Positions 1-64,000 are shown, counted from the stretch's first letter. The stretch: DNA of 64,000 bases from a virus (IMGVR_UViG_3300017700_000784:64001-128000), one strand, 5' to 3'. The notes: generated from the letters alone by a model not told the origin. Program-made: numbers and translations.

Positions 1-1
1 T

Positions 2-3000
2 AATGTTACCTCTGGTACAGGGACATCTGGTAGTTCTGGTCAAATGGGTTCTGTACAAGGAACTTATAGACTTCCAAGTAGAGAAGAAGCTGTAGTAACT
101 GATAGAGAGGCCACATCATGGAGTATTCTAGCTGACTTAATACAAGCTGATGCTACTTCTGCAGCACAAATTGGTACTACTGCAGGAGCTATTTCACAAA
201 CTAATACTTTAGCTACTATATTAGGTTATCTACAAATTGCTGCAGAAGGAATTTACTACTTCTCTCAAGCTGTAGATCAGATGCTTGAAATTATATACAA
301 AGTAATAGGTTTTAGAAACTATGTACTTCAGTATAATAGTCATGGTATATATAATACTTACCAAGCTGTAACTAACTCTAATGTACCTACTGGTGTAAAT
401 CCTTCAATAGTAAGAGGGATTAAGAAAAGTGGATTGAAATATATGAGTTCAGGAGTACAAGATTTTGATGCTCTTTATAGAGTAAATAATTTATTCAGAA
501 CAAAATTTGTATGTGCTTCTCTTGAAAATGATTTAGATAATACAATAGCTATAGATAATACTAAGCATAATGTAGATGCAAATCATGCCTTTAGAACATT
601 TAATACAGACTTGGCTAGTTACTATGGTGCCTTAAAACTTAAATATGATAATCAATATGGTCAGTTAAATTCTATTATAGAACTTCCTACTGACTCATGT
701 ATATATGAGTCCACTCCTGAAGTGCTTTTAACAAGCTTTACAGCGCCTATTTTTGGTGGAGATGTATACATCAATAGATTTACAGAAAAGAACGCTTATT
801 TCTTCTTTAATACATGGATGATAGATCTTCCTGATGGGACAGAGTTTAACTATCTAAACTATGTTAATGGACCTAGACCACAATATTGGGCCAACTTTGA
901 AAGATTTGATATGTCAGACTTTAGTTTTTCTCTTTCAAACTTATCAATAAATACTCCTTCTGATTATCATAACCTTAGAAGAGGTACTCAGCCGGATATA
1001 TTCAGTGTTAAAAATGCATGGATGTATTTATTTATGAATGGTGTAAGAGATTTCTTTGTAGAGTCTGAGCTTAATATGGCTTTTAGAGATTATGGAGAAA
1101 ATGATTATGAGAAATTTTATGATGTATATGGTAATTCTTTCAATGATTTACAGACTATGTTTAGATCTGACTTGATAGATAAACCTGTTTATTACAAATA
1201 TGATCTATCATTAAGCACAGCTAAGCTTTATAATAACTTTGCTTCATGGGGACAACTGCTTCCTCCTGATTATGACCCTGAAGTATATGATACATGTTAT
1301 GAATACTTTCCTAATAAAGGAGTATATTCATTACAGCATCAAGATGGACTTAAAAGAGATAACTGGAGAAATTATCTTCCTTTAAACTATTATACATTTG
1401 AAGGAGTTGTAACTAATATTAAGTCTCTTAATGCTAATGGTTCTGTTATTCTTTATGAAGATGCAAGTCCTTCACAGTTTGTTGGTATAGATACTTTAAA
1501 AACTGATGGGGGGACTAAGATAACTATTGGTGACGGTGGTCTATTTACTAATAATATACAAAGTCTTTCTAATGCAGAAGATGCTTTAGAGTATGGTGCA
1601 AGTATATCACATAGAGCTACATTAAATACTCCTTATGGTTTATTTTTTGTATCTCAAAAAGCAGGTAAAGTATTTCAATATGGTGCTGATGGATTAGGTG
1701 AAATATCTAAAGCTGGTATGAAAAACTGGTTCTTGCAAAATTTACCATCTAAATTACTAGAGTCTTTTCCTAATTATACAGAATATGATAATCCTGTAGG
1801 TGGAATTGGTGTGCATGCTATCTATGATGCACAGTATGAATTATTGTATATAACTAAGAAAGACTATTTACCTTTAAATCCTTGTATAGGATATGACCCA
1901 AGTTTTGGTTTCTATGATAAATGTAACTGTCCTAAAACTTGTCCGGTAGGATATACTTATAATGAGACTACAGAGTTATGTGAATTACCTGTAGATATTT
2001 CATTATGTCCTCCTGGATATACTTATAACCCTGTAACAGAAAAATGTGAGAATACTACAGTAACTGATTTATGTCCAGCTGGATATACTTATAATGGAAA
2101 AGGTACACCTATATGTGAAGGGGAGCCTAGCGCATGTAATACAGATGTTGTTATAGTAATGGATAATTCTACTTCTATGACAACTCTTGAGAATGACCAG
2201 ATGAATGATTTTGTTGTTGCAATAGTAAATGGTTTAAGTGCAGAATTAGCTTCTGATCAGGTTAGAATAGGTGTGGTTAAGTTTACTGATTGTGCAGGTA
2301 TTATAACTAATCTTAATAGTAATATTACTGTAGTGACTAATGCTGTAAATTCAGCTAGATTTCCAGTAATTGATGATGGTGCTAATACTAATCAGTTTGA
2401 AGGATTATGTAAAGGTGTTCAAGTTTTACAAGGAGTTAATAGTAGACCTGGTGCTAATAAAAGAATAATACTTGTTACTGATGGATATGTTAATGCAGTA
2501 TGTGAAACTTTACCAACTTGTTGGACTAGTTCAGGATATGATGTAACTTTTCCATTGGCCCCTGGAGGAACAACATATAGTATAGAAGCTAATAATCAGA
2601 TTATATTAAATTTTGCAGCATATTTAAAAAACACATTAGGGTATAAAATAGTAATAGGAATCTTAGGAGATGATTGTGAAAGAGAACGTGTAATGCGTTT
2701 ACTTGGAGGAGGAGTATTAGATCCTGGTTCTGTTTGTCCAGCTTTACCTACAATACCTACTATTAATTATCCTATATCTTCTCCTGGAAATGGTTTATAT
2801 GATTATGCTACTTATGAGTCAGATTTTGCAAGTGCTGTAGATATAGCTAGTGATATTATAGATGAACTTGAATGTACTAATGATGTTGAACCAGCTTTTT
2901 GTGATCCTGAAAATTGTATTATAGATGAAGATGAAGCTACATGTACTTGTAATAATAGTATAGATCCTACAGCATGTCCTTCACCAGGAGTTATTGTAAA

Positions 3001-5017
3001 CACTGGAACAGAGATGGTGTGCAGAACAATAAGAGTTGCTAACCAGACAGATTGTAGTGTGCTTTCATGTGATGAAGCTAATGGTTTTGTATTTAATGGA
3101 GTTACAGGTAAATGTGAGAAAACAGTATATACTAATCCTTGTGCTCCGGGATATACCTACAATGAAACTACACAACAGTGTAATCCTCCAGTAGATACTC
3201 CTGTAAATTTATGTCCTCCAGGATATATATATGATATTACAAATAATACTTGTGGAATAGTTAGTATTAGTGATGCTATTGAAAATACAGCTTTAAGTTG
3301 TCAGGCTGATATAGTATTGCTTAAAGGTACACCAGCTGCTACACAACCTTTGGAGAGTACTTTTGTAGATGCTTTTATTAATAGTATAACAAGTGAACTT
3401 AATGATAGTACTGGTAAAATAAGAGTAGGTATACAGATATGTACTAATACTACTAATAGTAATATTATAGGACCTTTGTATTATGGTAATGGTAGCTACA
3501 TGGGAGGTACTATATCAGGTACAGCTAATTATATTAAGTCTCTTTTCCCTACACCGGGTAGTAACCAGTATAATTATATAGCCAATGGATTAGTTCTAGC
3601 CACAAAACAGTTGTATACAGCTGTGAATGCTAGATCTACAGCTAAGAAAATTATAGTATTATTTACACAACTAGGACCTACTTCAGGACCAAATGTTATT
3701 CCTGCTGTATTTAATGGTTGTCAAGCATGTGTTAATGTTGGTTCATGTTCTGTGAGTTGCCCTTCAGGATATCCTTCAGGTGCTTTCTGGTCAGATAATA
3801 TGTGTGAAGTTTATGATAAAGCTTTATGCTTAAAAGCAGCTAATCCTGATTTAAAAATATATGTAGTTAATACACAGAATACTCCTCATACAGGATTTAA
3901 TGGTAATGAGGCTCAGTTGTTTTTTGATATTAAAAACATGGGTACAGTATATGCTTTAGATAATAGTAATGTACTAATAAGATCTAATGATTTTATAAAT
4001 GATATAAGATCTTATATCTGTACAAATCAGACTACTTACAGTTGTCCTCCAGGTTGTACACTTAATGGTACTCAATGCGAGTGTTCAAGTTCTACTCCTG
4101 CAGCAGATTGTGATAGTAGTTGTACTATTATACCTGTTGGAGTGAATGCTATATGTTCTTGTGGAGTAGCTTCAGTTCCTAATATATGTGGTACTTGTCC
4201 TATAGACACTGATTTAGACCAGTGTGCTTGTTTAGTACAACAAGATCCTATTGTAACTCCTGTAAGATATCCTATAAGTTTAGAAGATGGTAGTTACTTT
4301 GAACCTATATCATGGACTATAAGTTATGACCCTAAGAATAAAATGTGGTTATCTTTCCATGACTGGCACCCAAGTCTTATGATTCCTTCACATAGTCACT
4401 TCTATACTATTATTGGTGGTGAGTTTTGGAAACATAATGAAAGATTTGATAGCTTTGCTAATTATTATAATGAAGACTTCCCTTGGGAGATTGAGTATGA
4501 TATTACTACAGCTAACCAGATAACTTCATTAAGAAGTATGGAATACTATATGGAAGCTTTCCAATATTATAACAATGGTAAAGATTACTTCCATGTATTG
4601 GATGAGAACTTTGACAGAGCTGTTATATATAACTCTGAGCAAATATCACACTTACTTAAGATGAGTATTAAGGATAAAGAGAATCCTTTCCAACTATTAG
4701 GGTATCCTATACCGGGGCCAAACTATACAGAAATATTAGCTTCTAAAGAAGAGAATAAATATAGATTTAATGAGATATATGATATCACCAGAGACAGAGG
4801 AGAATTCACAGGAGTATCTATTCCTATGTTTATCACAAGAGCTGATGGTTATCATAAAATAATTAACCCTGCTTATATAGATCCTTACAAGATAGCTACT
4901 GAGCATAAGAAATTCAGACACTTTGGTAATAGAATAATCCTTAGAAAGAATGTAAGTGGTGATAAGAAAATGATATTAAAAATCACTAATAGTAAACATC
5001 TAAACAGTCCTAGATAA
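2..5017 (+). CDS. crAss-like tail stabilisation / tail tube-associated protein, 5'-truncated, with a large Cys-rich + VWA insertion
   Basis: The frame is open from position 2 (NVTSGTGTSGSSGQM), so the true start lies upstream of the window. C-terminal blocks GLFFVSQKAGKVF, WFLQNLP, YDAQYELLYITKKDY, SWTISYDP..W.SFHDW.P and NKYRFNE match my recollection of crAss-like tail stabilisation proteins. Position just before the cargo genes fits. Confidence 0.8.
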   Translation, partial: NVTSGTGTSGSSGQMGSVQGTYRLPSREEAVVTDREATSWSILADLIQADATSAAQIGTTAGAISQTNTLATILGYLQIAAEGIYYFSQAVDQMLEIIYKVIGFRNYVLQYNSHGIYNTYQAVTNSNVPTGVNPSIVRGIKKSGLKYMSSGVQDFDALYRVNNLFRTKFVCASLENDLDNTIAIDNTKHNVDANHAFRTFNTDLASYYGALKLKYDNQYGQLNSIIELPTDSCIYESTPEVLLTSFTAPIFGGDVYINRFTEKNAYFFFNTWMIDLPDGTEFNYLNYVNGPRPQYWANFERFDMSDFSFSLSNLSINTPSDYHNLRRGTQPDIFSVKNAWMYLFMNGVRDFFVESELNMAFRDYGENDYEKFYDVYGNSFNDLQTMFRSDLIDKPVYYKYDLSLSTAKLYNNFASWGQLLPPDYDPEVYDTCYEYFPNKGVYSLQHQDGLKRDNWRNYLPLNYYTFEGVVTNIKSLNANGSVILYEDASPSQFVGIDTLKTDGGTKITIGDGGLFTNNIQSLSNAEDALEYGASISHRATLNTPYGLFFVSQKAGKVFQYGADGLGEISKAGMKNWFLQNLPSKLLESFPNYTEYDNPVGGIGVHAIYDAQYELLYITKKDYLPLNPCIGYDPSFGFYDKCNCPKTCPVGYTYNETTELCELPVDISLCPPGYTYNPVTEKCENTTVTDLCPAGYTYNGKGTPICEGEPSACNTDVVIVMDNSTSMTTLENDQMNDFVVAIVNGLSAELASDQVRIGVVKFTDCAGIITNLNSNITVVTNAVNSARFPVIDDGANTNQFEGLCKGVQVLQGVNSRPGANKRIILVTDGYVNAVCETLPTCWTSSGYDVTFPLAPGGTTYSIEANNQIILNFAAYLKNTLGYKIVIGILGDDCERERVMRLLGGGVLDPGSVCPALPTIPTINYPISSPGNGLYDYATYESDFASAVDIASDIIDELECTNDVEPAFCDPENCIIDEDEATCTCNNSIDPTACPSPGVIVNTGTEMVCRTIRVANQTDCSVLSCDEANGFVFNGVTGKCEKTVYTNPCAPGYTYNETTQQCNPPVDTPVNLCPPGYIYDITNNTCGIVSISDAIENTALSCQADIVLLKGTPAATQPLESTFVDAFINSITSELNDSTGKIRVGIQICTNTTNSNIIGPLYYGNGSYMGGTISGTANYIKSLFPTPGSNQYNYIANGLVLATKQLYTAVNARSTAKKIIVLFTQLGPTSGPNVIPAVFNGCQACVNVGSCSVSCPSGYPSGAFWSDNMCEVYDKALCLKAANPDLKIYVVNTQNTPHTGFNGNEAQLFFDIKNMGTVYALDNSNVLIRSNDFINDIRSYICTNQTTYSCPPGCTLNGTQCECSSSTPAADCDSSCTIIPVGVNAICSCGVASVPNICGTCPIDTDLDQCACLVQQDPIVTPVRYPISLEDGSYFEPISWTISYDPKNKMWLSFHDWHPSLMIPSHSHFYTIIGGEFWKHNERFDSFANYYNEDFPWEIEYDITTANQITSLRSMEYYMEAFQYYNNGKDYFHVLDENFDRAVIYNSEQISHLLKMSIKDKENPFQLLGYPIPGPNYTEILASKEENKYRFNEIYDITRDRGEFTGVSIPMFITRADGYHKIINPAYIDPYKIATEHKKFRHFGNRIILRKNVSGDKKMILKITNSKHLNSPR
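2141..2880 (+). other. VWA (integrin I-like) domain 1 with intact MIDAS, inside the tail protein
   Basis: DVVIVMDNSTS (DxSxS at 2162-2176), VRIGVVKF, NTNQFEGL, KRIILVTDG (2471-2485). Confidence 0.85.
3299..4020 (+). other. Degenerate VWA domain 2 inside the tail protein
   Basis: CQADIVLL..., IRVGIQIC, NYIANGLVLA, NARSTAKKIIVLFT and LKIYVV parallel the domain-1 strands, but DxSxS and TDG are lost. Confidence 0.6.
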
Positions 5018-7464
5018 TGACTAACCATGAAACCCTCTTAAAATTCATATCCACTCAGGGGTATAAGAAAAATTCCCCTGATAAGGATAGACCTTTTAAT
5101 CTTATACCTTCAGGTAATATTACCATGCAGGATGTACCTCATTATGTGTATGGTATAGATGACTTAGGGAATGAGATGATGATGGCACCGGGAGAAGATT
5201 ATGAGTTTCCAGGTAATAGTGTATTTGAGATACCTATTAAGCAAGATGGAGGTAAAGCTCCTAAGTATGTAGAATCAAAAAATGATCCTAGGTATAAAGC
5301 CTATCAGGATAGTTTGAATCTTTATAACAACTATGATGAAAATAAGAGAGTAATAACACAGGGAAACAAATATTATCCAAATCCTCAGATAAAAAAAGCT
5401 GCTAAAGTAAATTTTACAGAAAAAGGTAAGTTACCCAATCCTAATAATCCATTAACATTACAAAAAGTAAATAAAGATTTTTCATTTAGTAAAATAAATG
5501 ATAAAGGTTACTCTGATATAAAATATATATCCAATAAAAAAATTCAGCCTATTGCTACAGAAACTTATACTCGTAAAGAGAGTAAGTATAAATCTGAAAA
5601 GGAATATGACAAAGCGGCTAAAACAATGAAAAGTTTTTCTGATTCTCCAGGAAAAATTAATTGGGTAGGATATGATATACAACGTTATAAAGCACCACAA
5701 CAACCTATTTTATTAAAAAATGAATCAGCTCCTATTAAGTATGAATTACAAACCCCTTTACAAACATTAAACACAACACAAAATAATACACAACAAATAA
5801 CAGCTTCTCTTATGGACTTAAGACCTGAAGCTAGACATGCTAAATACTTTAACATCACTGATAAAGTAAATATGCCATTAGGAGGAAGTGAAAGTTCTTA
5901 TAAATACTATCCAGAGAATAGAGAGCCTTTACAAGAGTTGGCACCTGAACCTTATAATAGTAGAACAGTTACTCCTGTATTTCAAACAGGTGGTGATACC
6001 GGTAGACAACATAGAGGAGTTGAGCTTATGATGAAAGATTATATGCTTCAAAAAAAGGAAGAAGAAGAACTCCAGACCAGAGGAACTATACGAAATCCAA
6101 GGTCTAATAAATATAAAAAAGGTGTTCCGACTGCTAAGGTTAGTACATACACTCCACAGAGTACAGTTTCAAAAGTATGGGAAGTAGCAACACATCCTGT
6201 TACAGCTTTTGGATATGGTGCCAGGAATGAAGATTTACCAGATAACTTTAGTAGAGGAGAAATTAATCCTCATGAGCAAGCTGTTGATTTAATCAATCCT
6301 GCTTTTTATGCTAATCAAGTAGGACAATTTGCAAAAAATGTTGTTACAGGTCATCCTATTGATGCAGGTATGAATGCTTTAAATGTATTACCTCTTGCTT
6401 CAGAATATAAAGCTTTGTCCAGAATAGGTAAAGGTTTACAAGAAGGAAGTATAATAGAGGATGTATTTAATCCTAAAAATATAAAAAAATTTAAACCTTA
6501 TAAGGTTAAGACAGATTTAGAAACAGGAGTTTCTTATTATGACGATTATGTAAAACCTATACCTAAAGATTTTTCATCAAATGATCCTATAGCTAAACTT
6601 AAAATAAACCATAATAGATTAAACTTTGATGACTTAGATGAGGTTATAGAAAAACATAGAGACCCTTTTATAAAACAATTTGGTAATGATTTTAAAGAAA
6701 AAGATTTAGGTTTTTATAGTATGCTTAAAGAGGTAAATGAAAATCGTATTATGAATCAATATGATGATCCTGAGATACTTAAGATGTATATAAATGATAA
6801 AGTAAAACTTACAGCTCCTGATAGAATTACAACATCAAGACAAATTACAGATAGTTTTATAAAATCTCATGGTTTAGAATCTGCTAAGTATACTCCAAAA
6901 GAAACTCTTCTTACAGATTTATATGTAAATGGATATGATAATCATATCAATGGTAGAAATGGTTTTAATAATTATATTAAAGATTTATATCAACCTGTAA
7001 GAGAGGACTTTGAGCAGCTTATTCTTAAGAATAAAACTAAGAGACCTGAGACCTTCTTTAGAGAAAGTGATGACTTTATTGTAGATGATGTATGGGATCC
7101 TAAAGGAAATAAATTAAATCCTATTAATTTTAGTGATTTACAAGCCGGTTATGAATATGAACCTAAGAGTTTTTATAGCACAACTTTGGCACCAGGTAAT
7201 ATATCTTTTGGAAATATGTTATCAAAGATTAATGTACCAGAAGGGCAATCTATACTTAATGCAAATTCTACAGGTGTTAGAACACACTATTCTGAATTGG
7301 AAAATGTACTTCCTTCAAAACTCAGATATAGAATAAATGAAGTAATAGACAATCCAAAAGAATATGGTAAAGGTTATACCAGAGTCTTTGATAAATCTAT
7401 TGTAAATTCTTATAAAATAGGAGGTACTATGAAAATACCTCTTCCAGATTGGGCATTAGACTAA
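5017..7464 (+). CDS. Modular virion cargo protein with C-terminal mono-ADP-ribosyltransferase (R-S-ExE class)
   Basis: Modules are bounded by QDGG, QTGG and KIGG. C-terminal ART motifs: FFR (7060), FYSTT (7177), ELENVLP (7294). TAATG coupling to the tail gene. Confidence 0.75.
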   Translation: MTNHETLLKFISTQGYKKNSPDKDRPFNLIPSGNITMQDVPHYVYGIDDLGNEMMMAPGEDYEFPGNSVFEIPIKQDGGKAPKYVESKNDPRYKAYQDSLNLYNNYDENKRVITQGNKYYPNPQIKKAAKVNFTEKGKLPNPNNPLTLQKVNKDFSFSKINDKGYSDIKYISNKKIQPIATETYTRKESKYKSEKEYDKAAKTMKSFSDSPGKINWVGYDIQRYKAPQQPILLKNESAPIKYELQTPLQTLNTTQNNTQQITASLMDLRPEARHAKYFNITDKVNMPLGGSESSYKYYPENREPLQELAPEPYNSRTVTPVFQTGGDTGRQHRGVELMMKDYMLQKKEEEELQTRGTIRNPRSNKYKKGVPTAKVSTYTPQSTVSKVWEVATHPVTAFGYGARNEDLPDNFSRGEINPHEQAVDLINPAFYANQVGQFAKNVVTGHPIDAGMNALNVLPLASEYKALSRIGKGLQEGSIIEDVFNPKNIKKFKPYKVKTDLETGVSYYDDYVKPIPKDFSSNDPIAKLKINHNRLNFDDLDEVIEKHRDPFIKQFGNDFKEKDLGFYSMLKEVNENRIMNQYDDPEILKMYINDKVKLTAPDRITTSRQITDSFIKSHGLESAKYTPKETLLTDLYVNGYDNHINGRNGFNNYIKDLYQPVREDFEQLILKNKTKRPETFFRESDDFIVDDVWDPKGNKLNPINFSDLQAGYEYEPKSFYSTTLAPGNISFGNMLSKINVPEGQSILNANSTGVRTHYSELENVLPSKLRYRINEVIDNPKEYGKGYTRVFDKSIVNSYKIGGTMKIPLPDWALD

Positions 7465-7498
7465 GAAAATTAGTAACTTATAATACAAAGTTAAAGTC

Positions 7499-8572
7499 AT
7501 GAATAATATACAACAAGATGGTGGAGGACAAGAAGAGCAGTTGATGCAAATCATACAGGCTTTTGCACAGATGTCACAAATGGATCCTCAGGAAATAATG
7601 CAACAGCTTCAACAGTTACCTCCTGAACAACAACAAGAGGCTCTTCAAAAGATGGCTCAACAAGTTCAAGGACAAGAAGAGCAGATGCAGTATGGAGGCT
7701 TAGCTAATAATGGTTTTAATAGAACTATGGTAAATGCTAATAACATGACTGATCCTGATTATGGAGTTATACCTTTTTTAGGTATGATGGATAATGATAT
7801 AGGGGCTACTCTTGGTATATTAGGTGGAGCTGCTTCTGCTATATCTGGTTCAGCTTTAGGTTATTCTTCTTTGTTTAATAAGAAACAACCTAAAAGTACT
7901 GGTGCCTTTCCTACTAATCCTGATATTACTAATAAGCAACACTTTAAGCTTTCAGATCCTAATAAGTATTTTGAAGCTTATGAGAATCCTTACTGGAAGA
8001 AATATGGTAAAGCCCAAGATGGAGGAGCCTTTGATGAGCTAGATTTATCTCGTCTTAATCCTCATAGTTATTTTGAAGATCCTAGATTTGGTCAGACTGC
8101 TAACTACATGGATTCCAGAGGACCTGATATGCAACCTCTTATGCAACAGCCTAATATGTCAGCTCCTGGTGGTAATAAGAATAATCCTAATACTATAAAT
8201 ACATCTGGCCCAGAGATAGCTACTAATGCTATGATAGGATTAGGTGCTGTAAATACAGGATTAGAACACTTTGAAGATAGAAGAAGATTAATGGAATATA
8301 AGAGAAGAATGGCAGCTTTAGGTAATACAAATTCTATGAATGCTTATAATTCTCCTAATGCTTTTGGTGAGTATACTACAAATACTGCTGCCGGTACTGA
8401 TAACTTCAGACCTAATATGCATGTTCCTACACAAGACTTTGGTACCAGTTTTTATGCTAAGTGTGGTGGTCAGAAAAAAAAGAAGATGTATAAGTCTGGT
8501 GGAGAATATAATATATCTGAAGAGGAGTTATTAGATTTGATGGAAAGAGGAGCTGATATAGAATTTTTATAA
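7499..8572 (+). CDS. Virion cargo protein, Gln/Met-rich, five [Q/K]xGG motifs
   Basis: 357-aa ORF, low-complexity Q-rich N-terminus, QDGG/QYGG/QDGG/KCGG/KSGG, located in the cargo cluster. Confidence 0.75.
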   Translation: MNNIQQDGGGQEEQLMQIIQAFAQMSQMDPQEIMQQLQQLPPEQQQEALQKMAQQVQGQEEQMQYGGLANNGFNRTMVNANNMTDPDYGVIPFLGMMDNDIGATLGILGGAASAISGSALGYSSLFNKKQPKSTGAFPTNPDITNKQHFKLSDPNKYFEAYENPYWKKYGKAQDGGAFDELDLSRLNPHSYFEDPRFGQTANYMDSRGPDMQPLMQQPNMSAPGGNKNNPNTINTSGPEIATNAMIGLGAVNTGLEHFEDRRRLMEYKRRMAALGNTNSMNAYNSPNAFGEYTTNTAAGTDNFRPNMHVPTQDFGTSFYAKCGGQKKKKMYKSGGEYNISEEELLDLMERGADIEFL

Positions 8573-8594
8573 ATCGTAATAGGAAAAAACAACT

Positions 8595-8622
8595 TATATT
8601 TGTATATTCTAAATGTAAGAGG
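8595..8622 (+). promoter_or_regulatory. Candidate promoter: TATATTTG overlapping TATATTCTAAATGTAAGAGG
   Basis: Lies in an 83-bp intergenic gap before the cargo gene. Similar to 42531-42548. Confidence 0.5.
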
Positions 8623-8655
8623 TTTAATTTTAAAATCTTTAAACTTTAAAAGTTT

Positions 8656-11600
8656 ATGTATAATATCAAAATAAAATCCCTTCCTGATAGTGCTAAAACA
8701 GGAGATCAACTTAACTATAGTCTTGTTGATAGAAATAGCTTTTATCTTAAACCTTCTTCACAGAATGAATTTGTGGATGATGTTAAAGATACGATGAGTG
8801 CTGTACCTAAAGAAGAAGCAAATGTGGAAGCTGAAGGTGGAGAAACTGTTGTAGGAGATATCAATAATGATGGCTTTGTAGAGCACCAAAGAATTCTTGG
8901 TAAAAGACATAGTGAGGGTGGAGTACCTTTAAATATTCCTCCTGGCGCTTTTATATTTTCTGATACAAAGAAGATGACTATTAAAGATCCTGAGGTTCTT
9001 AAGATGTTTAATATGTCAGAAAGAAAGAAAGGATACACTCCTGCAGAAATAGCAAAGAAGTATGATATAAATAATTATATTGCTGTCCTTAAAGATAAGG
9101 ATAGAGATACTTATGAAAAAAATACAGCTGAAGTTATGCTAGCTAAGAACATGGAAAAGTTAGGTATGCTTGCTTTAGTACAAGAGTCTATTAAAGGTTT
9201 CCCTGATGGTATTCCTGCTATAGCTGAATCTGCTGTTGCCGGTTTCTCTGGTGATCAGAAAATGCAGTTTGGTGGTAGTTTAAGAAAACTTCAAGGAGGA
9301 GGCTTTAATGCACCAAGAGAACTTAATGGTATTGATGAACCTGATAAAAGAAAAGCTCAGACTTCTGCTTCTCATAGTAACATAACTGAGGGAGGTAATC
9401 CAGAAGTAGGTTTTACTTTTTATAAAGGATTAGTTCCTGTAACAGTATCTAAAGTAGATAGTAAATTTGCTATAGATAATGGTGCAGATGCTGCATATAT
9501 AAAACTTTCAGATGGTACTAGATTAAACAAGCAAGAGTTTGATACATTAAGAAAGAAAGGTTCTATGAAACCTGCAGGATTTAATAAGTCAAGTGATATA
9601 TATTCTGTAAAACCTTTAGTATATAAAAATACTATTAAAGATTCTGATGGTAATTCAGTTAAACTTGATTTATACTCAGGAGATTATTTTAATTATAATG
9701 GAGTTGACTATCAAGTATTAGATCCACAAGCAGGAAGTAGCAATGCTTATAAAGGCAGTGGTAAAGCTGTAAGAGATACCTTTGATAATACCCAAGGTGT
9801 TGTTCATGTATCTTATATGGGGGCTGATGGTAAACTTAAAAATAAATTTATTGAAGGAGAAGATATCGGAGATGCTTATAAATTTGATAAAAGTTTGGTA
9901 AAAGTTAATCCAAATACTTTCTGGAGAAGTAAGTATGATAATAGTATTAAAAATCAGTTAGCTAAGTATACAACTGCTAAATCAGCTACAGCTGCTACAA
10001 ATGCTGCAAGTATTGCTCCTGTTAAAAAAACTACATCAGAAGTACTACAGACACCTACTGCACCATTTAATCCTAATTTAAAAGTAATACCTGCTACTGA
10101 AGAAGTACAAAGTAATGTTCCTTTTACTAAACAGGATAGTATTACCATGTTTAAAAGACAAGAGGGTGGGGAATTACCTATGGCCCAATTTGGTGGTATA
10201 GAAAAACGTGAACCTAAAGTAGTAAAAAGTGAAAAGATAAGTCTTAGTAATGGTACTGCTACAAAGATTACTTATGACACTGGAGAGATTGAAGTAGTTC
10301 AGAATGGTAAAGTATCAGCATATGATGCTCCGGACCCTACTAAGTTTCAAGCTAGTGCAGCTTATAAGAAAGGTAACTGGACAGAGAGTGCTGCTGAGGT
10401 AAGAAGAATATACTCTGATCCTAAGAATGATAAATTAAGAACTAAGTTACATGAAAGATTTTCACAGCTTTATCCTGATTTAGCAAACACTATGACACCT
10501 GAACAATCTACAGCTCTTTTTCTTAGAGGACAAGAGGATGTGGCTAAGATACAAAATGCTTACTCAGGTAGTGATTTTCTTAAATCTGATAACTGGGATA
10601 GAACAGGTAAATTCAAATCAGGTGCTAATACGGTATATAAATCTGTAGCAAAGAAATTAGGTATTGGTGAGTTATCACCAGAAGATATTAAGAAGTATCA
10701 AGGTTTGTACCAAGCAGGACAGGACATAGTTGATAGTCCAGAGTTCAGTGGCTTGTTCAGCAACTTTGATATAAAGCCTGTGGGAGTAGTTGACCAAACC
10801 AGAACAGTAAATGGTGTCACACGAGCCATCTCACCAGTAGATAACATATGGGGAAATACAACCACAGGTCAAGGTTTTAGATTAAAAGAAAACTTAGACA
10901 GAGGAAAAGCTCCTGAGAAACCAGATGCTGTAGCTCCAGATATTGAAGCTCCTACAAGACCTGCACAAGAACAGGTAAATAATAAAGGAGGTTGGTGGTT
11001 ACAAGACAGAACTAATTTTTATGGTGCCTTAACAGATAATATACATAAGTATGATCCTGCTATGGCTAACTTTGATTTTGCTATACCTGGATATGTACTA
11101 GAAGATCCTTCAAGAAAACTTGCTGCTAATCAGGAGCAAATGAATACTATGGGAGAATTTGTTACTAATACACAATCAGGTCAGAATGCTTTAGCAACTA
11201 TGCTTGGTATATCAGGTAAAGGATTTGAGAATGCTGCAAATGTAATTTCTGAGGTAGATAATAGAAATGTTAATACAGTAAATAATGCCAGTGCTAATTC
11301 TGCTAATATCAAGAACCAGGAAGAGCAACTAAATGAAGGAGCCAAACAAAAATATGTTTCTGAAATGGCTACTAGTAATCAGCAATATGATAATGCTAGA
11401 AACCAAATTAAATGGAGACAGATAGGTGCTTATAATAATGGAGTAACTAATCTTATGCGTAAGAAACAACAAGAACAAGTGCTTACACCTCAAGTATATA
11501 TAGACCCTATTACAGGTGATGTAAAATGGTCAGGTAAAAGTAGAGATATGTTTGGAGTTGATACTTATCATCCACCTTATAATAGTAGTGATAACTTTGA

Positions 11601-11778
11601 TATAGATTCTGAATATAAAAGATTAACAGAAGAACAAGGGATGAGTCCTGATAATGCTGTTAAACTTTTGAGAGTTAAATCTATATATAAAGCTAAACAA
11701 AATAAAAATCCATATCTTAGCGGTCTGGGAGCAAGTAGCTATGGAGCTGTTTCTCCTTATGATTTTGATGAAGAATAA
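8656..11778 (+). CDS. Virion cargo/ejection protein
   Basis: N-terminal EAEGGE...G.RHSEGGVP...FIFSD block that I recall from crAss-like cargo proteins; four QxGG motifs; Asn/Gln/Ala-rich helical C-terminus. Confidence 0.75.
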   Translation: MYNIKIKSLPDSAKTGDQLNYSLVDRNSFYLKPSSQNEFVDDVKDTMSAVPKEEANVEAEGGETVVGDINNDGFVEHQRILGKRHSEGGVPLNIPPGAFIFSDTKKMTIKDPEVLKMFNMSERKKGYTPAEIAKKYDINNYIAVLKDKDRDTYEKNTAEVMLAKNMEKLGMLALVQESIKGFPDGIPAIAESAVAGFSGDQKMQFGGSLRKLQGGGFNAPRELNGIDEPDKRKAQTSASHSNITEGGNPEVGFTFYKGLVPVTVSKVDSKFAIDNGADAAYIKLSDGTRLNKQEFDTLRKKGSMKPAGFNKSSDIYSVKPLVYKNTIKDSDGNSVKLDLYSGDYFNYNGVDYQVLDPQAGSSNAYKGSGKAVRDTFDNTQGVVHVSYMGADGKLKNKFIEGEDIGDAYKFDKSLVKVNPNTFWRSKYDNSIKNQLAKYTTAKSATAATNAASIAPVKKTTSEVLQTPTAPFNPNLKVIPATEEVQSNVPFTKQDSITMFKRQEGGELPMAQFGGIEKREPKVVKSEKISLSNGTATKITYDTGEIEVVQNGKVSAYDAPDPTKFQASAAYKKGNWTESAAEVRRIYSDPKNDKLRTKLHERFSQLYPDLANTMTPEQSTALFLRGQEDVAKIQNAYSGSDFLKSDNWDRTGKFKSGANTVYKSVAKKLGIGELSPEDIKKYQGLYQAGQDIVDSPEFSGLFSNFDIKPVGVVDQTRTVNGVTRAISPVDNIWGNTTTGQGFRLKENLDRGKAPEKPDAVAPDIEAPTRPAQEQVNNKGGWWLQDRTNFYGALTDNIHKYDPAMANFDFAIPGYVLEDPSRKLAANQEQMNTMGEFVTNTQSGQNALATMLGISGKGFENAANVISEVDNRNVNTVNNASANSANIKNQEEQLNEGAKQKYVSEMATSNQQYDNARNQIKWRQIGAYNNGVTNLMRKKQQEQVLTPQVYIDPITGDVKWSGKSRDMFGVDTYHPPYNSSDNFDIDSEYKRLTEEQGMSPDNAVKLLRVKSIYKAKQNKNPYLSGLGASSYGAVSPYDFDEE

Positions 11779-11792
11779 TAAAACTATAACCA

Positions 11793-14447
11793 ATGAGTAC
11801 ATTTAACAGAGGTGAAACAGATCAGTTTGGACCTATGCAACTTTATAAACCTGATTATAGTTTTCTTACTCAGGTATACAATGCAAAGCAATCTCAGTAT
11901 GATACAGGTTTTAACTTTGTTAAGAACTTGTACAACTCTGCTTTAAACAATCCCCTTACTTCTGAAGACAATGAGCAGTATAGACAACAGGTATTTAAAA
12001 AGATTCAAACCTCTTTAAAAGATGCATCGAGTCTTGATTTATCTAATTCTGCTAATATTAAATATGCACAGGAAGCTATTAATCCTATTGTAAAGGATAA
12101 AGAACTTGTGTATGACATGTCTATTACAGCAAGACACCAAGGTGAGATGCGTAAATTAGATATGACAAGATCAAGTCTTGATCCTAAAATTAGTAGTCAG
12201 TATAATCCTATTAGTAGAAAGGCTATAGAATTTGCTACAGCAGATTTAAGATCTGCAAAAAGAGGAGATGACTCTATTTTTAAAGTTACTCCTCAGAAGT
12301 TTATTCCTTATCAAGATGTAGTAGCGGAACTTAATAAGTCTTATAAAGACCAAGGATTAAATATAGAAGTTCAAAAAATATCAGGAGATGGTTATATCTA
12401 TAAAAGCTCTAATGGTAAATTAGCATATGCTCCTTTTACAAAATGGGCCATGCAAATTATGGGTAATAAGTATGATGACCAGTTTGCTCAACAAGGTTAT
12501 GTTGAAGCAGAAACTATGATTAGAAACACTATGGCAGGTGATGGCTTATCTAGGGAAGATGCTATCAGAACATTTGCTCCTAAAGTAGTACAACAACTTA
12601 CAGAGGATGCTATAACCAACGGAACTTATTCAGATGAAAAAATCAAAGAATATGATATCGCTATATCTAAGTATAGAGATAAGTATTCCGGTAAAAAAAT
12701 AGACCTCGCTACTAAAGCAAAATATGATAGCATCTTAAAATCCAGACAAAACTATGTAGAGAATTTAGCTGCATCTAAAACAGAGCTTTTAAATTTACAA
12801 GAGAATGGAGTAGAGTTTGTAGCAAGTAATTTATATAATATAGCTACTAATAATGCTAAACAAAGAACAGCATTAGGATGGGCTACTTCTACAGCTGATG
12901 TAACAGCTAAGCAAGAGATTACTCCTGATACTACATGGATGGGTAAATTCCATGAAGCTAATGAAAATGCAAGACACAGAGATGATCTTAAATTTAAGTA
13001 TTCAGATCTTAAATACAAATATGATGCATTAGAGGTTACTAAAGCAAACCAGGCAGCTAATCAAAGATTAGCCATGCTTAAGCTTAAATTTGGTGATGGT
13101 AAATTACCTTCTGAGGTTTATGCTGGAGTATTTGAGTCAGGAACTGATGTACCTGCAGTAAAAGTATTACAAGGTAGTTTACAGGAAACACAAGAGCAAA
13201 TTCTTAACAAAGCTTTTTCTTCTTCTGATGGTTTAATAACACTTCTATATAACTCTGATAAATCAGATATGCAGACTATAGGACCTATTATTAATAAGAT
13301 GAGAAATATAGCTAATGGTCAGGCTGTGAAACTTACAATGCAAGAGCTAAACTCTTTAAAAGATTTTGGTAAAAGAACAGGTGTAAGAGTATATGATCCT
13401 AGTAATCAGGCTAATGCTGCTTATACTCTTAGACAAATGTCTATAGATGTATATGAAAAAAGTCAGAAACAAATTAAAAGCTTAAAAGAATCTAAGCAAT
13501 ATGATAAACTTAAGCTTAAAAGATATGATGAATTAAGCAGAGACTTTAAAAGCTATAATGATACTAATGACATTATAGAAAGAAATTACAATAACATGGC
13601 CAATGAAATGGTTGATGCAGGAGGTAATATAAAAGATATGTATGCTGGTGCAAAAGTAATAGGCTTTACAAGAAAAGGTAATCCTATATTTGATACATCA
13701 GGTCTTTCTGACGCAAGTAAAAATCAATTAGGTAAGTTATTAGATAATAAATATAATTCTAAGACTAGACCTACAGGTTCTACTATCATAGCACAAAATG
13801 TACAACCAGCTGAATATAATCAGTTTATGTCTTATGCTACTAACCTTCCTGATGATGAAAAGAACATGCTTATCAAGAATCTTAATGTAGAGACTATTAA
13901 AAAGTTGTATGGTACTAATGCTGATATATCTTATGATCCAGGTAAGGAAGAAGTTATTATGACTTTAAAAGCTAATCCTAAAGATGTAGTATCAACTAAG
14001 ATAGCAGGTTTAAAAAGTTCTTATGAATTTCATATACCTTATTCTCATGTAAAGAATAATAATGGACCTTTAGCAAGAGTATATAAATACTTACAGGATA
14101 ATACTGTATCTGCTGGTAACTTAAGTACTCTCTCAGAGTTTGCTTATAATCCTAATACTTCTTATACAGCTCCTAAGCATTATAAAGAAGCCGGTTTAGA
14201 TTATACAGTTCTTGGTGGAGTTAATAATTCAGGACAGTATGGTATTCATATTTTTGGTACCTTTGAAAACCCTGAAAGTGGTAAGAAAGAACCATTTGAA
14301 CATTTTGAACCAGGTTCTCCAGGGTCAGAAGAGCTTATACATAATACAGAGAAAGCACTTAATGCCATTAAGCAGACTTATGATAATGCCAATACTCTGC
14401 ATGATAAGAGTTTTCAGAACTCAAAAAATACAGTTGACTTTGATTAA
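11793..14447 (+). CDS. Virion ejection/cargo protein
   Basis: 884 aa, Cys-free, helical composition, syntenic with crAss-like ejection genes upstream of vRNAP. Confidence 0.7.
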   Translation: MSTFNRGETDQFGPMQLYKPDYSFLTQVYNAKQSQYDTGFNFVKNLYNSALNNPLTSEDNEQYRQQVFKKIQTSLKDASSLDLSNSANIKYAQEAINPIVKDKELVYDMSITARHQGEMRKLDMTRSSLDPKISSQYNPISRKAIEFATADLRSAKRGDDSIFKVTPQKFIPYQDVVAELNKSYKDQGLNIEVQKISGDGYIYKSSNGKLAYAPFTKWAMQIMGNKYDDQFAQQGYVEAETMIRNTMAGDGLSREDAIRTFAPKVVQQLTEDAITNGTYSDEKIKEYDIAISKYRDKYSGKKIDLATKAKYDSILKSRQNYVENLAASKTELLNLQENGVEFVASNLYNIATNNAKQRTALGWATSTADVTAKQEITPDTTWMGKFHEANENARHRDDLKFKYSDLKYKYDALEVTKANQAANQRLAMLKLKFGDGKLPSEVYAGVFESGTDVPAVKVLQGSLQETQEQILNKAFSSSDGLITLLYNSDKSDMQTIGPIINKMRNIANGQAVKLTMQELNSLKDFGKRTGVRVYDPSNQANAAYTLRQMSIDVYEKSQKQIKSLKESKQYDKLKLKRYDELSRDFKSYNDTNDIIERNYNNMANEMVDAGGNIKDMYAGAKVIGFTRKGNPIFDTSGLSDASKNQLGKLLDNKYNSKTRPTGSTIIAQNVQPAEYNQFMSYATNLPDDEKNMLIKNLNVETIKKLYGTNADISYDPGKEEVIMTLKANPKDVVSTKIAGLKSSYEFHIPYSHVKNNNGPLARVYKYLQDNTVSAGNLSTLSEFAYNPNTSYTAPKHYKEAGLDYTVLGGVNNSGQYGIHIFGTFENPESGKKEPFEHFEPGSPGSEELIHNTEKALNAIKQTYDNANTLHDKSFQNSKNTVDFD

Positions 14448-14461
14448 CCCCTTACTTTCCT

Positions 14462-17400
14462 ATGGCTGATAACACCTTAGATACTGAACAAACTTTAGAT
14501 ACAACTAATTTATTGGGTGATATATCATCTGATATTTCTGTAGATACAACTCAACCTGAAAAGATAGATCCTCCTAAACAAAGTTTTAGTGATACTATTA
14601 ATTCAGGATTACAAACAGCTTTTCAGGAAAGTTATGCTCCAACACCAGTTAGTTTTGAAGATGAGTTTTTTGGTGCTAAAGGCGCTAAGATAAAATATCA
14701 TGCTCCTGAAGTAGTAGACAAGTATCACGCACAAGAAGGATTTAATCCAAGATTATTTGATGCTGAAGATGAAGCACAGAATTTAGAGAGATATGCTAAT
14801 AATGAAACTGTTGGTAGTGCTTTAGCTAAAGGATTTGATTCTTTTGCTTTTAATTTTGGTAATACTTTTACAGGATGGTTTGCTGATTATCCTAAGATGG
14901 TAAATGCTTTATTTAGTATGGATTGGGATGAGATGAAACCTGATGAGGAAAATCTTGTTAATGAATACTATGCACAGCAAAAGAACATGAATGAAAATTA
15001 TGTCTTTGCTAAACCTGGAGAAGAAGATGATATTTTTAATAAGAAATTTGTATCTGAATTTATAGGTAATGCAGGATTTGCTTTAGGTACTACTTTTGCT
15101 TTAGGTTTAGAATTCTTAGCAGATGCGGCGATTACCACCGCAACTTCAGGTGCTGGATTTGAGACTTTTTTTGCTACTGGTGCAAGAGCTAGTGCAAAAC
15201 TTGCTGCAAGAGAAGCTGCTAAAACAGCAACAGAGGCAGCAGGTAAAAGTGCTTTTTCTAATGTATTTGAAGATGTATTTAAAGGATATAGAGCAGGCGT
15301 TGAAGAAGCTGCTGATATTCCTAGAGCTTTAAATATAGCATCTGATGCCAGTGTAATAAAACAAATGGAACAGGCTGAGGTTATATCTGCTATGGCTAAA
15401 TCACAAGGTGCTAGAAAAACACTTATAAAAGATTATGCTAACATGCTTAGCAATAACATCTTTAATATAGGTAAGTCAAAAAGTGTTGGAGAGTTAGCAG
15501 GTAATATTGCTAAAGGAACTCCTTTACTTGGTACAGCTACTAGATTTGGTGAAAGAATAGGAGCTGCAGCTGAAGCCGGAGCTACCATGGGACAACTTTT
15601 TGGGATAGGGTTACAAGGTACAAGGAGACTTGCACAAGAACTTAATATGTCAGCATCTGAATCTTATTTTGAAGCTATCTCTACCTATGGAGATACTCTT
15701 GATAAAATGGGTAAACAATATTTATTAGATAACCAAGGTAAGGCTCCAAGCTTTGATGAGTTTAATAGAATGAAAAATCTTGCTACTGCAGCAAGCGGAT
15801 CTAACTATGATACCAATATGGGTATATTACTTGTTACCAATCACTTACAGTTTGGTAACTTATTCAGTAAATATATACCAGCTAATAAAGTTGTACAAGA
15901 TTTAATAGGAGAAAGTTCTGAAAGAATACTTACTGTAAGTTCTAAGAAAGGATTACAGGCTGTATTTAAAAAAGGTGCTGTACTAGGTACATTAAATACT
16001 TTAGGTAAAGTATCTGCAGAGTTTGGTAAGAAAGAAGCTATGTATCAATTAGGTAGATCAGCTTTTAAGAACATAGCAAGATTTGAACTTACAGAAGGGT
16101 TACAAGAAAACATGCAAGAAGTATCAGCAGCTGGATGGCGTGATTACTATTCTGGTAAATTTAATGGTACCAAAGCTACTCTATCAGAAACTATGAGTGC
16201 TGGATTATCTTCTCAATTTACTAAACAGGGATTAAAGACTTTTCTTATGGGTGCTCTTACAGGTACTCTTATTAGAGTTCCAAGTAAAATGCTTAACTTT
16301 GGTTTGGAAAAAGCTAATAAGCAATTTCTAAAAGCACAGTATAGTGAAGAAGGTGCTATAGATCCTTATACAGCTTTTGAAAAAAGATTAGATGAAGATA
16401 TTGAATTACTTAATAATTTTATAAAAAAAGGAAAAAATGGTTCTTTTGAGACACGTCTTTTCAACTTCAATGCGCAGGCACAGTCAGCGCTTGAACAAAC
16501 AGCTTCTGCGAGTGTGGGGGCTGAATACTCTTTTCATAATGGTAAAGACAATGCGCTATTGTCAGCTATTTCTGCTGCAAGTAGAATCGGGACAACTGAT
16601 GCTTTTGTTGAGAGTATTAAGAATAGTATAGGTGACATGACTCCTGAACAATTTAAGAAAGAGTTTGGGATAGATATAGAAGATACTGAATATGCTTCTC
16701 CACAACAGTTTGCTGCAAAGATGGCAGGAGATGTAAAAAAATATACTAAGACTCTTGAAGAATTTACTAGAGGATTTAAGACAAAACTTGAAGATCCAAG
16801 AAACTTTACACCTGAGACTCCGGAATACTTCATGGCCAACTATATCAGAAATGCTCAGGAAGAAGCTTTACATATAGCAGCTATAAATTCTATTAAAGCT
16901 AGTATGGCTGTTGATAGAGCAACTAGTCTTGCTAATGAACTTTCTGCAAGTCCTTTATTATCAAACTCTTCAGATTTAGTTTTAAGAGTTATGACTAATC
17001 CTGTTATGGTTATATCAGAAGTTGGTAGACTTAAAGGAGATATTAAAGTAGCTGAACAATCTATAAAATTAGGAGGATTGGACAGAGCTGCTTTAAAAGC
17101 ATTACGTGCTGAAATAAAAAGTAAGACTAATCAACTTGATGAATTAGACAAATGGGCCTCTTTCTGGGATACTAGAAAAGCTATGGCTGAAAGAGAAGAG
17201 ACAGATGCATCTACTGATACTACTCCTATTTTTGTAGGTAAACGTGTAGCAAGAGACAAGGCTACAGGTAAATTTACAAAAAGAAAATATGGTGAGAAAC
17301 AGGATAAGATTAATTTTGCATACAACCAGAATCATAAAGATGTGATGGCTGTATTTAAAAAACTTCTTATAGCTAAGAATGAAGAAGCTGGGATAACTAC

Positions 17401-19102
17401 AGGAGACATTAAAGATACTGAGTTACAAGATGCTTTTACAAAGCTTGTAGACTATATGCAATTAGATAGTGATACTAAAGATTATATTGATGCTGTTGAA
17501 GTATTAACCAATAAAGATAGATTTAGAGAAATTACCAAACAAATGAGTGATGGTAAGTATAAATTTAATCTTATTCATTATGTAGATACCTTAATGAATA
17601 CTTTTCAACAGGAAGCTTATGAAATTTCTAAAACTATAAAGAATATTAATAGTGCTTTAGAGTTTAATGATTACCTCAATCTTGTAAAAGATACCCAGGA
17701 TGATATTATGAATAATACATCTTATCTTAGATTAGTGGCCCTTATATCAAGTAAGGAGTTTGGTATGAATAAGAGAGATGAGGCTGCTGAGTATATTGAT
17801 GAAGTATCTAAGATTATAAAAGATAAGTTTCAGTCTTTTATTAAAACTCATTTATCTGAGCAGATAAGTAAGGATATTACTGATGAAGATTATAATAAAA
17901 TTATAGCTACCAATGACTTAGGTATAGTAGCTACATATCATATTGGAGATAAATTATTTAATTCAAGAGGAGATAAAGCTGTACTTACTGAAAGAGAGAA
18001 AGAACTTTACGAAAAATTTAAAGATGAGATTGACACTTATATATCAGATCTTCAGACTACTGAAACTGCTGAAAAGAATGCTCAACAAGTAGAACCTGAG
18101 GCAGAGTTAACAGAAGAACAAACACCAGCTCCAGTATCCAAAAAGGTTGTTAATGAGGCTGGAGTAGAATCAGATGTAGTTAATCCAGCTGATGAAGATG
18201 CTCCTGATGGGCCTAGTTTTGCAGGAGGTTTATCCTTTGGTAAGAAAAAACAAAATACTCCGGCAGCTCCTTTAGAAACTAAGACAGGTAGACCTAATCC
18301 TAGAAAGAAAAATGAGCCTGAGGATTTAGCTGATTATGAAGAAGAAGAAAGTGATACTCCTCTTACAGATGCTGAGATAGAAAGTTTATATGCTGAGGGT
18401 GAACTTGATGAAGCAGATTACATAGCTTATAAAAATACTAAAAGAGTTACTGATAGAATCCAGGCTATGGGAGTTGGTCCTATGGATAGCATGACAGATA
18501 CTATAGTAGAAATCATGTCTAAGCTTCAGACTTATGCTGACCAGGATAAAGTAAGCTTTGAGGTTTATTTTGATAATGCTAAAAACACCAAGCTTATTAA
18601 TGAAGTAATAACTAAAGCAGTTATTGAAGATCTTAATGGTGAGGAGATAGAAGATTTTAGTATTGGTGAAGTAGTAGTTACTCCTACCAATGATTATGAT
18701 AAAGAAGAGTTACTTAATCTCGAGATACCAGATGATATTATAGATGATATACTTAGTTCTTTAGATACTATGTTAGCTGATGTGGATAGTCTTACAACTA
18801 ACTCTGTTGTTGAGGATATAGAAAGAAGACGAGATCAAGAATTAACAACAATTGGTGAAGGTTTAACTTTTATTCCTGAGGCAGGTAAATATGCATATGA
18901 AGGAAATGATGGTAGTACTAAATATGTAAAAGGAAAAGATGTAGATAAACTGGAAACATTAGTCAATGCTAAATATGATTCTGAACTTCAAGCTTATATT
19001 AAAAATTCTGAAAAGTCATCAAAAAACACTAACTTTGTAAACGAGATAGTTACTGAGCAAACTATATACGATATGCTCAAAGATAGAAAACTTAACTGTT
19101 AA
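14462..19102 (+). CDS. Large ejection protein with probable membrane-inserting Gly/Ala-rich segments
   Basis: 1546 aa. Hydrophobic stretches FIGNAGFALGTTFALGLEFLADAAITTATSGAG (~15059-15157) and FLMGALTGTLI. EGLQE motif. Acidic linker. The only Cys is the last residue. Confidence 0.75.
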   Translation: MADNTLDTEQTLDTTNLLGDISSDISVDTTQPEKIDPPKQSFSDTINSGLQTAFQESYAPTPVSFEDEFFGAKGAKIKYHAPEVVDKYHAQEGFNPRLFDAEDEAQNLERYANNETVGSALAKGFDSFAFNFGNTFTGWFADYPKMVNALFSMDWDEMKPDEENLVNEYYAQQKNMNENYVFAKPGEEDDIFNKKFVSEFIGNAGFALGTTFALGLEFLADAAITTATSGAGFETFFATGARASAKLAAREAAKTATEAAGKSAFSNVFEDVFKGYRAGVEEAADIPRALNIASDASVIKQMEQAEVISAMAKSQGARKTLIKDYANMLSNNIFNIGKSKSVGELAGNIAKGTPLLGTATRFGERIGAAAEAGATMGQLFGIGLQGTRRLAQELNMSASESYFEAISTYGDTLDKMGKQYLLDNQGKAPSFDEFNRMKNLATAASGSNYDTNMGILLVTNHLQFGNLFSKYIPANKVVQDLIGESSERILTVSSKKGLQAVFKKGAVLGTLNTLGKVSAEFGKKEAMYQLGRSAFKNIARFELTEGLQENMQEVSAAGWRDYYSGKFNGTKATLSETMSAGLSSQFTKQGLKTFLMGALTGTLIRVPSKMLNFGLEKANKQFLKAQYSEEGAIDPYTAFEKRLDEDIELLNNFIKKGKNGSFETRLFNFNAQAQSALEQTASASVGAEYSFHNGKDNALLSAISAASRIGTTDAFVESIKNSIGDMTPEQFKKEFGIDIEDTEYASPQQFAAKMAGDVKKYTKTLEEFTRGFKTKLEDPRNFTPETPEYFMANYIRNAQEEALHIAAINSIKASMAVDRATSLANELSASPLLSNSSDLVLRVMTNPVMVISEVGRLKGDIKVAEQSIKLGGLDRAALKALRAEIKSKTNQLDELDKWASFWDTRKAMAEREETDASTDTTPIFVGKRVARDKATGKFTKRKYGEKQDKINFAYNQNHKDVMAVFKKLLIAKNEEAGITTGDIKDTELQDAFTKLVDYMQLDSDTKDYIDAVEVLTNKDRFREITKQMSDGKYKFNLIHYVDTLMNTFQQEAYEISKTIKNINSALEFNDYLNLVKDTQDDIMNNTSYLRLVALISSKEFGMNKRDEAAEYIDEVSKIIKDKFQSFIKTHLSEQISKDITDEDYNKIIATNDLGIVATYHIGDKLFNSRGDKAVLTEREKELYEKFKDEIDTYISDLQTTETAEKNAQQVEPEAELTEEQTPAPVSKKVVNEAGVESDVVNPADEDAPDGPSFAGGLSFGKKKQNTPAAPLETKTGRPNPRKKNEPEDLADYEEEESDTPLTDAEIESLYAEGELDEADYIAYKNTKRVTDRIQAMGVGPMDSMTDTIVEIMSKLQTYADQDKVSFEVYFDNAKNTKLINEVITKAVIEDLNGEEIEDFSIGEVVVTPTNDYDKEELLNLEIPDDIIDDILSSLDTMLADVDSLTTNSVVEDIERRRDQELTTIGEGLTFIPEAGKYAYEGNDGSTKYVKGKDVDKLETLVNAKYDSELQAYIKNSEKSSKNTNFVNEIVTEQTIYDMLKDRKLNC

Positions 19103-19114
19103 AACATACACTTT

Positions 19115-22100
19115 ATGAGTTGTTCACCTTCTGTTGAAAAAGACAAAGAAATCATAAAAGCTTTACTAAAACTTGACCCTGTTAAATATAAAAACTTTGA
19201 CAGGGTTGCTGAGTTTATATTAAATGCACCAATAGATGATGAGAGTAAGTCTGTATCATTACACACCATCTCTCATATGTTTATTCAACTTAATCAGAAG
19301 AATAACTCTTTTGAATTAGGTAAAGCATCATCTGTAGCAGAGATGGGTACACTACTTACAGACACTGCACAGCATCTTAGTGCTGTAAATCAGTTAGTTA
19401 AGTCAAAGAAAAATGTAGTCACAGGTCTACAACAGCTTATTAATGATTTTGTGGATGTAATGGATGAAGATTTATCTATAAAATCTTTTGATGATTATGA
19501 TGCACAAATCTTTAAACCTTTTCAGATATTCTTTACAAATTATAAATTCAATACAGAGGCTGAGAAAGCTAATGCTATATCTCAGGTTAAAGCTGTTATC
19601 ACAAAACTTGCTGATGCTTCTCCACTTAAGACATGGATTATAAGAAGAGCTGATGAGTTTATTGCAGACTTTAATAGAAAGACAGCTTTTATTCCATTAT
19701 CTGACCAACTTACTACAGATGAAAAGTTAAACACTTTTTTAGTAACCCTAAAGACAAAGGAAGTAGTAGAAGCTGTAAAAGATGCTTCAGGTTTTTATTA
19801 CAATGTCTTGACTGGGATGCCTATCTCGGAGTCTGATATAGATAATTATAGAAAGTCTATAAAAGTAGCTAGTTACCAAAGAGAGTCTGAAGCATCTGAT
19901 GATAAAATATCACACGTCTTCTATGACAATGACTTTGTATCAGGTTTAACAATAAGACCTTATAGTACTACTGAAAACTATAATGATGTAGTTTCTTACT
20001 TTGATGGAGTTTCTGACCCGGTAAAAGAAGTAAAAATATTTGCTGTAAAACTTAATGACTTTACAGATGATAGAATAAATACTATTAATAATATTCCTGG
20101 CTTAGAGAATAAAAAACATGAAACTTTTGAATCTCTTTCCCAGTCTGAATATCTTGCATCAGATCCTAATGGAGAAGTAATGGTAGTGGCAAGAGAAAAG
20201 AAATCAGAAAATAACTTTACACTTGTTGGAGAAGTAGAACTTGCCTCAGGTTTAAAGAAGAATTTTTATATCTATACTTTAGATAATTATGTATTACTTG
20301 ATTCAGATAATACTACTACTAAGCTTGACTTTACAAATAATTCCCACTTACAAAAAGTACAGGAGTTGGCCATCCTTAAAAAAGGAGGTAACTCTGTTAA
20401 CCTTAGTGAGTATGATTTACAGACTTTTAAAGTATTGGCTAATAAATTTAAAGAATTTAAGAACAAAGTATTACCTCTTCTTGAGGTAACTAGTGATGTA
20501 GCTGTTGATGTAAGTCAGTCATTTTATGATACTTATACTATAGATAAAGACTTTAAAATCAAGAGTCTTGAAACATTAAGAGAAGCTAAAGAATCAGGAT
20601 CAAATATATTTCAGGATGTAGAAGTAGTTACTGTTGATGATGATGGTAAAGTACTTACTCAGGTTACCAAACAATTACCTTTTATCTTTACAAAGGATTT
20701 TACAGGTGCCTTAGGTTTCAATGCTGTAGACTTTCTTAAAAGAGAAGAATATGTATTACACAATGGAGAACCTTATTCTTATGATGAATATCTTAAGGAA
20801 ATAGGTATTACTGAAAATGTAGTTAATGAGCTAATTAAGGATATCAATTCTTCTTATGTAAACTGTGTATATGTTATAAAAGATAAGACCGGAAAGCTTT
20901 CTTTTAGAATAGGTAAGTATATGGAACACTTAAGTAATGAAGTACTCTTTACTAAGTTTGTTGCTGATATGGCCGGATACATCAATGATACTAAAAATCT
21001 AACCAGAAACTTTGATAAGTTCTTTGAGCAATATAGCTTTAAATCAAGAAAGAGTAATGCTGGTGCATATACACTTAATATAAACTTTGCAGTAAGTCCT
21101 GTTGGAGAATTACAACTTGAATTTAGACCTGTTAAGTTTAAACCTGACTATGATTTTATCCTGGATGAAAAACAACAGTATAACTTTACTTTAGGTAAGA
21201 CTGTTATGCAGGATATACTTAAGACTATTGTGCCTACATCTGCAGAATATACTGAGTTACAAAACAAGTATTTATTTCTTAGAGAAATTCCTTTATATAC
21301 TACTGAAGGTCTAAACTATGACCAGGTGCCAGTATTTATTAATTCACTTTATGAGAATAATATGTCTACAAGTTCTCCTGTTATAGAGAGAGTACTTGAA
21401 AATATCAGAAAAGCACAGGATACTTTTAATAATAACATCTATGAGAATGTAATAGATACTGTAGAGAATAACCCAGAAGCTTATGAAGATTTTCTTAAAA
21501 AAGTAGAGGATGATTTTGGTGGACTTGAAAATTTACTTTTCAATAAATACGACAATAAGCTATTGATGCCTAGGGTTAAATTTGGTGAGAAACAAGTTAT
21601 CAATGTATCTAATAAAATAGAAAAAGGAGACTTGAATGTTACTTTTAACAATTATGGTGTAGTAAACTCTAATAACAAAAGATTACAAATAAGCACTACA
21701 GATAATGTAAGACCATCAAGCACCATGGCTGCTACTATAAATGAGGCAGCCCCTATAAATAATAATACTCCTACTCCTGTTACAGTACTTACAGAAGAAG
21801 ATATTACTATTCCTGTAGCTGGACCACTAGCTACTCTTCCTATTCCTAATAAAGCCTTTGAACCAGAAGATCCTGAAAATCTTGAGGACATGGATGATGT
21901 ACCTTTTGCTACATTGGATGCCAGTTCAAATGCTGCTATGGCTTCGCAGGAAGATATTTATGCTGAACATAACTGGTTTACTTCTACTTATGCTGATACT
22001 TTTCCTATTGAAGATTTAGATAATCTTAAAGATTTGATAAGACTTACTAAACTTGAAGGATCTGTATTAGGAGCTGTTAAGGATAAAGTAATTTACCTTA

Positions 22101-25100
22101 ATAAAAATCTAAGAACCAAAGGAGTTCTGTATCATGAATCTTTCCATGCTGTATTCAGATACCTTATGGAAGAACCTATGCGTAGAAACCTACTTGATAA
22201 TATTATTTCTAATAAAAAATATTCAAGTTCTTTTACTGAGAGTGCTAAGAAAGAATTTGCTCAAGATAGAAACCTAGTTGAGGATGATAACAGAATTACA
22301 GATTTAATAGCTGAGGAAATACTTGCTGATGGTTTTCAAGCATACATGAATAAGAAACAAGAGCCTAAGACTCTTATACAGAAATTCTTTGAGTTCCTTA
22401 AAAACCTTATAGCCTTCTTTAACAAACACTCTAAGTTTATTGATGAACAATATGGTAAAATAAGAAAAGGTGATTTCACAAGCCAAGTAAAAGAGTCTGA
22501 AGTATTTAATAATGAGATAGCTTTCTTATCTATCAGAGGATTACTTAAGGTAACTACAGATCCTAAGACAGGTAAAACTAAGACTGTAAAGACAGAACTT
22601 ACCAGTAAGCAGAAAAATGAGCTTATAGACTCTGTTGTATTTGAATTACTTAATGATAAGTCTGACAAGTCTTTTGATGAAAGATTTGCACAGGCTACTC
22701 TTAATGCTTTGAGTGTATGGGACTTTGATGCTTATTATAATCAGATTACTGACCCGGATAAAGCTGCTGCTTTTAAGAAAGAGTTTTATGAAAAGTGGAC
22801 AAACTTTAGATTTGTATTAGGTGGTAGAATGCATGGTTTAGCTGTGTATGACATCAATGATACCAATGATCCAAAGAATGATAATAAGACCTATAAAAAT
22901 ACTTATAAGTTCAGTACAAACTCTGAAACTGTAGATAATTTTCAGGGCCAGGCTTCTTATGCTTTATTGAGAGATGAAGTAGAAAGAAAGTATGGACATA
23001 TGAAAAACTTTATAGATGACTATGAGGATTTTTCTGATGATGAATCAAAAGACTTAGAGCGCCTTAAAGAATTTCTTGACTCTACTTATCATAATCCTCA
23101 AAATGATAATCAAGATGAGCAGGATGAAAATGTAAAAAATCCTTATGATGACAAGTCTTTGGCTGAAAAAGGAGGATTAGAGTCTTTACCTAAAGAGTTA
23201 AGACAAGCTTTTTCTATTATTAGATACCAATATGAAGATGCTAAATATGGTATTACTATACCTAAGCATGTTGATGGTTATGGTATGTTTGGAGTATTAC
23301 TTAAAATATCATCTGGGGTTGACGTAGATAATGTTGTTGACAATATAAAAATCTATAGTGACCAGCTTAGAGAAGACAATGTACATATAGCAGAAGCTGA
23401 AGACTTGCTTCAGATATATAATTATATTAAAGAGAAGTGTGGTATTATAGAAGATAATGGTTTTATCAGTATAAAGAATAATCAGTTCTATAACATGTTT
23501 ATAGATACAGTAGTAAAAGCTTCTGTGGATTATATTATGTATTCTGCTAACTTTAAAATATATGATCCTACTACAGATGATGACAATTATGATGCAGGGG
23601 GTGCTCCAGTGAATACAAAAAAATCAAGTTCTATGACTAGATTTGATATTCGTGATAAGATTCTTTCTGAGGATGTAAATAGAAAGAAGAGTTTACTTAT
23701 CCGGGATATGATTTCTACTTATAACAATAAGAAGAATACATCTGAATATATTACAGCTTTAACAGCTATAAGAAAATTTGCAAAAAAATATAGTGTAGAT
23801 ACTAATCTGCAGATATTAAGTCCTGTAGTAAATAATGATGCTGAAGTTGATAAGATGGCTAAAGAGCTTTCAGATAACTTTCAGCTTATAGGATTAAAGT
23901 TTCCTAAGTCTTTGATAAGATTATCTATTATTGGTATAGACATAGCTGAAAATAATAACACTCCAAAACTTAAAAGAGGAGGAGATGTACAACAGCATTA
24001 TATGGTCAATGAAAGATTTATAAATGAAGGTAAATATCTTCAGAAAGATTTCTTTAAGGATATTATCTCTCTTATAGATGAATTAGGTGCCGGTAGAATA
24101 TCAGGAACTGCATTATCTGAAAAGATGGATGACTCCGAAGGGCTTTATAGTAGACTTGGTATTATTATAAGAAATGCATCTAGTTATATTACAACTTATG
24201 ATCCAACAGAATTACCTAGTGTTTTTAGAAATGCTGAGGGTAAACCTGTATATAGATACTTACCTTACACTCCTGTACTTCATATAGCGGAAGAAGTAAG
24301 ACAGGGTGGATTGGAATCTTCATTAAGAAATGATCCTTTCTTTAATAACAGTTTTGAGTACTATTCAGTTAATCCTTACTTTAAAGACATATTTGCTAAT
24401 AAAAATTCTGAGTTAGCAAGACAGATGAAGTTATACTTTAGTAATTTTAATATCTCTTTGTATGGAGGAGTAGAGCAAACTGTAGATGATGAAAAGAGAG
24501 ACAGTAATGTATTTAAAAATCTTGATGATACCTCACAACATATCCTGGGCTTATTAAGTTTCTTAAAAAGAACTACACATACAGGTAAGATAAGTAGTAA
24601 AGATACTAGTATAGAGACTTTTACAAGAATGTTTACTACTATTGAGTCTACTAATACTAATTATCTTATGCCGGCTTATTATGAGCAGTATGCAGATAAA
24701 GATGGTTTAGTTACAACCAAAGATGGTTTCTTGGCACCAGTAGCCAGATTTACAGCTAAAATTGAGCAAGAGTATGAAAGAATCAGAGCAGAATATACAA
24801 GAGTAAAAATTCTTAAAAAAGAGTTTGATGCTGATAAAAGACTAGGTAACTATAAGCTTTTAAATAAGTATAATGCTATACTTGATGGTGACAAAGCCAA
24901 TGTTACAGATTCTTCTCTCAGAGCTTTTAACTTTAGTTATTTTCCTGAGTTTTGGAATAATGGTAATGATGATTTAAAACAAAGAATTATAGATAATGCT
25001 AAAGCCAATAAGCCTTTTAACACTATTGGTGATGATACTTTACAAGAACTTAAAGAAGGATTACAAAACTTTGCACAGTCTGAGCTTAATCAATACTTAG

Positions 25101-28100
25101 AAGACTTAGTAAGAAGAGATATTATAAAACCTCATCCTGACAGAGCAGGAGAATTTGTATCTACTATATTACCAAGAGTAGTAAAGAAAGATAATAGTTC
25201 TACTTCTTTAGTAGCATTGTATGGTGATAAGAATAAATACAATATTGGAAATGTAGTTTCTGATTACTTCTTTAACTTTTGGGTTAACAGCTTATTCTTC
25301 AATGAAATATTTGATGGTGATATAGCCTTGGGTGTTAAAAATGCTACAGACTATAATAAGCGTCAGAAGAGAAATGCTGCAGCCAACAGTAATTTTAAGA
25401 AAGGTGTCCATAAAGTATCTTATGGTAATACTATTAAAGCTTATATACATCCTGAATATTTAGGATTTGGCCCTTACTTCACACTTGATGAAGTTAAAAG
25501 TGATACAAGATTAATAGCTAATCCTGAGATTAGAGAAATACTTATAAGAGATTATGGTAAGAAAGTAACTGTAAATAATATACAAGTAGAAAGCATACAT
25601 GATTTATTTGATGGACAGTCTGTGTCTTTACTTATGCATCATGCAGACATGTATGACAGTATAGGAAGACTTAATGATAAAGTGATGGACTTAATTATTA
25701 AGAAACACTACACTACTCTTACTGCTAAAGAACTTAAATACTTACAAAAAAATAAAGTAGTACTTAACTCTAAGAAAACAGTAACAGCATCAAGAAGTTT
25801 ATATCATAAGCTTTCAGAAGTTTATATTGATAGAAATGATGTGAGTATAGCTATTCTTCCTACTGAAAGAATTTTACAAGGATGGACTGGTGAAGAAATG
25901 AGAAATCATTTACATAAGCTTTATACTGAGTTATATAACATCAGAAAGACTAATAATGAACTATTAAAAAGAAATGATAGTTCAATGTTGGCTGAAACTG
26001 AAGAGAAAGTAAAAGCTATAGTTACAGAGATTCATAAATATTTTATGCCTCTTCCTCATAGAGAGAAGTTGCATGATTTATTAAATTCTATGGAGTATCA
26101 TAACATTGATCAGTTTATGGATACAACAGCATCTAAACTTGCTACACTGCTTCCTACTAACTTGACTTACAAAGATGAGTCTGGATATATCATGCTTGAA
26201 AGATCTGCTATCTTTGCACCTAATAAGTACAAATTCTGGCAGGTTGAAACATCTGGAATTAAGAGTATGATTAAGTACTCTGTACAAAGTAAAGCTTTAT
26301 TACCAGCTAATTTAAAAGACATCACTACTATTCTTGATAAGAATGGTGTAAACATGTCTGAGGCTGAAAGAGCTTCTATTACTGAGGAGATGAATAATTT
26401 ACTTTATAATTATCATACTACCTTAAAAGATGTAGCATTGGCTCATGAAGCTTTAATGAATACATTCTTTACCAATGAAGATTTAGAGAGTAATGTTGGT
26501 TTCATGTTTGACCTTATTAGAAAGAATTTATCTGAACAGGGAGTTACTACTAATAAGCTTAAATTATTTGAGACTGATGCTACTACCGGTAAGCCTATAC
26601 ATAGTCCTAATCTACCAGAGATAAGAGACATGCTGGAGTATTATTTCTTTTCTCAGTATAGTAAGTTCACAGATGAAAAAGGTACAGGTGCTAAGTATAT
26701 ACACATGTCTGCTTATGGGTATGATGTACTTCAGGATAAAGATGGTAAAACTGTCTTTACAGAAGACTATAGAAAAAATCCTTTTGATGAAAAATATGAA
26801 GGGATTACTTCAAGACCATTAGGTATATCTGTAGAGAAAAAAGGAGATAAGACTGTATACTACATAGAGTGTATCCTTCCTAAACCTTTATATGATAATA
26901 GAGATCTTCTTAAGAAATATGAAGATAAAATCCTTAAGATGTTTGGGGTGAGAATTCCAACTGAGGATAAAAGATCTATGGTTGCATTAAGAGTAGTTGA
27001 TTATATTGACTCAGCTAATATGTCAGGTATTATAGTACCACAAGTTGTGCATATTTTAGCGGGGTCTGACTTAGATGTTGATACACTTTATACACAACAA
27101 TATAGCTTTTACAGAAACTATAATGGGGCCACAGTATTATATGGTGATTATAGTAACTATAGTGATAATACTACTGGAGAATACATTGAGTACCTTAATT
27201 ACTTATCAGAAGACAAAGATGTAAAACCTATTATTAAAGCTTATATCCAGAATATAAAACAAGGAACAACTCTTGAGTCTAATAGCCAGGTCTTAGACAT
27301 ACTTACTGAGTTAAACTTTGATCCTTCTAAATATAATTTAGCAGAGGCTTTCAGTTATATAAAAAATAATAATCTTACAGATATAGATATTGATAGCATC
27401 AATGATGATATTAGAGAACTAGATGAAAGTTCAGGAGAAATGTATAGTACAACTCTTCAGCATCTACTTGCTACAAGAGCCGATTACTATATGCAACTTA
27501 ATAACATTAAGTATGTAAATACTTATATTAAAATTTTAGCTACACTTAAAGCTCTTTCTGACTTTAAACTTCCTGCTACTAAAACTAAGTTTAAGTCTAG
27601 CAATGCTTCTTCTTTGGTTAAAAACAAGTTTCAAAATATACACTTAGATGCTAAACTTGATATACTGTCTAATAACAAAGTGTTTAATAATTTATACATA
27701 AATGAGCGCTCTTCTACACAGATGTTTATGGAGATACTTAATGATTTTGGTATTAAGCTTGAGTCTAATGATGATCCATTTACCATAACAGGTGTAATTA
27801 ATGCAAGAACTAAGAATGTATTAAGTAAGCTTGGTATTGGTGTAACAGCTAATAACAATAAGACTCTTGCTTTCTTGAGTCAGTATTTTGATGATGAGCT
27901 TACAGGTAACCTTAATGAAGTAGTATGGAAATTCAGATCTGATGTTAATCAGGACACTGCTAATAACTTTGATAAACTTGCAAGCTTCAATGTAGATGAT
28001 ACAAGAACTATTGCTATCATTGGTAATATCCTAGGGATGTTTGCTGATGGTGTAAAAGAACCTATTCCTGCAGCACTACACTTAAATGAAATAAACACAA

Positions 28101-31100
28101 ATATCACACTAACCATGTTAGGTCTTGGTATGGACCCAAGATTTGCTTTAGCTTATAATTTTATTCCAGAGATAGTAAATGCTATAGAGTCTGTGCAACA
28201 AAGCATGTATGCAGTAAGTGATGGTGTAAGTAATACAAGAAGTTATCTTATTACAGAGTTAAACTCACAAATGTTTAATCTTTCAAGAAATCCAAAAGAC
28301 CCTTCAGACAAGTATCACTTTATGAATGAGCTTAAGGATGCAGGTTTAGTAAGTAAGAAATCTTCCATCTTTAATATGTCTATCATAAAAGATAATTTAA
28401 TTATCAAGTATGATAAAAAGAAACTAGACCCTACAAGATTTAGAGATAATAAGTTAAGTCTTATGGATTTGGGTATTACTGTTTCTTCAAGAGAAACTAT
28501 CAAAAATGAGGATACAGGTGGTTATGAATACACAGAAGTTTCTCTTTCTGAGAATGCACAAAAGCTTATATTATTACAGCTTTATAAAGAACAGTCTGAA
28601 CAAAGTTCTAAAATCATGTCTGCAGGTAACATTGTAAATATGTTTAAAAACATGCGACCAGATTTTGATTTCTTAGATAAGATGAGAAAAGATGTAAGAG
28701 CTTTAAAATCAGGTACTTCTATTATTACAGATGATGTAGCTAATAGAATATTTGAGAACAACCAAGTATGGCCTGTTATAGACAGAATACTTGAGCATGC
28801 TGATGAGAAATCTAAGATGTTTATTGAGCGCTCTGAAGTGTTTAAACCTATCAAGGATACTTTTGAATATTTATTTAAAAATAAAAAACTATTTGCTAAG
28901 ACTGTTACAGCTTATGTAGCACTTAACAAGTATAAAAATACTTTTATCCAGAATGACCCTGTATACAGTAGTTTATCTCCTGCTATTAAAGAGATCAAAG
29001 ATGCTGAAAGTGTTATGATGACTGAGATGTTTAGAGCTGACTATTGGTTTAACAACAATCTTGAGGAAGAACTTACAGAGATGCAGGAAAAACATCCGGA
29101 TAACATCTTTCTTAATAGATTAAGATCTTTTACAACCAGTAATTCAGCAATGACTACTACTGAGGTAGAGTATAAGGAAAAAGTAATAACTCTTATTGGT
29201 GGTGATAAAATCACTGGTAGCTTATTACAAGACATGGAGGATGATGCTAACAATCTTTTTGTTACAGAGCCTTTGTTCTTTAAAAGATTGTTTATACATG
29301 AGCTTGTAAGAACAGGTCTTAAATATAGAAAAGGTTCTTTTTATACTTTTATTAGTCCTGACTTTAAGCGTGACTTATCTAAGTATGTTGATGAATTTGT
29401 GGATGTGCTTAAAAAATCATCTACACCTGATATTACAGAACAGAACTTAATGGAGTACCTAAATGTAACTACTCCTGATGAAGTATACAACTTCATGAGA
29501 GATATGTTAGCAAACTTAGTGTATACATCTTCTGCAGAAGTAGATAATAATAAAATTCTTAAACCTACTTCAGATACAAGAAAAATTAATGTTTCAGATA
29601 AAGATGATCTTATTATGAAGATGGATTTTTCAAGTATTGTAGATCCACAGTATGATGTAGTGTCAGAAGTATTTAATCATATATTACCTCTTGATGGCAG
29701 TTATAGTATTATATCTGATAAGCTTTCTTTAGATAATAATTCTAAATATTTAGTATTTAACTTTAATATTCCTGATAAATCTTACGGTAACCTTAGTAAG
29801 TTTAATATGATAGATGTAGCCAAAGCTTTTGGATTTGAATATCATGATAAACTTGGTAGCTTTATATTTCCTGCAGCTATTAATATTAATGGAGATTTCT
29901 ATTTACTACAAGGAGTAGATGCTAAGATAGACCAGCCTATAGGAAAGAATCTTCTTAATGTTACAATCATAGATAAAGACAGAGACTTTGTTACTGATTA
30001 TAATACAGGTAAGCTCGCTTTCTATCAAAAAATACCAAAAGCTCCTACAAGTAGTAGTTTAAGTACTGCAGCATTAGACCTTAATCAGTTACAGAGATAT
30101 TCTGATTTAACTGCTGCATTATCAACTCAATTCTTAGATGAAAGAGTAAAAGTGTATAGAAATCTTTCTAAAGATAATCTTAAAAAACTTCATGATATTA
30201 TTAATAACAAAACTTTATCTGAGAATAAAGACTCTGTAGTTAGTAATATTATCTATGGAGATATGGAAGAATTAAGAAAACTTCATAATGAAGGAACTGC
30301 TTTATATACCATGCGTGTAAGTAAAAAACAAACAGGATCTACTCAGTATGGATTTAAAAGTCTTAGTGATACACAACATTTTGGTAATCCTTTCACAGGT
30401 TCAGAGAAAGAAGGTTTAGTATCAATGAAGAATATTAGCGCTGCAGTTGATGCTTATGAGCAATGGTTAGATGGACAGGATAAATTCATAGATAAGAATG
30501 GTAATAAACATGATTTAACAGAGCAATCTCCTCGTAGAGACTGGATACTAGCACAGATTGAGCATTTGGCACAACAACCAGAGATGGTAAAACTTGGATA
30601 CTTTAAAGCAGGATATAAATCTCATGCTGATGTTATCAATGAAAAGATTATCTCTCTAAGAAAAGCCAAAGGTTTAGAAACTGAGTCTAAGGAAGCTATT
30701 GAAATACAGTCAGCTATTATAGTACAGCAGGAACTTCAGTCAAGATATGACGAGTTAGTAGAAGCTAAGAAACTTATTGCTGATACCACTGAGATGATTG
30801 TAGTAAATAATCTTCCTAAACTTACTCCGGAGTCAGCTAAAAAAGAGACTGGTACCAATACAGGTACTAATCAGGATATTAGTCCAGCACTATTAAGTAA
30901 TGATGGAGTTACTGTAGAACAAGCTGCTCATGATATATGGGAAGATAACTTTGTGGATACAGGTGTAGATACTCAGGATGTAAGAAATATTATCATAGAT
31001 ATATTACTTTCCGGTAAACAGAATTATATCAAAGCTTTAACCAGACAGGATGAGATAGATGAACTTAAGCGTCAGTTAGCTACTCCTAAGACAGAAGCAA

Positions 31101-32005
31101 ACACAGAATTCAACATTGGTGATTATACTAATCATTCTGGAGGAGCTGTTGGAGCTGATAGTGCCTGGGACAATATAGGTAAGCAGTATGGTATGGTTAA
31201 TAACAAACATTATTGGACTGATGCCCAAACTCCTAAAGGTAATACTGAAATTAGTAAGGAAGATTTTGAAGAGGGTAGATATGAATCTGCTAAAGCTGCT
31301 CAAAGAAACTTTGGTTATCAATATGCTACTATGAAAGATAGCAGATTAATAAGAAACTGGAGCCAAGTAAAATATTCAGATGCTATATTTGCAATAGGTA
31401 CAATAGTAGATAAAGGAGAACCTTTATTCCCTAAGTTAAAAGCTGATACAAGAGTTGCCTTAACACCTTCTGTAACAGGAGGAACAGGTTATGCTGTGGG
31501 TATGGCTATAAATCATAATCAACCTACTTATGTATTTAATCAAACTAGTTCTACTAAATATAGTACTGGATGGTATACATGGGATAGTACAGCAAATGAT
31601 TTTATAAAAACTGAAACTCCTATTTTAACTAAGGATTTTGCAGGAATAGGTACAAGAGAAATTAATGACTTAGGTAAACAAGCTATAAAAGAGGTTTATG
31701 AAAATACTTTAAACTTAAAAATTACTCCTCAGAAAAAAGCTCAACCTAAAGCTGCTAAACCTGAAGTAAAAAAGGTAGAAGTAAAAAAACCTAAAAAGAA
31801 TTTAAGTTATGAACAAGAACAATTATCTTTGTTTACCCCAGAAGCTATAGTAGAGAAACCTACTATTATAGAAAAAGCTGATGTTGCTACAGATGATGTA
31901 GTAAATCCTGGTGAAGATGAAGTAGGAATGTTCAAGAGTAAATTCAAATTTGGTCAGAAGAAAAACTTACCAGATATTCCAGAAACAGATGAAAATTGTA
32001 AATAA
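19115..32005 (+). CDS. Virion-packaged double-psi beta-barrel RNA polymerase polyprotein (phi14:2 gp66-like) with zincin peptidase and C-terminal accessory domains
   Basis: RIPTEDKRSM (26951-26980) followed by GSDLDVDTL (DxDxD at 27068-27082), matching the RIP...GSDFDIDK layout of crAss-like vRNAP. HESFH zincin at 22133-22147 with downstream EEILAD. Size and synteny fit. Confidence 0.88.
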   Translation: MSCSPSVEKDKEIIKALLKLDPVKYKNFDRVAEFILNAPIDDESKSVSLHTISHMFIQLNQKNNSFELGKASSVAEMGTLLTDTAQHLSAVNQLVKSKKNVVTGLQQLINDFVDVMDEDLSIKSFDDYDAQIFKPFQIFFTNYKFNTEAEKANAISQVKAVITKLADASPLKTWIIRRADEFIADFNRKTAFIPLSDQLTTDEKLNTFLVTLKTKEVVEAVKDASGFYYNVLTGMPISESDIDNYRKSIKVASYQRESEASDDKISHVFYDNDFVSGLTIRPYSTTENYNDVVSYFDGVSDPVKEVKIFAVKLNDFTDDRINTINNIPGLENKKHETFESLSQSEYLASDPNGEVMVVAREKKSENNFTLVGEVELASGLKKNFYIYTLDNYVLLDSDNTTTKLDFTNNSHLQKVQELAILKKGGNSVNLSEYDLQTFKVLANKFKEFKNKVLPLLEVTSDVAVDVSQSFYDTYTIDKDFKIKSLETLREAKESGSNIFQDVEVVTVDDDGKVLTQVTKQLPFIFTKDFTGALGFNAVDFLKREEYVLHNGEPYSYDEYLKEIGITENVVNELIKDINSSYVNCVYVIKDKTGKLSFRIGKYMEHLSNEVLFTKFVADMAGYINDTKNLTRNFDKFFEQYSFKSRKSNAGAYTLNINFAVSPVGELQLEFRPVKFKPDYDFILDEKQQYNFTLGKTVMQDILKTIVPTSAEYTELQNKYLFLREIPLYTTEGLNYDQVPVFINSLYENNMSTSSPVIERVLENIRKAQDTFNNNIYENVIDTVENNPEAYEDFLKKVEDDFGGLENLLFNKYDNKLLMPRVKFGEKQVINVSNKIEKGDLNVTFNNYGVVNSNNKRLQISTTDNVRPSSTMAATINEAAPINNNTPTPVTVLTEEDITIPVAGPLATLPIPNKAFEPEDPENLEDMDDVPFATLDASSNAAMASQEDIYAEHNWFTSTYADTFPIEDLDNLKDLIRLTKLEGSVLGAVKDKVIYLNKNLRTKGVLYHESFHAVFRYLMEEPMRRNLLDNIISNKKYSSSFTESAKKEFAQDRNLVEDDNRITDLIAEEILADGFQAYMNKKQEPKTLIQKFFEFLKNLIAFFNKHSKFIDEQYGKIRKGDFTSQVKESEVFNNEIAFLSIRGLLKVTTDPKTGKTKTVKTELTSKQKNELIDSVVFELLNDKSDKSFDERFAQATLNALSVWDFDAYYNQITDPDKAAAFKKEFYEKWTNFRFVLGGRMHGLAVYDINDTNDPKNDNKTYKNTYKFSTNSETVDNFQGQASYALLRDEVERKYGHMKNFIDDYEDFSDDESKDLERLKEFLDSTYHNPQNDNQDEQDENVKNPYDDKSLAEKGGLESLPKELRQAFSIIRYQYEDAKYGITIPKHVDGYGMFGVLLKISSGVDVDNVVDNIKIYSDQLREDNVHIAEAEDLLQIYNYIKEKCGIIEDNGFISIKNNQFYNMFIDTVVKASVDYIMYSANFKIYDPTTDDDNYDAGGAPVNTKKSSSMTRFDIRDKILSEDVNRKKSLLIRDMISTYNNKKNTSEYITALTAIRKFAKKYSVDTNLQILSPVVNNDAEVDKMAKELSDNFQLIGLKFPKSLIRLSIIGIDIAENNNTPKLKRGGDVQQHYMVNERFINEGKYLQKDFFKDIISLIDELGAGRISGTALSEKMDDSEGLYSRLGIIIRNASSYITTYDPTELPSVFRNAEGKPVYRYLPYTPVLHIAEEVRQGGLESSLRNDPFFNNSFEYYSVNPYFKDIFANKNSELARQMKLYFSNFNISLYGGVEQTVDDEKRDSNVFKNLDDTSQHILGLLSFLKRTTHTGKISSKDTSIETFTRMFTTIESTNTNYLMPAYYEQYADKDGLVTTKDGFLAPVARFTAKIEQEYERIRAEYTRVKILKKEFDADKRLGNYKLLNKYNAILDGDKANVTDSSLRAFNFSYFPEFWNNGNDDLKQRIIDNAKANKPFNTIGDDTLQELKEGLQNFAQSELNQYLEDLVRRDIIKPHPDRAGEFVSTILPRVVKKDNSSTSLVALYGDKNKYNIGNVVSDYFFNFWVNSLFFNEIFDGDIALGVKNATDYNKRQKRNAAANSNFKKGVHKVSYGNTIKAYIHPEYLGFGPYFTLDEVKSDTRLIANPEIREILIRDYGKKVTVNNIQVESIHDLFDGQSVSLLMHHADMYDSIGRLNDKVMDLIIKKHYTTLTAKELKYLQKNKVVLNSKKTVTASRSLYHKLSEVYIDRNDVSIAILPTERILQGWTGEEMRNHLHKLYTELYNIRKTNNELLKRNDSSMLAETEEKVKAIVTEIHKYFMPLPHREKLHDLLNSMEYHNIDQFMDTTASKLATLLPTNLTYKDESGYIMLERSAIFAPNKYKFWQVETSGIKSMIKYSVQSKALLPANLKDITTILDKNGVNMSEAERASITEEMNNLLYNYHTTLKDVALAHEALMNTFFTNEDLESNVGFMFDLIRKNLSEQGVTTNKLKLFETDATTGKPIHSPNLPEIRDMLEYYFFSQYSKFTDEKGTGAKYIHMSAYGYDVLQDKDGKTVFTEDYRKNPFDEKYEGITSRPLGISVEKKGDKTVYYIECILPKPLYDNRDLLKKYEDKILKMFGVRIPTEDKRSMVALRVVDYIDSANMSGIIVPQVVHILAGSDLDVDTLYTQQYSFYRNYNGATVLYGDYSNYSDNTTGEYIEYLNYLSEDKDVKPIIKAYIQNIKQGTTLESNSQVLDILTELNFDPSKYNLAEAFSYIKNNNLTDIDIDSINDDIRELDESSGEMYSTTLQHLLATRADYYMQLNNIKYVNTYIKILATLKALSDFKLPATKTKFKSSNASSLVKNKFQNIHLDAKLDILSNNKVFNNLYINERSSTQMFMEILNDFGIKLESNDDPFTITGVINARTKNVLSKLGIGVTANNNKTLAFLSQYFDDELTGNLNEVVWKFRSDVNQDTANNFDKLASFNVDDTRTIAIIGNILGMFADGVKEPIPAALHLNEINTNITLTMLGLGMDPRFALAYNFIPEIVNAIESVQQSMYAVSDGVSNTRSYLITELNSQMFNLSRNPKDPSDKYHFMNELKDAGLVSKKSSIFNMSIIKDNLIIKYDKKKLDPTRFRDNKLSLMDLGITVSSRETIKNEDTGGYEYTEVSLSENAQKLILLQLYKEQSEQSSKIMSAGNIVNMFKNMRPDFDFLDKMRKDVRALKSGTSIITDDVANRIFENNQVWPVIDRILEHADEKSKMFIERSEVFKPIKDTFEYLFKNKKLFAKTVTAYVALNKYKNTFIQNDPVYSSLSPAIKEIKDAESVMMTEMFRADYWFNNNLEEELTEMQEKHPDNIFLNRLRSFTTSNSAMTTTEVEYKEKVITLIGGDKITGSLLQDMEDDANNLFVTEPLFFKRLFIHELVRTGLKYRKGSFYTFISPDFKRDLSKYVDEFVDVLKKSSTPDITEQNLMEYLNVTTPDEVYNFMRDMLANLVYTSSAEVDNNKILKPTSDTRKINVSDKDDLIMKMDFSSIVDPQYDVVSEVFNHILPLDGSYSIISDKLSLDNNSKYLVFNFNIPDKSYGNLSKFNMIDVAKAFGFEYHDKLGSFIFPAAININGDFYLLQGVDAKIDQPIGKNLLNVTIIDKDRDFVTDYNTGKLAFYQKIPKAPTSSSLSTAALDLNQLQRYSDLTAALSTQFLDERVKVYRNLSKDNLKKLHDIINNKTLSENKDSVVSNIIYGDMEELRKLHNEGTALYTMRVSKKQTGSTQYGFKSLSDTQHFGNPFTGSEKEGLVSMKNISAAVDAYEQWLDGQDKFIDKNGNKHDLTEQSPRRDWILAQIEHLAQQPEMVKLGYFKAGYKSHADVINEKIISLRKAKGLETESKEAIEIQSAIIVQQELQSRYDELVEAKKLIADTTEMIVVNNLPKLTPESAKKETGTNTGTNQDISPALLSNDGVTVEQAAHDIWEDNFVDTGVDTQDVRNIIIDILLSGKQNYIKALTRQDEIDELKRQLATPKTEANTEFNIGDYTNHSGGAVGADSAWDNIGKQYGMVNNKHYWTDAQTPKGNTEISKEDFEEGRYESAKAAQRNFGYQYATMKDSRLIRNWSQVKYSDAIFAIGTIVDKGEPLFPKLKADTRVALTPSVTGGTGYAVGMAINHNQPTYVFNQTSSTKYSTGWYTWDSTANDFIKTETPILTKDFAGIGTREINDLGKQAIKEVYENTLNLKITPQKKAQPKAAKPEVKKVEVKKPKKNLSYEQEQLSLFTPEAIVEKPTIIEKADVATDDVVNPGEDEVGMFKSKFKFGQKKNLPDIPETDENCK

Positions 32006-32007
32006 TT

Positions 32008-32457
32008 ATGCCTTGTAAAATCCAGATCCAATCCCTTGTAGAAAACCTTGTTGATGAAATGACTCAACAAGGTTTATCTATGTCTTTACCTAATGCAACT
32101 CTATTGGCTGCTAAAACTAATATAGATTTCCAGCATAATGTAGTATACTTTTATAATGATAAAGGTAAAGTGGCTCGTAAGATTAATATACCTTCTGAAC
32201 TAGTAGATGTCTACTATGACAAACAGCTTATAAAACAGACTGCAGATAATTCAAACACTACTGTGTCAGAACTTGATGCAGATATTAAGAATTTGAATTT
32301 AACACCAGATGTTGTATCTTACCTATATGAGACAAGTAGATCTAAATCTATTGGTAGAAATATAGAAAACTTTACTGCTCAGGTCAATAAACTTGCAAAT
32401 AACCTTCAAACTTCTTTCTCTAATGAAGAAATCATAGAGAAAATAAAATGTCTATAA
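32008..32457 (+). CDS. Small virion-associated protein with Cys near both termini
   Basis: 149-aa ORF tightly packed between two giant genes. The only Cys residues are 3 and 148. Confidence 0.75.
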   Translation: MPCKIQIQSLVENLVDEMTQQGLSMSLPNATLLAAKTNIDFQHNVVYFYNDKGKVARKINIPSELVDVYYDKQLIKQTADNSNTTVSELDADIKNLNLTPDVVSYLYETSRSKSIGRNIENFTAQVNKLANNLQTSFSNEEIIEKIKCL

Positions 32458-32458
32458 T

Positions 32459-35400
32459 ATGAGTTGTTTAACCACACAAGCTTTAAAAGATTTCTTAGCT
32501 GACCTTCAAACATTTAACTCTGCCATTACAGATGCAGATGCTCTTGCAGCATATGACATTTATAATAGTGATAATAATTTAGAGAATCAAATACCTCCTA
32601 TTGACAAGGCCTTGGAAATTCTCAATGATTTAACTACTTATGAAAAAGATGAGCAATTAGCAAGGTCTACAGAAACTTTTAAGTTAAAAAAACTTGATGA
32701 GCAGAATGAGCTTATAGCAACAATCTTTGAGGGAGGATATGCTAATGAGAACCAGATAGGAACTTTAAATAAGATTCTTGATATGACAGCAAATCATATG
32801 GAGTTTCTTAATAATGCTATAAATTCTGGAGTAAAGACAAGAACTATTAGTGTATCAAGATTTATAGGTAACTCTAAATTTAAAGGTGACCCAGCTGAGT
32901 ATGAAGCTTTCAAACTCTTTGGTACATTCATCCATGATATACTTGAAAATCTACAGAAAGAAGCTATTCAAAAAGATAATATATCTTCCAGAAAAATACT
33001 TACAAGAGAAAAGTTTAATGGCTATCTTACAAAATATAGAGAAAACAATCCTTTTAGAATAGAGAACTTAGATGATGATAAGCTTTATGTGATGACAGAA
33101 GATTTAGTTAATCATATAGCTACTCTTAAGTCTGCAGGATACTTAATTCTACCAGAGATCTCTATCATAGGTGTAGATATAAACGGCACCAGAATCATAG
33201 GTCGTATAGACATGCTTCTTATAGATCCAAAAGGAGATGTAAAGATATATGACTTTAAAACTAAGAAAGTACAGTTACTTGATGAGGGAGGAGACTGGCA
33301 GAAAGATAATGCTGAAGCTACACTTGCCTGGTTAGCTTTAAAGACACATGAGATGTCTAAAGAAGAAGGAACTCAAGATGGTTTTGTAACAGGGGAATTC
33401 TCAAGAAGAAGTGCCTATGACACATGGGCTATGCAGGTGAATGTATATAAAAATATACTAGAGCAAAATGGCATAGACGTAGAGGGACATTCTATATTAG
33501 CCTTATTATATGAAACAGATAAGGATAAAAACTTTCTTGGTAGTATAGTTCATGAGTTCTTACTTGAGAACTATTATATATATGCTGATAATGATTCTCA
33601 GCTTGATTCTGATGGGGTAAGTATTATCAAAAAAAGAAAGCTTGACCAGCGTATAGCTAGAGTTAAAACTATAGTAGATAAGATTATCACCGGTAAAGTA
33701 TCTACAAAAACTGAAAAAGTAAAAGCTACTAAGTTACTACATGAAGTTTTACAACCTAGTGACCAGGAGTATGAGAAAATGCGTACTAACATCAAGTCTC
33801 TTATAGATAAGCAACTTGTTGAAGTAAACACTAAGCTTTATAATAAAAGTACAGCAGTAGCCATTAAGAATGTATTACAAGAGAGAAAGACTACATTGGT
33901 TAAATACAATGAGGTGCTTTCTAAAATGAATGATGAAGATTTTGATAGGTCTGTAAACTTTGCTATTGTCATGGATGAGTTAACTTCTGAATTAACTTTT
34001 CTTAATGAAAAGGCAGAAGAATTACATACTAAATTTAAAAGTAATCCTGAAAAATTTAATAAAACTGATTTAAGCAAAATTGATTTACTCTTTAAGAACT
34101 CTGAGAGTCTTAATGATATATTACTCATCATGCAGAGAGTACTTAATGAAGCAAGAGACCAGGATGAAAATAACATCACAGTTATAAGTCCTGCAGTAAA
34201 TGCTATGGGTACTATTTTAGGTTTTAAAGAAAACATTAGAACCATTAAGTCTGAAATTATGCGTCAGAAAGCTGTTACTAAAGTGCTTATGACTCCAGGT
34301 GAAAAGAAATTTGGAAGAATAAATTCTCAGTTAACAGAACTTTTAAGTAAAGAAAAAGAAATACTTGAACAGGAAATAGTTGATTTACAGGCAGGTAAGA
34401 GTTTATCTTTTTATCAAAGTATCAAATCAGCAGCGCTTAGTGTAGTAAGTAATACTTATAAACAGAGACTTGCTGAGAGATTGGATCCTTCCAGTCCAAG
34501 ACTTGCTCTTATAGAAGAAAAAGAAAAAGCTATTAGTATTATTAATAATTTATTAAATGGAGCCTTTGATTATTCTGAAGAAGGAGTATTAGCTTATTTA
34601 GATAATATTACTAACCCGGATAGTACTTTCTATGTAGGATCTGATAGAGTATTACCTTATTCTATGATTCTTTCAGGTTTAGCTACAAATCAATGGGTGG
34701 CTAGTATTGCTAATAAAGATTTAGGTATAGCTTCTGTAACAGAGATGTTAAAAAACTCTGCAGCATTAGCCGTAAAAAATGCACAAAATGATTTTGCCTC
34801 ATCTAATTTTGATAAGGTAAGAAATAAACTATACCAAAAAGGTATGTCTTTTGAACAGATTAATGCTATCATTACTGATAGAGTTACTGTTAAGTACAAA
34901 GACAGAACCACTGGTGAAGATAAAGAGAAAACTCAGTTATCTTTAGTAACTCCTTATACACAAGAATATAAAGAAAAATGGTTCTCTTATAAAGATGAAC
35001 TTAGAGAGTATAAAGCTGAAATAAGAACTCTTAAATCTTCAAGAACTAAAGCTAATTTTAAGGAAGTAAATGAGCAAATTAAACAAGTAGAAAACAGACG
35101 CTCACTTAAGGTAAAAGAGTTTACTAACTGGATGATAGATAACTGCAGTCTTCCTTATGTAAATGAGTTTTATACTTTACAGAGAGATTTACCAAGAGAG
35201 ATAGCTGAAAACTTACAGGATTTATATCTTGAACTCGAGACTTATCATTACTTTGAAAATATGAAAGGTATAGGTGAAGAAGCTATTGATGACCTTGATG
35301 TGATGACACCTTTTGACTTTGAAAGAATAGGTGAAATAGAAGATGAAATCAGAGGATTACGTGAGAAAGCTAAAGAAATAGATCCTGCTTATGCTGATTA

Positions 35401-38400
35401 CATAGATAAGATGCAAGATTACTTTGAGTTCAATGTAGACCTTAATAAATTTGAAAGAGAGAAAGCTTTGGCTATGTCAAGGTTTGAGGATAATGAAGAA
35501 GCTAAAACAAAGTGGCTTGATGAGAATCAGATTACAAGACCTACACAACAGTGGTATGAAAGACTTAATGAATTATATGATGAGCTTGCTTATATATATG
35601 GTGATGATCCTGTATTACAGGACTTATTTGAGGCTAGAAATAAAATTCTAAGAAAACATAAGGCTCCAGGTGGAATATTCAAAGCACAATATATGTCTGA
35701 CCAGGATATAGAAGACTATGACCAAATAGAAATGGAGCTTGAAGCTTATCTTGATGGTAAAAAAGGTGTACAGCTTAATGATGAGGAACAAGATTTTGTT
35801 AATGATATACACTCACAATTAGCAGCTCTTAAACAAAGAGATAAAAGTGAATATTATACTAGACAATTTGATATGCGGTATAATGATTTAGAGGCTAAAC
35901 TTGACTTAATATCATCTCATAAAGCTTTGATAAGTTCTCTTGTAACACAAGAGGAAAAAGCTGATGATGTTAATAATGCAAAAAAACTTTTAGTTGCTTA
36001 TGAAACACAATTCTTACAGGCTGAAGAGGAATTTAGAACTTGGTATAATAAGAACCATAATAATAAATATAAAAGTATATTAACAGGATATAAAATTAAA
36101 TCATTTGCTGACCCTAAGAGTTTTAACTATCAGACACTTCCTGCAAAAGAAGTACAAGATATTTATTTGGAGACAGTGCCTCATCCTAAGTTTACAGTTA
36201 AGCGTGTAAAACAAGATGCTTTCTATCTTGATGGAGAGAAACTTGATGATGAGCAGAGAGAAGAGATGAATAATGATCCTGCAGTAAGAGATGCCCTTAT
36301 TATGGAAGGAAGATTACAGATAGAAAAAGGATTAGCTAATCCTAATTATCTTCTTACTCCAGATGGAATACCTATGCCTAAGAACATCATAAAAACAGGG
36401 GATCATACTTATGCTCCAGCTTCACTTGATACAACAAACATAAACCAAAGATATTTAGACTTATTTAATAACCCTGAAGTATTTGAATTTTATAATACTC
36501 TTTCTAATATGTTCTTTAGACTACAGGAAAAAACAGATGGTAGAACCTTAGGATATACTATACCTGGTAATACATCTAGTGTAGTAGAGTCTTTACATAT
36601 GCATGGTTTAGGTGATGCTATTAAAAAGCAAAAAGACATATTTGTAGATAAGCATATAAGAGCTTATGGTAGTGCTCAGGATTTGAATGATAATGTTTTT
36701 GGTGATTTGACAAACTCTATAAGATTAAGAGGTAATAATCAGTTTGATGAGCTTTTACAATCTGAAGATTCTGTCAGTTCTATAATGAAATGGTGTGCTG
36801 AGGCTCACTATAATATAGCTATGCAAGAAACTCTTCCTTATGCTGATGGATTTATAGATGAGTTAAAAGCAAAAGCTTTTGAATTACAAGAGAAAATACA
36901 GAAGAATGATAAAGGTATTATAAGAGATATAGATGGTAAGATTATAAACTCTCTTGATTTTGAAAAAAGACTTAAGGAGCTTAATGCTGTAATACAGCAT
37001 GCTGAATATGAAAGAAACAAATTTGTCTATGGTAAATATGAGGATCCTTATAGTGTATCAAGAGCTGTAACTAAAAGACTTAATGCTTTCTTTAGATATA
37101 CTTCTTTTATAAGAATTGGATATGATGTCACTAACCAGGCAAAAAACTATGTTGCAGGTAGTATTCAGGCAATGATAGCTGCTTGTGAACTAGGTGGTGG
37201 CCATTATGGTAAAAGAGATTACTTATGGGCTAAGAATAAAATCTTTGGTTTTAATGGAGTAATGGGGCATTATCTTAAAGACCTTGGTAATATCAGTGAT
37301 ATAAGTGATGATACAATGTTGTATAGATTATTTAATCCGGTACAGAAAGAATTTAGTAAGTATGTTACAGATATGTCAGGTAAAGTATCAAGAAAAGCAC
37401 TTGACAAACTTTTAAGCGTTAATGAACTTGGCTTCTTCTTACAGGACAAAGGGGATACACTTATTGGAATGACTGTACTTTGGTCAGTATTACACAATTA
37501 TAAATATGCTCATAAGACAGAAACAGATTCAACAGGTAAACCTGTTATGTATTCTGCACATGATGCATATCAGAGAAATGCTAATAATGAGCTAGTCTTC
37601 AGACCTGATATAGAGTATACACAAGAAGATGAAAACATGCTTAGAAATATAGTTTACTCAGAGATGCGTAGAGCACAGGGTAACTATGCTAAAGCTGACC
37701 AGGTAAAAGCAGAGTCTACTGCTATGGGTAAAATGATGTTATTCTTTAGAAAATACTTGGTGCCTATGTTTATGAACAGATTTGGATACATGAAGACTAA
37801 CTGGGAAGCTGGTGAAGTATCTCTAGGCTACTGGAGAGCTGTGGGCTTAGCTATAAGACAATATGGACCTATGCAGACTGCTAAACATTTATTAGTAGGA
37901 GGTAAAACTCTTAATAGAATGAATGCTAATACTATGGGTACTTTTGTTACAGCTAAAGTTAATCAGGCTAGAAGAGATGCTTTAACTATGATATTACTTA
38001 CTATGGCTTCTATGATGGCATTAGCTTGGCTTAAGCGTAAAAAACAAGATGATGATGAATATGAGCCAGGAGTTCTAACAGGTAACTTACTTAGATTACT
38101 ATGGCAGACTAAAGGTGAGACAACTTCTATGTTTCCTGTAGGTGAAGGATCTTCTGAGTATATCAAAAACTTTACTACAGGTATTCCTTTTGTAAGAGAG
38201 TTTACTGCAGCAACTAAGGCTATAAATCATACTTATAACTGGACAGCTGTTAATATAGCAGCTAATGGTGAAGAACCAGATCCAGATTTTGATTCTCAAT
38301 GGTATCAACAAGCATGGCAAAATGCATATTATGCAAGAAAATACGGTACTTATGAAAAAGGAGACTCTAAGTTATTAAAAGACTTTGTTGATCTTACAGG

Positions 38401-38467
38401 GATAAGAAACGTGAGAGACTTATTTGAACCTACAAATAGAATTCAAGTACTAGAACAGAAACAATAA
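32459..38467 (+). CDS. Large virion/ejection protein with N-terminal PD-(D/E)xK (RecB/Cas4-like) nuclease domain
   Basis: GTFIHDILE (32921), PEISI, IGRIDMLL..KIYDFKT (33251), QVNVY (33434). The remainder is coiled-coil/helical. Confidence 0.8.
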   Translation: MSCLTTQALKDFLADLQTFNSAITDADALAAYDIYNSDNNLENQIPPIDKALEILNDLTTYEKDEQLARSTETFKLKKLDEQNELIATIFEGGYANENQIGTLNKILDMTANHMEFLNNAINSGVKTRTISVSRFIGNSKFKGDPAEYEAFKLFGTFIHDILENLQKEAIQKDNISSRKILTREKFNGYLTKYRENNPFRIENLDDDKLYVMTEDLVNHIATLKSAGYLILPEISIIGVDINGTRIIGRIDMLLIDPKGDVKIYDFKTKKVQLLDEGGDWQKDNAEATLAWLALKTHEMSKEEGTQDGFVTGEFSRRSAYDTWAMQVNVYKNILEQNGIDVEGHSILALLYETDKDKNFLGSIVHEFLLENYYIYADNDSQLDSDGVSIIKKRKLDQRIARVKTIVDKIITGKVSTKTEKVKATKLLHEVLQPSDQEYEKMRTNIKSLIDKQLVEVNTKLYNKSTAVAIKNVLQERKTTLVKYNEVLSKMNDEDFDRSVNFAIVMDELTSELTFLNEKAEELHTKFKSNPEKFNKTDLSKIDLLFKNSESLNDILLIMQRVLNEARDQDENNITVISPAVNAMGTILGFKENIRTIKSEIMRQKAVTKVLMTPGEKKFGRINSQLTELLSKEKEILEQEIVDLQAGKSLSFYQSIKSAALSVVSNTYKQRLAERLDPSSPRLALIEEKEKAISIINNLLNGAFDYSEEGVLAYLDNITNPDSTFYVGSDRVLPYSMILSGLATNQWVASIANKDLGIASVTEMLKNSAALAVKNAQNDFASSNFDKVRNKLYQKGMSFEQINAIITDRVTVKYKDRTTGEDKEKTQLSLVTPYTQEYKEKWFSYKDELREYKAEIRTLKSSRTKANFKEVNEQIKQVENRRSLKVKEFTNWMIDNCSLPYVNEFYTLQRDLPREIAENLQDLYLELETYHYFENMKGIGEEAIDDLDVMTPFDFERIGEIEDEIRGLREKAKEIDPAYADYIDKMQDYFEFNVDLNKFEREKALAMSRFEDNEEAKTKWLDENQITRPTQQWYERLNELYDELAYIYGDDPVLQDLFEARNKILRKHKAPGGIFKAQYMSDQDIEDYDQIEMELEAYLDGKKGVQLNDEEQDFVNDIHSQLAALKQRDKSEYYTRQFDMRYNDLEAKLDLISSHKALISSLVTQEEKADDVNNAKKLLVAYETQFLQAEEEFRTWYNKNHNNKYKSILTGYKIKSFADPKSFNYQTLPAKEVQDIYLETVPHPKFTVKRVKQDAFYLDGEKLDDEQREEMNNDPAVRDALIMEGRLQIEKGLANPNYLLTPDGIPMPKNIIKTGDHTYAPASLDTTNINQRYLDLFNNPEVFEFYNTLSNMFFRLQEKTDGRTLGYTIPGNTSSVVESLHMHGLGDAIKKQKDIFVDKHIRAYGSAQDLNDNVFGDLTNSIRLRGNNQFDELLQSEDSVSSIMKWCAEAHYNIAMQETLPYADGFIDELKAKAFELQEKIQKNDKGIIRDIDGKIINSLDFEKRLKELNAVIQHAEYERNKFVYGKYEDPYSVSRAVTKRLNAFFRYTSFIRIGYDVTNQAKNYVAGSIQAMIAACELGGGHYGKRDYLWAKNKIFGFNGVMGHYLKDLGNISDISDDTMLYRLFNPVQKEFSKYVTDMSGKVSRKALDKLLSVNELGFFLQDKGDTLIGMTVLWSVLHNYKYAHKTETDSTGKPVMYSAHDAYQRNANNELVFRPDIEYTQEDENMLRNIVYSEMRRAQGNYAKADQVKAESTAMGKMMLFFRKYLVPMFMNRFGYMKTNWEAGEVSLGYWRAVGLAIRQYGPMQTAKHLLVGGKTLNRMNANTMGTFVTAKVNQARRDALTMILLTMASMMALAWLKRKKQDDDEYEPGVLTGNLLRLLWQTKGETTSMFPVGEGSSEYIKNFTTGIPFVREFTAATKAINHTYNWTAVNIAANGEEPDPDFDSQWYQQAWQNAYYARKYGTYEKGDSKLLKDFVDLTGIRNVRDLFEPTNRIQVLEQKQ

Positions 38468-38500
38468 TTTATTATATTATATATATAGCTTTAAAGTATC

Positions 38501-40549
38501 ATGTCAAAAATAATAGTTCCCTTACATCTTGCAGATCTTACTGTAACTCCTGCTTCTGTAGCTTCTGGATTTAAGAAGTTTTATTTGAAGGATGGAGAAC
38601 TAAAGTTATATAATAATATTATAGAAAAAGATGTAGTATTAGATAGAACTCTTGATGGATTTACTCCTTTACCTGGTGTTATAACATCAAATGATAGTGT
38701 CCTTACAGCTTTAGAGAAATTATATGCTACAGTAAGTGGGGGCAGTGGCACAACACCTAATATACAGCAAGTACTTGACATTTCACCTAGATATTATCAA
38801 AGAATTGATGCTAATTTAGCTAGAGTAATAGATTTTTTTGATACTGATGGATTTAGTGTAGCTACTCAAAATCAAGTTAATAGCGAAACTTCTGACTTTC
38901 AAATAGTATCTAATGGATTAAGTTATTTACTTACAGATTCGGTTGGTACTAGTCAAAATTCATTTTATTTAGGGCATTCTGGACTTTTTTATAGTTTAAT
39001 AGGAAATAATGGAAACGTTGGTTTTCAAATACCAATAAGAACAAGTGGAGGATCTGGTCTTGCTAATTTTTCTATTCAAAGTAATAAAGCAGTTGGTAAT
39101 TATTTATTAGCTACTCTTGATGATATTGCTGCTTATGTACCTACACTTCAACAAGTTTTAGATAATAATCATGATTTAATTAATGGTAATAATTTTCAAG
39201 GCACTGGAGCTGGAGGGGGTTCTGGGTTCAAATCTAGTATTATTGCATTTGGAACTGACGCTGCTAATAGTAATTTAATTTTAGGTTCATCTAATTTCTT
39301 TGGTACTAATTCAGGAAAAGATTCTCAATGTGGTGATACTAATGCAATGGGTGAACAAGCTGCGCAAGAATATATTGGTGGTAGTTCAAATGCTTTTGGT
39401 TTCCTTTCTTTATTTCAAGCTACTGGACAAGCTTTAAATGCTTTTGGAACTAATGCTTTAGCTTATAGTAGTGGGAATAATGTCAATGCTATGGGTGATA
39501 GCGTTGGTCTGTTTAACACTTTTAATAGTGTAAACTTATTTGGATACCAAGCAATAGCTGATGATGATTATCAAACTGTATTTTCAAGATATGATGCTAG
39601 TATTAATACTTTATATTCAGCAAGATTATCATATAAAAATATTACAGCAGATAGAAAATATGAATTACAAGATGCTTCAGGTACTTTAGCATTTTTATCA
39701 GATATTACAGGAGGTGCAACTAATTTAGGTTATACAGCAAGTCCAACAAACGGAATAGTTACAAGTGATACGGGAACGGATGCAACATTAACTTTAGCTG
39801 ATGGTACGGATGCTGGTTTAATGACGCCTGCAAACTTTACGAAATTAGCAGGTATAGCGACAGGCGCAAATGTGGGAGTTGTTCCAAACGGAGCTATTAC
39901 AGGCGCAACTAAAACTAAAATCACTTACGATAGTAAAGGACTTGTAACATCGGGTTCAGATGCCACAACAGCAGATATTGCAGACAGCACAAATAAGCGT
40001 TATCAAACAGATGCACAACAAACTAATAATGATGCTACTAGTTCTATTCAAACACAATTAGATAGAATTGAAACTTTTATATATTCTAAAAGTAATCAAG
40101 TTTTAGGTAGTCATACAGGAAATGCAGCAGAAACAGTATTGTTATCTGTTAATATAAATGCTGCATATTATGTGCCAGGAGATTTTTTAACTTTTTTAGT
40201 TGAAACTAAAAAATCAGGTGTAGGAGGTACTGCAACGTATAGAGTTAGAGCTGGAACAGCTGGAACTACTGCTGATGCACAAATTGCATTATTAACAGCA
40301 AATCCAATCAGTACTGTAGACTTGTCTTCTGAAAGAAGAAGAATGTCTTTTCTAACTGGTAATTTATTACAAGGTATAGCAGCGACTCAAGCATTAGCTA
40401 CAGATGTAACTTCTACTTCTAATGCAGTTACTCAAACATCTTTAAATCCAGCTAATGCCTGGAAACTTACTATAACTGTTACTAATAGTAATTCAGGAGA
40501 TACTACATCTTTAACAGGTTTAAGAATTGGGAAAATAAAATTAATTTAA
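38501..40549 (+). CDS. Tail fibre / receptor-binding protein (mosaic)
   Basis: ITSNDSVLTALEKL motif; two T[IL]QQVLD motifs; ~14-aa [AF][FM]G-x-x-A beta-roll repeats (39239-39560); KITYDSKGLVTSG fibre motif; followed by a chaperone-like gene. Confidence 0.75.
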   Translation: MSKIIVPLHLADLTVTPASVASGFKKFYLKDGELKLYNNIIEKDVVLDRTLDGFTPLPGVITSNDSVLTALEKLYATVSGGSGTTPNIQQVLDISPRYYQRIDANLARVIDFFDTDGFSVATQNQVNSETSDFQIVSNGLSYLLTDSVGTSQNSFYLGHSGLFYSLIGNNGNVGFQIPIRTSGGSGLANFSIQSNKAVGNYLLATLDDIAAYVPTLQQVLDNNHDLINGNNFQGTGAGGGSGFKSSIIAFGTDAANSNLILGSSNFFGTNSGKDSQCGDTNAMGEQAAQEYIGGSSNAFGFLSLFQATGQALNAFGTNALAYSSGNNVNAMGDSVGLFNTFNSVNLFGYQAIADDDYQTVFSRYDASINTLYSARLSYKNITADRKYELQDASGTLAFLSDITGGATNLGYTASPTNGIVTSDTGTDATLTLADGTDAGLMTPANFTKLAGIATGANVGVVPNGAITGATKTKITYDSKGLVTSGSDATTADIADSTNKRYQTDAQQTNNDATSSIQTQLDRIETFIYSKSNQVLGSHTGNAAETVLLSVNINAAYYVPGDFLTFLVETKKSGVGGTATYRVRAGTAGTTADAQIALLTANPISTVDLSSERRRMSFLTGNLLQGIAATQALATDVTSTSNAVTQTSLNPANAWKLTITVTNSNSGDTTSLTGLRIGKIKLI

Positions 40550-40556
40550 TTTAATT

Positions 40557-40856
40557 ATGTATTATAAAATAGATAACAATGGCTTTTATTTAGGAATAGC
40601 TTCAGATTCTAATGAAGACATGGAATTTTATACCGAAATAAATCCTATAGGGAATTTTCTTGTATTTAGATTCAATGGAAATACATGGGAAGAAGGAGCT
40701 ACAGTAGAGCAAATAGAATTAAATATTGAATCTAAAAAGGAACAAGCAAAAATACTATTAAGTGAAACTGATTGGTATGTCACAAGGTTAATAGAAACAG
40801 GTAAACCAATACCAAATGAAATTTTAGAACAAAGAAGAATAATAAGAAATTTATAA
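40557..40856 (+). CDS. Tail fibre assembly chaperone-like protein
   Basis: AKILLSETDWYVTRLIETGKPIP..I...R is typical of small genes directly after fibre genes. Confidence 0.65.
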   Translation: MYYKIDNNGFYLGIASDSNEDMEFYTEINPIGNFLVFRFNGNTWEEGATVEQIELNIESKKEQAKILLSETDWYVTRLIETGKPIPNEILEQRRIIRNL

Positions 40857-40867
40857 AATAAAAAATT

Positions 40868-41617
40868 ATGAAAAAAATTAAAGATTACATTTTTTCCTTA
40901 TCACAAGGAATATATACTCCATTAGCTGGAGTGAAAACTGTTTTCCAAATGGGAACTCAGTTAAATACAGATGCTGTATCTACAGCTATAACACTACCTT
41001 TCCCTTTTACTATAGGAGAGAAAGTAGAAACTACATTATTTATTTCTAATAATGGATTTGTAACTTTTGGTGATAAATTTCCACGAGTTGGTGAATATTC
41101 TCCTATTAGTTCAACTGTTACCACTAATCCTTTTGATAATTTGATTAGTGCTTTTGGTAATCAGTTAATAGCTGCAACCTCTGGTTCTCCAGAGATAAGT
41201 CATGGGACTAATCCTAGTGGAGATTTTGTGGTACAATTTCAAGATGTAGGTATTTTAAATACTATACAAGCTAAATTTACTTTTCAGATTATTCTTAAAG
41301 CAGATGGTAAAACTGTTCAAGTAGTTTTTGGGCCTAACTGTGTAGGAGGAGAAGTCAGCACTAGAGCTAGTCAAATAGGTTTAAGAGGTAAACAATCTCC
41401 TAGAGTTGATGGTGTTGGTAATGTTTATGCTACTCCAGAAACAAAAGATTATATTAACTTAAGCATGTCTAATGGTAATTATAACGTATTTCAACCAAAC
41501 AACAATCTCTCAGGAGGTGTGGCGCCAGGTAAAACAAATGCTTCTGCTGTAGCAGCTAGACAAGTTGCAGGAATGGTTATGCCACAAGCAGGATTAACAT
41601 ATCAGTGGATACCATAA
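40868..41617 (+). CDS. Beta-rich protein resembling a domain of Flavobacterium secreted surface proteins
   Basis: GIYTPLAG, AITLPFPFTIG, FISNNGFVTFG, YSPISST, ISAFG, FVVQF, FQIIL, QIGLRG. No signal peptide. Confidence 0.55.
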   Translation: MKKIKDYIFSLSQGIYTPLAGVKTVFQMGTQLNTDAVSTAITLPFPFTIGEKVETTLFISNNGFVTFGDKFPRVGEYSPISSTVTTNPFDNLISAFGNQLIAATSGSPEISHGTNPSGDFVVQFQDVGILNTIQAKFTFQIILKADGKTVQVVFGPNCVGGEVSTRASQIGLRGKQSPRVDGVGNVYATPETKDYINLSMSNGNYNVFQPNNNLSGGVAPGKTNASAVAARQVAGMVMPQAGLTYQWIP

Positions 41618-41626
41618 TAAGTAATA

Positions 41627-41654
41627 AGAGAGGGGAATAATAACTCCCCTCTCT
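41627..41654. terminator. Bidirectional intrinsic terminator
   Basis: AGAGAGGGGA-ATAATAAC-TCCCCTCTCT, a perfect 10-bp stem between convergent genes. Confidence 0.8.
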
Positions 41655-41664
41655 ATACTTTATT

Positions 41665-42300
41665 TTATGGACCATAATAAAAGGTCCCGGAGTTTATAGT
41701 TTCATCATTACCCTCTAACATATTATAACACATAGTAGCCAGTGTTGAGGTAGTGACTCTGTTTTTGTCATCTTTCTTTACGAAGTATTTAGAAGTCTGC
41801 ATGTAAGTATAGTCACAGCTTTCTTCAAATTGCTCTATATATTTTCTAGTAACCCTAAGAATAGTCTCCCAGTCATATTCAGGATATTCTGTAAAGAACC
41901 ACTTAAATTTCTCATAGAGTTCTTTAGGATTAGTTCTAAAGGATACAGTAGACCCAGCTTTTCTTCCTTTAGGGAACAGCTCATTATAATCTTTTATCTT
42001 TTCTTCCCAATCTTTATAGGAAATCTTTGCTATTTTCTTGATAAGCCCTAGATTACAGATATAAACTTCAGACTCATGAACTGTCTGTGTAGCTTTAGCT
42101 GTAAGCTTGTAAGTATAACCTATTATTGGATCATTCACCTCAGTAAGGTATCCATATAAAGAGAGCTTATACTGTTCATGTAAGTAATTTACAGTATCAC
42201 ACAGCATGTTGTTAACCATAGTGTATAATACATAATGACCATTAGGTGTTAGGTCATTTCTTTTTAAGAAATCATAAAATTCTTTCATGGTTGTTGTCAT
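41665..42300 (-). CDS. Hypothetical protein (possible DNA-binding/regulatory)
   Basis: 211-aa ORF with LFPKG..GS..FRTN and YMQTSKYF blocks; flanked by a terminator and an upstream small ORF. Confidence 0.7.
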   Translation of the reverse strand: MTTTMKEFYDFLKRNDLTPNGHYVLYTMVNNMLCDTVNYLHEQYKLSLYGYLTEVNDPIIGYTYKLTAKATQTVHESEVYICNLGLIKKIAKISYKDWEEKIKDYNELFPKGRKAGSTVSFRTNPKELYEKFKWFFTEYPEYDWETILRVTRKYIEQFEESCDYTYMQTSKYFVKKDDKNRVTTSTLATMCYNMLEGNDETINSGTFYYGP

Positions 42301-42451
42301 TTTTAAAGTAATCCTTATATAGGATTCTTAGTATATCTTTCTTTTCTGAGACTAATTTTTCATCATTAGCTCCTCTTTGTTGAAGAAGTTCAAGCTCATG
42401 CTCTATTGAAGCAAGCTTTGATCGCAATTCTTCTGTAGTTAAATTTTCCAT
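42272..42451 (-). CDS. Small coiled-coil protein (59 aa), absent from the ORF track
   Basis: Hand translation MENLTTEELRSKLASIEHELELLQQRGANDEKLVSEKKDILRILYKDYFKNDNNHERIL*. Overlaps the next gene start. TAAATTTG lies just upstream. Confidence 0.6.
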   Translation of the reverse strand: MENLTTEELRSKLASIEHELELLQQRGANDEKLVSEKKDILRILYKDYFKNDNNHERIL

Positions 42452-42458
42452 AGTACTA

Positions 42459-42466
42459 CAAATTTA
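42459..42466 (-). promoter_or_regulatory. Bacteroidota -7 element TAAATTTG
   Basis: Matches TAnnTTTG immediately upstream of the 59-aa ORF; chance matches are common in AT-rich DNA. Confidence 0.45.
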
Positions 42467-42530
42467 AAAATTAGTGAATAAAAAAACAATAAAATAACGA
42501 GTTATCTTCTCATTATTTTTTAAAAAGTGC

Positions 42531-42548
42531 TATATTATAAATGAGAGG
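42531..42548 (+). promoter_or_regulatory. Candidate late promoter TATATTATAAATGAGAGG upstream of the lysis cassette
   Basis: Shares TATATT-x-TAAATG..AGAGG with 8603-8622. TATATTATA also occurs at 38473-38481. Confidence 0.45.
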
Positions 42549-42585
42549 AGTTTAGATTGTTTATATTTTACTTTAAATTCAACTT

Positions 42586-43023
42586 ATGAAGACTATTTTT
42601 TCAAACTTACTAACAGGATTAGTATTATTTTTTACACCTATTCAGGGCCTATTATTAGCAGTAGGAACTGCTGTTGTATTTGACACATTTACAGGAGTTT
42701 ACAAAGCTGTAAAACTTGAAGGATGGGACTCTATAAAGAGTAGAACCCTTTCAAATATAGTAAGTAAAATGTTACTATATCAACTTTGTATTATATTAAT
42801 TTTTCCTATTGATAAGTTTCTGCTTAATGATCTTATCAAATATTTTTGTAGCATAGAATACTTTGCTACAAAACTAGTATGTGTAGTACTTTTCCTTATA
42901 GAGGGTACTTCAATTAAAGAAAACATAGAAGCAACACTTAACATAAGTCTTTGGGCCATGCTTAAGAAGGCTATGAAAAGAGCAAAAGACGTTAAAGATG
43001 ATATTGATAATTTAAGAGAATAG
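42586..43023 (+). CDS. Holin (toxin-secretion/phage lysis holin-like)
   Basis: Three hydrophobic segments, D.FTG..KA motif, E..SIKEN motif, basic C-terminus; first gene of the lysis cassette. Confidence 0.8.
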   Translation: MKTIFSNLLTGLVLFFTPIQGLLLAVGTAVVFDTFTGVYKAVKLEGWDSIKSRTLSNIVSKMLLYQLCIILIFPIDKFLLNDLIKYFCSIEYFATKLVCVVLFLIEGTSIKENIEATLNISLWAMLKKAMKRAKDVKDDIDNLRE

Positions 43024-43025
43024 AT

Positions 43026-43631
43026 ATGAAAGATATTAAATTATATTTTTTTGGTTTTATTGTAATATTTGTAATTATAGCATTACTAATGTTCAAAAGA
43101 TGTACTTCAGATAATCCTGAGGCACAACCTACTGTAAAGACAAGAATAATATATAAGACTGTAAGAGATACAGTTATAAAAACTCAGTTTAAATTTACAA
43201 CATTACCCGGTAAAATTACAACAGAGTATTTACCTAGTAAAGATTATGATTCACTTAAGACTCAGTATGAGACTATGAGAGATGATTATCTTGCAAGTAA
43301 CATATATTTAGACACTATTAAGCTTGATAGCCTTGGGTTTATTAAAATTAAAGATACTATACAAAAAAATAAATTAAAGTCAAGATTAGTTATTCAAGAC
43401 TATAAATTACCAACAGTTATAAAAGAAATTACTCTACCAGCCAAACCCAGAACACAGGTATATATAGGAGGTAATTTATATGGAAGTAAACAAGAATTAT
43501 TAATAGCCTCCCCTGGTATACTTTTAAAAACTAAAAAAGATAACATCTATCAGATAAATGCCGGTGTAACTTTCAGTGGCCAACTAGTAATAGGAGCAGG
43601 GGTATATTATAAGATTAAACTTAAAAACTAA
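43026..43631 (+). CDS. Spanin-like membrane protein
   Basis: N-terminal TM ending in FKRC (possible lipidated Cys), DTV/DTI repeats, C-terminal amphipathic beta strands ending GAGVYYKIKLKN; follows the holin. Confidence 0.6.
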   Translation: MKDIKLYFFGFIVIFVIIALLMFKRCTSDNPEAQPTVKTRIIYKTVRDTVIKTQFKFTTLPGKITTEYLPSKDYDSLKTQYETMRDDYLASNIYLDTIKLDSLGFIKIKDTIQKNKLKSRLVIQDYKLPTVIKEITLPAKPRTQVYIGGNLYGSKQELLIASPGILLKTKKDNIYQINAGVTFSGQLVIGAGVYYKIKLKN

Positions 43632-43636
43632 ATATA

Positions 43637-44653
43637 ATGAAGAAGAAAAGCATATTATTTATATTAAAAAAAAGGCAGATATATAGTAACACTACATATA
43701 GTACAACTAGTAGTGGGCTATTTAACTCCGCTAATTTTGTTAATGAGATGCTGGTAAATAATAATGTTGAAAGTAACATTGTACAGGTAGTTGATAATAA
43801 TGAGATTGACAAACATGTTACAAAGTTTAAACCTAACATTGTTATTATAGAAGCTTTATGGGTGGTACCTGAGAAATTTGAAGTACTTCAGAAATTACAT
43901 CCAAATGTAAAGTGGGTAATTAGATTACACTCAGAAATTCCTTTTATAGCAAATGAAGGAATAGCTATAAAGTGGCTTAAAGCTTATCAAAAATATGAGA
44001 ATGTTGAGATCAGTTCAAATTCTAAATATTTCATAAAGTCTATGACACCTATCTTAGGTAAATGTATTTCTTACTTACCTAATTACTATCCTATTACACC
44101 TTGTATTAAGACTAAAAGAGTACCAGATGATATCATAAATGTTGGATTATTTGGAGCAATTAGACCTCTTAAAAATGCTCTTACTCAAGCTGTAGCAGCA
44201 ATGTTATATGCTGATGAAGAAAAAAAGACACTTAACCTACATATCAATTCTTCAAGAATAGAACAGGATGGTGAAAATACTCTTAAGAATATAAAAGCTT
44301 TGTTTGCTAATACTCCTCATCAACTTATAGAGCATGGATGGTTAAATCATTGTGACTTTATAAAATTAGTTGCTACCATGGACCTTGGTCTTCAGGTATC
44401 TCTAAGTGAGACTTACAACATAGTTACTGCAGATATGGTCAACCAAGGCATACCAGTGATAACTTCTAAAGAAATTTCTTTCATAAATATGTTCTCAAGA
44501 GTAAAAATTACTAAAGATGCACAAGAAATTAAGAGAAAGATGAGGATATCTTCAGAATTTTCATTACTTTTTAAATGTATTAATAAGATAAAACTCTTTT
44601 TTAACTCAAAGAAGTCAGAAAAAGTATGGTTAAATTACTTAAAATGTAAATAA
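43637..44653 (+). CDS. Glycosyltransferase (GT-B, GT4-like)
   Basis: YLPNYY, VGLFGAIRPLKN..Q, GWL...F..L...DLGLQVSLSETYNIVTAD....GIPVI.S (E-x7-E/D-type nucleotide-sugar motif). Confidence 0.75.
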   Translation: MKKKSILFILKKRQIYSNTTYSTTSSGLFNSANFVNEMLVNNNVESNIVQVVDNNEIDKHVTKFKPNIVIIEALWVVPEKFEVLQKLHPNVKWVIRLHSEIPFIANEGIAIKWLKAYQKYENVEISSNSKYFIKSMTPILGKCISYLPNYYPITPCIKTKRVPDDIINVGLFGAIRPLKNALTQAVAAMLYADEEKKTLNLHINSSRIEQDGENTLKNIKALFANTPHQLIEHGWLNHCDFIKLVATMDLGLQVSLSETYNIVTADMVNQGIPVITSKEISFINMFSRVKITKDAQEIKRKMRISSEFSLLFKCINKIKLFFNSKKSEKVWLNYLKCK

Positions 44654-45081
44654 TGGTAACAAGTGCACAATGTTTTGCCAAATGGGGAGACCCTTTAACA
44701 ACAGCAGATGAAGGTAAGTATATGGTTCTTTGGGATGTTCCTACTGAATTGGAAATAGGAGTATTACCTAAGAAATTATATTGTAATAAAAGTATGATAG
44801 CTCCTTTAGCTATAGCTTTTAAGAATCTTATAGATAGAGGATTTGTAAAAGAACTTAAAACTTTTGATGGATGTTTTAATATTAGAAAAAAAAGAGGTCT
44901 ATCAAGTATGTCTTTACATGCATGGGGAATAGCTATTGATGTTAATGCTTCATGGAATCAATTAAATATGGTGCCAACTCTTTCTGCAGGATTTGTAAAA
45001 TGTTTTACAGATGCTGGATTTGATTGGGGTGGTACATGGACAAGAAAGGATGGAATGCACTTCCAACTAGCTAAAATATAA
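44653..45081 (+). CDS. Endolysin, peptidase M15 family
   Basis: GCFNIR, SLHAWGIAIDVN (SxHxxxxAxD), WGG.W...DGMHFQ. Confidence 0.9.
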   Translation: MVTSAQCFAKWGDPLTTADEGKYMVLWDVPTELEIGVLPKKLYCNKSMIAPLAIAFKNLIDRGFVKELKTFDGCFNIRKKRGLSSMSLHAWGIAIDVNASWNQLNMVPTLSAGFVKCFTDAGFDWGGTWTRKDGMHFQLAKI

Positions 45082-45137
45082 GAGAGAGGAGAAAATAAAA
45101 ACACTGTTTTTCTTTACTTTGTTGCTTCTTTTCTTCT

Positions 45138-45165
45138 GAAAGTCCCCCATTCCTGGGGGATTTTC
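45138..45165. terminator. Bidirectional intrinsic terminator at the late/replication module junction
   Basis: GAAAGTCCCCCA-TTCC-TGGGGGATTTTC stem-loop between convergent genes. Confidence 0.8.
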
Positions 45166-45449
45166 TATTTATCTACTTCTTTTCTCTGTAATCTATCTAT
45201 CTCAGCTGCTATCAAGGCACCAGCTTTTACAAGTTCTTTTATTCTGTCACCAGGTGTAGGTTTCCACCACTCCGGATCCCATGGCCACTCATCTGCACAT
45301 CCTGTAAGATATGCTTCAGCAGCCATAAGTAATTCAAACTTTGTATATTGGTCATCATGTTCAGGAGACCATCCTTCAGTTTTTATTTGTCTAAGTCTCT
45401 CTATAAGAATAAGACGTACACCATCTGGTTTTTTAAATTCTATATCCAT
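45165..45449 (-). CDS. Conserved phage hypothetical protein
   Basis: ERxRQ...EGW.PEHDD...WPW...WWKP...LVKAGALIAAEIDRL is a widespread phage family by recollection. Confidence 0.75.
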   Translation of the reverse strand: MDIEFKKPDGVRLILIERLRQIKTEGWSPEHDDQYTKFELLMAAEAYLTGCADEWPWDPEWWKPTPGDRIKELVKAGALIAAEIDRLQRKEVDK

Positions 45450-45450
45450 A

Positions 45451-45645
45451 TTAATATCTAGTATTAGTTTTTTTATCTAAAAGGTCATCTTGCTCACCAT
45501 CACATAAATAATTATAAATAATAAGTTGATTCTTTTTACTTTTTAAAAGTAAAGCCATCATTTCTGAATAAGCTTCAAAATCCTTATCATCAAAGTCACG
45601 CTCTATTTGGTTTAGAAAAGCGTGTTCAAGTGCTTCTACATTCAT
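45451..45645 (-). CDS. Hypothetical protein
   Basis: 64-aa ORF tiling between neighbours. Confidence 0.6.
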   Translation of the reverse strand: MNVEALEHAFLNQIERDFDDKDFEAYSEMMALLLKSKKNQLIIYNYLCDGEQDDLLDKKTNTRY

Positions 45646-47630
45646 TAAAATAATTTTAATTGGTTATCTTTTAGCTCATAAGGAAGCATTTCAGAGGCTT
45701 TTTCTATATTCTTAATCTCATCATAGATTTTATCAAGATAATAGCTGTCATCCACTCCATACTCTTCCCACGGCTTTATCTCAGCCTTATTAAATACAAT
45801 CTGTTGATATCTATTACTAGATTCAAGTTGTATTTCTCTTCCATCAGGATTACACTTAATAAGTTTTACTCCTTTATCCTTACCTGATATATAATACCTG
45901 ATAAGTTTCTGTAGTTTCTTCTCAACAAAAGTTCCTCCTTCAATTTTTCTCTCAACAAAGAACCAGTCTCCTTTAAGCTTTACACCAGCACAATAATCAA
46001 AAATGTTTCTGTTCTCTTTCAAGAATTCAACAGGATCTTTACCATCCATAAAATAGGCATAGAGCGCCATAGGTATAATCAAAAAGGACTTATTCTTGTG
46101 AAAAGGAAGTTCTTTAAATTCAAATCTTCCTTTACATTTTACTTCACCAGTGTCTTGTACAGCAATGTAATTATTCACATCACCTATAATCATCTTGTCA
46201 TATTGTACAGTCTCAAGCTCTAGGTTAGTTATTACCTCCCACTCCTTACAGATATCATAGAACAAATCTTTATATTTCTCTTCTATAATAAACTCTAAAC
46301 CATCAGTGTTCTGCATCAGAGGTTCAGCACCAGGAATTCTGGTAGCCAACATCTCATAGAGCATAGATAGCTGTAACTGACCATTCACAGTAATCCTAAA
46401 GGTAAGCTCTGGATCATACAAAAAGCTGTTCTTCTCTTTACTTAAACCATAAGTAGAGTTAAGAATAATCTTGAATAGATAATTCAAAGGATCTTTCTTA
46501 CCATACTTAGTTCTTTCATTATAGAACCACTCATATAATTCACAGAAATCCTCTATAGGAAACTGAGCAGGTCCCCACTTGTTTTTTATAGCAAGATTAG
46601 GATAGAAGCTTTTTACATCAGCAGATAGTATAATTCTGGTACCTTCTGCTTTATAGATACCTGGTTTGATACAGCCATGTAATCCTCCCAGACCATAATC
46701 AGTTTTTACACCTTTATACATCATGGTGTGTTTAGGCCCTTTCTCTACATCATCTCTGCCGGCATAGATTTTAGTATCTACTACCAAGTTCTTGAACCAG
46801 TTATGAACAGCCTCAAACTCAGGTGTAGTAAAAGTTATACTAGGAAGAATGATGTCACGCAGAACCACTTTATCACGGTAAGTTCTCATCTTCTTAATAT
46901 CTCTTTTATCTATACCTAACTTATTAGACAGAAAGTAAAGAAAAATCTCTTTACTTATTCTTGGCTCACTTGCAGAGTAAAGATTTACACCATACTTTTT
47001 ACTTAAAGTAGCTCTTAGGTTTATCTGACTAGCCATAACTTGTTCTCCATAAGAGTTCCTATGGAGATATATAGCTTTGGTAGATGCAACGTCATTCTCA
47101 CAGTATTCTAATACAGCTTGTAATTCTTCATCTGTAAGAACTGGGGTATTATGATGATGAGGCATCTCTTCAACATTCATCCAGTCCATAGAATACTGTA
47201 TCCACTTTAGAGAACTTCTTTTAGCGGGACTATCCCAGTGATTTAGCTTAAAGATATCTACTGTCTTAATGCTAAGTTTAAACTCTGGATAGTCTAACCA
47301 TTCACCTCTTGCTGCTTTCTCTATGATTTCTTGTGCATACTTAGCAAAGATTCCAGAAAGTGTATTACTATCTGTTATATCAAGCAATAACTTTTGGTTT
47401 TGGATTATAAACTCAGTAATTTGAGAGTCAAACCCCTGAATATTATATCCAAAGTGCCAGTCGTCATGCTTGATATTATCATTCAGGAAAGCTATAAGCT
47501 TAGGTAAATCATTATGATGTCTGTTTATTATGAAACTGTGTTTTTCTTTAGTTTTGTAATCTTCAAAGCAAACTATGAAGCAATTGACAATGGTTTCAAT
47601 ATCTACTATCCAAAATTTCTTATTTCTCAT
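45645..47630 (-). CDS. polB: Family B DNA polymerase
   Basis: Exo I VDIET; motif A SADVKSFYP; motif B KIILNSTYG; motif C QNTDG; KCKG. Confidence 0.92.
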   Translation of the reverse strand: MRNKKFWIVDIETIVNCFIVCFEDYKTKEKHSFIINRHHNDLPKLIAFLNDNIKHDDWHFGYNIQGFDSQITEFIIQNQKLLLDITDSNTLSGIFAKYAQEIIEKAARGEWLDYPEFKLSIKTVDIFKLNHWDSPAKRSSLKWIQYSMDWMNVEEMPHHHNTPVLTDEELQAVLEYCENDVASTKAIYLHRNSYGEQVMASQINLRATLSKKYGVNLYSASEPRISKEIFLYFLSNKLGIDKRDIKKMRTYRDKVVLRDIILPSITFTTPEFEAVHNWFKNLVVDTKIYAGRDDVEKGPKHTMMYKGVKTDYGLGGLHGCIKPGIYKAEGTRIILSADVKSFYPNLAIKNKWGPAQFPIEDFCELYEWFYNERTKYGKKDPLNYLFKIILNSTYGLSKEKNSFLYDPELTFRITVNGQLQLSMLYEMLATRIPGAEPLMQNTDGLEFIIEEKYKDLFYDICKEWEVITNLELETVQYDKMIIGDVNNYIAVQDTGEVKCKGRFEFKELPFHKNKSFLIIPMALYAYFMDGKDPVEFLKENRNIFDYCAGVKLKGDWFFVERKIEGGTFVEKKLQKLIRYYISGKDKGVKLIKCNPDGREIQLESSNRYQQIVFNKAEIKPWEEYGVDDSYYLDKIYDEIKNIEKASEMLPYELKDNQLKLF

Positions 47631-48021
47631 CTTTTAAAGGTGGATGCGGAGGCCCTTCTTCTGGTATTAAAACCTGAAGTGCAGGATGATTATAGTTACT
47701 TGCAAAGAACTTTACAAATTCATTAATATCATCAAGATTATCTATATAATACTCATAATAAGTATCCATAAATCTTCTTTCTTCCACATATTTAGGATTA
47801 TTAGGATCACTTTTAGTACTTCCAACAAGGATAGTACTTCCTTTGTCATTAAGTTTAGGAAACATTTGAGGTTTTTCCTTAAATTCCTTACTCACTATTG
47901 CAAGTATTTTTGTTTTTGGGTCATAAATGACCTCATTAAAAGGACAAGCCTTTTCTATAGGAATCATCCTAAAAGTCTTTTCTCCATACCAATTGGTGGA
48001 GTATATCATCATATTTTGCAT
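47620..48021 (-). CDS. Hypothetical protein
   Basis: 133-aa ORF overlapping polB start (ATGA-type coupling). Confidence 0.75.
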   Translation of the reverse strand: MQNMMIYSTNWYGEKTFRMIPIEKACPFNEVIYDPKTKILAIVSKEFKEKPQMFPKLNDKGSTILVGSTKSDPNNPKYVEERRFMDTYYEYYIDNLDDINEFVKFFASNYNHPALQVLIPEEGPPHPPLKDEK

Positions 48022-48599
48022 TATACTTCAGTATTTGTTTTTATTATTTCAACAACATTTAGACTCTTAAGTAGACATACTTCTTTGTCACAATCATAAG
48101 GAGTACATAATTCACCAACTCCTATTAGCATATCTTCATCAATACCTAATATATCAGCATATATGCTAAAATAATTTTCTGGAAACAAGTAAGAATCTAT
48201 AAATACCCATTCAGGTGTATGAATTCCATAGTAATCCATCATAAGTTGTTTAGCATCATCAGATAGTTTTGAATAGTGGCCTTTTAAGAATAAGTCATAA
48301 TCTTCTTTGTAAATATTTAAGTCAAAGACATATATAACTTTATCTTCATTTATAGGTACACTATGATCCAGAAGTTCATGATTCATGAGTACGTCCTTCT
48401 CAAAGTTTTTCCATTTATCAGTGTTGTCACGCTTGTAAACACACACTAATTTTCTTGAATCTGGCATGTAGGTCCCTTCCCAGCATATATATGTCTGTAA
48501 GGGTTTAAAATAAGGTCCTTTGTTTCTTTTCATAGCCAATAAAGGATACAAAAAAGTAAAAGACTTCTGAAAGTACTTGCGATAAACATCTTTAATCAT
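48021..48599 (-). CDS. Hypothetical protein
   Basis: 192-aa ORF coupled to both neighbours. Confidence 0.75.
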   Translation of the reverse strand: MIKDVYRKYFQKSFTFLYPLLAMKRNKGPYFKPLQTYICWEGTYMPDSRKLVCVYKRDNTDKWKNFEKDVLMNHELLDHSVPINEDKVIYVFDLNIYKEDYDLFLKGHYSKLSDDAKQLMMDYYGIHTPEWVFIDSYLFPENYFSIYADILGIDEDMLIGVGELCTPYDCDKEVCLLKSLNVVEIIKTNTEV

Positions 48600-49639
48600 A
48601 TCTCAAGTTCGTTATTTAGTAAGAACTCATAAGGTAAATCAAAATTCCTAGTGGCAAAATGATAATCAGCCTTTGCAAGTTCTTGGTTAGTTTTATTAAT
48701 CCACTCTATCAGAGTTTTTTCTGATACTTTGATAGGAGCTATTTGTGTGTAGGAATCTACCACTATAAACCTAAATTCAAAGGTATAATCCTTGTATTTA
48801 GGAGTAGAAAGATAGACATTCTGTACCAAATGATAGTAAATAGCTGCCTGAACCCAGTATTTATAATATTCTATACTATCTGTAAAGGATTTAATATCCT
48901 TACTGGTTTTCTTTAAGTCATTTACTCTAATCATCTTATTTGTATGGTCTATTACGAGATTATCTATAATACCTCTCAGACCAAAATTAAAAGTAGGTGC
49001 ACTTGGGGCTGCAAGCATTATTTCATTATGCTTCTCTACATTATCAGTAATATTATCAGTAATATATCCCATAACTTTAAGTATATGAGGATTATTCTTT
49101 ATTTGTTCAACTATTTCTTTAGCATACTGATACATACCATGGTCAATATTAGTCTTACCTTCTGCACTTTGTAAGTACTCCCAGTAACTAACATTCTTTT
49201 CTGTAATAATCTTATCAAGCCTTTGAGAATCTGTCTTAAGAGACTGAAATAAATTCATATCCTCAAGTATATCTATAATGGCATCTTTAAAATCATACAG
49301 AGTAACTCTTTCATCCCCAGAAGCTTTTAAAAACAGATAGTGTTGGTATAACCTATCTAATGCTTCTTTATGACTGGCAGTGGGAATATCTGTAGCCATA
49401 AGCACAAACTCTTTATCAAAATCTTCGGGGTTAAGGAAAAGACAGTGAATAAGCTTTCCTTCAATCATTTCTTTACTAGATACATCATCCTTTTGATTAA
49501 GAATATAATGCATATAGAACAATTTAGGACTAAACATAAGTTTACTTAGTCCTGAATATGACAAATATGTGTTCTTACTAAAGAACTCTTCTTGTCTTTG
49601 TAGCATTTCATCTACACTGGGCATTTTAAATACTTTCAT
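48596..49639 (-). CDS. PD-(D/E)xK exonuclease (RecE/ExoVIII, DUF3799-like)
   Basis: LSYSGL, GKLIHCL.L.P..F, RGIIDNL...VNDLKKT, Y.YWVQAAIY. Confidence 0.8.
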   Translation of the reverse strand: MKVFKMPSVDEMLQRQEEFFSKNTYLSYSGLSKLMFSPKLFYMHYILNQKDDVSSKEMIEGKLIHCLFLNPEDFDKEFVLMATDIPTASHKEALDRLYQHYLFLKASGDERVTLYDFKDAIIDILEDMNLFQSLKTDSQRLDKIITEKNVSYWEYLQSAEGKTNIDHGMYQYAKEIVEQIKNNPHILKVMGYITDNITDNVEKHNEIMLAAPSAPTFNFGLRGIIDNLVIDHTNKMIRVNDLKKTSKDIKSFTDSIEYYKYWVQAAIYYHLVQNVYLSTPKYKDYTFEFRFIVVDSYTQIAPIKVSEKTLIEWINKTNQELAKADYHFATRNFDLPYEFLLNNELEI

Positions 49640-50088
49640 TACTTACAATTTTCCATGTCTCTTGAGAAGTATCTACCAAGGATGTTTCCGTTGTAGCTAT
49701 TCTCTGTTAATACATCATGTTTAATCTGATAAGAAAGTTCACAGTAGTTAAGATATTTCTTAGTGCAACAAAGCGCTACTATTTCTCTTTTATACATATG
49801 TTCTCCCTCTCTTTTGATTTCTTCTGTAAGTTCTTTACAACTTCCCCAGTACTTTAACCAGTTGGAAGCTTTGATTACAGTTTTGGTACGCTTTCTGGTA
49901 CCAGTAGTAGCTTTTTCTCTCATTGAAACCTTAGTTTTTCTTGAGCTGTTTAAGCTTTTTTTGCCAATATAAAACTTACCTGTCTTAACATGTGTTATTA
50001 TGTATACAAAACCTACAAGGTTTTTAAAGTTAGGTAAATCTTCAAGCTGTTTGACACGCCTTACACCATATATCCAGTTATTATCCAT
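49639..50088 (-). CDS. GIY-YIG-type endonuclease
   Basis: GFVYIITH..TGKFYIGKK, W..YWGS, REI...C, E...Q. Confidence 0.75.
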   Translation of the reverse strand: MDNNWIYGVRRVKQLEDLPNFKNLVGFVYIITHVKTGKFYIGKKSLNSSRKTKVSMREKATTGTRKRTKTVIKASNWLKYWGSCKELTEEIKREGEHMYKREIVALCCTKKYLNYCELSYQIKHDVLTENSYNGNILGRYFSRDMENCK

Positions 50089-50110
50089 ATAAAAACTTTT
50101 TTGTACCTAA

Positions 50111-50118
50111 CAAAATTA
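50111..50118 (-). promoter_or_regulatory. Bacteroidota -7 element TAATTTTG upstream of the GIY-YIG gene
   Basis: Matches TAnnTTTG ~22 nt before the ATG, overlapping the primase stop codon. Confidence 0.4.
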
Positions 50119-51117
50119 GGTAATTTTATTTAATTCTTTATACTTCATAACAGCTTTATCTAATATAGGTATAAAGATTCTTGCTGCTTTCTTAATTCCA
50201 AGTAGATCTATTACATCACTAAAGTCTTTAGCCTGAGGAATATAGCAGAAAGGAATATTGTATTTATCAAGATAATATTTCATACTGTTTATACCAGCTT
50301 TATCACTATCCATGTAAGTAACTACTGCTTCATATTCAGAAATCATTTTCTTTACAAGCTTATCTGGAAGATTTGTATTCTCACTATCAGGTGCTATAAC
50401 ATCTATGTCAAGCATATGGAGGCTTTTTATGGCCATACAATCTTTAAGTGATGAAGTTATAACTAAAAACCTTTTACCTTCTAACTGGTCTATCCCTTGT
50501 ATATGCTGTTCAAGCTTTAGAAACTTCTTTACATTACCCGGCTGATAAATCTTATACAAGAGACCCTCCTTTGTAAAATAACCATATACATTAGGTTTAC
50601 TGACAACAAAAGAATCAACAACATTACCATTTACATACTTACACATCTGATAAGACTTTAAAGCCTTTACATTATACCTAAATAATATAGCACTGCTAAT
50701 ATTAGACTTCAGCCAAAAATTAGCATCAGTCTGGGTCCATGCTCTGTCTTCATAACTTACAACAACCCATTTTATAATATTCATACTTTTTCTTTCTACA
50801 GTATTACCTGTATTAAGAAAAGCATTATAGTCACTTAGAATTTTTCTTGCAGTGTCACCATATTCATAGTCCCACATATACATAAGTAAGTTTACAGCAC
50901 TACCGTTCTTTCCTGTAGAAAAACACTTAAATTTATAAACATGAGTTTCTTTATCAAGATATAGAAACATAGAAGGATCTTTATCTGCATCATTAAAGAT
51001 ACTATTCAATCTTACTCTCTGTCCTTCAAGCTTTTCTGGTAAATCTAAATAGTTTTCAAAAATCCATTCAGCAGGAACTTCTTTTATATCTGTTATAAAA
51101 TTATTAAGAGTAAACAT
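50116..51117 (-). CDS. dnaG: DNA primase (TOPRIM)
   Basis: N-terminal S.FN..DK.PSM...FKCFSTG; ITSSLKDCM, PDSEN, DSDKAG, KDFSD. Confidence 0.8.
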   Translation of the reverse strand: MFTLNNFITDIKEVPAEWIFENYLDLPEKLEGQRVRLNSIFNDADKDPSMFLYLDKETHVYKFKCFSTGKNGSAVNLLMYMWDYEYGDTARKILSDYNAFLNTGNTVERKSMNIIKWVVVSYEDRAWTQTDANFWLKSNISSAILFRYNVKALKSYQMCKYVNGNVVDSFVVSKPNVYGYFTKEGLLYKIYQPGNVKKFLKLEQHIQGIDQLEGKRFLVITSSLKDCMAIKSLHMLDIDVIAPDSENTNLPDKLVKKMISEYEAVVTYMDSDKAGINSMKYYLDKYNIPFCYIPQAKDFSDVIDLLGIKKAARIFIPILDKAVMKYKELNKIT

Positions 51118-51137
51118 AAGATTTTCTTTATACCAAC

Positions 51138-51168
51138 AAAAAAAGGGTAGACTGTTATATCTACCCTT
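51138..51168 (-). terminator. Intrinsic terminator after the SSB-like gene
   Basis: AAGGGTAGA-8 nt-TCTACCCTT stem followed by a T-tract on the minus strand. Confidence 0.8.
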
Positions 51169-51187
51169 AAAATGTCAGTGGTTATTA

Positions 51188-51931
51188 TTATAGACTCAAA
51201 TCTGTTGCATTCTCTGTGAAAACAGGTTGCTCACTTGACATAGAATCATTCAAATCAGGACTCATGTTTATAAATCCCTCAATTCCTGGCTCTGTAGGTT
51301 TGTCTGCAGCTTTTTTATCTGTGACATGGATAGCTTCATTAAACTGTAAGAAGTTCTCAGCATCCTGATCTACAGCATAAGCTACTTTACCTTCTGCTTT
51401 TTTAGGGAAATACAAAGAATAACTTGGATACTCAGATCCCTCTTTGTAATATCTCTGTCCTGCAATTGTGAAAGCATATTCTAAATCTTCTTTCAACAAG
51501 AAAGATCTGATTTCTGCTACAAGGTCTTCTATAGACTCTGCAGTAACATTTAATGCTTGAAATCTCTCAAGCATATTAACTCCTTTTAAGAAGTTACCTA
51601 GCCAATTTTGGATAGAATCATCTCTTAAGATTTTCTTTCCTTTATACTCCCAGTCTTTATACGCATACTGTTGAGACTTCACATTAGCTACTTGACCTTT
51701 GTGATTTCCTCTTGAAGGGTCTAACCTGTTTATAGGTAATCCTACAAAATCTCCATCTTCAATAGCTGGTCCTTCAAGTACAAATACTAAATTATACTGA
51801 GTAGCATCATAAGGTGGTTTCTCAAGTTTTAGATCTTTTACTTTACAGGTATAAGTACCTGGAAGCATAATTTTAGACACATAATTTCCTGTTCCTTCTG
51901 AAGGTGTAAACTCGTTTAAACTAAATCCCAT
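51188..51931 (-). CDS. Putative single-stranded DNA-binding protein (DUF669-like)
   Basis: PGTY.CKV..L N-terminus, acidic/Pro-rich tail, directly downstream of an AAA_24 gene. Confidence 0.55.
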   Translation of the reverse strand: MGFSLNEFTPSEGTGNYVSKIMLPGTYTCKVKDLKLEKPPYDATQYNLVFVLEGPAIEDGDFVGLPINRLDPSRGNHKGQVANVKSQQYAYKDWEYKGKKILRDDSIQNWLGNFLKGVNMLERFQALNVTAESIEDLVAEIRSFLLKEDLEYAFTIAGQRYYKEGSEYPSYSLYFPKKAEGKVAYAVDQDAENFLQFNEAIHVTDKKAADKPTEPGIEGFINMSPDLNDSMSSEQPVFTENATDLSL

Positions 51932-51950
51932 TTTTTCTAATTTTTAATTA

Positions 51951-52718
51951 TTAATCAATATATATATCATTCCAGTGTGACACTACACTGTTATCATCAA
52001 GCATCTCAGAGACTATTATCTCTTTGTTGCGAAGATGTTCTGGCCTTGCGCCACATAAAATTTCATCTTGAGTCTTAAAACTCATGATATTTTTGTTTCC
52101 TTTTCTATAAAGGTATCCAATAGCATCTGCTTTAGATGTTACAAAAAGCTTAAGTCTACCTGTAAGATTTATATCAAGCGCCTCAAAAGTACTACCATTT
52201 TTCTCTAGCATAGTATCTTTAATGTGTGCTGTAATTATTAAATTTTGACATATATTCTTATATCTCTTAACAACATCTTCAAATGCTTGTCTTAGCCACG
52301 GATATCCTGCACCATTTGCAAGATTTAAAATCATACCATGCTTAGCTTTACCTCCTGTAGTAGGAGTAAACCAATTTGCTCCCATAGGAGATTTAGAATA
52401 AAGAAATTCTGCATAAGGTATGCATACTTCTTCCAAAGCTGTACCAGTATCCAAAGTTAAAAATCTATAAGGATTACCTGCAGCAATAATTGCTTTTTCA
52501 AGATCTAGTAATTCCTGTATAGTACTGATTTTTATCTTTAAACCAGCAACATAATCAGAACCTTCTTCTAAATCAACAATAAGATTATTAGGTAACTGAG
52601 CAAGTAGGGTAGTTTTACCTACTTTTGGCTTACTAAATATCACTAATGTCTTAGGACTTTTTGTTACAGCAGCGACAGAGCTAGTTGGTAAAACCATAGG
52701 TTCTTTTTTTACTTCCAT
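51951..52718 (-). CDS. AAA_24 / Sak4-like ATPase
   Basis: Walker A SKPKVGKTT, DLEEG, LDTGTALE, GAGY, TAH, ADAIGY. Confidence 0.85.
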   Translation of the reverse strand: MEVKKEPMVLPTSSVAAVTKSPKTLVIFSKPKVGKTTLLAQLPNNLIVDLEEGSDYVAGLKIKISTIQELLDLEKAIIAAGNPYRFLTLDTGTALEEVCIPYAEFLYSKSPMGANWFTPTTGGKAKHGMILNLANGAGYPWLRQAFEDVVKRYKNICQNLIITAHIKDTMLEKNGSTFEALDINLTGRLKLFVTSKADAIGYLYRKGNKNIMSFKTQDEILCGARPEHLRNKEIIVSEMLDDNSVVSHWNDIYID

Positions 52719-53335
52719 TATTTATTTTGTTTTATTAAACTGTTAAGCCACTTTTTATTAGAATGTGGTACATTATGAAAGATGCAGTAGATGTCTCTTA
52801 TAGTCATCTGTGCATAATGATTGTCATCTTTATCTTTACCCATAAAATCTTCTTCTTCTTCATCTTCTATTTTCTCCTCTTTTTCAGGAGTTGACCAAAG
52901 ATTCATAATAGGTTTAAAACCTGTAGAAGCAGCAGGTTCCGGTTCAGCAAGTACTATTCCTTCAGATACAAATTCTAAATTTGAAAGTTTAACAGCATAA
53001 GTAGGCGAAGATAACACTGTACCATCACTTTTTCTTGTTATTTCTCTATAAGTGTCTGGTTCATATTTCCAATTAGAATTATAAGAATGTTTGTATAGAA
53101 TTCTTTTACCCTCATAAGGTTTATCCTCCCAATCAAATAACTCTATAAATAAATCTTGTTCTTTAGATAACTCACTGGCATAAAATCTAAGTCCTGGAAC
53201 TTTCTCTAAACCAAAATCATTACTAGAGTAACATAATTTAGCTAAAAAAGCTGGATTATCAATACCAAGTTTCTTAAAATGTTCTTGCCAGTAGGGTTTA
53301 AATTCACTTGTAATCTCATTAACATGTTTTCTCAT
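52718..53335 (-). CDS. Hypothetical protein
   Basis: 205-aa ORF coupled to neighbours; C-terminal MTIRDIYCI...P.S.K.WLN.LI block. Confidence 0.75.
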   Translation of the reverse strand: MRKHVNEITSEFKPYWQEHFKKLGIDNPAFLAKLCYSSNDFGLEKVPGLRFYASELSKEQDLFIELFDWEDKPYEGKRILYKHSYNSNWKYEPDTYREITRKSDGTVLSSPTYAVKLSNLEFVSEGIVLAEPEPAASTGFKPIMNLWSTPEKEEKIEDEEEEDFMGKDKDDNHYAQMTIRDIYCIFHNVPHSNKKWLNSLIKQNK

Positions 53336-54306
53336 ATACTCATTTTTTTAATTCTACAATCAGGTTCTTTTGCTTCATCTATAGTCATTTCAGCATAATT
53401 AGCTTTGTACCATTGAATTCCAACTTCACCATATCTATTTTTTAAGACATGCATAGCTAGTAAATATTTATCACTGGGTGTAAGCATGAATTGTTGAGGA
53501 CCATAATATTGTAAGTTATACTTTGCAGGTCTGTTATAAGCTATCATAACATCAGCACACTGTAATAAACTATCACTTCCAAATACATCTTTTTCAGCAG
53601 GAAAGTTAGATAACTGACCAGGTTTCTGGCGTTCTGCATCATCTATTTCTCTATTAAGCTGGGTAAGGATAATAAATATAACAGGTAACTCATTTTTAAG
53701 CTCAGCTAACATCACTGATAGGTTACTTAAAGTATCCTGTTTGTTTTTATCTGAACCAGCCATACCTACTAATAGTGTATGGTCAAGAGTTACTACAAAA
53801 GGTTTTCCTATTTGTTTATAGAAAGCTCTTACTGCAGCTCTTATTTCATTTACTGTAAGGCTTTTATCTATTATGTATTCTTCTCTATGCTTATTCCTTG
53901 CTACATAGTCCTTTAATTTGTCAAAATCTGCTGCTGTTAAGGCAGGCATACCATCATCTTCAGCTGACTGAAGGTATCTTATATTCATTTTATTTGCTGC
54001 AGAGAGTTCTCTTAGAGCCATATTTCTACCTAACATCTCAAACTGGAGATGAAGTACAGCAAAATCCTGGTCTGTGTTTAAAACCTGAAGCTCTCTTGTG
54101 ATAGAGGAAGCTATTAAAGTTTTACCTACACCAGGTCTTGCTGCTATGACATATAAGGAATTCCACTCCATCCCATTTAGACCAATCTTATTAAATTGCT
54201 TCCACTGGGTTCTAAGAGATTTTATCTCTTTCTTAGCTCTCTTATGAATATAGATGAGTCCTTCATTCATTACCTCAGAATAGTGTTTCCATGGAAATGT
54301 GGACAT
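53332..54306 (-). CDS. dnaB: DnaB-like (SF4) replicative helicase, C-terminal domain
   Basis: AARPGVGKT, FEM, LDH, LTQLNR, DVFGSD..Q.AD, KNRYG. Confidence 0.88.
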   Translation of the reverse strand: MSTFPWKHYSEVMNEGLIYIHKRAKKEIKSLRTQWKQFNKIGLNGMEWNSLYVIAARPGVGKTLIASSITRELQVLNTDQDFAVLHLQFEMLGRNMALRELSAANKMNIRYLQSAEDDGMPALTAADFDKLKDYVARNKHREEYIIDKSLTVNEIRAAVRAFYKQIGKPFVVTLDHTLLVGMAGSDKNKQDTLSNLSVMLAELKNELPVIFIILTQLNREIDDAERQKPGQLSNFPAEKDVFGSDSLLQCADVMIAYNRPAKYNLQYYGPQQFMLTPSDKYLLAMHVLKNRYGEVGIQWYKANYAEMTIDEAKEPDCRIKKMSI

Positions 54307-54329
54307 AAATATTTATGTGTTTGAAGTTA

Positions 54330-54337
54330 CGAAGATA
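54330..54337 (-). promoter_or_regulatory. Variant -7 element TATCTTCG upstream of dnaB
   Basis: One mismatch to TAnnTTTG, in a 56-bp intergenic gap. Confidence 0.35.
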
Positions 54338-54362
54338 GGAAATTTAAAAAGATTATACAACT

Positions 54363-55100
54363 TTACCATACTATTTCTGGTAACTTTTTCTGTGTTTTTA
54401 GAGCTAAATTAACTCTGTTAAACACATCATTACAATTCCATTTATGCAAACCAGAGTATCCAGCAGATGCAGGATGAGAACAGCTTATAAGCTGTGTAGT
54501 ATTTAATATGTTATCTACTAAATCTTCAAACTGTTCAGCTTTTCTACCCATAAATACCCATACATAATCTTCATTAGAAGTATTTAGCATGTCTACTAAG
54601 TAAGCTACAAAAGGTTGCCATATATCAAAGTGTTTACCTACCTTTTCAACTTCAGTTGTTAAAGCTGTATTAAGTAATAATATTCCTTGATTAGACCATC
54701 TCTTAAGGTCTGTATCAAAAGTTGTTATATCTTTTTTTGAATCATATACTGTATCATTTACAGCATTGAATATAAATTTTAGTGATGGTTGAAGCTTACC
54801 TGTATTACTACAACTAAAAGCTATACCATCAGCTATACCAAATTGAGGATAAGGATCTTGTCCTAAAATTATCACTCTTGTTTTATTATAAGGACATTCC
54901 ATAAAAGCCTTGAATACTTGTCTAAGTGGCGGAGTAAATCTTTTACCATCTTCTACACACTTTTCAAGTGTAGATATAATGTTAAAGAAATCACTAGAAA
55001 GGAGAAAGCCTTTTAGTATATCGTGCCAACCAGAGGGTTTTAACATCTCATATAACTTTAAACCATATTCTTCTGGTGTTAATTTTTTTGTATCAGACAT
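54363..55100 (-). CDS. ung: Uracil-DNA glycosylase (family 1)
   Basis: GQDPYP, GIAFS, QGILLLNTALT, HPAS. The likely start is MSDTKK at 55100, not 55154. Confidence 0.92.
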   Translation of the reverse strand: MSDTKKLTPEEYGLKLYEMLKPSGWHDILKGFLLSSDFFNIISTLEKCVEDGKRFTPPLRQVFKAFMECPYNKTRVIILGQDPYPQFGIADGIAFSCSNTGKLQPSLKFIFNAVNDTVYDSKKDITTFDTDLKRWSNQGILLLNTALTTEVEKVGKHFDIWQPFVAYLVDMLNTSNEDYVWVFMGRKAEQFEDLVDNILNTTQLISCSHPASAGYSGLHKWNCNDVFNRVNLALKTQKKLPEIVW

Positions 55101-55106
55101 TTGTTT

Positions 55107-55114
55107 TATATTTG
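55107..55114 (+). promoter_or_regulatory. Bacteroidota -7 element TATATTTG for the lone plus-strand gene
   Basis: Exact TAnnTTTG in a 31-bp divergent gap, 17 nt before the ATG at 55132. Confidence 0.5.
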
Positions 55115-55131
55115 TTAAAAATTTTAAAATT

Positions 55132-55446
55132 ATGAGTACCTCTCCTACCATCATTAAGATAATAAAAGAAGATGCTGTGATTCCTGTAAGGATTAGTGCT
55201 TCTTTCTATAATAGAATTAAGAATATCTTACTTAATATTATAGCTACAAAAAACAAAAGTGACTTAGATATGGCTTATAAACAGATTTCAGAGAAAAAAA
55301 TCACTGAAAACTGGATACAAGATATAGAAACGCTTTATATTTTATGTGGGGAATATGAGAAACAGGCTGCAGAACTTGGGTTTATCCAAGACATAGAAGC
55401 CGGTGAATATGAAGAACTTATTAAGAAAGCTTTAGGTCAAAAATAA
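55132..55446 (+). CDS. Hypothetical protein (104 aa), the only plus-strand gene in the replication module
   Basis: MSTSPTIIK... fills a gap with no minus-strand ORF. The track start at 54910 would overlap ung. Confidence 0.7.
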   Translation: MSTSPTIIKIIKEDAVIPVRISASFYNRIKNILLNIIATKNKSDLDMAYKQISEKKITENWIQDIETLYILCGEYEKQAAELGFIQDIEAGEYEELIKKALGQK

Positions 55447-55811
55447 TAACCTATTTCATTACCTATATCTATACAAGTTTGTATAGCATCTGATAGTTCA
55501 GCTTTACTACAATCTCCAAAGCTTTTTATTTCAGCTGTATCTACATTAAGTAAACCAGCTTTATACTTAATGACATTTTTCATGTCTTCAAACTTAGTAC
55601 CTGTAAACCTAGCAAGCTCTTTAATGCATGCATGCACTTTTGCAAGCTGTGCCAGAGTTCCATCAGAACCTTCTGACTTGGCCATATAAGCTTCAACCTT
55701 ATCACCTTCCTGTAATTTCTTAAGGAAGTCTTTCATCTTAAGTATATCTGCAGGATTAGCAAGTTCTAACTTACCATCCTTCATTATAAACTCAATTGTT
55801 GTATTCTGCAT
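55437..55811 (-). CDS. NinB/YbcN-like hypothetical protein
   Basis: TLAQLAKVHACIKELA..TG....MK..IK..AG......SF...SK.EL...I. Confidence 0.55.
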   Translation of the reverse strand: MQNTTIEFIMKDGKLELANPADILKMKDFLKKLQEGDKVEAYMAKSEGSDGTLAQLAKVHACIKELARFTGTKFEDMKNVIKYKAGLLNVDTAEIKSFGDCSKAELSDAIQTCIDIGNEIGYYF

Positions 55812-56889
55812 CTCTATAACTTATTTTACTTTGGTCAAAATCACTCAGTGCACTTTTTGCCCATTCTTCATCTATAGTGTTTTTATAAACAAAAAGATGT
55901 AAATAAGCTGTATCATTAGGATTAAGACGTAATAGTCTTCCTATTCTTTGACTTGCTTTTCTTTCATTACTGTAAGAGTGCATTATTATACCATATTTTA
56001 ATCCGGGTATATTTATACCTTCATTTAACTGCTCTACTGCTGAAAGACACTTAAATACTTTATTCTTAAAGTTCTCAAGGTTTTCAAGGCTGTTTTTGTT
56101 TTTACTATGGTAACTGTTACTACAGATTCTATCAGCCTGTTCTGTAGTATTACAGAATACTATACACTGGTCATCTATGTGCTGTAGTAAAAATTTAGCA
56201 AATCTCTCTTTGGTTCCATATTCCATAATCCCTTTCATCCTGAGGATTCTTAGTTTATCTTTATTAAAACCAAAGGTACCATCTATCTTCTTTGTCCAGA
56301 AGTCATAATGATCTCTCTCAGATGTATGCCAGTATCCTCCATCTGCTTTTTTCACTTTGTGTGTTCTAGCAGAGGATAATGAAAGTAAGTGTACTGTAAT
56401 TCTATAGTCATTAAGTATTTTATGACCCACAGCTTCATCTACTATATAAGTATAAACTATAGGACAATATTTATTAACCATAAAACCTTTTTCAGATGAC
56501 TTATTTCTGGGAGGAGTTCCTGTAAACCCTACTATCTTACCAAAATAAAAAGATAAGTAATTCTCATGAGAGTATAATAAACTATGACATTCGTCTAAGT
56601 ATATACAATCATAATCACTACTTTGTTTAGTCAAAGACCTATAAGTAGTAAAAGTGGTAAGTGCTATGAGTGGTTCATAACCAAATTTTTTAGCTTCTTC
56701 CTTCCAAGTTTCAAATACAGATACTTTAGGTGCCACCACCATAAATTTACCCATACCTTTTTTCCACTCTTCATGCATGTGCTGCAAACCAAGGAGGGTC
56801 TTTCCGACCCCCATTGATATTGCTGCTGTACCTCTGTAGACTTTATCTAGGGCCTCTATCGCGTGTTTCTGAACTTCCTTTTTTTCCAT
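55792..56889 (-). CDS. Superfamily 2 helicase
   Basis: MGVGKT, VVAP, LDECH, GFTGTP, LNEGINIP, QRIGRLLR. Confidence 0.9.
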   Translation of the reverse strand: MEKKEVQKHAIEALDKVYRGTAAISMGVGKTLLGLQHMHEEWKKGMGKFMVVAPKVSVFETWKEEAKKFGYEPLIALTTFTTYRSLTKQSSDYDCIYLDECHSLLYSHENYLSFYFGKIVGFTGTPPRNKSSEKGFMVNKYCPIVYTYIVDEAVGHKILNDYRITVHLLSLSSARTHKVKKADGGYWHTSERDHYDFWTKKIDGTFGFNKDKLRILRMKGIMEYGTKERFAKFLLQHIDDQCIVFCNTTEQADRICSNSYHSKNKNSLENLENFKNKVFKCLSAVEQLNEGINIPGLKYGIIMHSYSNERKASQRIGRLLRLNPNDTAYLHLFVYKNTIDEEWAKSALSDFDQSKISYRDAEYNN

Positions 56890-57115
56890 AACTGCTTCTT
56901 TTAGGCATTTCTACCTTAGTAGTATTCTTAAGAAGACCTTCTATTTTTTCTTCTTTATCAACCCATCTTATTCCTAATAGAAACAAGTTAATAGTTCTTC
57001 TAAACCATCCTGGCTTAGTTTGCATCCATAACATTAAACCTGAGCCTGATACAGCCTCTTCTTGGGTATTGGTACCAATAATATAGTATCCAATAAATTT
57101 ATCATTGTTCTTCAT
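56843..57115 (-). CDS. Hypothetical protein
   Basis: 90-aa ORF in the operon. Confidence 0.65.
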   Translation of the reverse strand: MKNNDKFIGYYIIGTNTQEEAVSGSGLMLWMQTKPGWFRRTINLFLLGIRWVDKEEKIEGLLKNTTKVEMPKRSSYGKKGSSETRDRGPR

Positions 57116-57512
57116 TTTCTAATCTGTTTAGTGAAAATCCTAATTCTTTAGCTTCGTTTGGGTGAAGCTCAATATAACTATGACAAGATCTGCAGACAGG
57201 TAGAAATGTTGTTATATCAAGGTAGTAGTTGCCTCTACCTTTAGTATGGTGGACGTCACTTGCCACTAATGTACATCCAGAGAGTCTTGCTTTGCAAGCT
57301 GGATTTTCAGTAAGAAACTTTACTCTTAACACAATATATAACTGGTCAAGTGTAGCCATCTTATCTGACTTTGGCTTAATTCTTTTTGTAGGAATTTTTA
57401 TTGGTGGATTTTTCTTCAACCAACATTGTTTACAGTACTTGTTACCTTCATGGTTTTTCCAGATATATTGTTCTGTATCACAAGCACAACATAACTTCTT
57501 TTTTTGTAGCAT
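57102..57512 (-). CDS. HNH/NinG-like endonuclease with N-terminal Zn finger
   Basis: CCAC..YCKQC; C...L.GC...A.DVHH..GRG....LPVCRSCH..IE.HP..A...G. Confidence 0.75.
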   Translation of the reverse strand: MLQKKKLCCACDTEQYIWKNHEGNKYCKQCWLKKNPPIKIPTKRIKPKSDKMATLDQLYIVLRVKFLTENPACKARLSGCTLVASDVHHTKGRGNYYLDITTFLPVCRSCHSYIELHPNEAKELGFSLNRLENEEQ

Positions 57513-57790
57513 TACTGTTCTATATTATCAAAGTCTATATAATCTTCATCATATAGTTTGTCGTCAATAGGAATATCTAAAAGATCTTCTACTTCTTCGA
57601 CTTCTTCTTCATCATCTTCATAAACATCTTCCTTTGCAGGACCATGTCTAAGGACACTATGGATAAAAGGATCATTATACTCTTCTCCACAGTTGTAAGC
57701 CATAAACCCTTTAAGTTCATCATCAGACATCTTTAGATACTGTTCTATAGACATCTCTATACTCCGGCCATTTGGTAACTGATATATCAT
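57512..57790 (-). CDS. Acidic hypothetical protein
   Basis: 92-aa ORF, D/E-rich C-terminus, ATG coupled to the next gene. Confidence 0.7.
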   Translation of the reverse strand: MIYQLPNGRSIEMSIEQYLKMSDDELKGFMAYNCGEEYNDPFIHSVLRHGPAKEDVYEDDEEEVEEVEDLLDIPIDDKLYDEDYIDFDNIEQ

Positions 57791-57887
57791 CTCAATTTGT
57801 ATTAAAAATAAAGCACTAAGTTAGGTATATTTCAATAAGGAGATGATATAAAGTAAACACTATTTTAAAGTATTGTATACTATAACG

Positions 57888-58268
57888 CTACAGTTCTGCT
57901 TTCTTTGAAAAATTCTCTATAAACTCTTCAAAAGAGTAGTGTATTCCTCTACATATTACTCCTCCTACACTATCAAACTCTGAAATTCTTACTTTCAGAT
58001 TTACAGTATCAACTGTTATTATTATTCTAACATCATCATAAGCCTGTGTTCCTATACCATATCCAACTTCAGTATATAATTTGTCAATAGGTACCATCCT
58101 GCAGAATAAAATCCTTGCAAGATAATCTGGATCATCCCAGCGAGTTCTTTTATCAAGAACATCATTTACAACATGTACTAACTCATGGACATCATCATGT
58201 GTATATAAATACACAGAGCCATAAGGACCTTTTACTTCTATTTGTCCACTTTTAAAATTTATATTCAT
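57888..58268 (-). CDS. Hypothetical protein
   Basis: 126-aa ORF with VYLYTH and RWDDPDYLARI.F motifs. Confidence 0.7.
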   Translation of the reverse strand: MNINFKSGQIEVKGPYGSVYLYTHDDVHELVHVVNDVLDKRTRWDDPDYLARILFCRMVPIDKLYTEVGYGIGTQAYDDVRIIITVDTVNLKVRISEFDSVGGVICRGIHYSFEEFIENFSKKAEL

Positions 58269-58276
58269 AAGTAGTA

Positions 58277-58310
58277 ATAAAAAAGAGAGATAGCTTTATA
58301 CTATCTCTCT
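58277..58310 (-). terminator. Intrinsic terminator after dut
   Basis: AGAGAGATAG-CTTTATA-CTATCTCTCT stem with a T-tract on the minus strand. Confidence 0.8.
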
Positions 58311-58318
58311 ATTAGACA

Positions 58319-58735
58319 TTATTTGTTTGTTGAACCAAAACCTCCAGCGCCTCTCTCTGTTTGTTCTACTGCATCAACTTCTTGCCATACTACTTCAGGA
58401 TAAGGTAATATAACTAACTGACCTACACGATCACCTGGTTTATATACATCTCCTTCTGCATGTCCAAATTTGAGCATAATTTCTCCTCTGTAACCAGAAT
58501 CTATTACTCCTACACCATTTCTTAGGTGCATTTCGTAGTTAGAAATACTACTTCTTGGAAAGACTAAGCCAACATAGCCTTCAGGAATCATTATAGCTAG
58601 ACCGGTACCATAGACTAAGTTGTCTTTAGTATCTTTGCTAACTGTTATAGCTGTTAAGTCTAATCCGGCGTCACCTTTTTTTGAGTACTGAGGAATAATT
58701 GCCTCAGGTACCAATTTTTTAATTTTTACTTTCAT
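58319..58735 (-). CDS. dut: Trimeric dUTPase
   Basis: AGLDL, TGLAI.IP.GY, PRSS, GVIDSGYRGEI, RVGQLV, RGAGGFGST. Confidence 0.95.
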   Translation of the reverse strand: MKVKIKKLVPEAIIPQYSKKGDAGLDLTAITVSKDTKDNLVYGTGLAIMIPEGYVGLVFPRSSISNYEMHLRNGVGVIDSGYRGEIMLKFGHAEGDVYKPGDRVGQLVILPYPEVVWQEVDAVEQTERGAGGFGSTNK

Positions 58736-59228
58736 TTCTGATTTCTTCTAATAGTTCTTTAAATTCTAAAATAGACATTTCTCCTTTGAAATTATTAATA
58801 CAAAATAGACAAAGTACAATATTGTCTTGACTATAACCTTTTGAACTATCTAATCTATCTATAGATAATTGTTTAGGTGGGCATATCTTTTCTAGTTTAG
58901 TAGAATAAGTTAACATCATTTCTAATCCTGTATAAAAACATCTTCCTTTTTGCAAAGAATATTGATTTAAAAGATCAATCCATTCTAAGTTAACTTCTTT
59001 TTTTCTTTTTTTAGCATTAGATCTTAATCTTGACAATTTCTCTCTAAAGAAATGTTCTAATGGATCTCTTATTGTTCTCATTGATTCATTAGAACATGCT
59101 CTTGAGCAATATATATTGTTTTTCTTTATCCAGCATTCTGCTAAACAATTCTTACAAACTTTCCTATATTCTGTGTATAATATACCATTTGAATATCTGT
59201 TTATTCTTCTTGTCATATCACTACTCAT
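58719..59228 (-). CDS. Zn-finger + HNH-like endonuclease (possible free-standing homing endonuclease)
   Basis: CKNC...YCSRAC; Q.GRCFYTG; SIDRLDSSKGY..DNIVLC...N.FK. Confidence 0.65.
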   Translation of the reverse strand: MSSDMTRRINRYSNGILYTEYRKVCKNCLAECWIKKNNIYCSRACSNESMRTIRDPLEHFFREKLSRLRSNAKKRKKEVNLEWIDLLNQYSLQKGRCFYTGLEMMLTYSTKLEKICPPKQLSIDRLDSSKGYSQDNIVLCLFCINNFKGEMSILEFKELLEEIRNESKN

Positions 59229-59466
59229 TATGAGTATTTGTTAAAGTTGTTTCCCATATAAACATAAAACTTACAAAAAATATAAGTATTTGTACTGTGT
59301 GTTGAACTAATTCTTCTTCATGATATTCTTCTGAATCATATAAACCTCCTATCATAAGTCCCTTTATAGGGTTAATAAAAAGACTATAATTTGTTTCAAA
59401 GAAACGCAGTAAAAAAAATATTACTACAACAAGTATTAATAAACCAAATGAAAGTTGAAGTATCAT
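59221..59466 (-). CDS. Small membrane protein
   Basis: 81 aa with two hydrophobic segments. Confidence 0.6.
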   Translation of the reverse strand: MILQLSFGLLILVVVIFFLLRFFETNYSLFINPIKGLMIGGLYDSEEYHEEELVQHTVQILIFFVSFMFIWETTLTNTHNE

Positions 59467-59521
59467 ATCTGTAAGTTTTTAGGTGTACAATAATACAAAA
59501 AATATTATTACCAAGAAAACT

Positions 59522-60139
59522 TTAGACTTTTTCTTTTTTGCTTTCAAGATAGTTTTTAAGCATATCTGCAAAGATTCCACCAGTATCAACAGGTGTTTTC
59601 TTTTTTTCAGGATCATTTTCTTGTTTATTAATATCATCAAATTTATCACTTTTCTCTAATCTAATACAATCAATTAACTCTCCTTTTTCATTTGCCATCT
59701 TACCTTCTCTGTGTATATAATATACCTCCATGTGAACAAGACCATCAGCAAATTCATAAGAATTCATTATACACTCTTGTTTAGGTAATTCCAATATAGA
59801 CTCTTTACTAAAATCTTTCATCTTTTTGACATCTCCTATTCTCATCCAGATTTCACTTGTAAAGCATATACCTAGTATATCTTTATGATCTTCATCTCCT
59901 TCAGCAACTTTATCCATCATAGCAGGAATAACTTTCTCTACAAGTACTTCTTTACGCTCTTTACTCTCTAAGAAAACTGTTGGGATATCCATTGAAGCTA
60001 CATGTAATTTATCACCTTCCTGATGATTTTTACTTTTTGCCAAGACAGAAATAATAGGTACTAAATATCCTTGTGAGGACAAAAGCCTGTGATTATTTTC
60101 TGTATTTTCTTTTATAAATTTTTCTATATACTTTTCCAT
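59522..60139 (-). CDS. Hypothetical protein
   Basis: 205-aa ORF. Confidence 0.75.
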   Translation of the reverse strand: MEKYIEKFIKENTENNHRLLSSQGYLVPIISVLAKSKNHQEGDKLHVASMDIPTVFLESKERKEVLVEKVIPAMMDKVAEGDEDHKDILGICFTSEIWMRIGDVKKMKDFSKESILELPKQECIMNSYEFADGLVHMEVYYIHREGKMANEKGELIDCIRLEKSDKFDDINKQENDPEKKKTPVDTGGIFADMLKNYLESKKEKV

Positions 60140-60150
60140 TTTGTTATTTT

Positions 60151-60777
60151 TTAGAATGGTAAATTTTCATCTTCTTCTTTTTCTGAACGTCCTTCCCATG
60201 CTATCCATCCTGAACTTGCACTAGGCTCTCTATTAAGAGTTACACTAAAAGGAGAATCACCACTTCCTGGTAATGTTACTGTACTTGTAATTACTGAATC
60301 AATACTTGTTGTAGGATCTACATAAAATATAGATGTCCCACTAGTTACACTAGGAAAAACAATATTTTCTTCTTCTGGTGGTGGAGTAACTTCTGCATGT
60401 GTCATACCTGACCAGGTATTAGTAGGCTTTAAGCTTTTAGCTTGTTCATCCAACCAGTTTCTAGGCATAGTGGTTATTGGTTCACTGACAGATAATAAAT
60501 GACTAAACCACCAACTCGCAGGTTTAAACTCTATTTTTGTCTTTTTCACAGGAGATTTTGTAGGGCACCATGTAATAGACTTGCCATTCCTTGAAATAAA
60601 GTAATCAAGCCTAAACATTCTGTTATCTGAGTATCTATCTAATTTTGACTTAGTACTATCAGAAACCTTGATACCATTATTTTCCATAAGCCTATGGATT
60701 TTTATAATATCATCTAAATTGTCATTTGTATATTCTAAACCTATGTAATTCTTAAATATTTTTGAAAAGTCTTTCAT
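60151..60777 (-). CDS. Hypothetical protein
   Basis: 208-aa ORF with Ser/Thr/Pro-rich tail ending ENLPF. Confidence 0.7.
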   Translation of the reverse strand: MKDFSKIFKNYIGLEYTNDNLDDIIKIHRLMENNGIKVSDSTKSKLDRYSDNRMFRLDYFISRNGKSITWCPTKSPVKKTKIEFKPASWWFSHLLSVSEPITTMPRNWLDEQAKSLKPTNTWSGMTHAEVTPPPEEENIVFPSVTSGTSIFYVDPTTSIDSVITSTVTLPGSGDSPFSVTLNREPSASSGWIAWEGRSEKEEDENLPF

Positions 60778-60779
60778 GG

Positions 60780-60974
60780 TTATTCTTTGGGTTTTAAAAT
60801 TTGTAATTTACTTAAAGGAGCACCTACACGTATAATAGTAATATCTCTAAGCCTTGCAGCCTCTCTAGGGTCATCACTTTTACCACAAGGATATGTTTTA
60901 CCTTTAAATGTTAAAGTTGCTCTAAATTTTCCAGAGCGCTTATGAAAAGCTACACCATCATATTTACTTGTCAT
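60780..60974 (-). CDS. Stand-alone AP2-domain DNA-binding protein
   Basis: TSKYDGVAFHKRSGKFRATL...GK....G..D.P.EAAR.RD. Confidence 0.7.
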   Translation of the reverse strand: MTSKYDGVAFHKRSGKFRATLTFKGKTYPCGKSDDPREAARLRDITIIRVGAPLSKLQILKPKE

Positions 60975-61461
60975 TTTGTAGTTTTTTTATTTGTTCATCA
61001 AGAATGGTATTAACAGCACTATCTGAATTATCAATACACTTTTTGTTATTATATCTTTCAAGAAATTCTTTATAAGAAGATTTATTTCCTATCATATCAA
61101 GATATATATCTGATTCAGCTTTATTTAATGCTGAATCCCAAGTTTCATCATGAACTTCTGGTTCATCAATTATTTCAAATTGCTTTCTTAAAGGCCATAC
61201 TTTAATACCTTTATTATAATATCTCTTTTTCACATATTGTATAAAAATATCAACATCACTATATGGTCCTATAAGAGTGAAAGGTTCCTCTCTAATAGTA
61301 TAGTGTAAATATACTCTACATATAGCACCAGGCTCACTATTTTTAGCACTAAAAAGTATATAACCATGTTTTCTCATACATAGTAATACTTTTTTATGTA
61401 CATGTTGTAATTCATGGTCATTATAAGAGAGTGTATTATATATTTCTAAATCTACAGCCAT
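60964..61461 (-). CDS. Hypothetical protein
   Basis: 165-aa ORF coupled to neighbours. Confidence 0.7.
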   Translation of the reverse strand: MAVDLEIYNTLSYNDHELQHVHKKVLLCMRKHGYILFSAKNSEPGAICRVYLHYTIREEPFTLIGPYSDVDIFIQYVKKRYYNKGIKVWPLRKQFEIIDEPEVHDETWDSALNKAESDIYLDMIGNKSSYKEFLERYNNKKCIDNSDSAVNTILDEQIKKLQNDK

Positions 61462-61928
61462 GGTACAAGTTGTTTAATTTCTACCGGTTGGTAATCTATA
61501 ACTTCTGCACATACATTAATGTATCTGGTATCTTCAAGGCTATTCTCATGGACATGCCCATGGATATTAATACCATATCTAAACTCCAGCTGAGAAACAT
61601 GTATAGGACAGTGTGTAAGTATGACTTTACCTTTATAGTCTATCATACCGGCTACACTGTTTACATACTTAAGCATTTCTCTTACATGCTGTCTTTGGTC
61701 ATGATTACCTAATACTACATTTATAACACCTTTTAGTCTATTGAGTATCTCATAGTTACTTTTCTCCATGGTTATGTCTCCTAATAGGTATACACAATCA
61801 TGTTTTGAAATTACCTGATTCCATTTCATAACTATAAAGTCATTCATCTCTTCAGCACAACTGAAGTCTCTTTTCTTAGCCATATTTTCATGCCAGAAAT
61901 GAGGGTCACTAAATACATAAGTACTCAT
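61452..61928 (-). CDS. Calcineurin-like metallophosphoesterase
   Basis: SDPHFWH, LGD, GNHD, THCP, HGHVH. Confidence 0.88.
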   Translation of the reverse strand: MSTYVFSDPHFWHENMAKKRDFSCAEEMNDFIVMKWNQVISKHDCVYLLGDITMEKSNYEILNRLKGVINVVLGNHDQRQHVREMLKYVNSVAGMIDYKGKVILTHCPIHVSQLEFRYGINIHGHVHENSLEDTRYINVCAEVIDYQPVEIKQLVPWL

Positions 61929-62233
61929 TCGTCTTCATCATCAACTAAGTTAAATTCAAATTCTCCATAACCTAATGACCCTGATAAACAGTATCTACCT
62001 CTATCAGCATGCTTAAAGTAATACCAAAAGTCTACTTGCCAGCCATTAGTTTCATCACCAGTTCCTTCAAATTCATCAAAAGCAAAAGTCTCTTTCAAGA
62101 TATGTGCTAAATTCATAAATCCTATAAAAGGAAGAGTTGTACCTCTACGTTGAGCTTCTTCAGGTAGTTTAAAAAACTCATAAAGCTCTGTTTTAGCTTC
62201 TTTTTTAATATCATTCATCTTTTTTCCATTCAT
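61925..62233 (-). CDS. Hypothetical protein
   Basis: 102-aa ORF with TNGWQVDFW motif. Confidence 0.7.
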   Translation of the reverse strand: MNGKKMNDIKKEAKTELYEFFKLPEEAQRRGTTLPFIGFMNLAHILKETFAFDEFEGTGDETNGWQVDFWYYFKHADRGRYCLSGSLGYGEFEFNLVDDEDE

Positions 62234-62918
62234 TGGTTAAACATTCAATCATGTAAGTAACTTTTTTAGCAAGACCATTCATGCTAAGATTTTTTAAATG
62301 AGTCTCAATCTCTGAAAGCTCTTCTAGTGTTTTTTCTTTATCTAACATAGGTTTCTTATTTTCTTTAAAAAAGTTATCAAGTATTACTTTATCTGCAGCA
62401 CTAATACTAACATCTACACAATTTATAAACTCATCAGAGTTTGCATAGCTGTCTATAGCATCTGCCTCATACAAATATTCTCTAATAAGAGAATCTAAGC
62501 CATCTTCTTCCTCATAAATATACTGAGCATAATTATAATCAGTATTTTCTATTAAGGTTCCACTGTCCCATTCATATTTACCTGCAAAACCACTACCTGG
62601 CTCAGAGAATTGTATCTTACAATTTACACTGTAAAAAGAAGATATCAACTCTACAAGCTTTAAAGGAGGTCCCCAAGCAGAATCACCATCAATTTGTAAT
62701 GTATTATCACTAGTAAGAGTACATGTAAACTCCCACCATTTGGTGCCATAATAAGTATATTCATCATGCGTGGGTTTATCAGCCATATAAGGAAAAAAAG
62801 TATTTCCCCAATCTACTAAGTAATCACTATCATCATAAGTATTAAATAAGGTCTCTAGTTTTGCAAGTACAGTAGAATCTCCTTCTATAATTACACTATT
62901 CCAACAATAATTTGCCAT
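62211..62918 (-). CDS. DUF1281/YubB ferredoxin-like domain protein
   Basis: MANYCWN...I.G, YGTKW, SAWGPP, F.EPG.GFAG. Confidence 0.65.
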   Translation of the reverse strand: MANYCWNSVIIEGDSTVLAKLETLFNTYDDSDYLVDWGNTFFPYMADKPTHDEYTYYGTKWWEFTCTLTSDNTLQIDGDSAWGPPLKLVELISSFYSVNCKIQFSEPGSGFAGKYEWDSGTLIENTDYNYAQYIYEEEDGLDSLIREYLYEADAIDSYANSDEFINCVDVSISAADKVILDNFFKENKKPMLDKEKTLEELSEIETHLKNLSMNGLAKKVTYMIECLTNEWKKDE

Positions 62919-62920
62919 AA

Positions 62921-63214
62921 TTATAAATTTTGTTGTAACACTGTGTGTTTGTTAAGTAATACTAAGTAATCATCTTTAACTTTTCTTATTTTAGCTCTAA
63001 GATTTTTGTTCTCTTCTCTTAGAGAGAGAAGAGCTCTTGTTTCTTTAGCTTCAGTAAGATAATCAATGTCAGATTTAAGAATTCCAATCTCAAAATTTTT
63101 CTGTCTTATAATAAGTTGAAGTTCTTTTACCTGTTGTTTTAAAAATAATTTCTTTTCAAAATCTGTAAGATTGTTTCTTACAAATATTTCTCCTTGTTCA
63201 TCAATTTTTTCCAT
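62921..63214 (-). CDS. Coiled-coil hypothetical protein
   Basis: 97 aa with heptad pattern. Confidence 0.7.
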   Translation of the reverse strand: MEKIDEQGEIFVRNNLTDFEKKLFLKQQVKELQLIIRQKNFEIGILKSDIDYLTEAKETRALLSLREENKNLRAKIRKVKDDYLVLLNKHTVLQQNL

Positions 63215-63548
63215 CTTCTTTTTCTATTAAAATACGATTAACCATTTTTTGATGCCCAATTAAAGCTTCACTGTAGGTTTTATACCTATCTATTCCTTCT
63301 TCTTTATCACCAAAAACCATAGTTTCAAATAATAAAGGAGATTTATCAGCATCCTCCCAAGGCATAGACATATCCATTCCTACAAATACAGTAGAAATAG
63401 TTATTTCTTCACCTTCTTTTTGTATGATATCAAAGTTTACAATCCTATTACCTTCTTTACCAAACCATTCAGCCCATTCAAATAAATCAACGACTACAGG
63501 TTTTTTATCTACTAATATATAGTATTTTATAAGTTCTTTATCTTCCAT
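63201..63548 (-). CDS. Conserved phage hypothetical protein
   Basis: Likely start MEDKEL at 63548; ISTVF.G.D....LFETMVFG....RY.T..EA..GH motif. Confidence 0.7.
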   Translation of the reverse strand: MEDKELIKYYILVDKKPVVVDLFEWAEWFGKEGNRIVNFDIIQKEGEEITISTVFVGMDMSMPWEDADKSPLLFETMVFGDKEEGIDRYKTYSEALIGHQKMVNRILIEKEDGKN

Positions 63549-64000
63549 GGAAATCAGGATATAACTCTTTACCGGTGTCACTCTGCCAGAACTCTTTGGT
63601 ATCAACATCCATAATTGTAAGTTTACCAAACCAACCAGCACCTGTGTCTAAATTCCAGATATTAGCTGCATGCATAGGAACATTTACTCCTTCAAATTGA
63701 GTAGAAGTATGTCCTATATAAACTTCAGTAAAATTACCTACCATAGCAAGTGTGGGAGTATATCCTGCAACTACTTCAGCAGAATTATTAATCTTCTGCC
63801 AGGTTAAAGCATATTCCCATAAGGCTCTATCCCACCATAGAATATCTCCCTGTTCATCTATAGGAACAAATCTATCAAATCCACCATGTACAAAGAGTCT
63901 GTTCTTGTCATCTAAGTAATACTTCTTCTGGTTTCTAAAGAAATCTTTGTGTGTTACTGGAAGATGAATAGGTCTTATAGTTTCTCTGTAATGCTGTCCT
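63538..64000 (-). CDS. Ser/Thr protein phosphatase-like metallophosphoesterase (NinI/PrpA-type), 5'-truncated by the window edge
   Basis: The frame is open to the window end by hand translation: ...RLFVHGG...WWDR...IGHT...NLDTGAGW.GKLT. Confidence 0.8.
   Translation of the reverse strand, partial: GQHYRETIRPIHLPVTHKDFFRNQKKYYLDDKNRLFVHGGFDRFVPIDEQGDILWWDRALWEYALTWQKINNSAEVVAGYTPTLAMVGNFTEVYIGHTSTQFEGVNVPMHAANIWNLDTGAGWFGKLTIMDVDTKEFWQSDTGKELYPDFHGR

Follow-up and report, generated by a model that had tools for sequence, protein, structure and literature searches.

What, if anything, joins the products of consecutive genes whose adjoining ends all carry a cysteine? The question is raised by the window, by which we mean the whole 64,000-nucleotide stretch of viral DNA that was analysed (IMGVR_UViG_3300017700_000784:64001-128000), where translation of four consecutive ORFs gives proteins of 1546, 4296, 149 and 2002 aa with six Cys that face the junctions between them. 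We consider it likely, with a probability of roughly 0.65, that head-to-tail disulfides formed by these terminal Cys rebuild a polyprotein that has been split into separate genes; no such bond has yet been demonstrated for any crAss phage. If this reading is true, three pairs of Cys make the injected proteins, the RNA polymerase included, one end-to-end chain.

Four proteins and their terminal cysteines

The first protein of the chain (1546 aa; 14462..19102, + strand, as for all features given here) lacks an N-terminal Cys and contains one Cys in all, the final residue, Cys1546 (TGT, 19097..19099); relatives in its clade terminate in ...LQC, ...DCFS, ...ACFK and similar sequences. The next is a fusion protein of 4296 aa (19115..32005), recognised as a virion RNA polymerase (vRNAP) of the two-barrel type by alignment of its catalytic region, with the catalytic metal-binding motif GSDLDVD (DxDxD) at residues 2650-2656 (27062..27082) and a zincin-like HESFH (HExxH) motif at residues 1007-1011 (22133..22147). 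It begins MSC, with Cys3 encoded at 19121..19123 (TGT), and ends in DENCK, with Cys4295 encoded at 31997..31999 (TGT). Cys4295 is kept in loci L001-L006 and in relatives with a split adaptor (ending in ...DENNC or ...TTDC), and the three internal Cys, at 584, 1442 and 2586, are not conserved. The 149-aa adaptor (32008..32457; MPC...KIKCL) has two Cys only: Cys3 (TGT, 32014..32016), invariant in alignment A1, and Cys148 (TGT, 32449..32451), invariant in 18/18 rows of alignment A3. The last protein of the chain (2002 aa; 32459..38467), a gp65/gp49-like RNAP-associated protein, begins MSC, and its Cys3 (TGT, 32465..32467) is invariant in all 17 of the 17 rows of its alignment; its other Cys are at 896, 1446 and 1576, with none at the C-terminus. 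It carries an N-terminal PD-(D/E)XK domain (Pfam PF12705, residues 147-297; 35.9 bits, the cut-off being 22) and a single hydrophobic segment (residues 1840-1859). All three junction stops are TAA, and the amber-suppressor tRNA of this genome therefore has no effect on them.

Away from the junctions, the four chain proteins contain six Cys in 7,993 residues, and the upstream cargo ORFs (5017-14447) contain 0, 1, 0 and 0. A first-pass annotation made from the sequence alone had claimed the six junction codons, about three internal vRNAP Cys counted by eye, clean ends to the series (no Cys at the N-terminus of the 1546-aa protein or the C-terminus of the 2002-aa protein) and upstream cargo essentially free of Cys. 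All of these claims held, the codon positions exactly.

The pattern of terminal Cys is not due to chance. Cys content in the other 131 ORFs of the genome is 1.49%, and 6.1% of these ORFs have a Cys in the first seven residues and 4.6% in the last four; at such background rates the joint probability of all six termini is about 2e-8. Calculated from the internal Cys frequency of the chain proteins themselves (0.075%, a depletion of about 20-fold outside the junctions), it is about 2.5e-15.

The four ORFs probably constitute the vRNAP module of a distant crAss-like phage. By tblastn and BLASTP, the catalytic region of the vRNAP matches those of crAss001 (gp50), crAss002, cr11_1 and phi14:2 (gp66), and it aligns with Intestiviridae vRNAPs; the G and the three D columns of GSDLDVD are invariant in the catalytic-region alignment (A2), the profile of which matches 6VR4, with the caveat that A2 itself includes gp66. 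Residues 974-1122, around HESFH, match the C-terminal region of crAss001 gp47 (E 5e-6). The zincin-like region thus belongs to the 4296-aa protein in the window and to the end of gp47 in crAss001, and so this module lies on the other side of the break. Residues 1485-1874 of the 2002-aa protein match cr116_1 gp_24131 (E 4e-12), phi14:2 gp65 (E 6e-6) and crAss001 gp49 (E 2e-5). No direct BLAST match of the 1546-aa protein to gp67 or gp47 was found; it is tied to that family only transitively, via a 1552-aa protein of Leptolyngbya phage Lbo-JY46 that matches both the window protein (E 4.5e-9) and gp47 (E 3e-10). Packaging of RNAP cargo proteins in virions has been established by mass spectrometry for phi14:2 and crAss001 only (PMC10172136; bioRxiv 10.1101/2020.03.07.982082), and for the window it is assumed by analogy.

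Cysteine pairs and polypeptide breaks across Crassvirales

A failure of the terminal Cys to be conserved and complementary across Crassvirales had been named at the outset as what would refute a covalent chain, and the idea passed this test decisively, across 28 lineages as well as among cultured phages. The sample comprised 80 IMG/VR loci, which fall into 28 clusters when the catalytic region is grouped at 50% identity and represent deeply diverged lineages. Both Cys were present at 98 of the 112 junctions defined by protein size, versus 10 of 134 control junctions, and the 14 exceptions are all accounted for: two are the window's own upstream cargo genes, which are not part of the module, four have a miscalled start codon and an M-S-C or M-D-C further in, and eight result from four interposed ferritin-like ORFs, which the Cys pair bypasses. 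At every real break in the vRNAP module, in these loci as in the cultured phages, the upstream Cys lies 0-9 residues from the C-terminus and the downstream Cys at residues 3-7. Within the survey, the N-terminal Cys falls in residues 3-7 in 119/121 cases and the C-terminal Cys is followed by 0-3 further residues in 103/114, with a few placed 6-9 residues from the end. Across families Cys is the only residue conserved at the termini, and metagenomic relatives at 63-85% identity keep the pattern. Terminal Cys number 2, 4 or 6, tracking the number of breaks, and proteins that start a chain never have an N-terminal Cys, nor do those that end one have a C-terminal Cys. In one locus (L042) the C-terminal Cys has no visible partner, which, like the few Cys placed 6-9 residues from the end, weighs against a chain.

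Cultured crAss-like phages follow the same rule. In phi14:2, gp67, gp66 and gp65 have four Cys in 5,398 residues, every one at a terminus: gp67 ends in its sole Cys, the only two in gp66 are Cys3 and Cys2179, and gp65 has Cys3 alone. In crAss001 and cr112_1, gp47 has a sole Cys 1-2 residues from its end, gp50 carries Cys5 and, 8 residues short of its C-terminus, another Cys, and the sole Cys of gp49 is Cys5. The gp47 and gp50 genes of crAss001 are not adjacent, yet the Cys pair is retained; gp47 lies on the opposite strand in both crAss001 and cr112_1 with the pair kept, which excludes a signal at the nucleotide level of the junction. The rule is also obeyed by crAss002, and in cr116_1 what looks like an exception is a group I intron with a LAGLIDADG ORF.

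Apart from the chain proteins, a single Cys close to the C-terminus, without an obvious partner, is seen in crAss002 gp30 and its cr107_1 homologue (F[RK]CGGKKKIA), as well as in a 757-aa cargo protein of jaberico (Cys747).

Where two modules are encoded as one gene, the Cys pair is missing at the fused join. The C-terminal domain of the adaptor (NLNLTP..YLY...EKIKCL) is fused onto the C-terminus of the vRNAP in L018, L021-24, L031, L033 and L077, without a Cys pair at the join; the 3773-aa protein of L018, for example, has only Cys3 and Cys3772. Fusions of the first protein to the RNAP (4866-5158 aa) have one Cys, adjoining the C-terminus, and Intestiviridae in which the RNAP is fused to the last protein lack the C-terminal Cys. 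The Cys pair is thus strictly coupled to breaks in the polypeptide.

These data bear on two alternatives. The terminal Cys could act independently, being modified or bound to the portal, the capsid interior or DNA, or could be an accident of composition. Nothing specific supports this beyond the unpartnered Cys of crAss002 gp30, its homologue and the jaberico protein, and it is very unlikely given the clean chain ends, the loss of Cys at fused junctions, a chance of no more than 2e-8 in the window alone and recurrence in 28 lineages. Alternatively, the topology could differ, with each middle protein closed on itself (Cys3 to its own C-terminal Cys) and the C-terminal Cys of the first protein bonded to Cys3 of the last. 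The parity of Cys permits this in three- and four-protein chains; however, two-protein chains (Intestiviridae, Lbo-JY46 and the cyanopodophage A4) permit only a link from the first C-terminus to the second N-terminus, which is what the A4 bond is, and each new break brings a new flanking pair, for which mutual pairing is the simplest account. We regard this topology, too, as highly improbable. A split intein or trans-splicing was considered and rejected: Pfam finds no intein domain, and a Cys 0-3 residues from the C-terminus facing one at residue 3-7 downstream leaves no room for IntN and IntC halves.

A proposed disulfide chain and its rivals

Under the head-to-tail reading, Cys1546 of the first protein would pair with Cys3 of the vRNAP, Cys4295 of the vRNAP with Cys3 of the adaptor, and Cys148 of the adaptor with Cys3 of the 2002-aa protein. 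The bonds would form after the assembled particle exits the reducing cytoplasm, linking the four products in a single, almost linear thread some 8,000 residues long, a chemical counterpart of the single polyprotein encoded by some relatives. Cys would have been purged from the remainder of the chain proteins and from the co-packaged cargo, preventing wrong pairs. We infer that the bonds may hold the split module together during packaging and ejection, that each protein may pull its successor through portal and tail, and that the subunits may be set free in the cytoplasm by thiol reductases of the host. Against the reading stand the reducing cytoplasm in which virions are assembled and, for gut phages, an anoxic habitat.

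The first-pass annotation had proposed that each C-terminal Cys pairs with Cys3 of the next protein, which is supported by the survey, the comparison of fusion and fission and the A4 disulfide, with the bond itself undemonstrated in crAss-like phages; the fixed stoichiometry, ejection order and release by reduction that it drew from this remain inference. Co-folding of terminal pairs, which it had put forward as a check, gave weak support at one window junction, without contacts: the adaptor and the 2002-aa protein (residues 1-420) gave an ipSAE of 0.39, versus 0.00 for the best control. Here the runs agreed in at least 98% of contacts and partner pLDDT was at least 64, the alignments being our own and no contacts being reported. 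Of 80 solved complexes, 58 reached the mark for such co-folds, as did 2 of 110 mismatched pairs, but scores of 0.60 or below came from only 7 of the 80 solved complexes plus both mismatches.

Sequence cannot separate a disulfide from a metal bridge. One metal ion (Zn, Fe or Cu) bound by both members of a pair could join the terminal Cys, with the chain released on metal loss; the pairing logic fits S-S and S-metal-S equally, such a site could assemble within the reducing cytoplasm, and a ferritin-like ORF lies inside the module in four lineages. Against this, each junction offers two thiols only, with no conserved His, Cys, Asp or Glu adjoining, and two-ligand sites are weak; the only solved case with the signature is a disulfide (PMC12002296); and 2, 4 or 6 terminal Cys according to the number of breaks fits pairs and not one Cys4 site. 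We therefore find a metal bridge unlikely.

The disulfides could instead be static staples of folded capsid cargo, with no role in threading, ejection order or redox release, an explanation that departs from the preferred one in function and not in chemistry. The A4 bond sits within a folded pentameric ring, and AlphaFold predicts folded helical proteins for crAss001 gp46-gp50 (PMC10172136). However, a staple could lie at any point of an interface, whereas the Cys are near-terminal and always run C-to-N in module order, which is the connectivity of the fused polyprotein, and tail constrictions of <50 A demand partial unfolding of the cargo. Static stapling thus also appears improbable, if less so than the alternatives of independent Cys or another topology.

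Comparison with known systems

The closest precedent for the head-to-tail bond is the pre-ejectosome of cyanopodophage A4 (A-4L), where a disulfide between gp27 Cys1715 and gp26 Cys5 was seen in the mature capsid by cryo-EM (PNAS 2025, PMC12002296). In the A-4L genome we find that these are the sole Cys of the 1717-aa and 1114-aa proteins. As in the window, large ejection proteins are encoded by adjacent genes, the upstream one with a sole C-terminal Cys and the downstream one with Cys5 alone; unlike the window, with its three serial links and double-ended 149-aa adaptor, A4 has one link, in a pair without an RNA polymerase. For ejection the authors suggest a 'chain reaction', and the bond stabilises a gp27 helix inserted into a gp26 cleft in a folded pentameric ring (PMC12002296), a staple that is uninformative about threading. 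The sole-Cys signature goes unmentioned in their paper, as does any generalisation. A4 gp26 and gp27 gave no BLASTP match to the crAss module at E <= 0.01 and no match by profile HMM search (best E 0.11 to 4), and A4 is therefore an analogue and not a homologous model. The first-pass annotation's statement that such a chain had not been described thus held only in part, the single A4 disulfide being a precedent; in the literature searched, no paper describes the terminal-Cys rule in Crassvirales.

Coliphage N4 resembles the window in ejecting a giant vRNAP, gp50 (3500 aa), with gp51 and gp52, and in avoiding Cys: all three proteins have none. It differs in having no terminal Cys or link and in its polymerase, an unrelated T7-like single-subunit enzyme (PMC13434306). 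Since N4 ejects its vRNAP and two partners without Cys, such links are not required for ejection of a polymerase.

Lbo-JY46 combines its 1552-aa homologue of gp47 with a 2748-aa protein homologous to gp49/gp65 and to the 2002-aa protein, and their sole Cys are the last residue of the former and Cys4 of the latter. Unlike the window, it is a cyanophage, its record does not place it in Crassvirales, and its chain has two proteins.

The homologous systems are phi14:2 gp67-gp66-gp65 (gp66 being PDB 6VR4) and crAss001 gp47-gp50-gp49, whose GSDLDVD catalytic core and last protein are homologous to those of the window and which share the terminal-Cys rule with it; the window differs in its RNAP of 4296 aa with a zincin-like region and in the additional 149-aa link. 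Neither the crAss001 atlas (PMC10172136) nor the phi14:2 preprint mentions terminal Cys or a covalent link. The atlas left gp47, gp49 and gp50 unresolved. In favour of the reading, crAss001 virions do contain disulfides, in the tail and in a capsid-internal gp57 dimer (PMC10172136). Finally, the fused RNAP polyproteins of some crAss-like phages present the same modules in the same order, joined by peptide bonds and expected by their authors to be cleaved proteolytically (bioRxiv 10.1101/2020.03.07.982082), whereas in the window the genes are separate and the join would arise post-translationally, through pairs of Cys.

Terminal cysteines and identity of the chain proteins

The window contains a co-oriented block of large ORFs, in which the first-pass annotation had claimed that four consecutive ejection proteins carry cysteines at every adjoining terminus. 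Translation and counting of cysteines reproduced all of its statements on cysteine positions. The only Cys of the 1546-aa protein (14462-19102) is its last residue; in the 4296-aa protein (19115-32005), Cys occupies positions 3, 584, 1442, 2586 and 4295; the 149-aa adaptor (32008-32457) has Cys3 and Cys148 only; and the 2002-aa last protein (32459-38467) has Cys3 plus those at 896, 1446 and 1576. All six terminal cysteines are encoded by TGT, and their coordinates held as well. Neither outer end of the series carries a terminal Cys, and the Cys counts of the four cargo ORFs upstream are 0, 1, 0 and 0. Among the 131 other ORFs of the 135,967-bp genome the background Cys frequency is 1.49%, with a Cys within the first seven residues in 6.1% and within the last four in 4.6%; at these rates chance would, on a naive estimate, produce the six-fold coincidence with a probability of about 2e-8, or of about 2.5e-15 at the internal Cys frequency of the chain proteins themselves (0.075%).

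By homology, the 4296-aa protein is a virion RNA polymerase (vRNAP): over residues 2300-3000 it can be aligned with the vRNAPs of crAss001 (gp50), crAss002, cr11_1 and phi14:2 (gp66, PDB 6VR4), and the catalytic GSDLDVD motif is retained, while a phmmer search of the vRNAP against the PDB gave no match. Its N-terminal third includes a zincin-like HESFH (HExxH) region (22133-22147) whose match in crAss001 is the C-terminal part of gp47, and the break between first protein and RNAP is therefore differently placed. The C-terminal region of the 2002-aa protein has homologues in phi14:2 gp65, crAss001 gp49 and cr116_1 gp_24131, and its N-terminus carries a PD-(D/E)XK nuclease domain (residues 147-297, 32897-33349; PF12705, 35.9 bits) whose GRIDMLLID and DFKTKK motifs are invariant across the clade alignment. 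Since crAss001 gp47 contains a 34-residue match to the same PD-(D/E)XK motif, modules have moved between chain members. We also observed that DALTMILLTMASMMALAWLK (residues 1840-1859 of the 2002-aa protein, 37976-38035) is the sole strongly hydrophobic segment among the four chain proteins, and it could be a membrane helix close to the chain end.

The 1546-aa protein is tied to the gp47/gp67 family, the first protein of the module in crAss001 and phi14:2, solely by way of a protein from a Leptolyngbya phage, which has matches to each of them, and tblastn with it against deposited phages gave no match. The 149-aa protein has three metagenomic relatives (63-85% identity), and no family could be assigned to it from PHROGs or Pfam. 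PHROGs returned nothing for any of the four chain proteins and Pfam no match for three of them; for the adaptor and the 2002-aa protein, searches for close relatives came up empty in IMG/VR, with a profile of the adaptor alignment in IMG/VR and metagenome contigs, and with blastn against deposited phages. Homologous proteins have been identified in crAss001 and phi14:2 virions by mass spectrometry (PMC10172136; phage annotation).

Cysteine pairs at gene breaks and their absence at fusions

Our survey covered 80 IMG/VR loci retrieved with a profile of the vRNAP catalytic region; clustering at 50% identity of this region, their most conserved part, gives 28 clusters. ORFs were called mechanically from the first ATG, and a junction was scored positive when Cys occurred both in the last ten residues of the upstream protein and in the first ten of the downstream one. 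Such a pair was present at 98 of the 112 size-defined module junctions, versus 10 of 134 other adjacent gene pairs on the same DNA. All 14 exceptions are accounted for: two are the upstream cargo genes of the window, four are miscalled starts where an internal Met yields M-S-C or M-D-C, and the remaining eight trace to four loci where a ferritin-like ORF is interposed between the C-terminal Cys and the matching N-terminal Cys. These interposed ORFs (162-165 aa; L042 8294-8791, L064 13817-14305, L067 13216-13713 and L070 8776-9264), which lie between vRNAP and the last chain protein, carry the ferritin/Dps-like motifs EE..SSRLY, EHA.WA and EQ.EE and have no terminal Cys. Across the surveyed chain proteins, the N-terminal Cys falls at positions 3-7 in 119/121 cases and the C-terminal Cys is trailed by 0-3 residues in 103/114, with an internal Cys frequency of 0.09%. 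As a separate observation, the 1882-aa protein of L042 (8801-14449) ends in RLECG, and the next large protein (1348 aa, 14766-18812) is Cys-free; this C-terminal Cys may be unpaired, or its partner may be encoded elsewhere.

The same termini recur in close relatives and in cultured phages. On all contigs with relatives of the 149-aa protein, the DENCK end facing MPC, the KIKCL end and the MSC start are kept, with no other Cys in those fragments. In phi14:2, the last residue is the only Cys of gp67 (1797 aa), Cys3 and Cys2179 are the only two of gp66 (2180 aa), and gp65 (1421 aa) has Cys3 alone. In crAss001 and cr112_1, the sole Cys of gp47 lies 1-2 residues before the end, gp50 combines Cys5 with another Cys eight residues short of its C-terminus, and Cys5 is the only one in gp49; in crAss001 the C-terminal ones are Cys2339 of gp47 and Cys2404 of gp50. 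The rule holds even though gp47 is convergent with the genes of gp50 and gp49, and the convergently encoded gp47 homologues of Steigviridae-like loci end in KCIAF. In the Intestiviridae (cr11_1, cr110_1, cr107_1, crAss002 and 'jaberico'), the ~2000-aa protein ends in C-x; the 4100-4400-aa vRNAP starts with M-[SA]-C, takes in the gp65-like part and lacks a Cys at its C-terminus. Across families, Cys is the sole conserved feature at the module termini.

A nucleotide-level signal at the junctions and translational coupling were both considered as explanations of such termini. We reject them, because crAss001-type gp47, convergent and non-adjacent to gp50, retains its Cys, and because the pair skips the interposed ferritin-like genes.

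Some cargo proteins encoded upstream of the chain also have a single Cys near the C-terminus. It lies 7-10 residues from the end in crAss002 gp30 (L011 5583-7256) and in two further loci (L010 4881-7259 and L014 4960-7233), within F[RK]CGGKKKIA in crAss002 gp30 and the cr107_1 homologue, and at Cys747 of 757 in the jaberico protein; for crAss002, cr107_1 and jaberico it has no obvious partner.

The module occurs in at least four architectures: first protein and RNAP fused, followed by the last protein (e.g. -5158c, c1419-); first protein followed by a fusion of RNAP and last protein, as in Intestiviridae; three separate proteins; and chains that include small double-ended adaptors (one or two, 142-859 aa). 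The rule drawn from these sequences is a Cys pair at every gene break and none at any fusion, with Cys only at facing termini. The adaptor illustrates this, as its C-terminal domain NLNLTP..YLY...EKIKCL is a separate protein in the window, L017 and L025-L028 and forms the C-terminal end of the vRNAP in L018, L021-24, L031, L033 and L077; the DEN(N)C end facing M-x-C is found in the split-adaptor forms only (the window's clade), and the fused 3773-aa protein of L018 has Cys3, Cys3772 and no others.

An 833-aa fragment of cr116_1 without an N-terminal Cys might be taken as a counter-example, but it is the second exon of an intron-interrupted vRNAP gene. The interruption (L009, MT774389.1, 14097-14936) is a probable group I intron with a LAGLIDADG homing-endonuclease ORF, annotated 'gp_24129, 17 gene product', and in the record each exon stands as a protein of its own, 2507 and 833 aa long. 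Partial matches to Rfam RF00028 (E 7e-7 and 4e-6) are under the gathering score. In the IMG/VR relative L084 the vRNAP gene is uninterrupted, with Cys3 and a last-residue Cys.

A proposed covalent chain and its alternatives

The most economical reading, to which we give a probability of roughly 0.65, is that each Cys pair forms an inter-protein disulfide. The first-pass annotation had inferred pairing of the terminal cysteines, by disulfide or through a shared metal site, and the comparative evidence together with the analogous solved structure of cyanopodophage A4 supports the disulfide reading; the chemistry is unproven. Each disulfide would form after assembly, restoring the connectivity of an ancestral or alternative polyprotein. 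Given Cys very close to the chain ends and a constant C-to-N direction, the product would be near-linear, suiting passage through a tail with constrictions below 50 A (PMC10172136), and depletion of other Cys from the co-packaged proteins would prevent scrambling. The fixed ejection order, control of stoichiometry and reductive release also proposed in the first-pass annotation remain inference only.

Co-folding adds little. For the adaptor with residues 1-420 of the 2002-aa protein, the score was ipSAE 0.39, against 0.00 for the best control, which is weak support with no contacts reported. The mark applied is reached by 58/80 solved complexes and 2/110 mismatches, but scores of 0.60 or less were seen for just 7 of those solved complexes and for both mismatches; contact agreement between runs was at least 98% and partner pLDDT at least 64, with our own alignments supplied.

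The sequences do not exclude a metal bridge in place of the disulfide, a purely static staple or a different pairing topology. Three other explanations were rejected: stop-codon read-through, as TAA is the stop at each of the three junctions and a shared frame is limited to the first ORF pair; a split intein, whose halves would not fit; and CaaX-type prenylation, as zero to nine residues trail the C-terminal Cys in varying contexts.

The disulfide reading can be extended, although we consider the extension more likely wrong than right. Terminal disulfides would be redox-cleavable stand-ins for peptide bonds in crAss-like phages and at least some cyanophages, each cut in the polyprotein being re-joined by a Cys pair after assembly. 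A single thread of up to ~8,000 residues, sometimes joined through double-ended adaptors such as the 149-aa protein, would be injected in fixed order, and the reducing cytoplasm of the host would then cut it into active subunits.

Use of the rule and precedents in other phages

Crassvirales are the most abundant human-gut phages, and how a protein cargo exceeding 700 kDa, polymerase included, is packed and injected is an open question in the crAss001 atlas and the N4 papers. The rule of Cys at facing termini offers a concrete physical model of cargo organisation and ejection, directly testable in cultured phages (phi14:2, crAss001). It also assists annotation, by pointing to true start codons, introns (as in cr116_1) and membership of the cargo chain even for non-adjacent genes. 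The annotated starts of crAss002 gp33 (L011, 16278 vs 16374) and cr110_1 gp_23009 (L012, 16173) probably lie too far upstream, by 32 and 14 codons respectively; downstream of both is an in-frame M-S-C, the start used by cr107_1 and cr11_1.

The crAss001 virion is known to contain disulfides, one of them in the capsid-internal gp57 dimer, and the atlas reports mass spectrometry on both reduced and non-reduced samples (PMC10172136). In the full text of the literature searched, terminal Cys or a covalent link in Crassvirales is not mentioned. In N4 (L099, 14523-27523), whose vRNAP is unrelated to the crAss type, gp50 (3500 aa), gp51 and gp52 are all Cys-free; it is possible that avoidance of Cys is general among ejected proteins.

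This kind of link is known so far from a single structure, of which the proposed crAss chain would be a variation. Cryo-EM of cyanopodophage A4 shows gp27 inserted by its C-terminal helix into gp26 and held there by a disulfide that joins Cys1715 of gp27 to Cys5 of gp26, and the authors raise a possible chain reaction upon ejection (PMC12002296). We considered whether A4 gp26/gp27 are homologous to the crAss module and rejected this, as no homology was detectable by sequence or profile. In the A-4L genome, Cys1715 and Cys5 are the sole Cys of the 1717-aa and 1114-aa proteins, the same signature as in the crAss module. Likewise, Leptolyngbya phage Lbo-JY46 (L097, PP438436.1, 3396-16302), a 125-kb cyanophage not classified in Crassvirales, encodes a 1552-aa gp47 homologue and a 2748-aa gp49/gp65 homologue that bear the same pair of sole cysteines.
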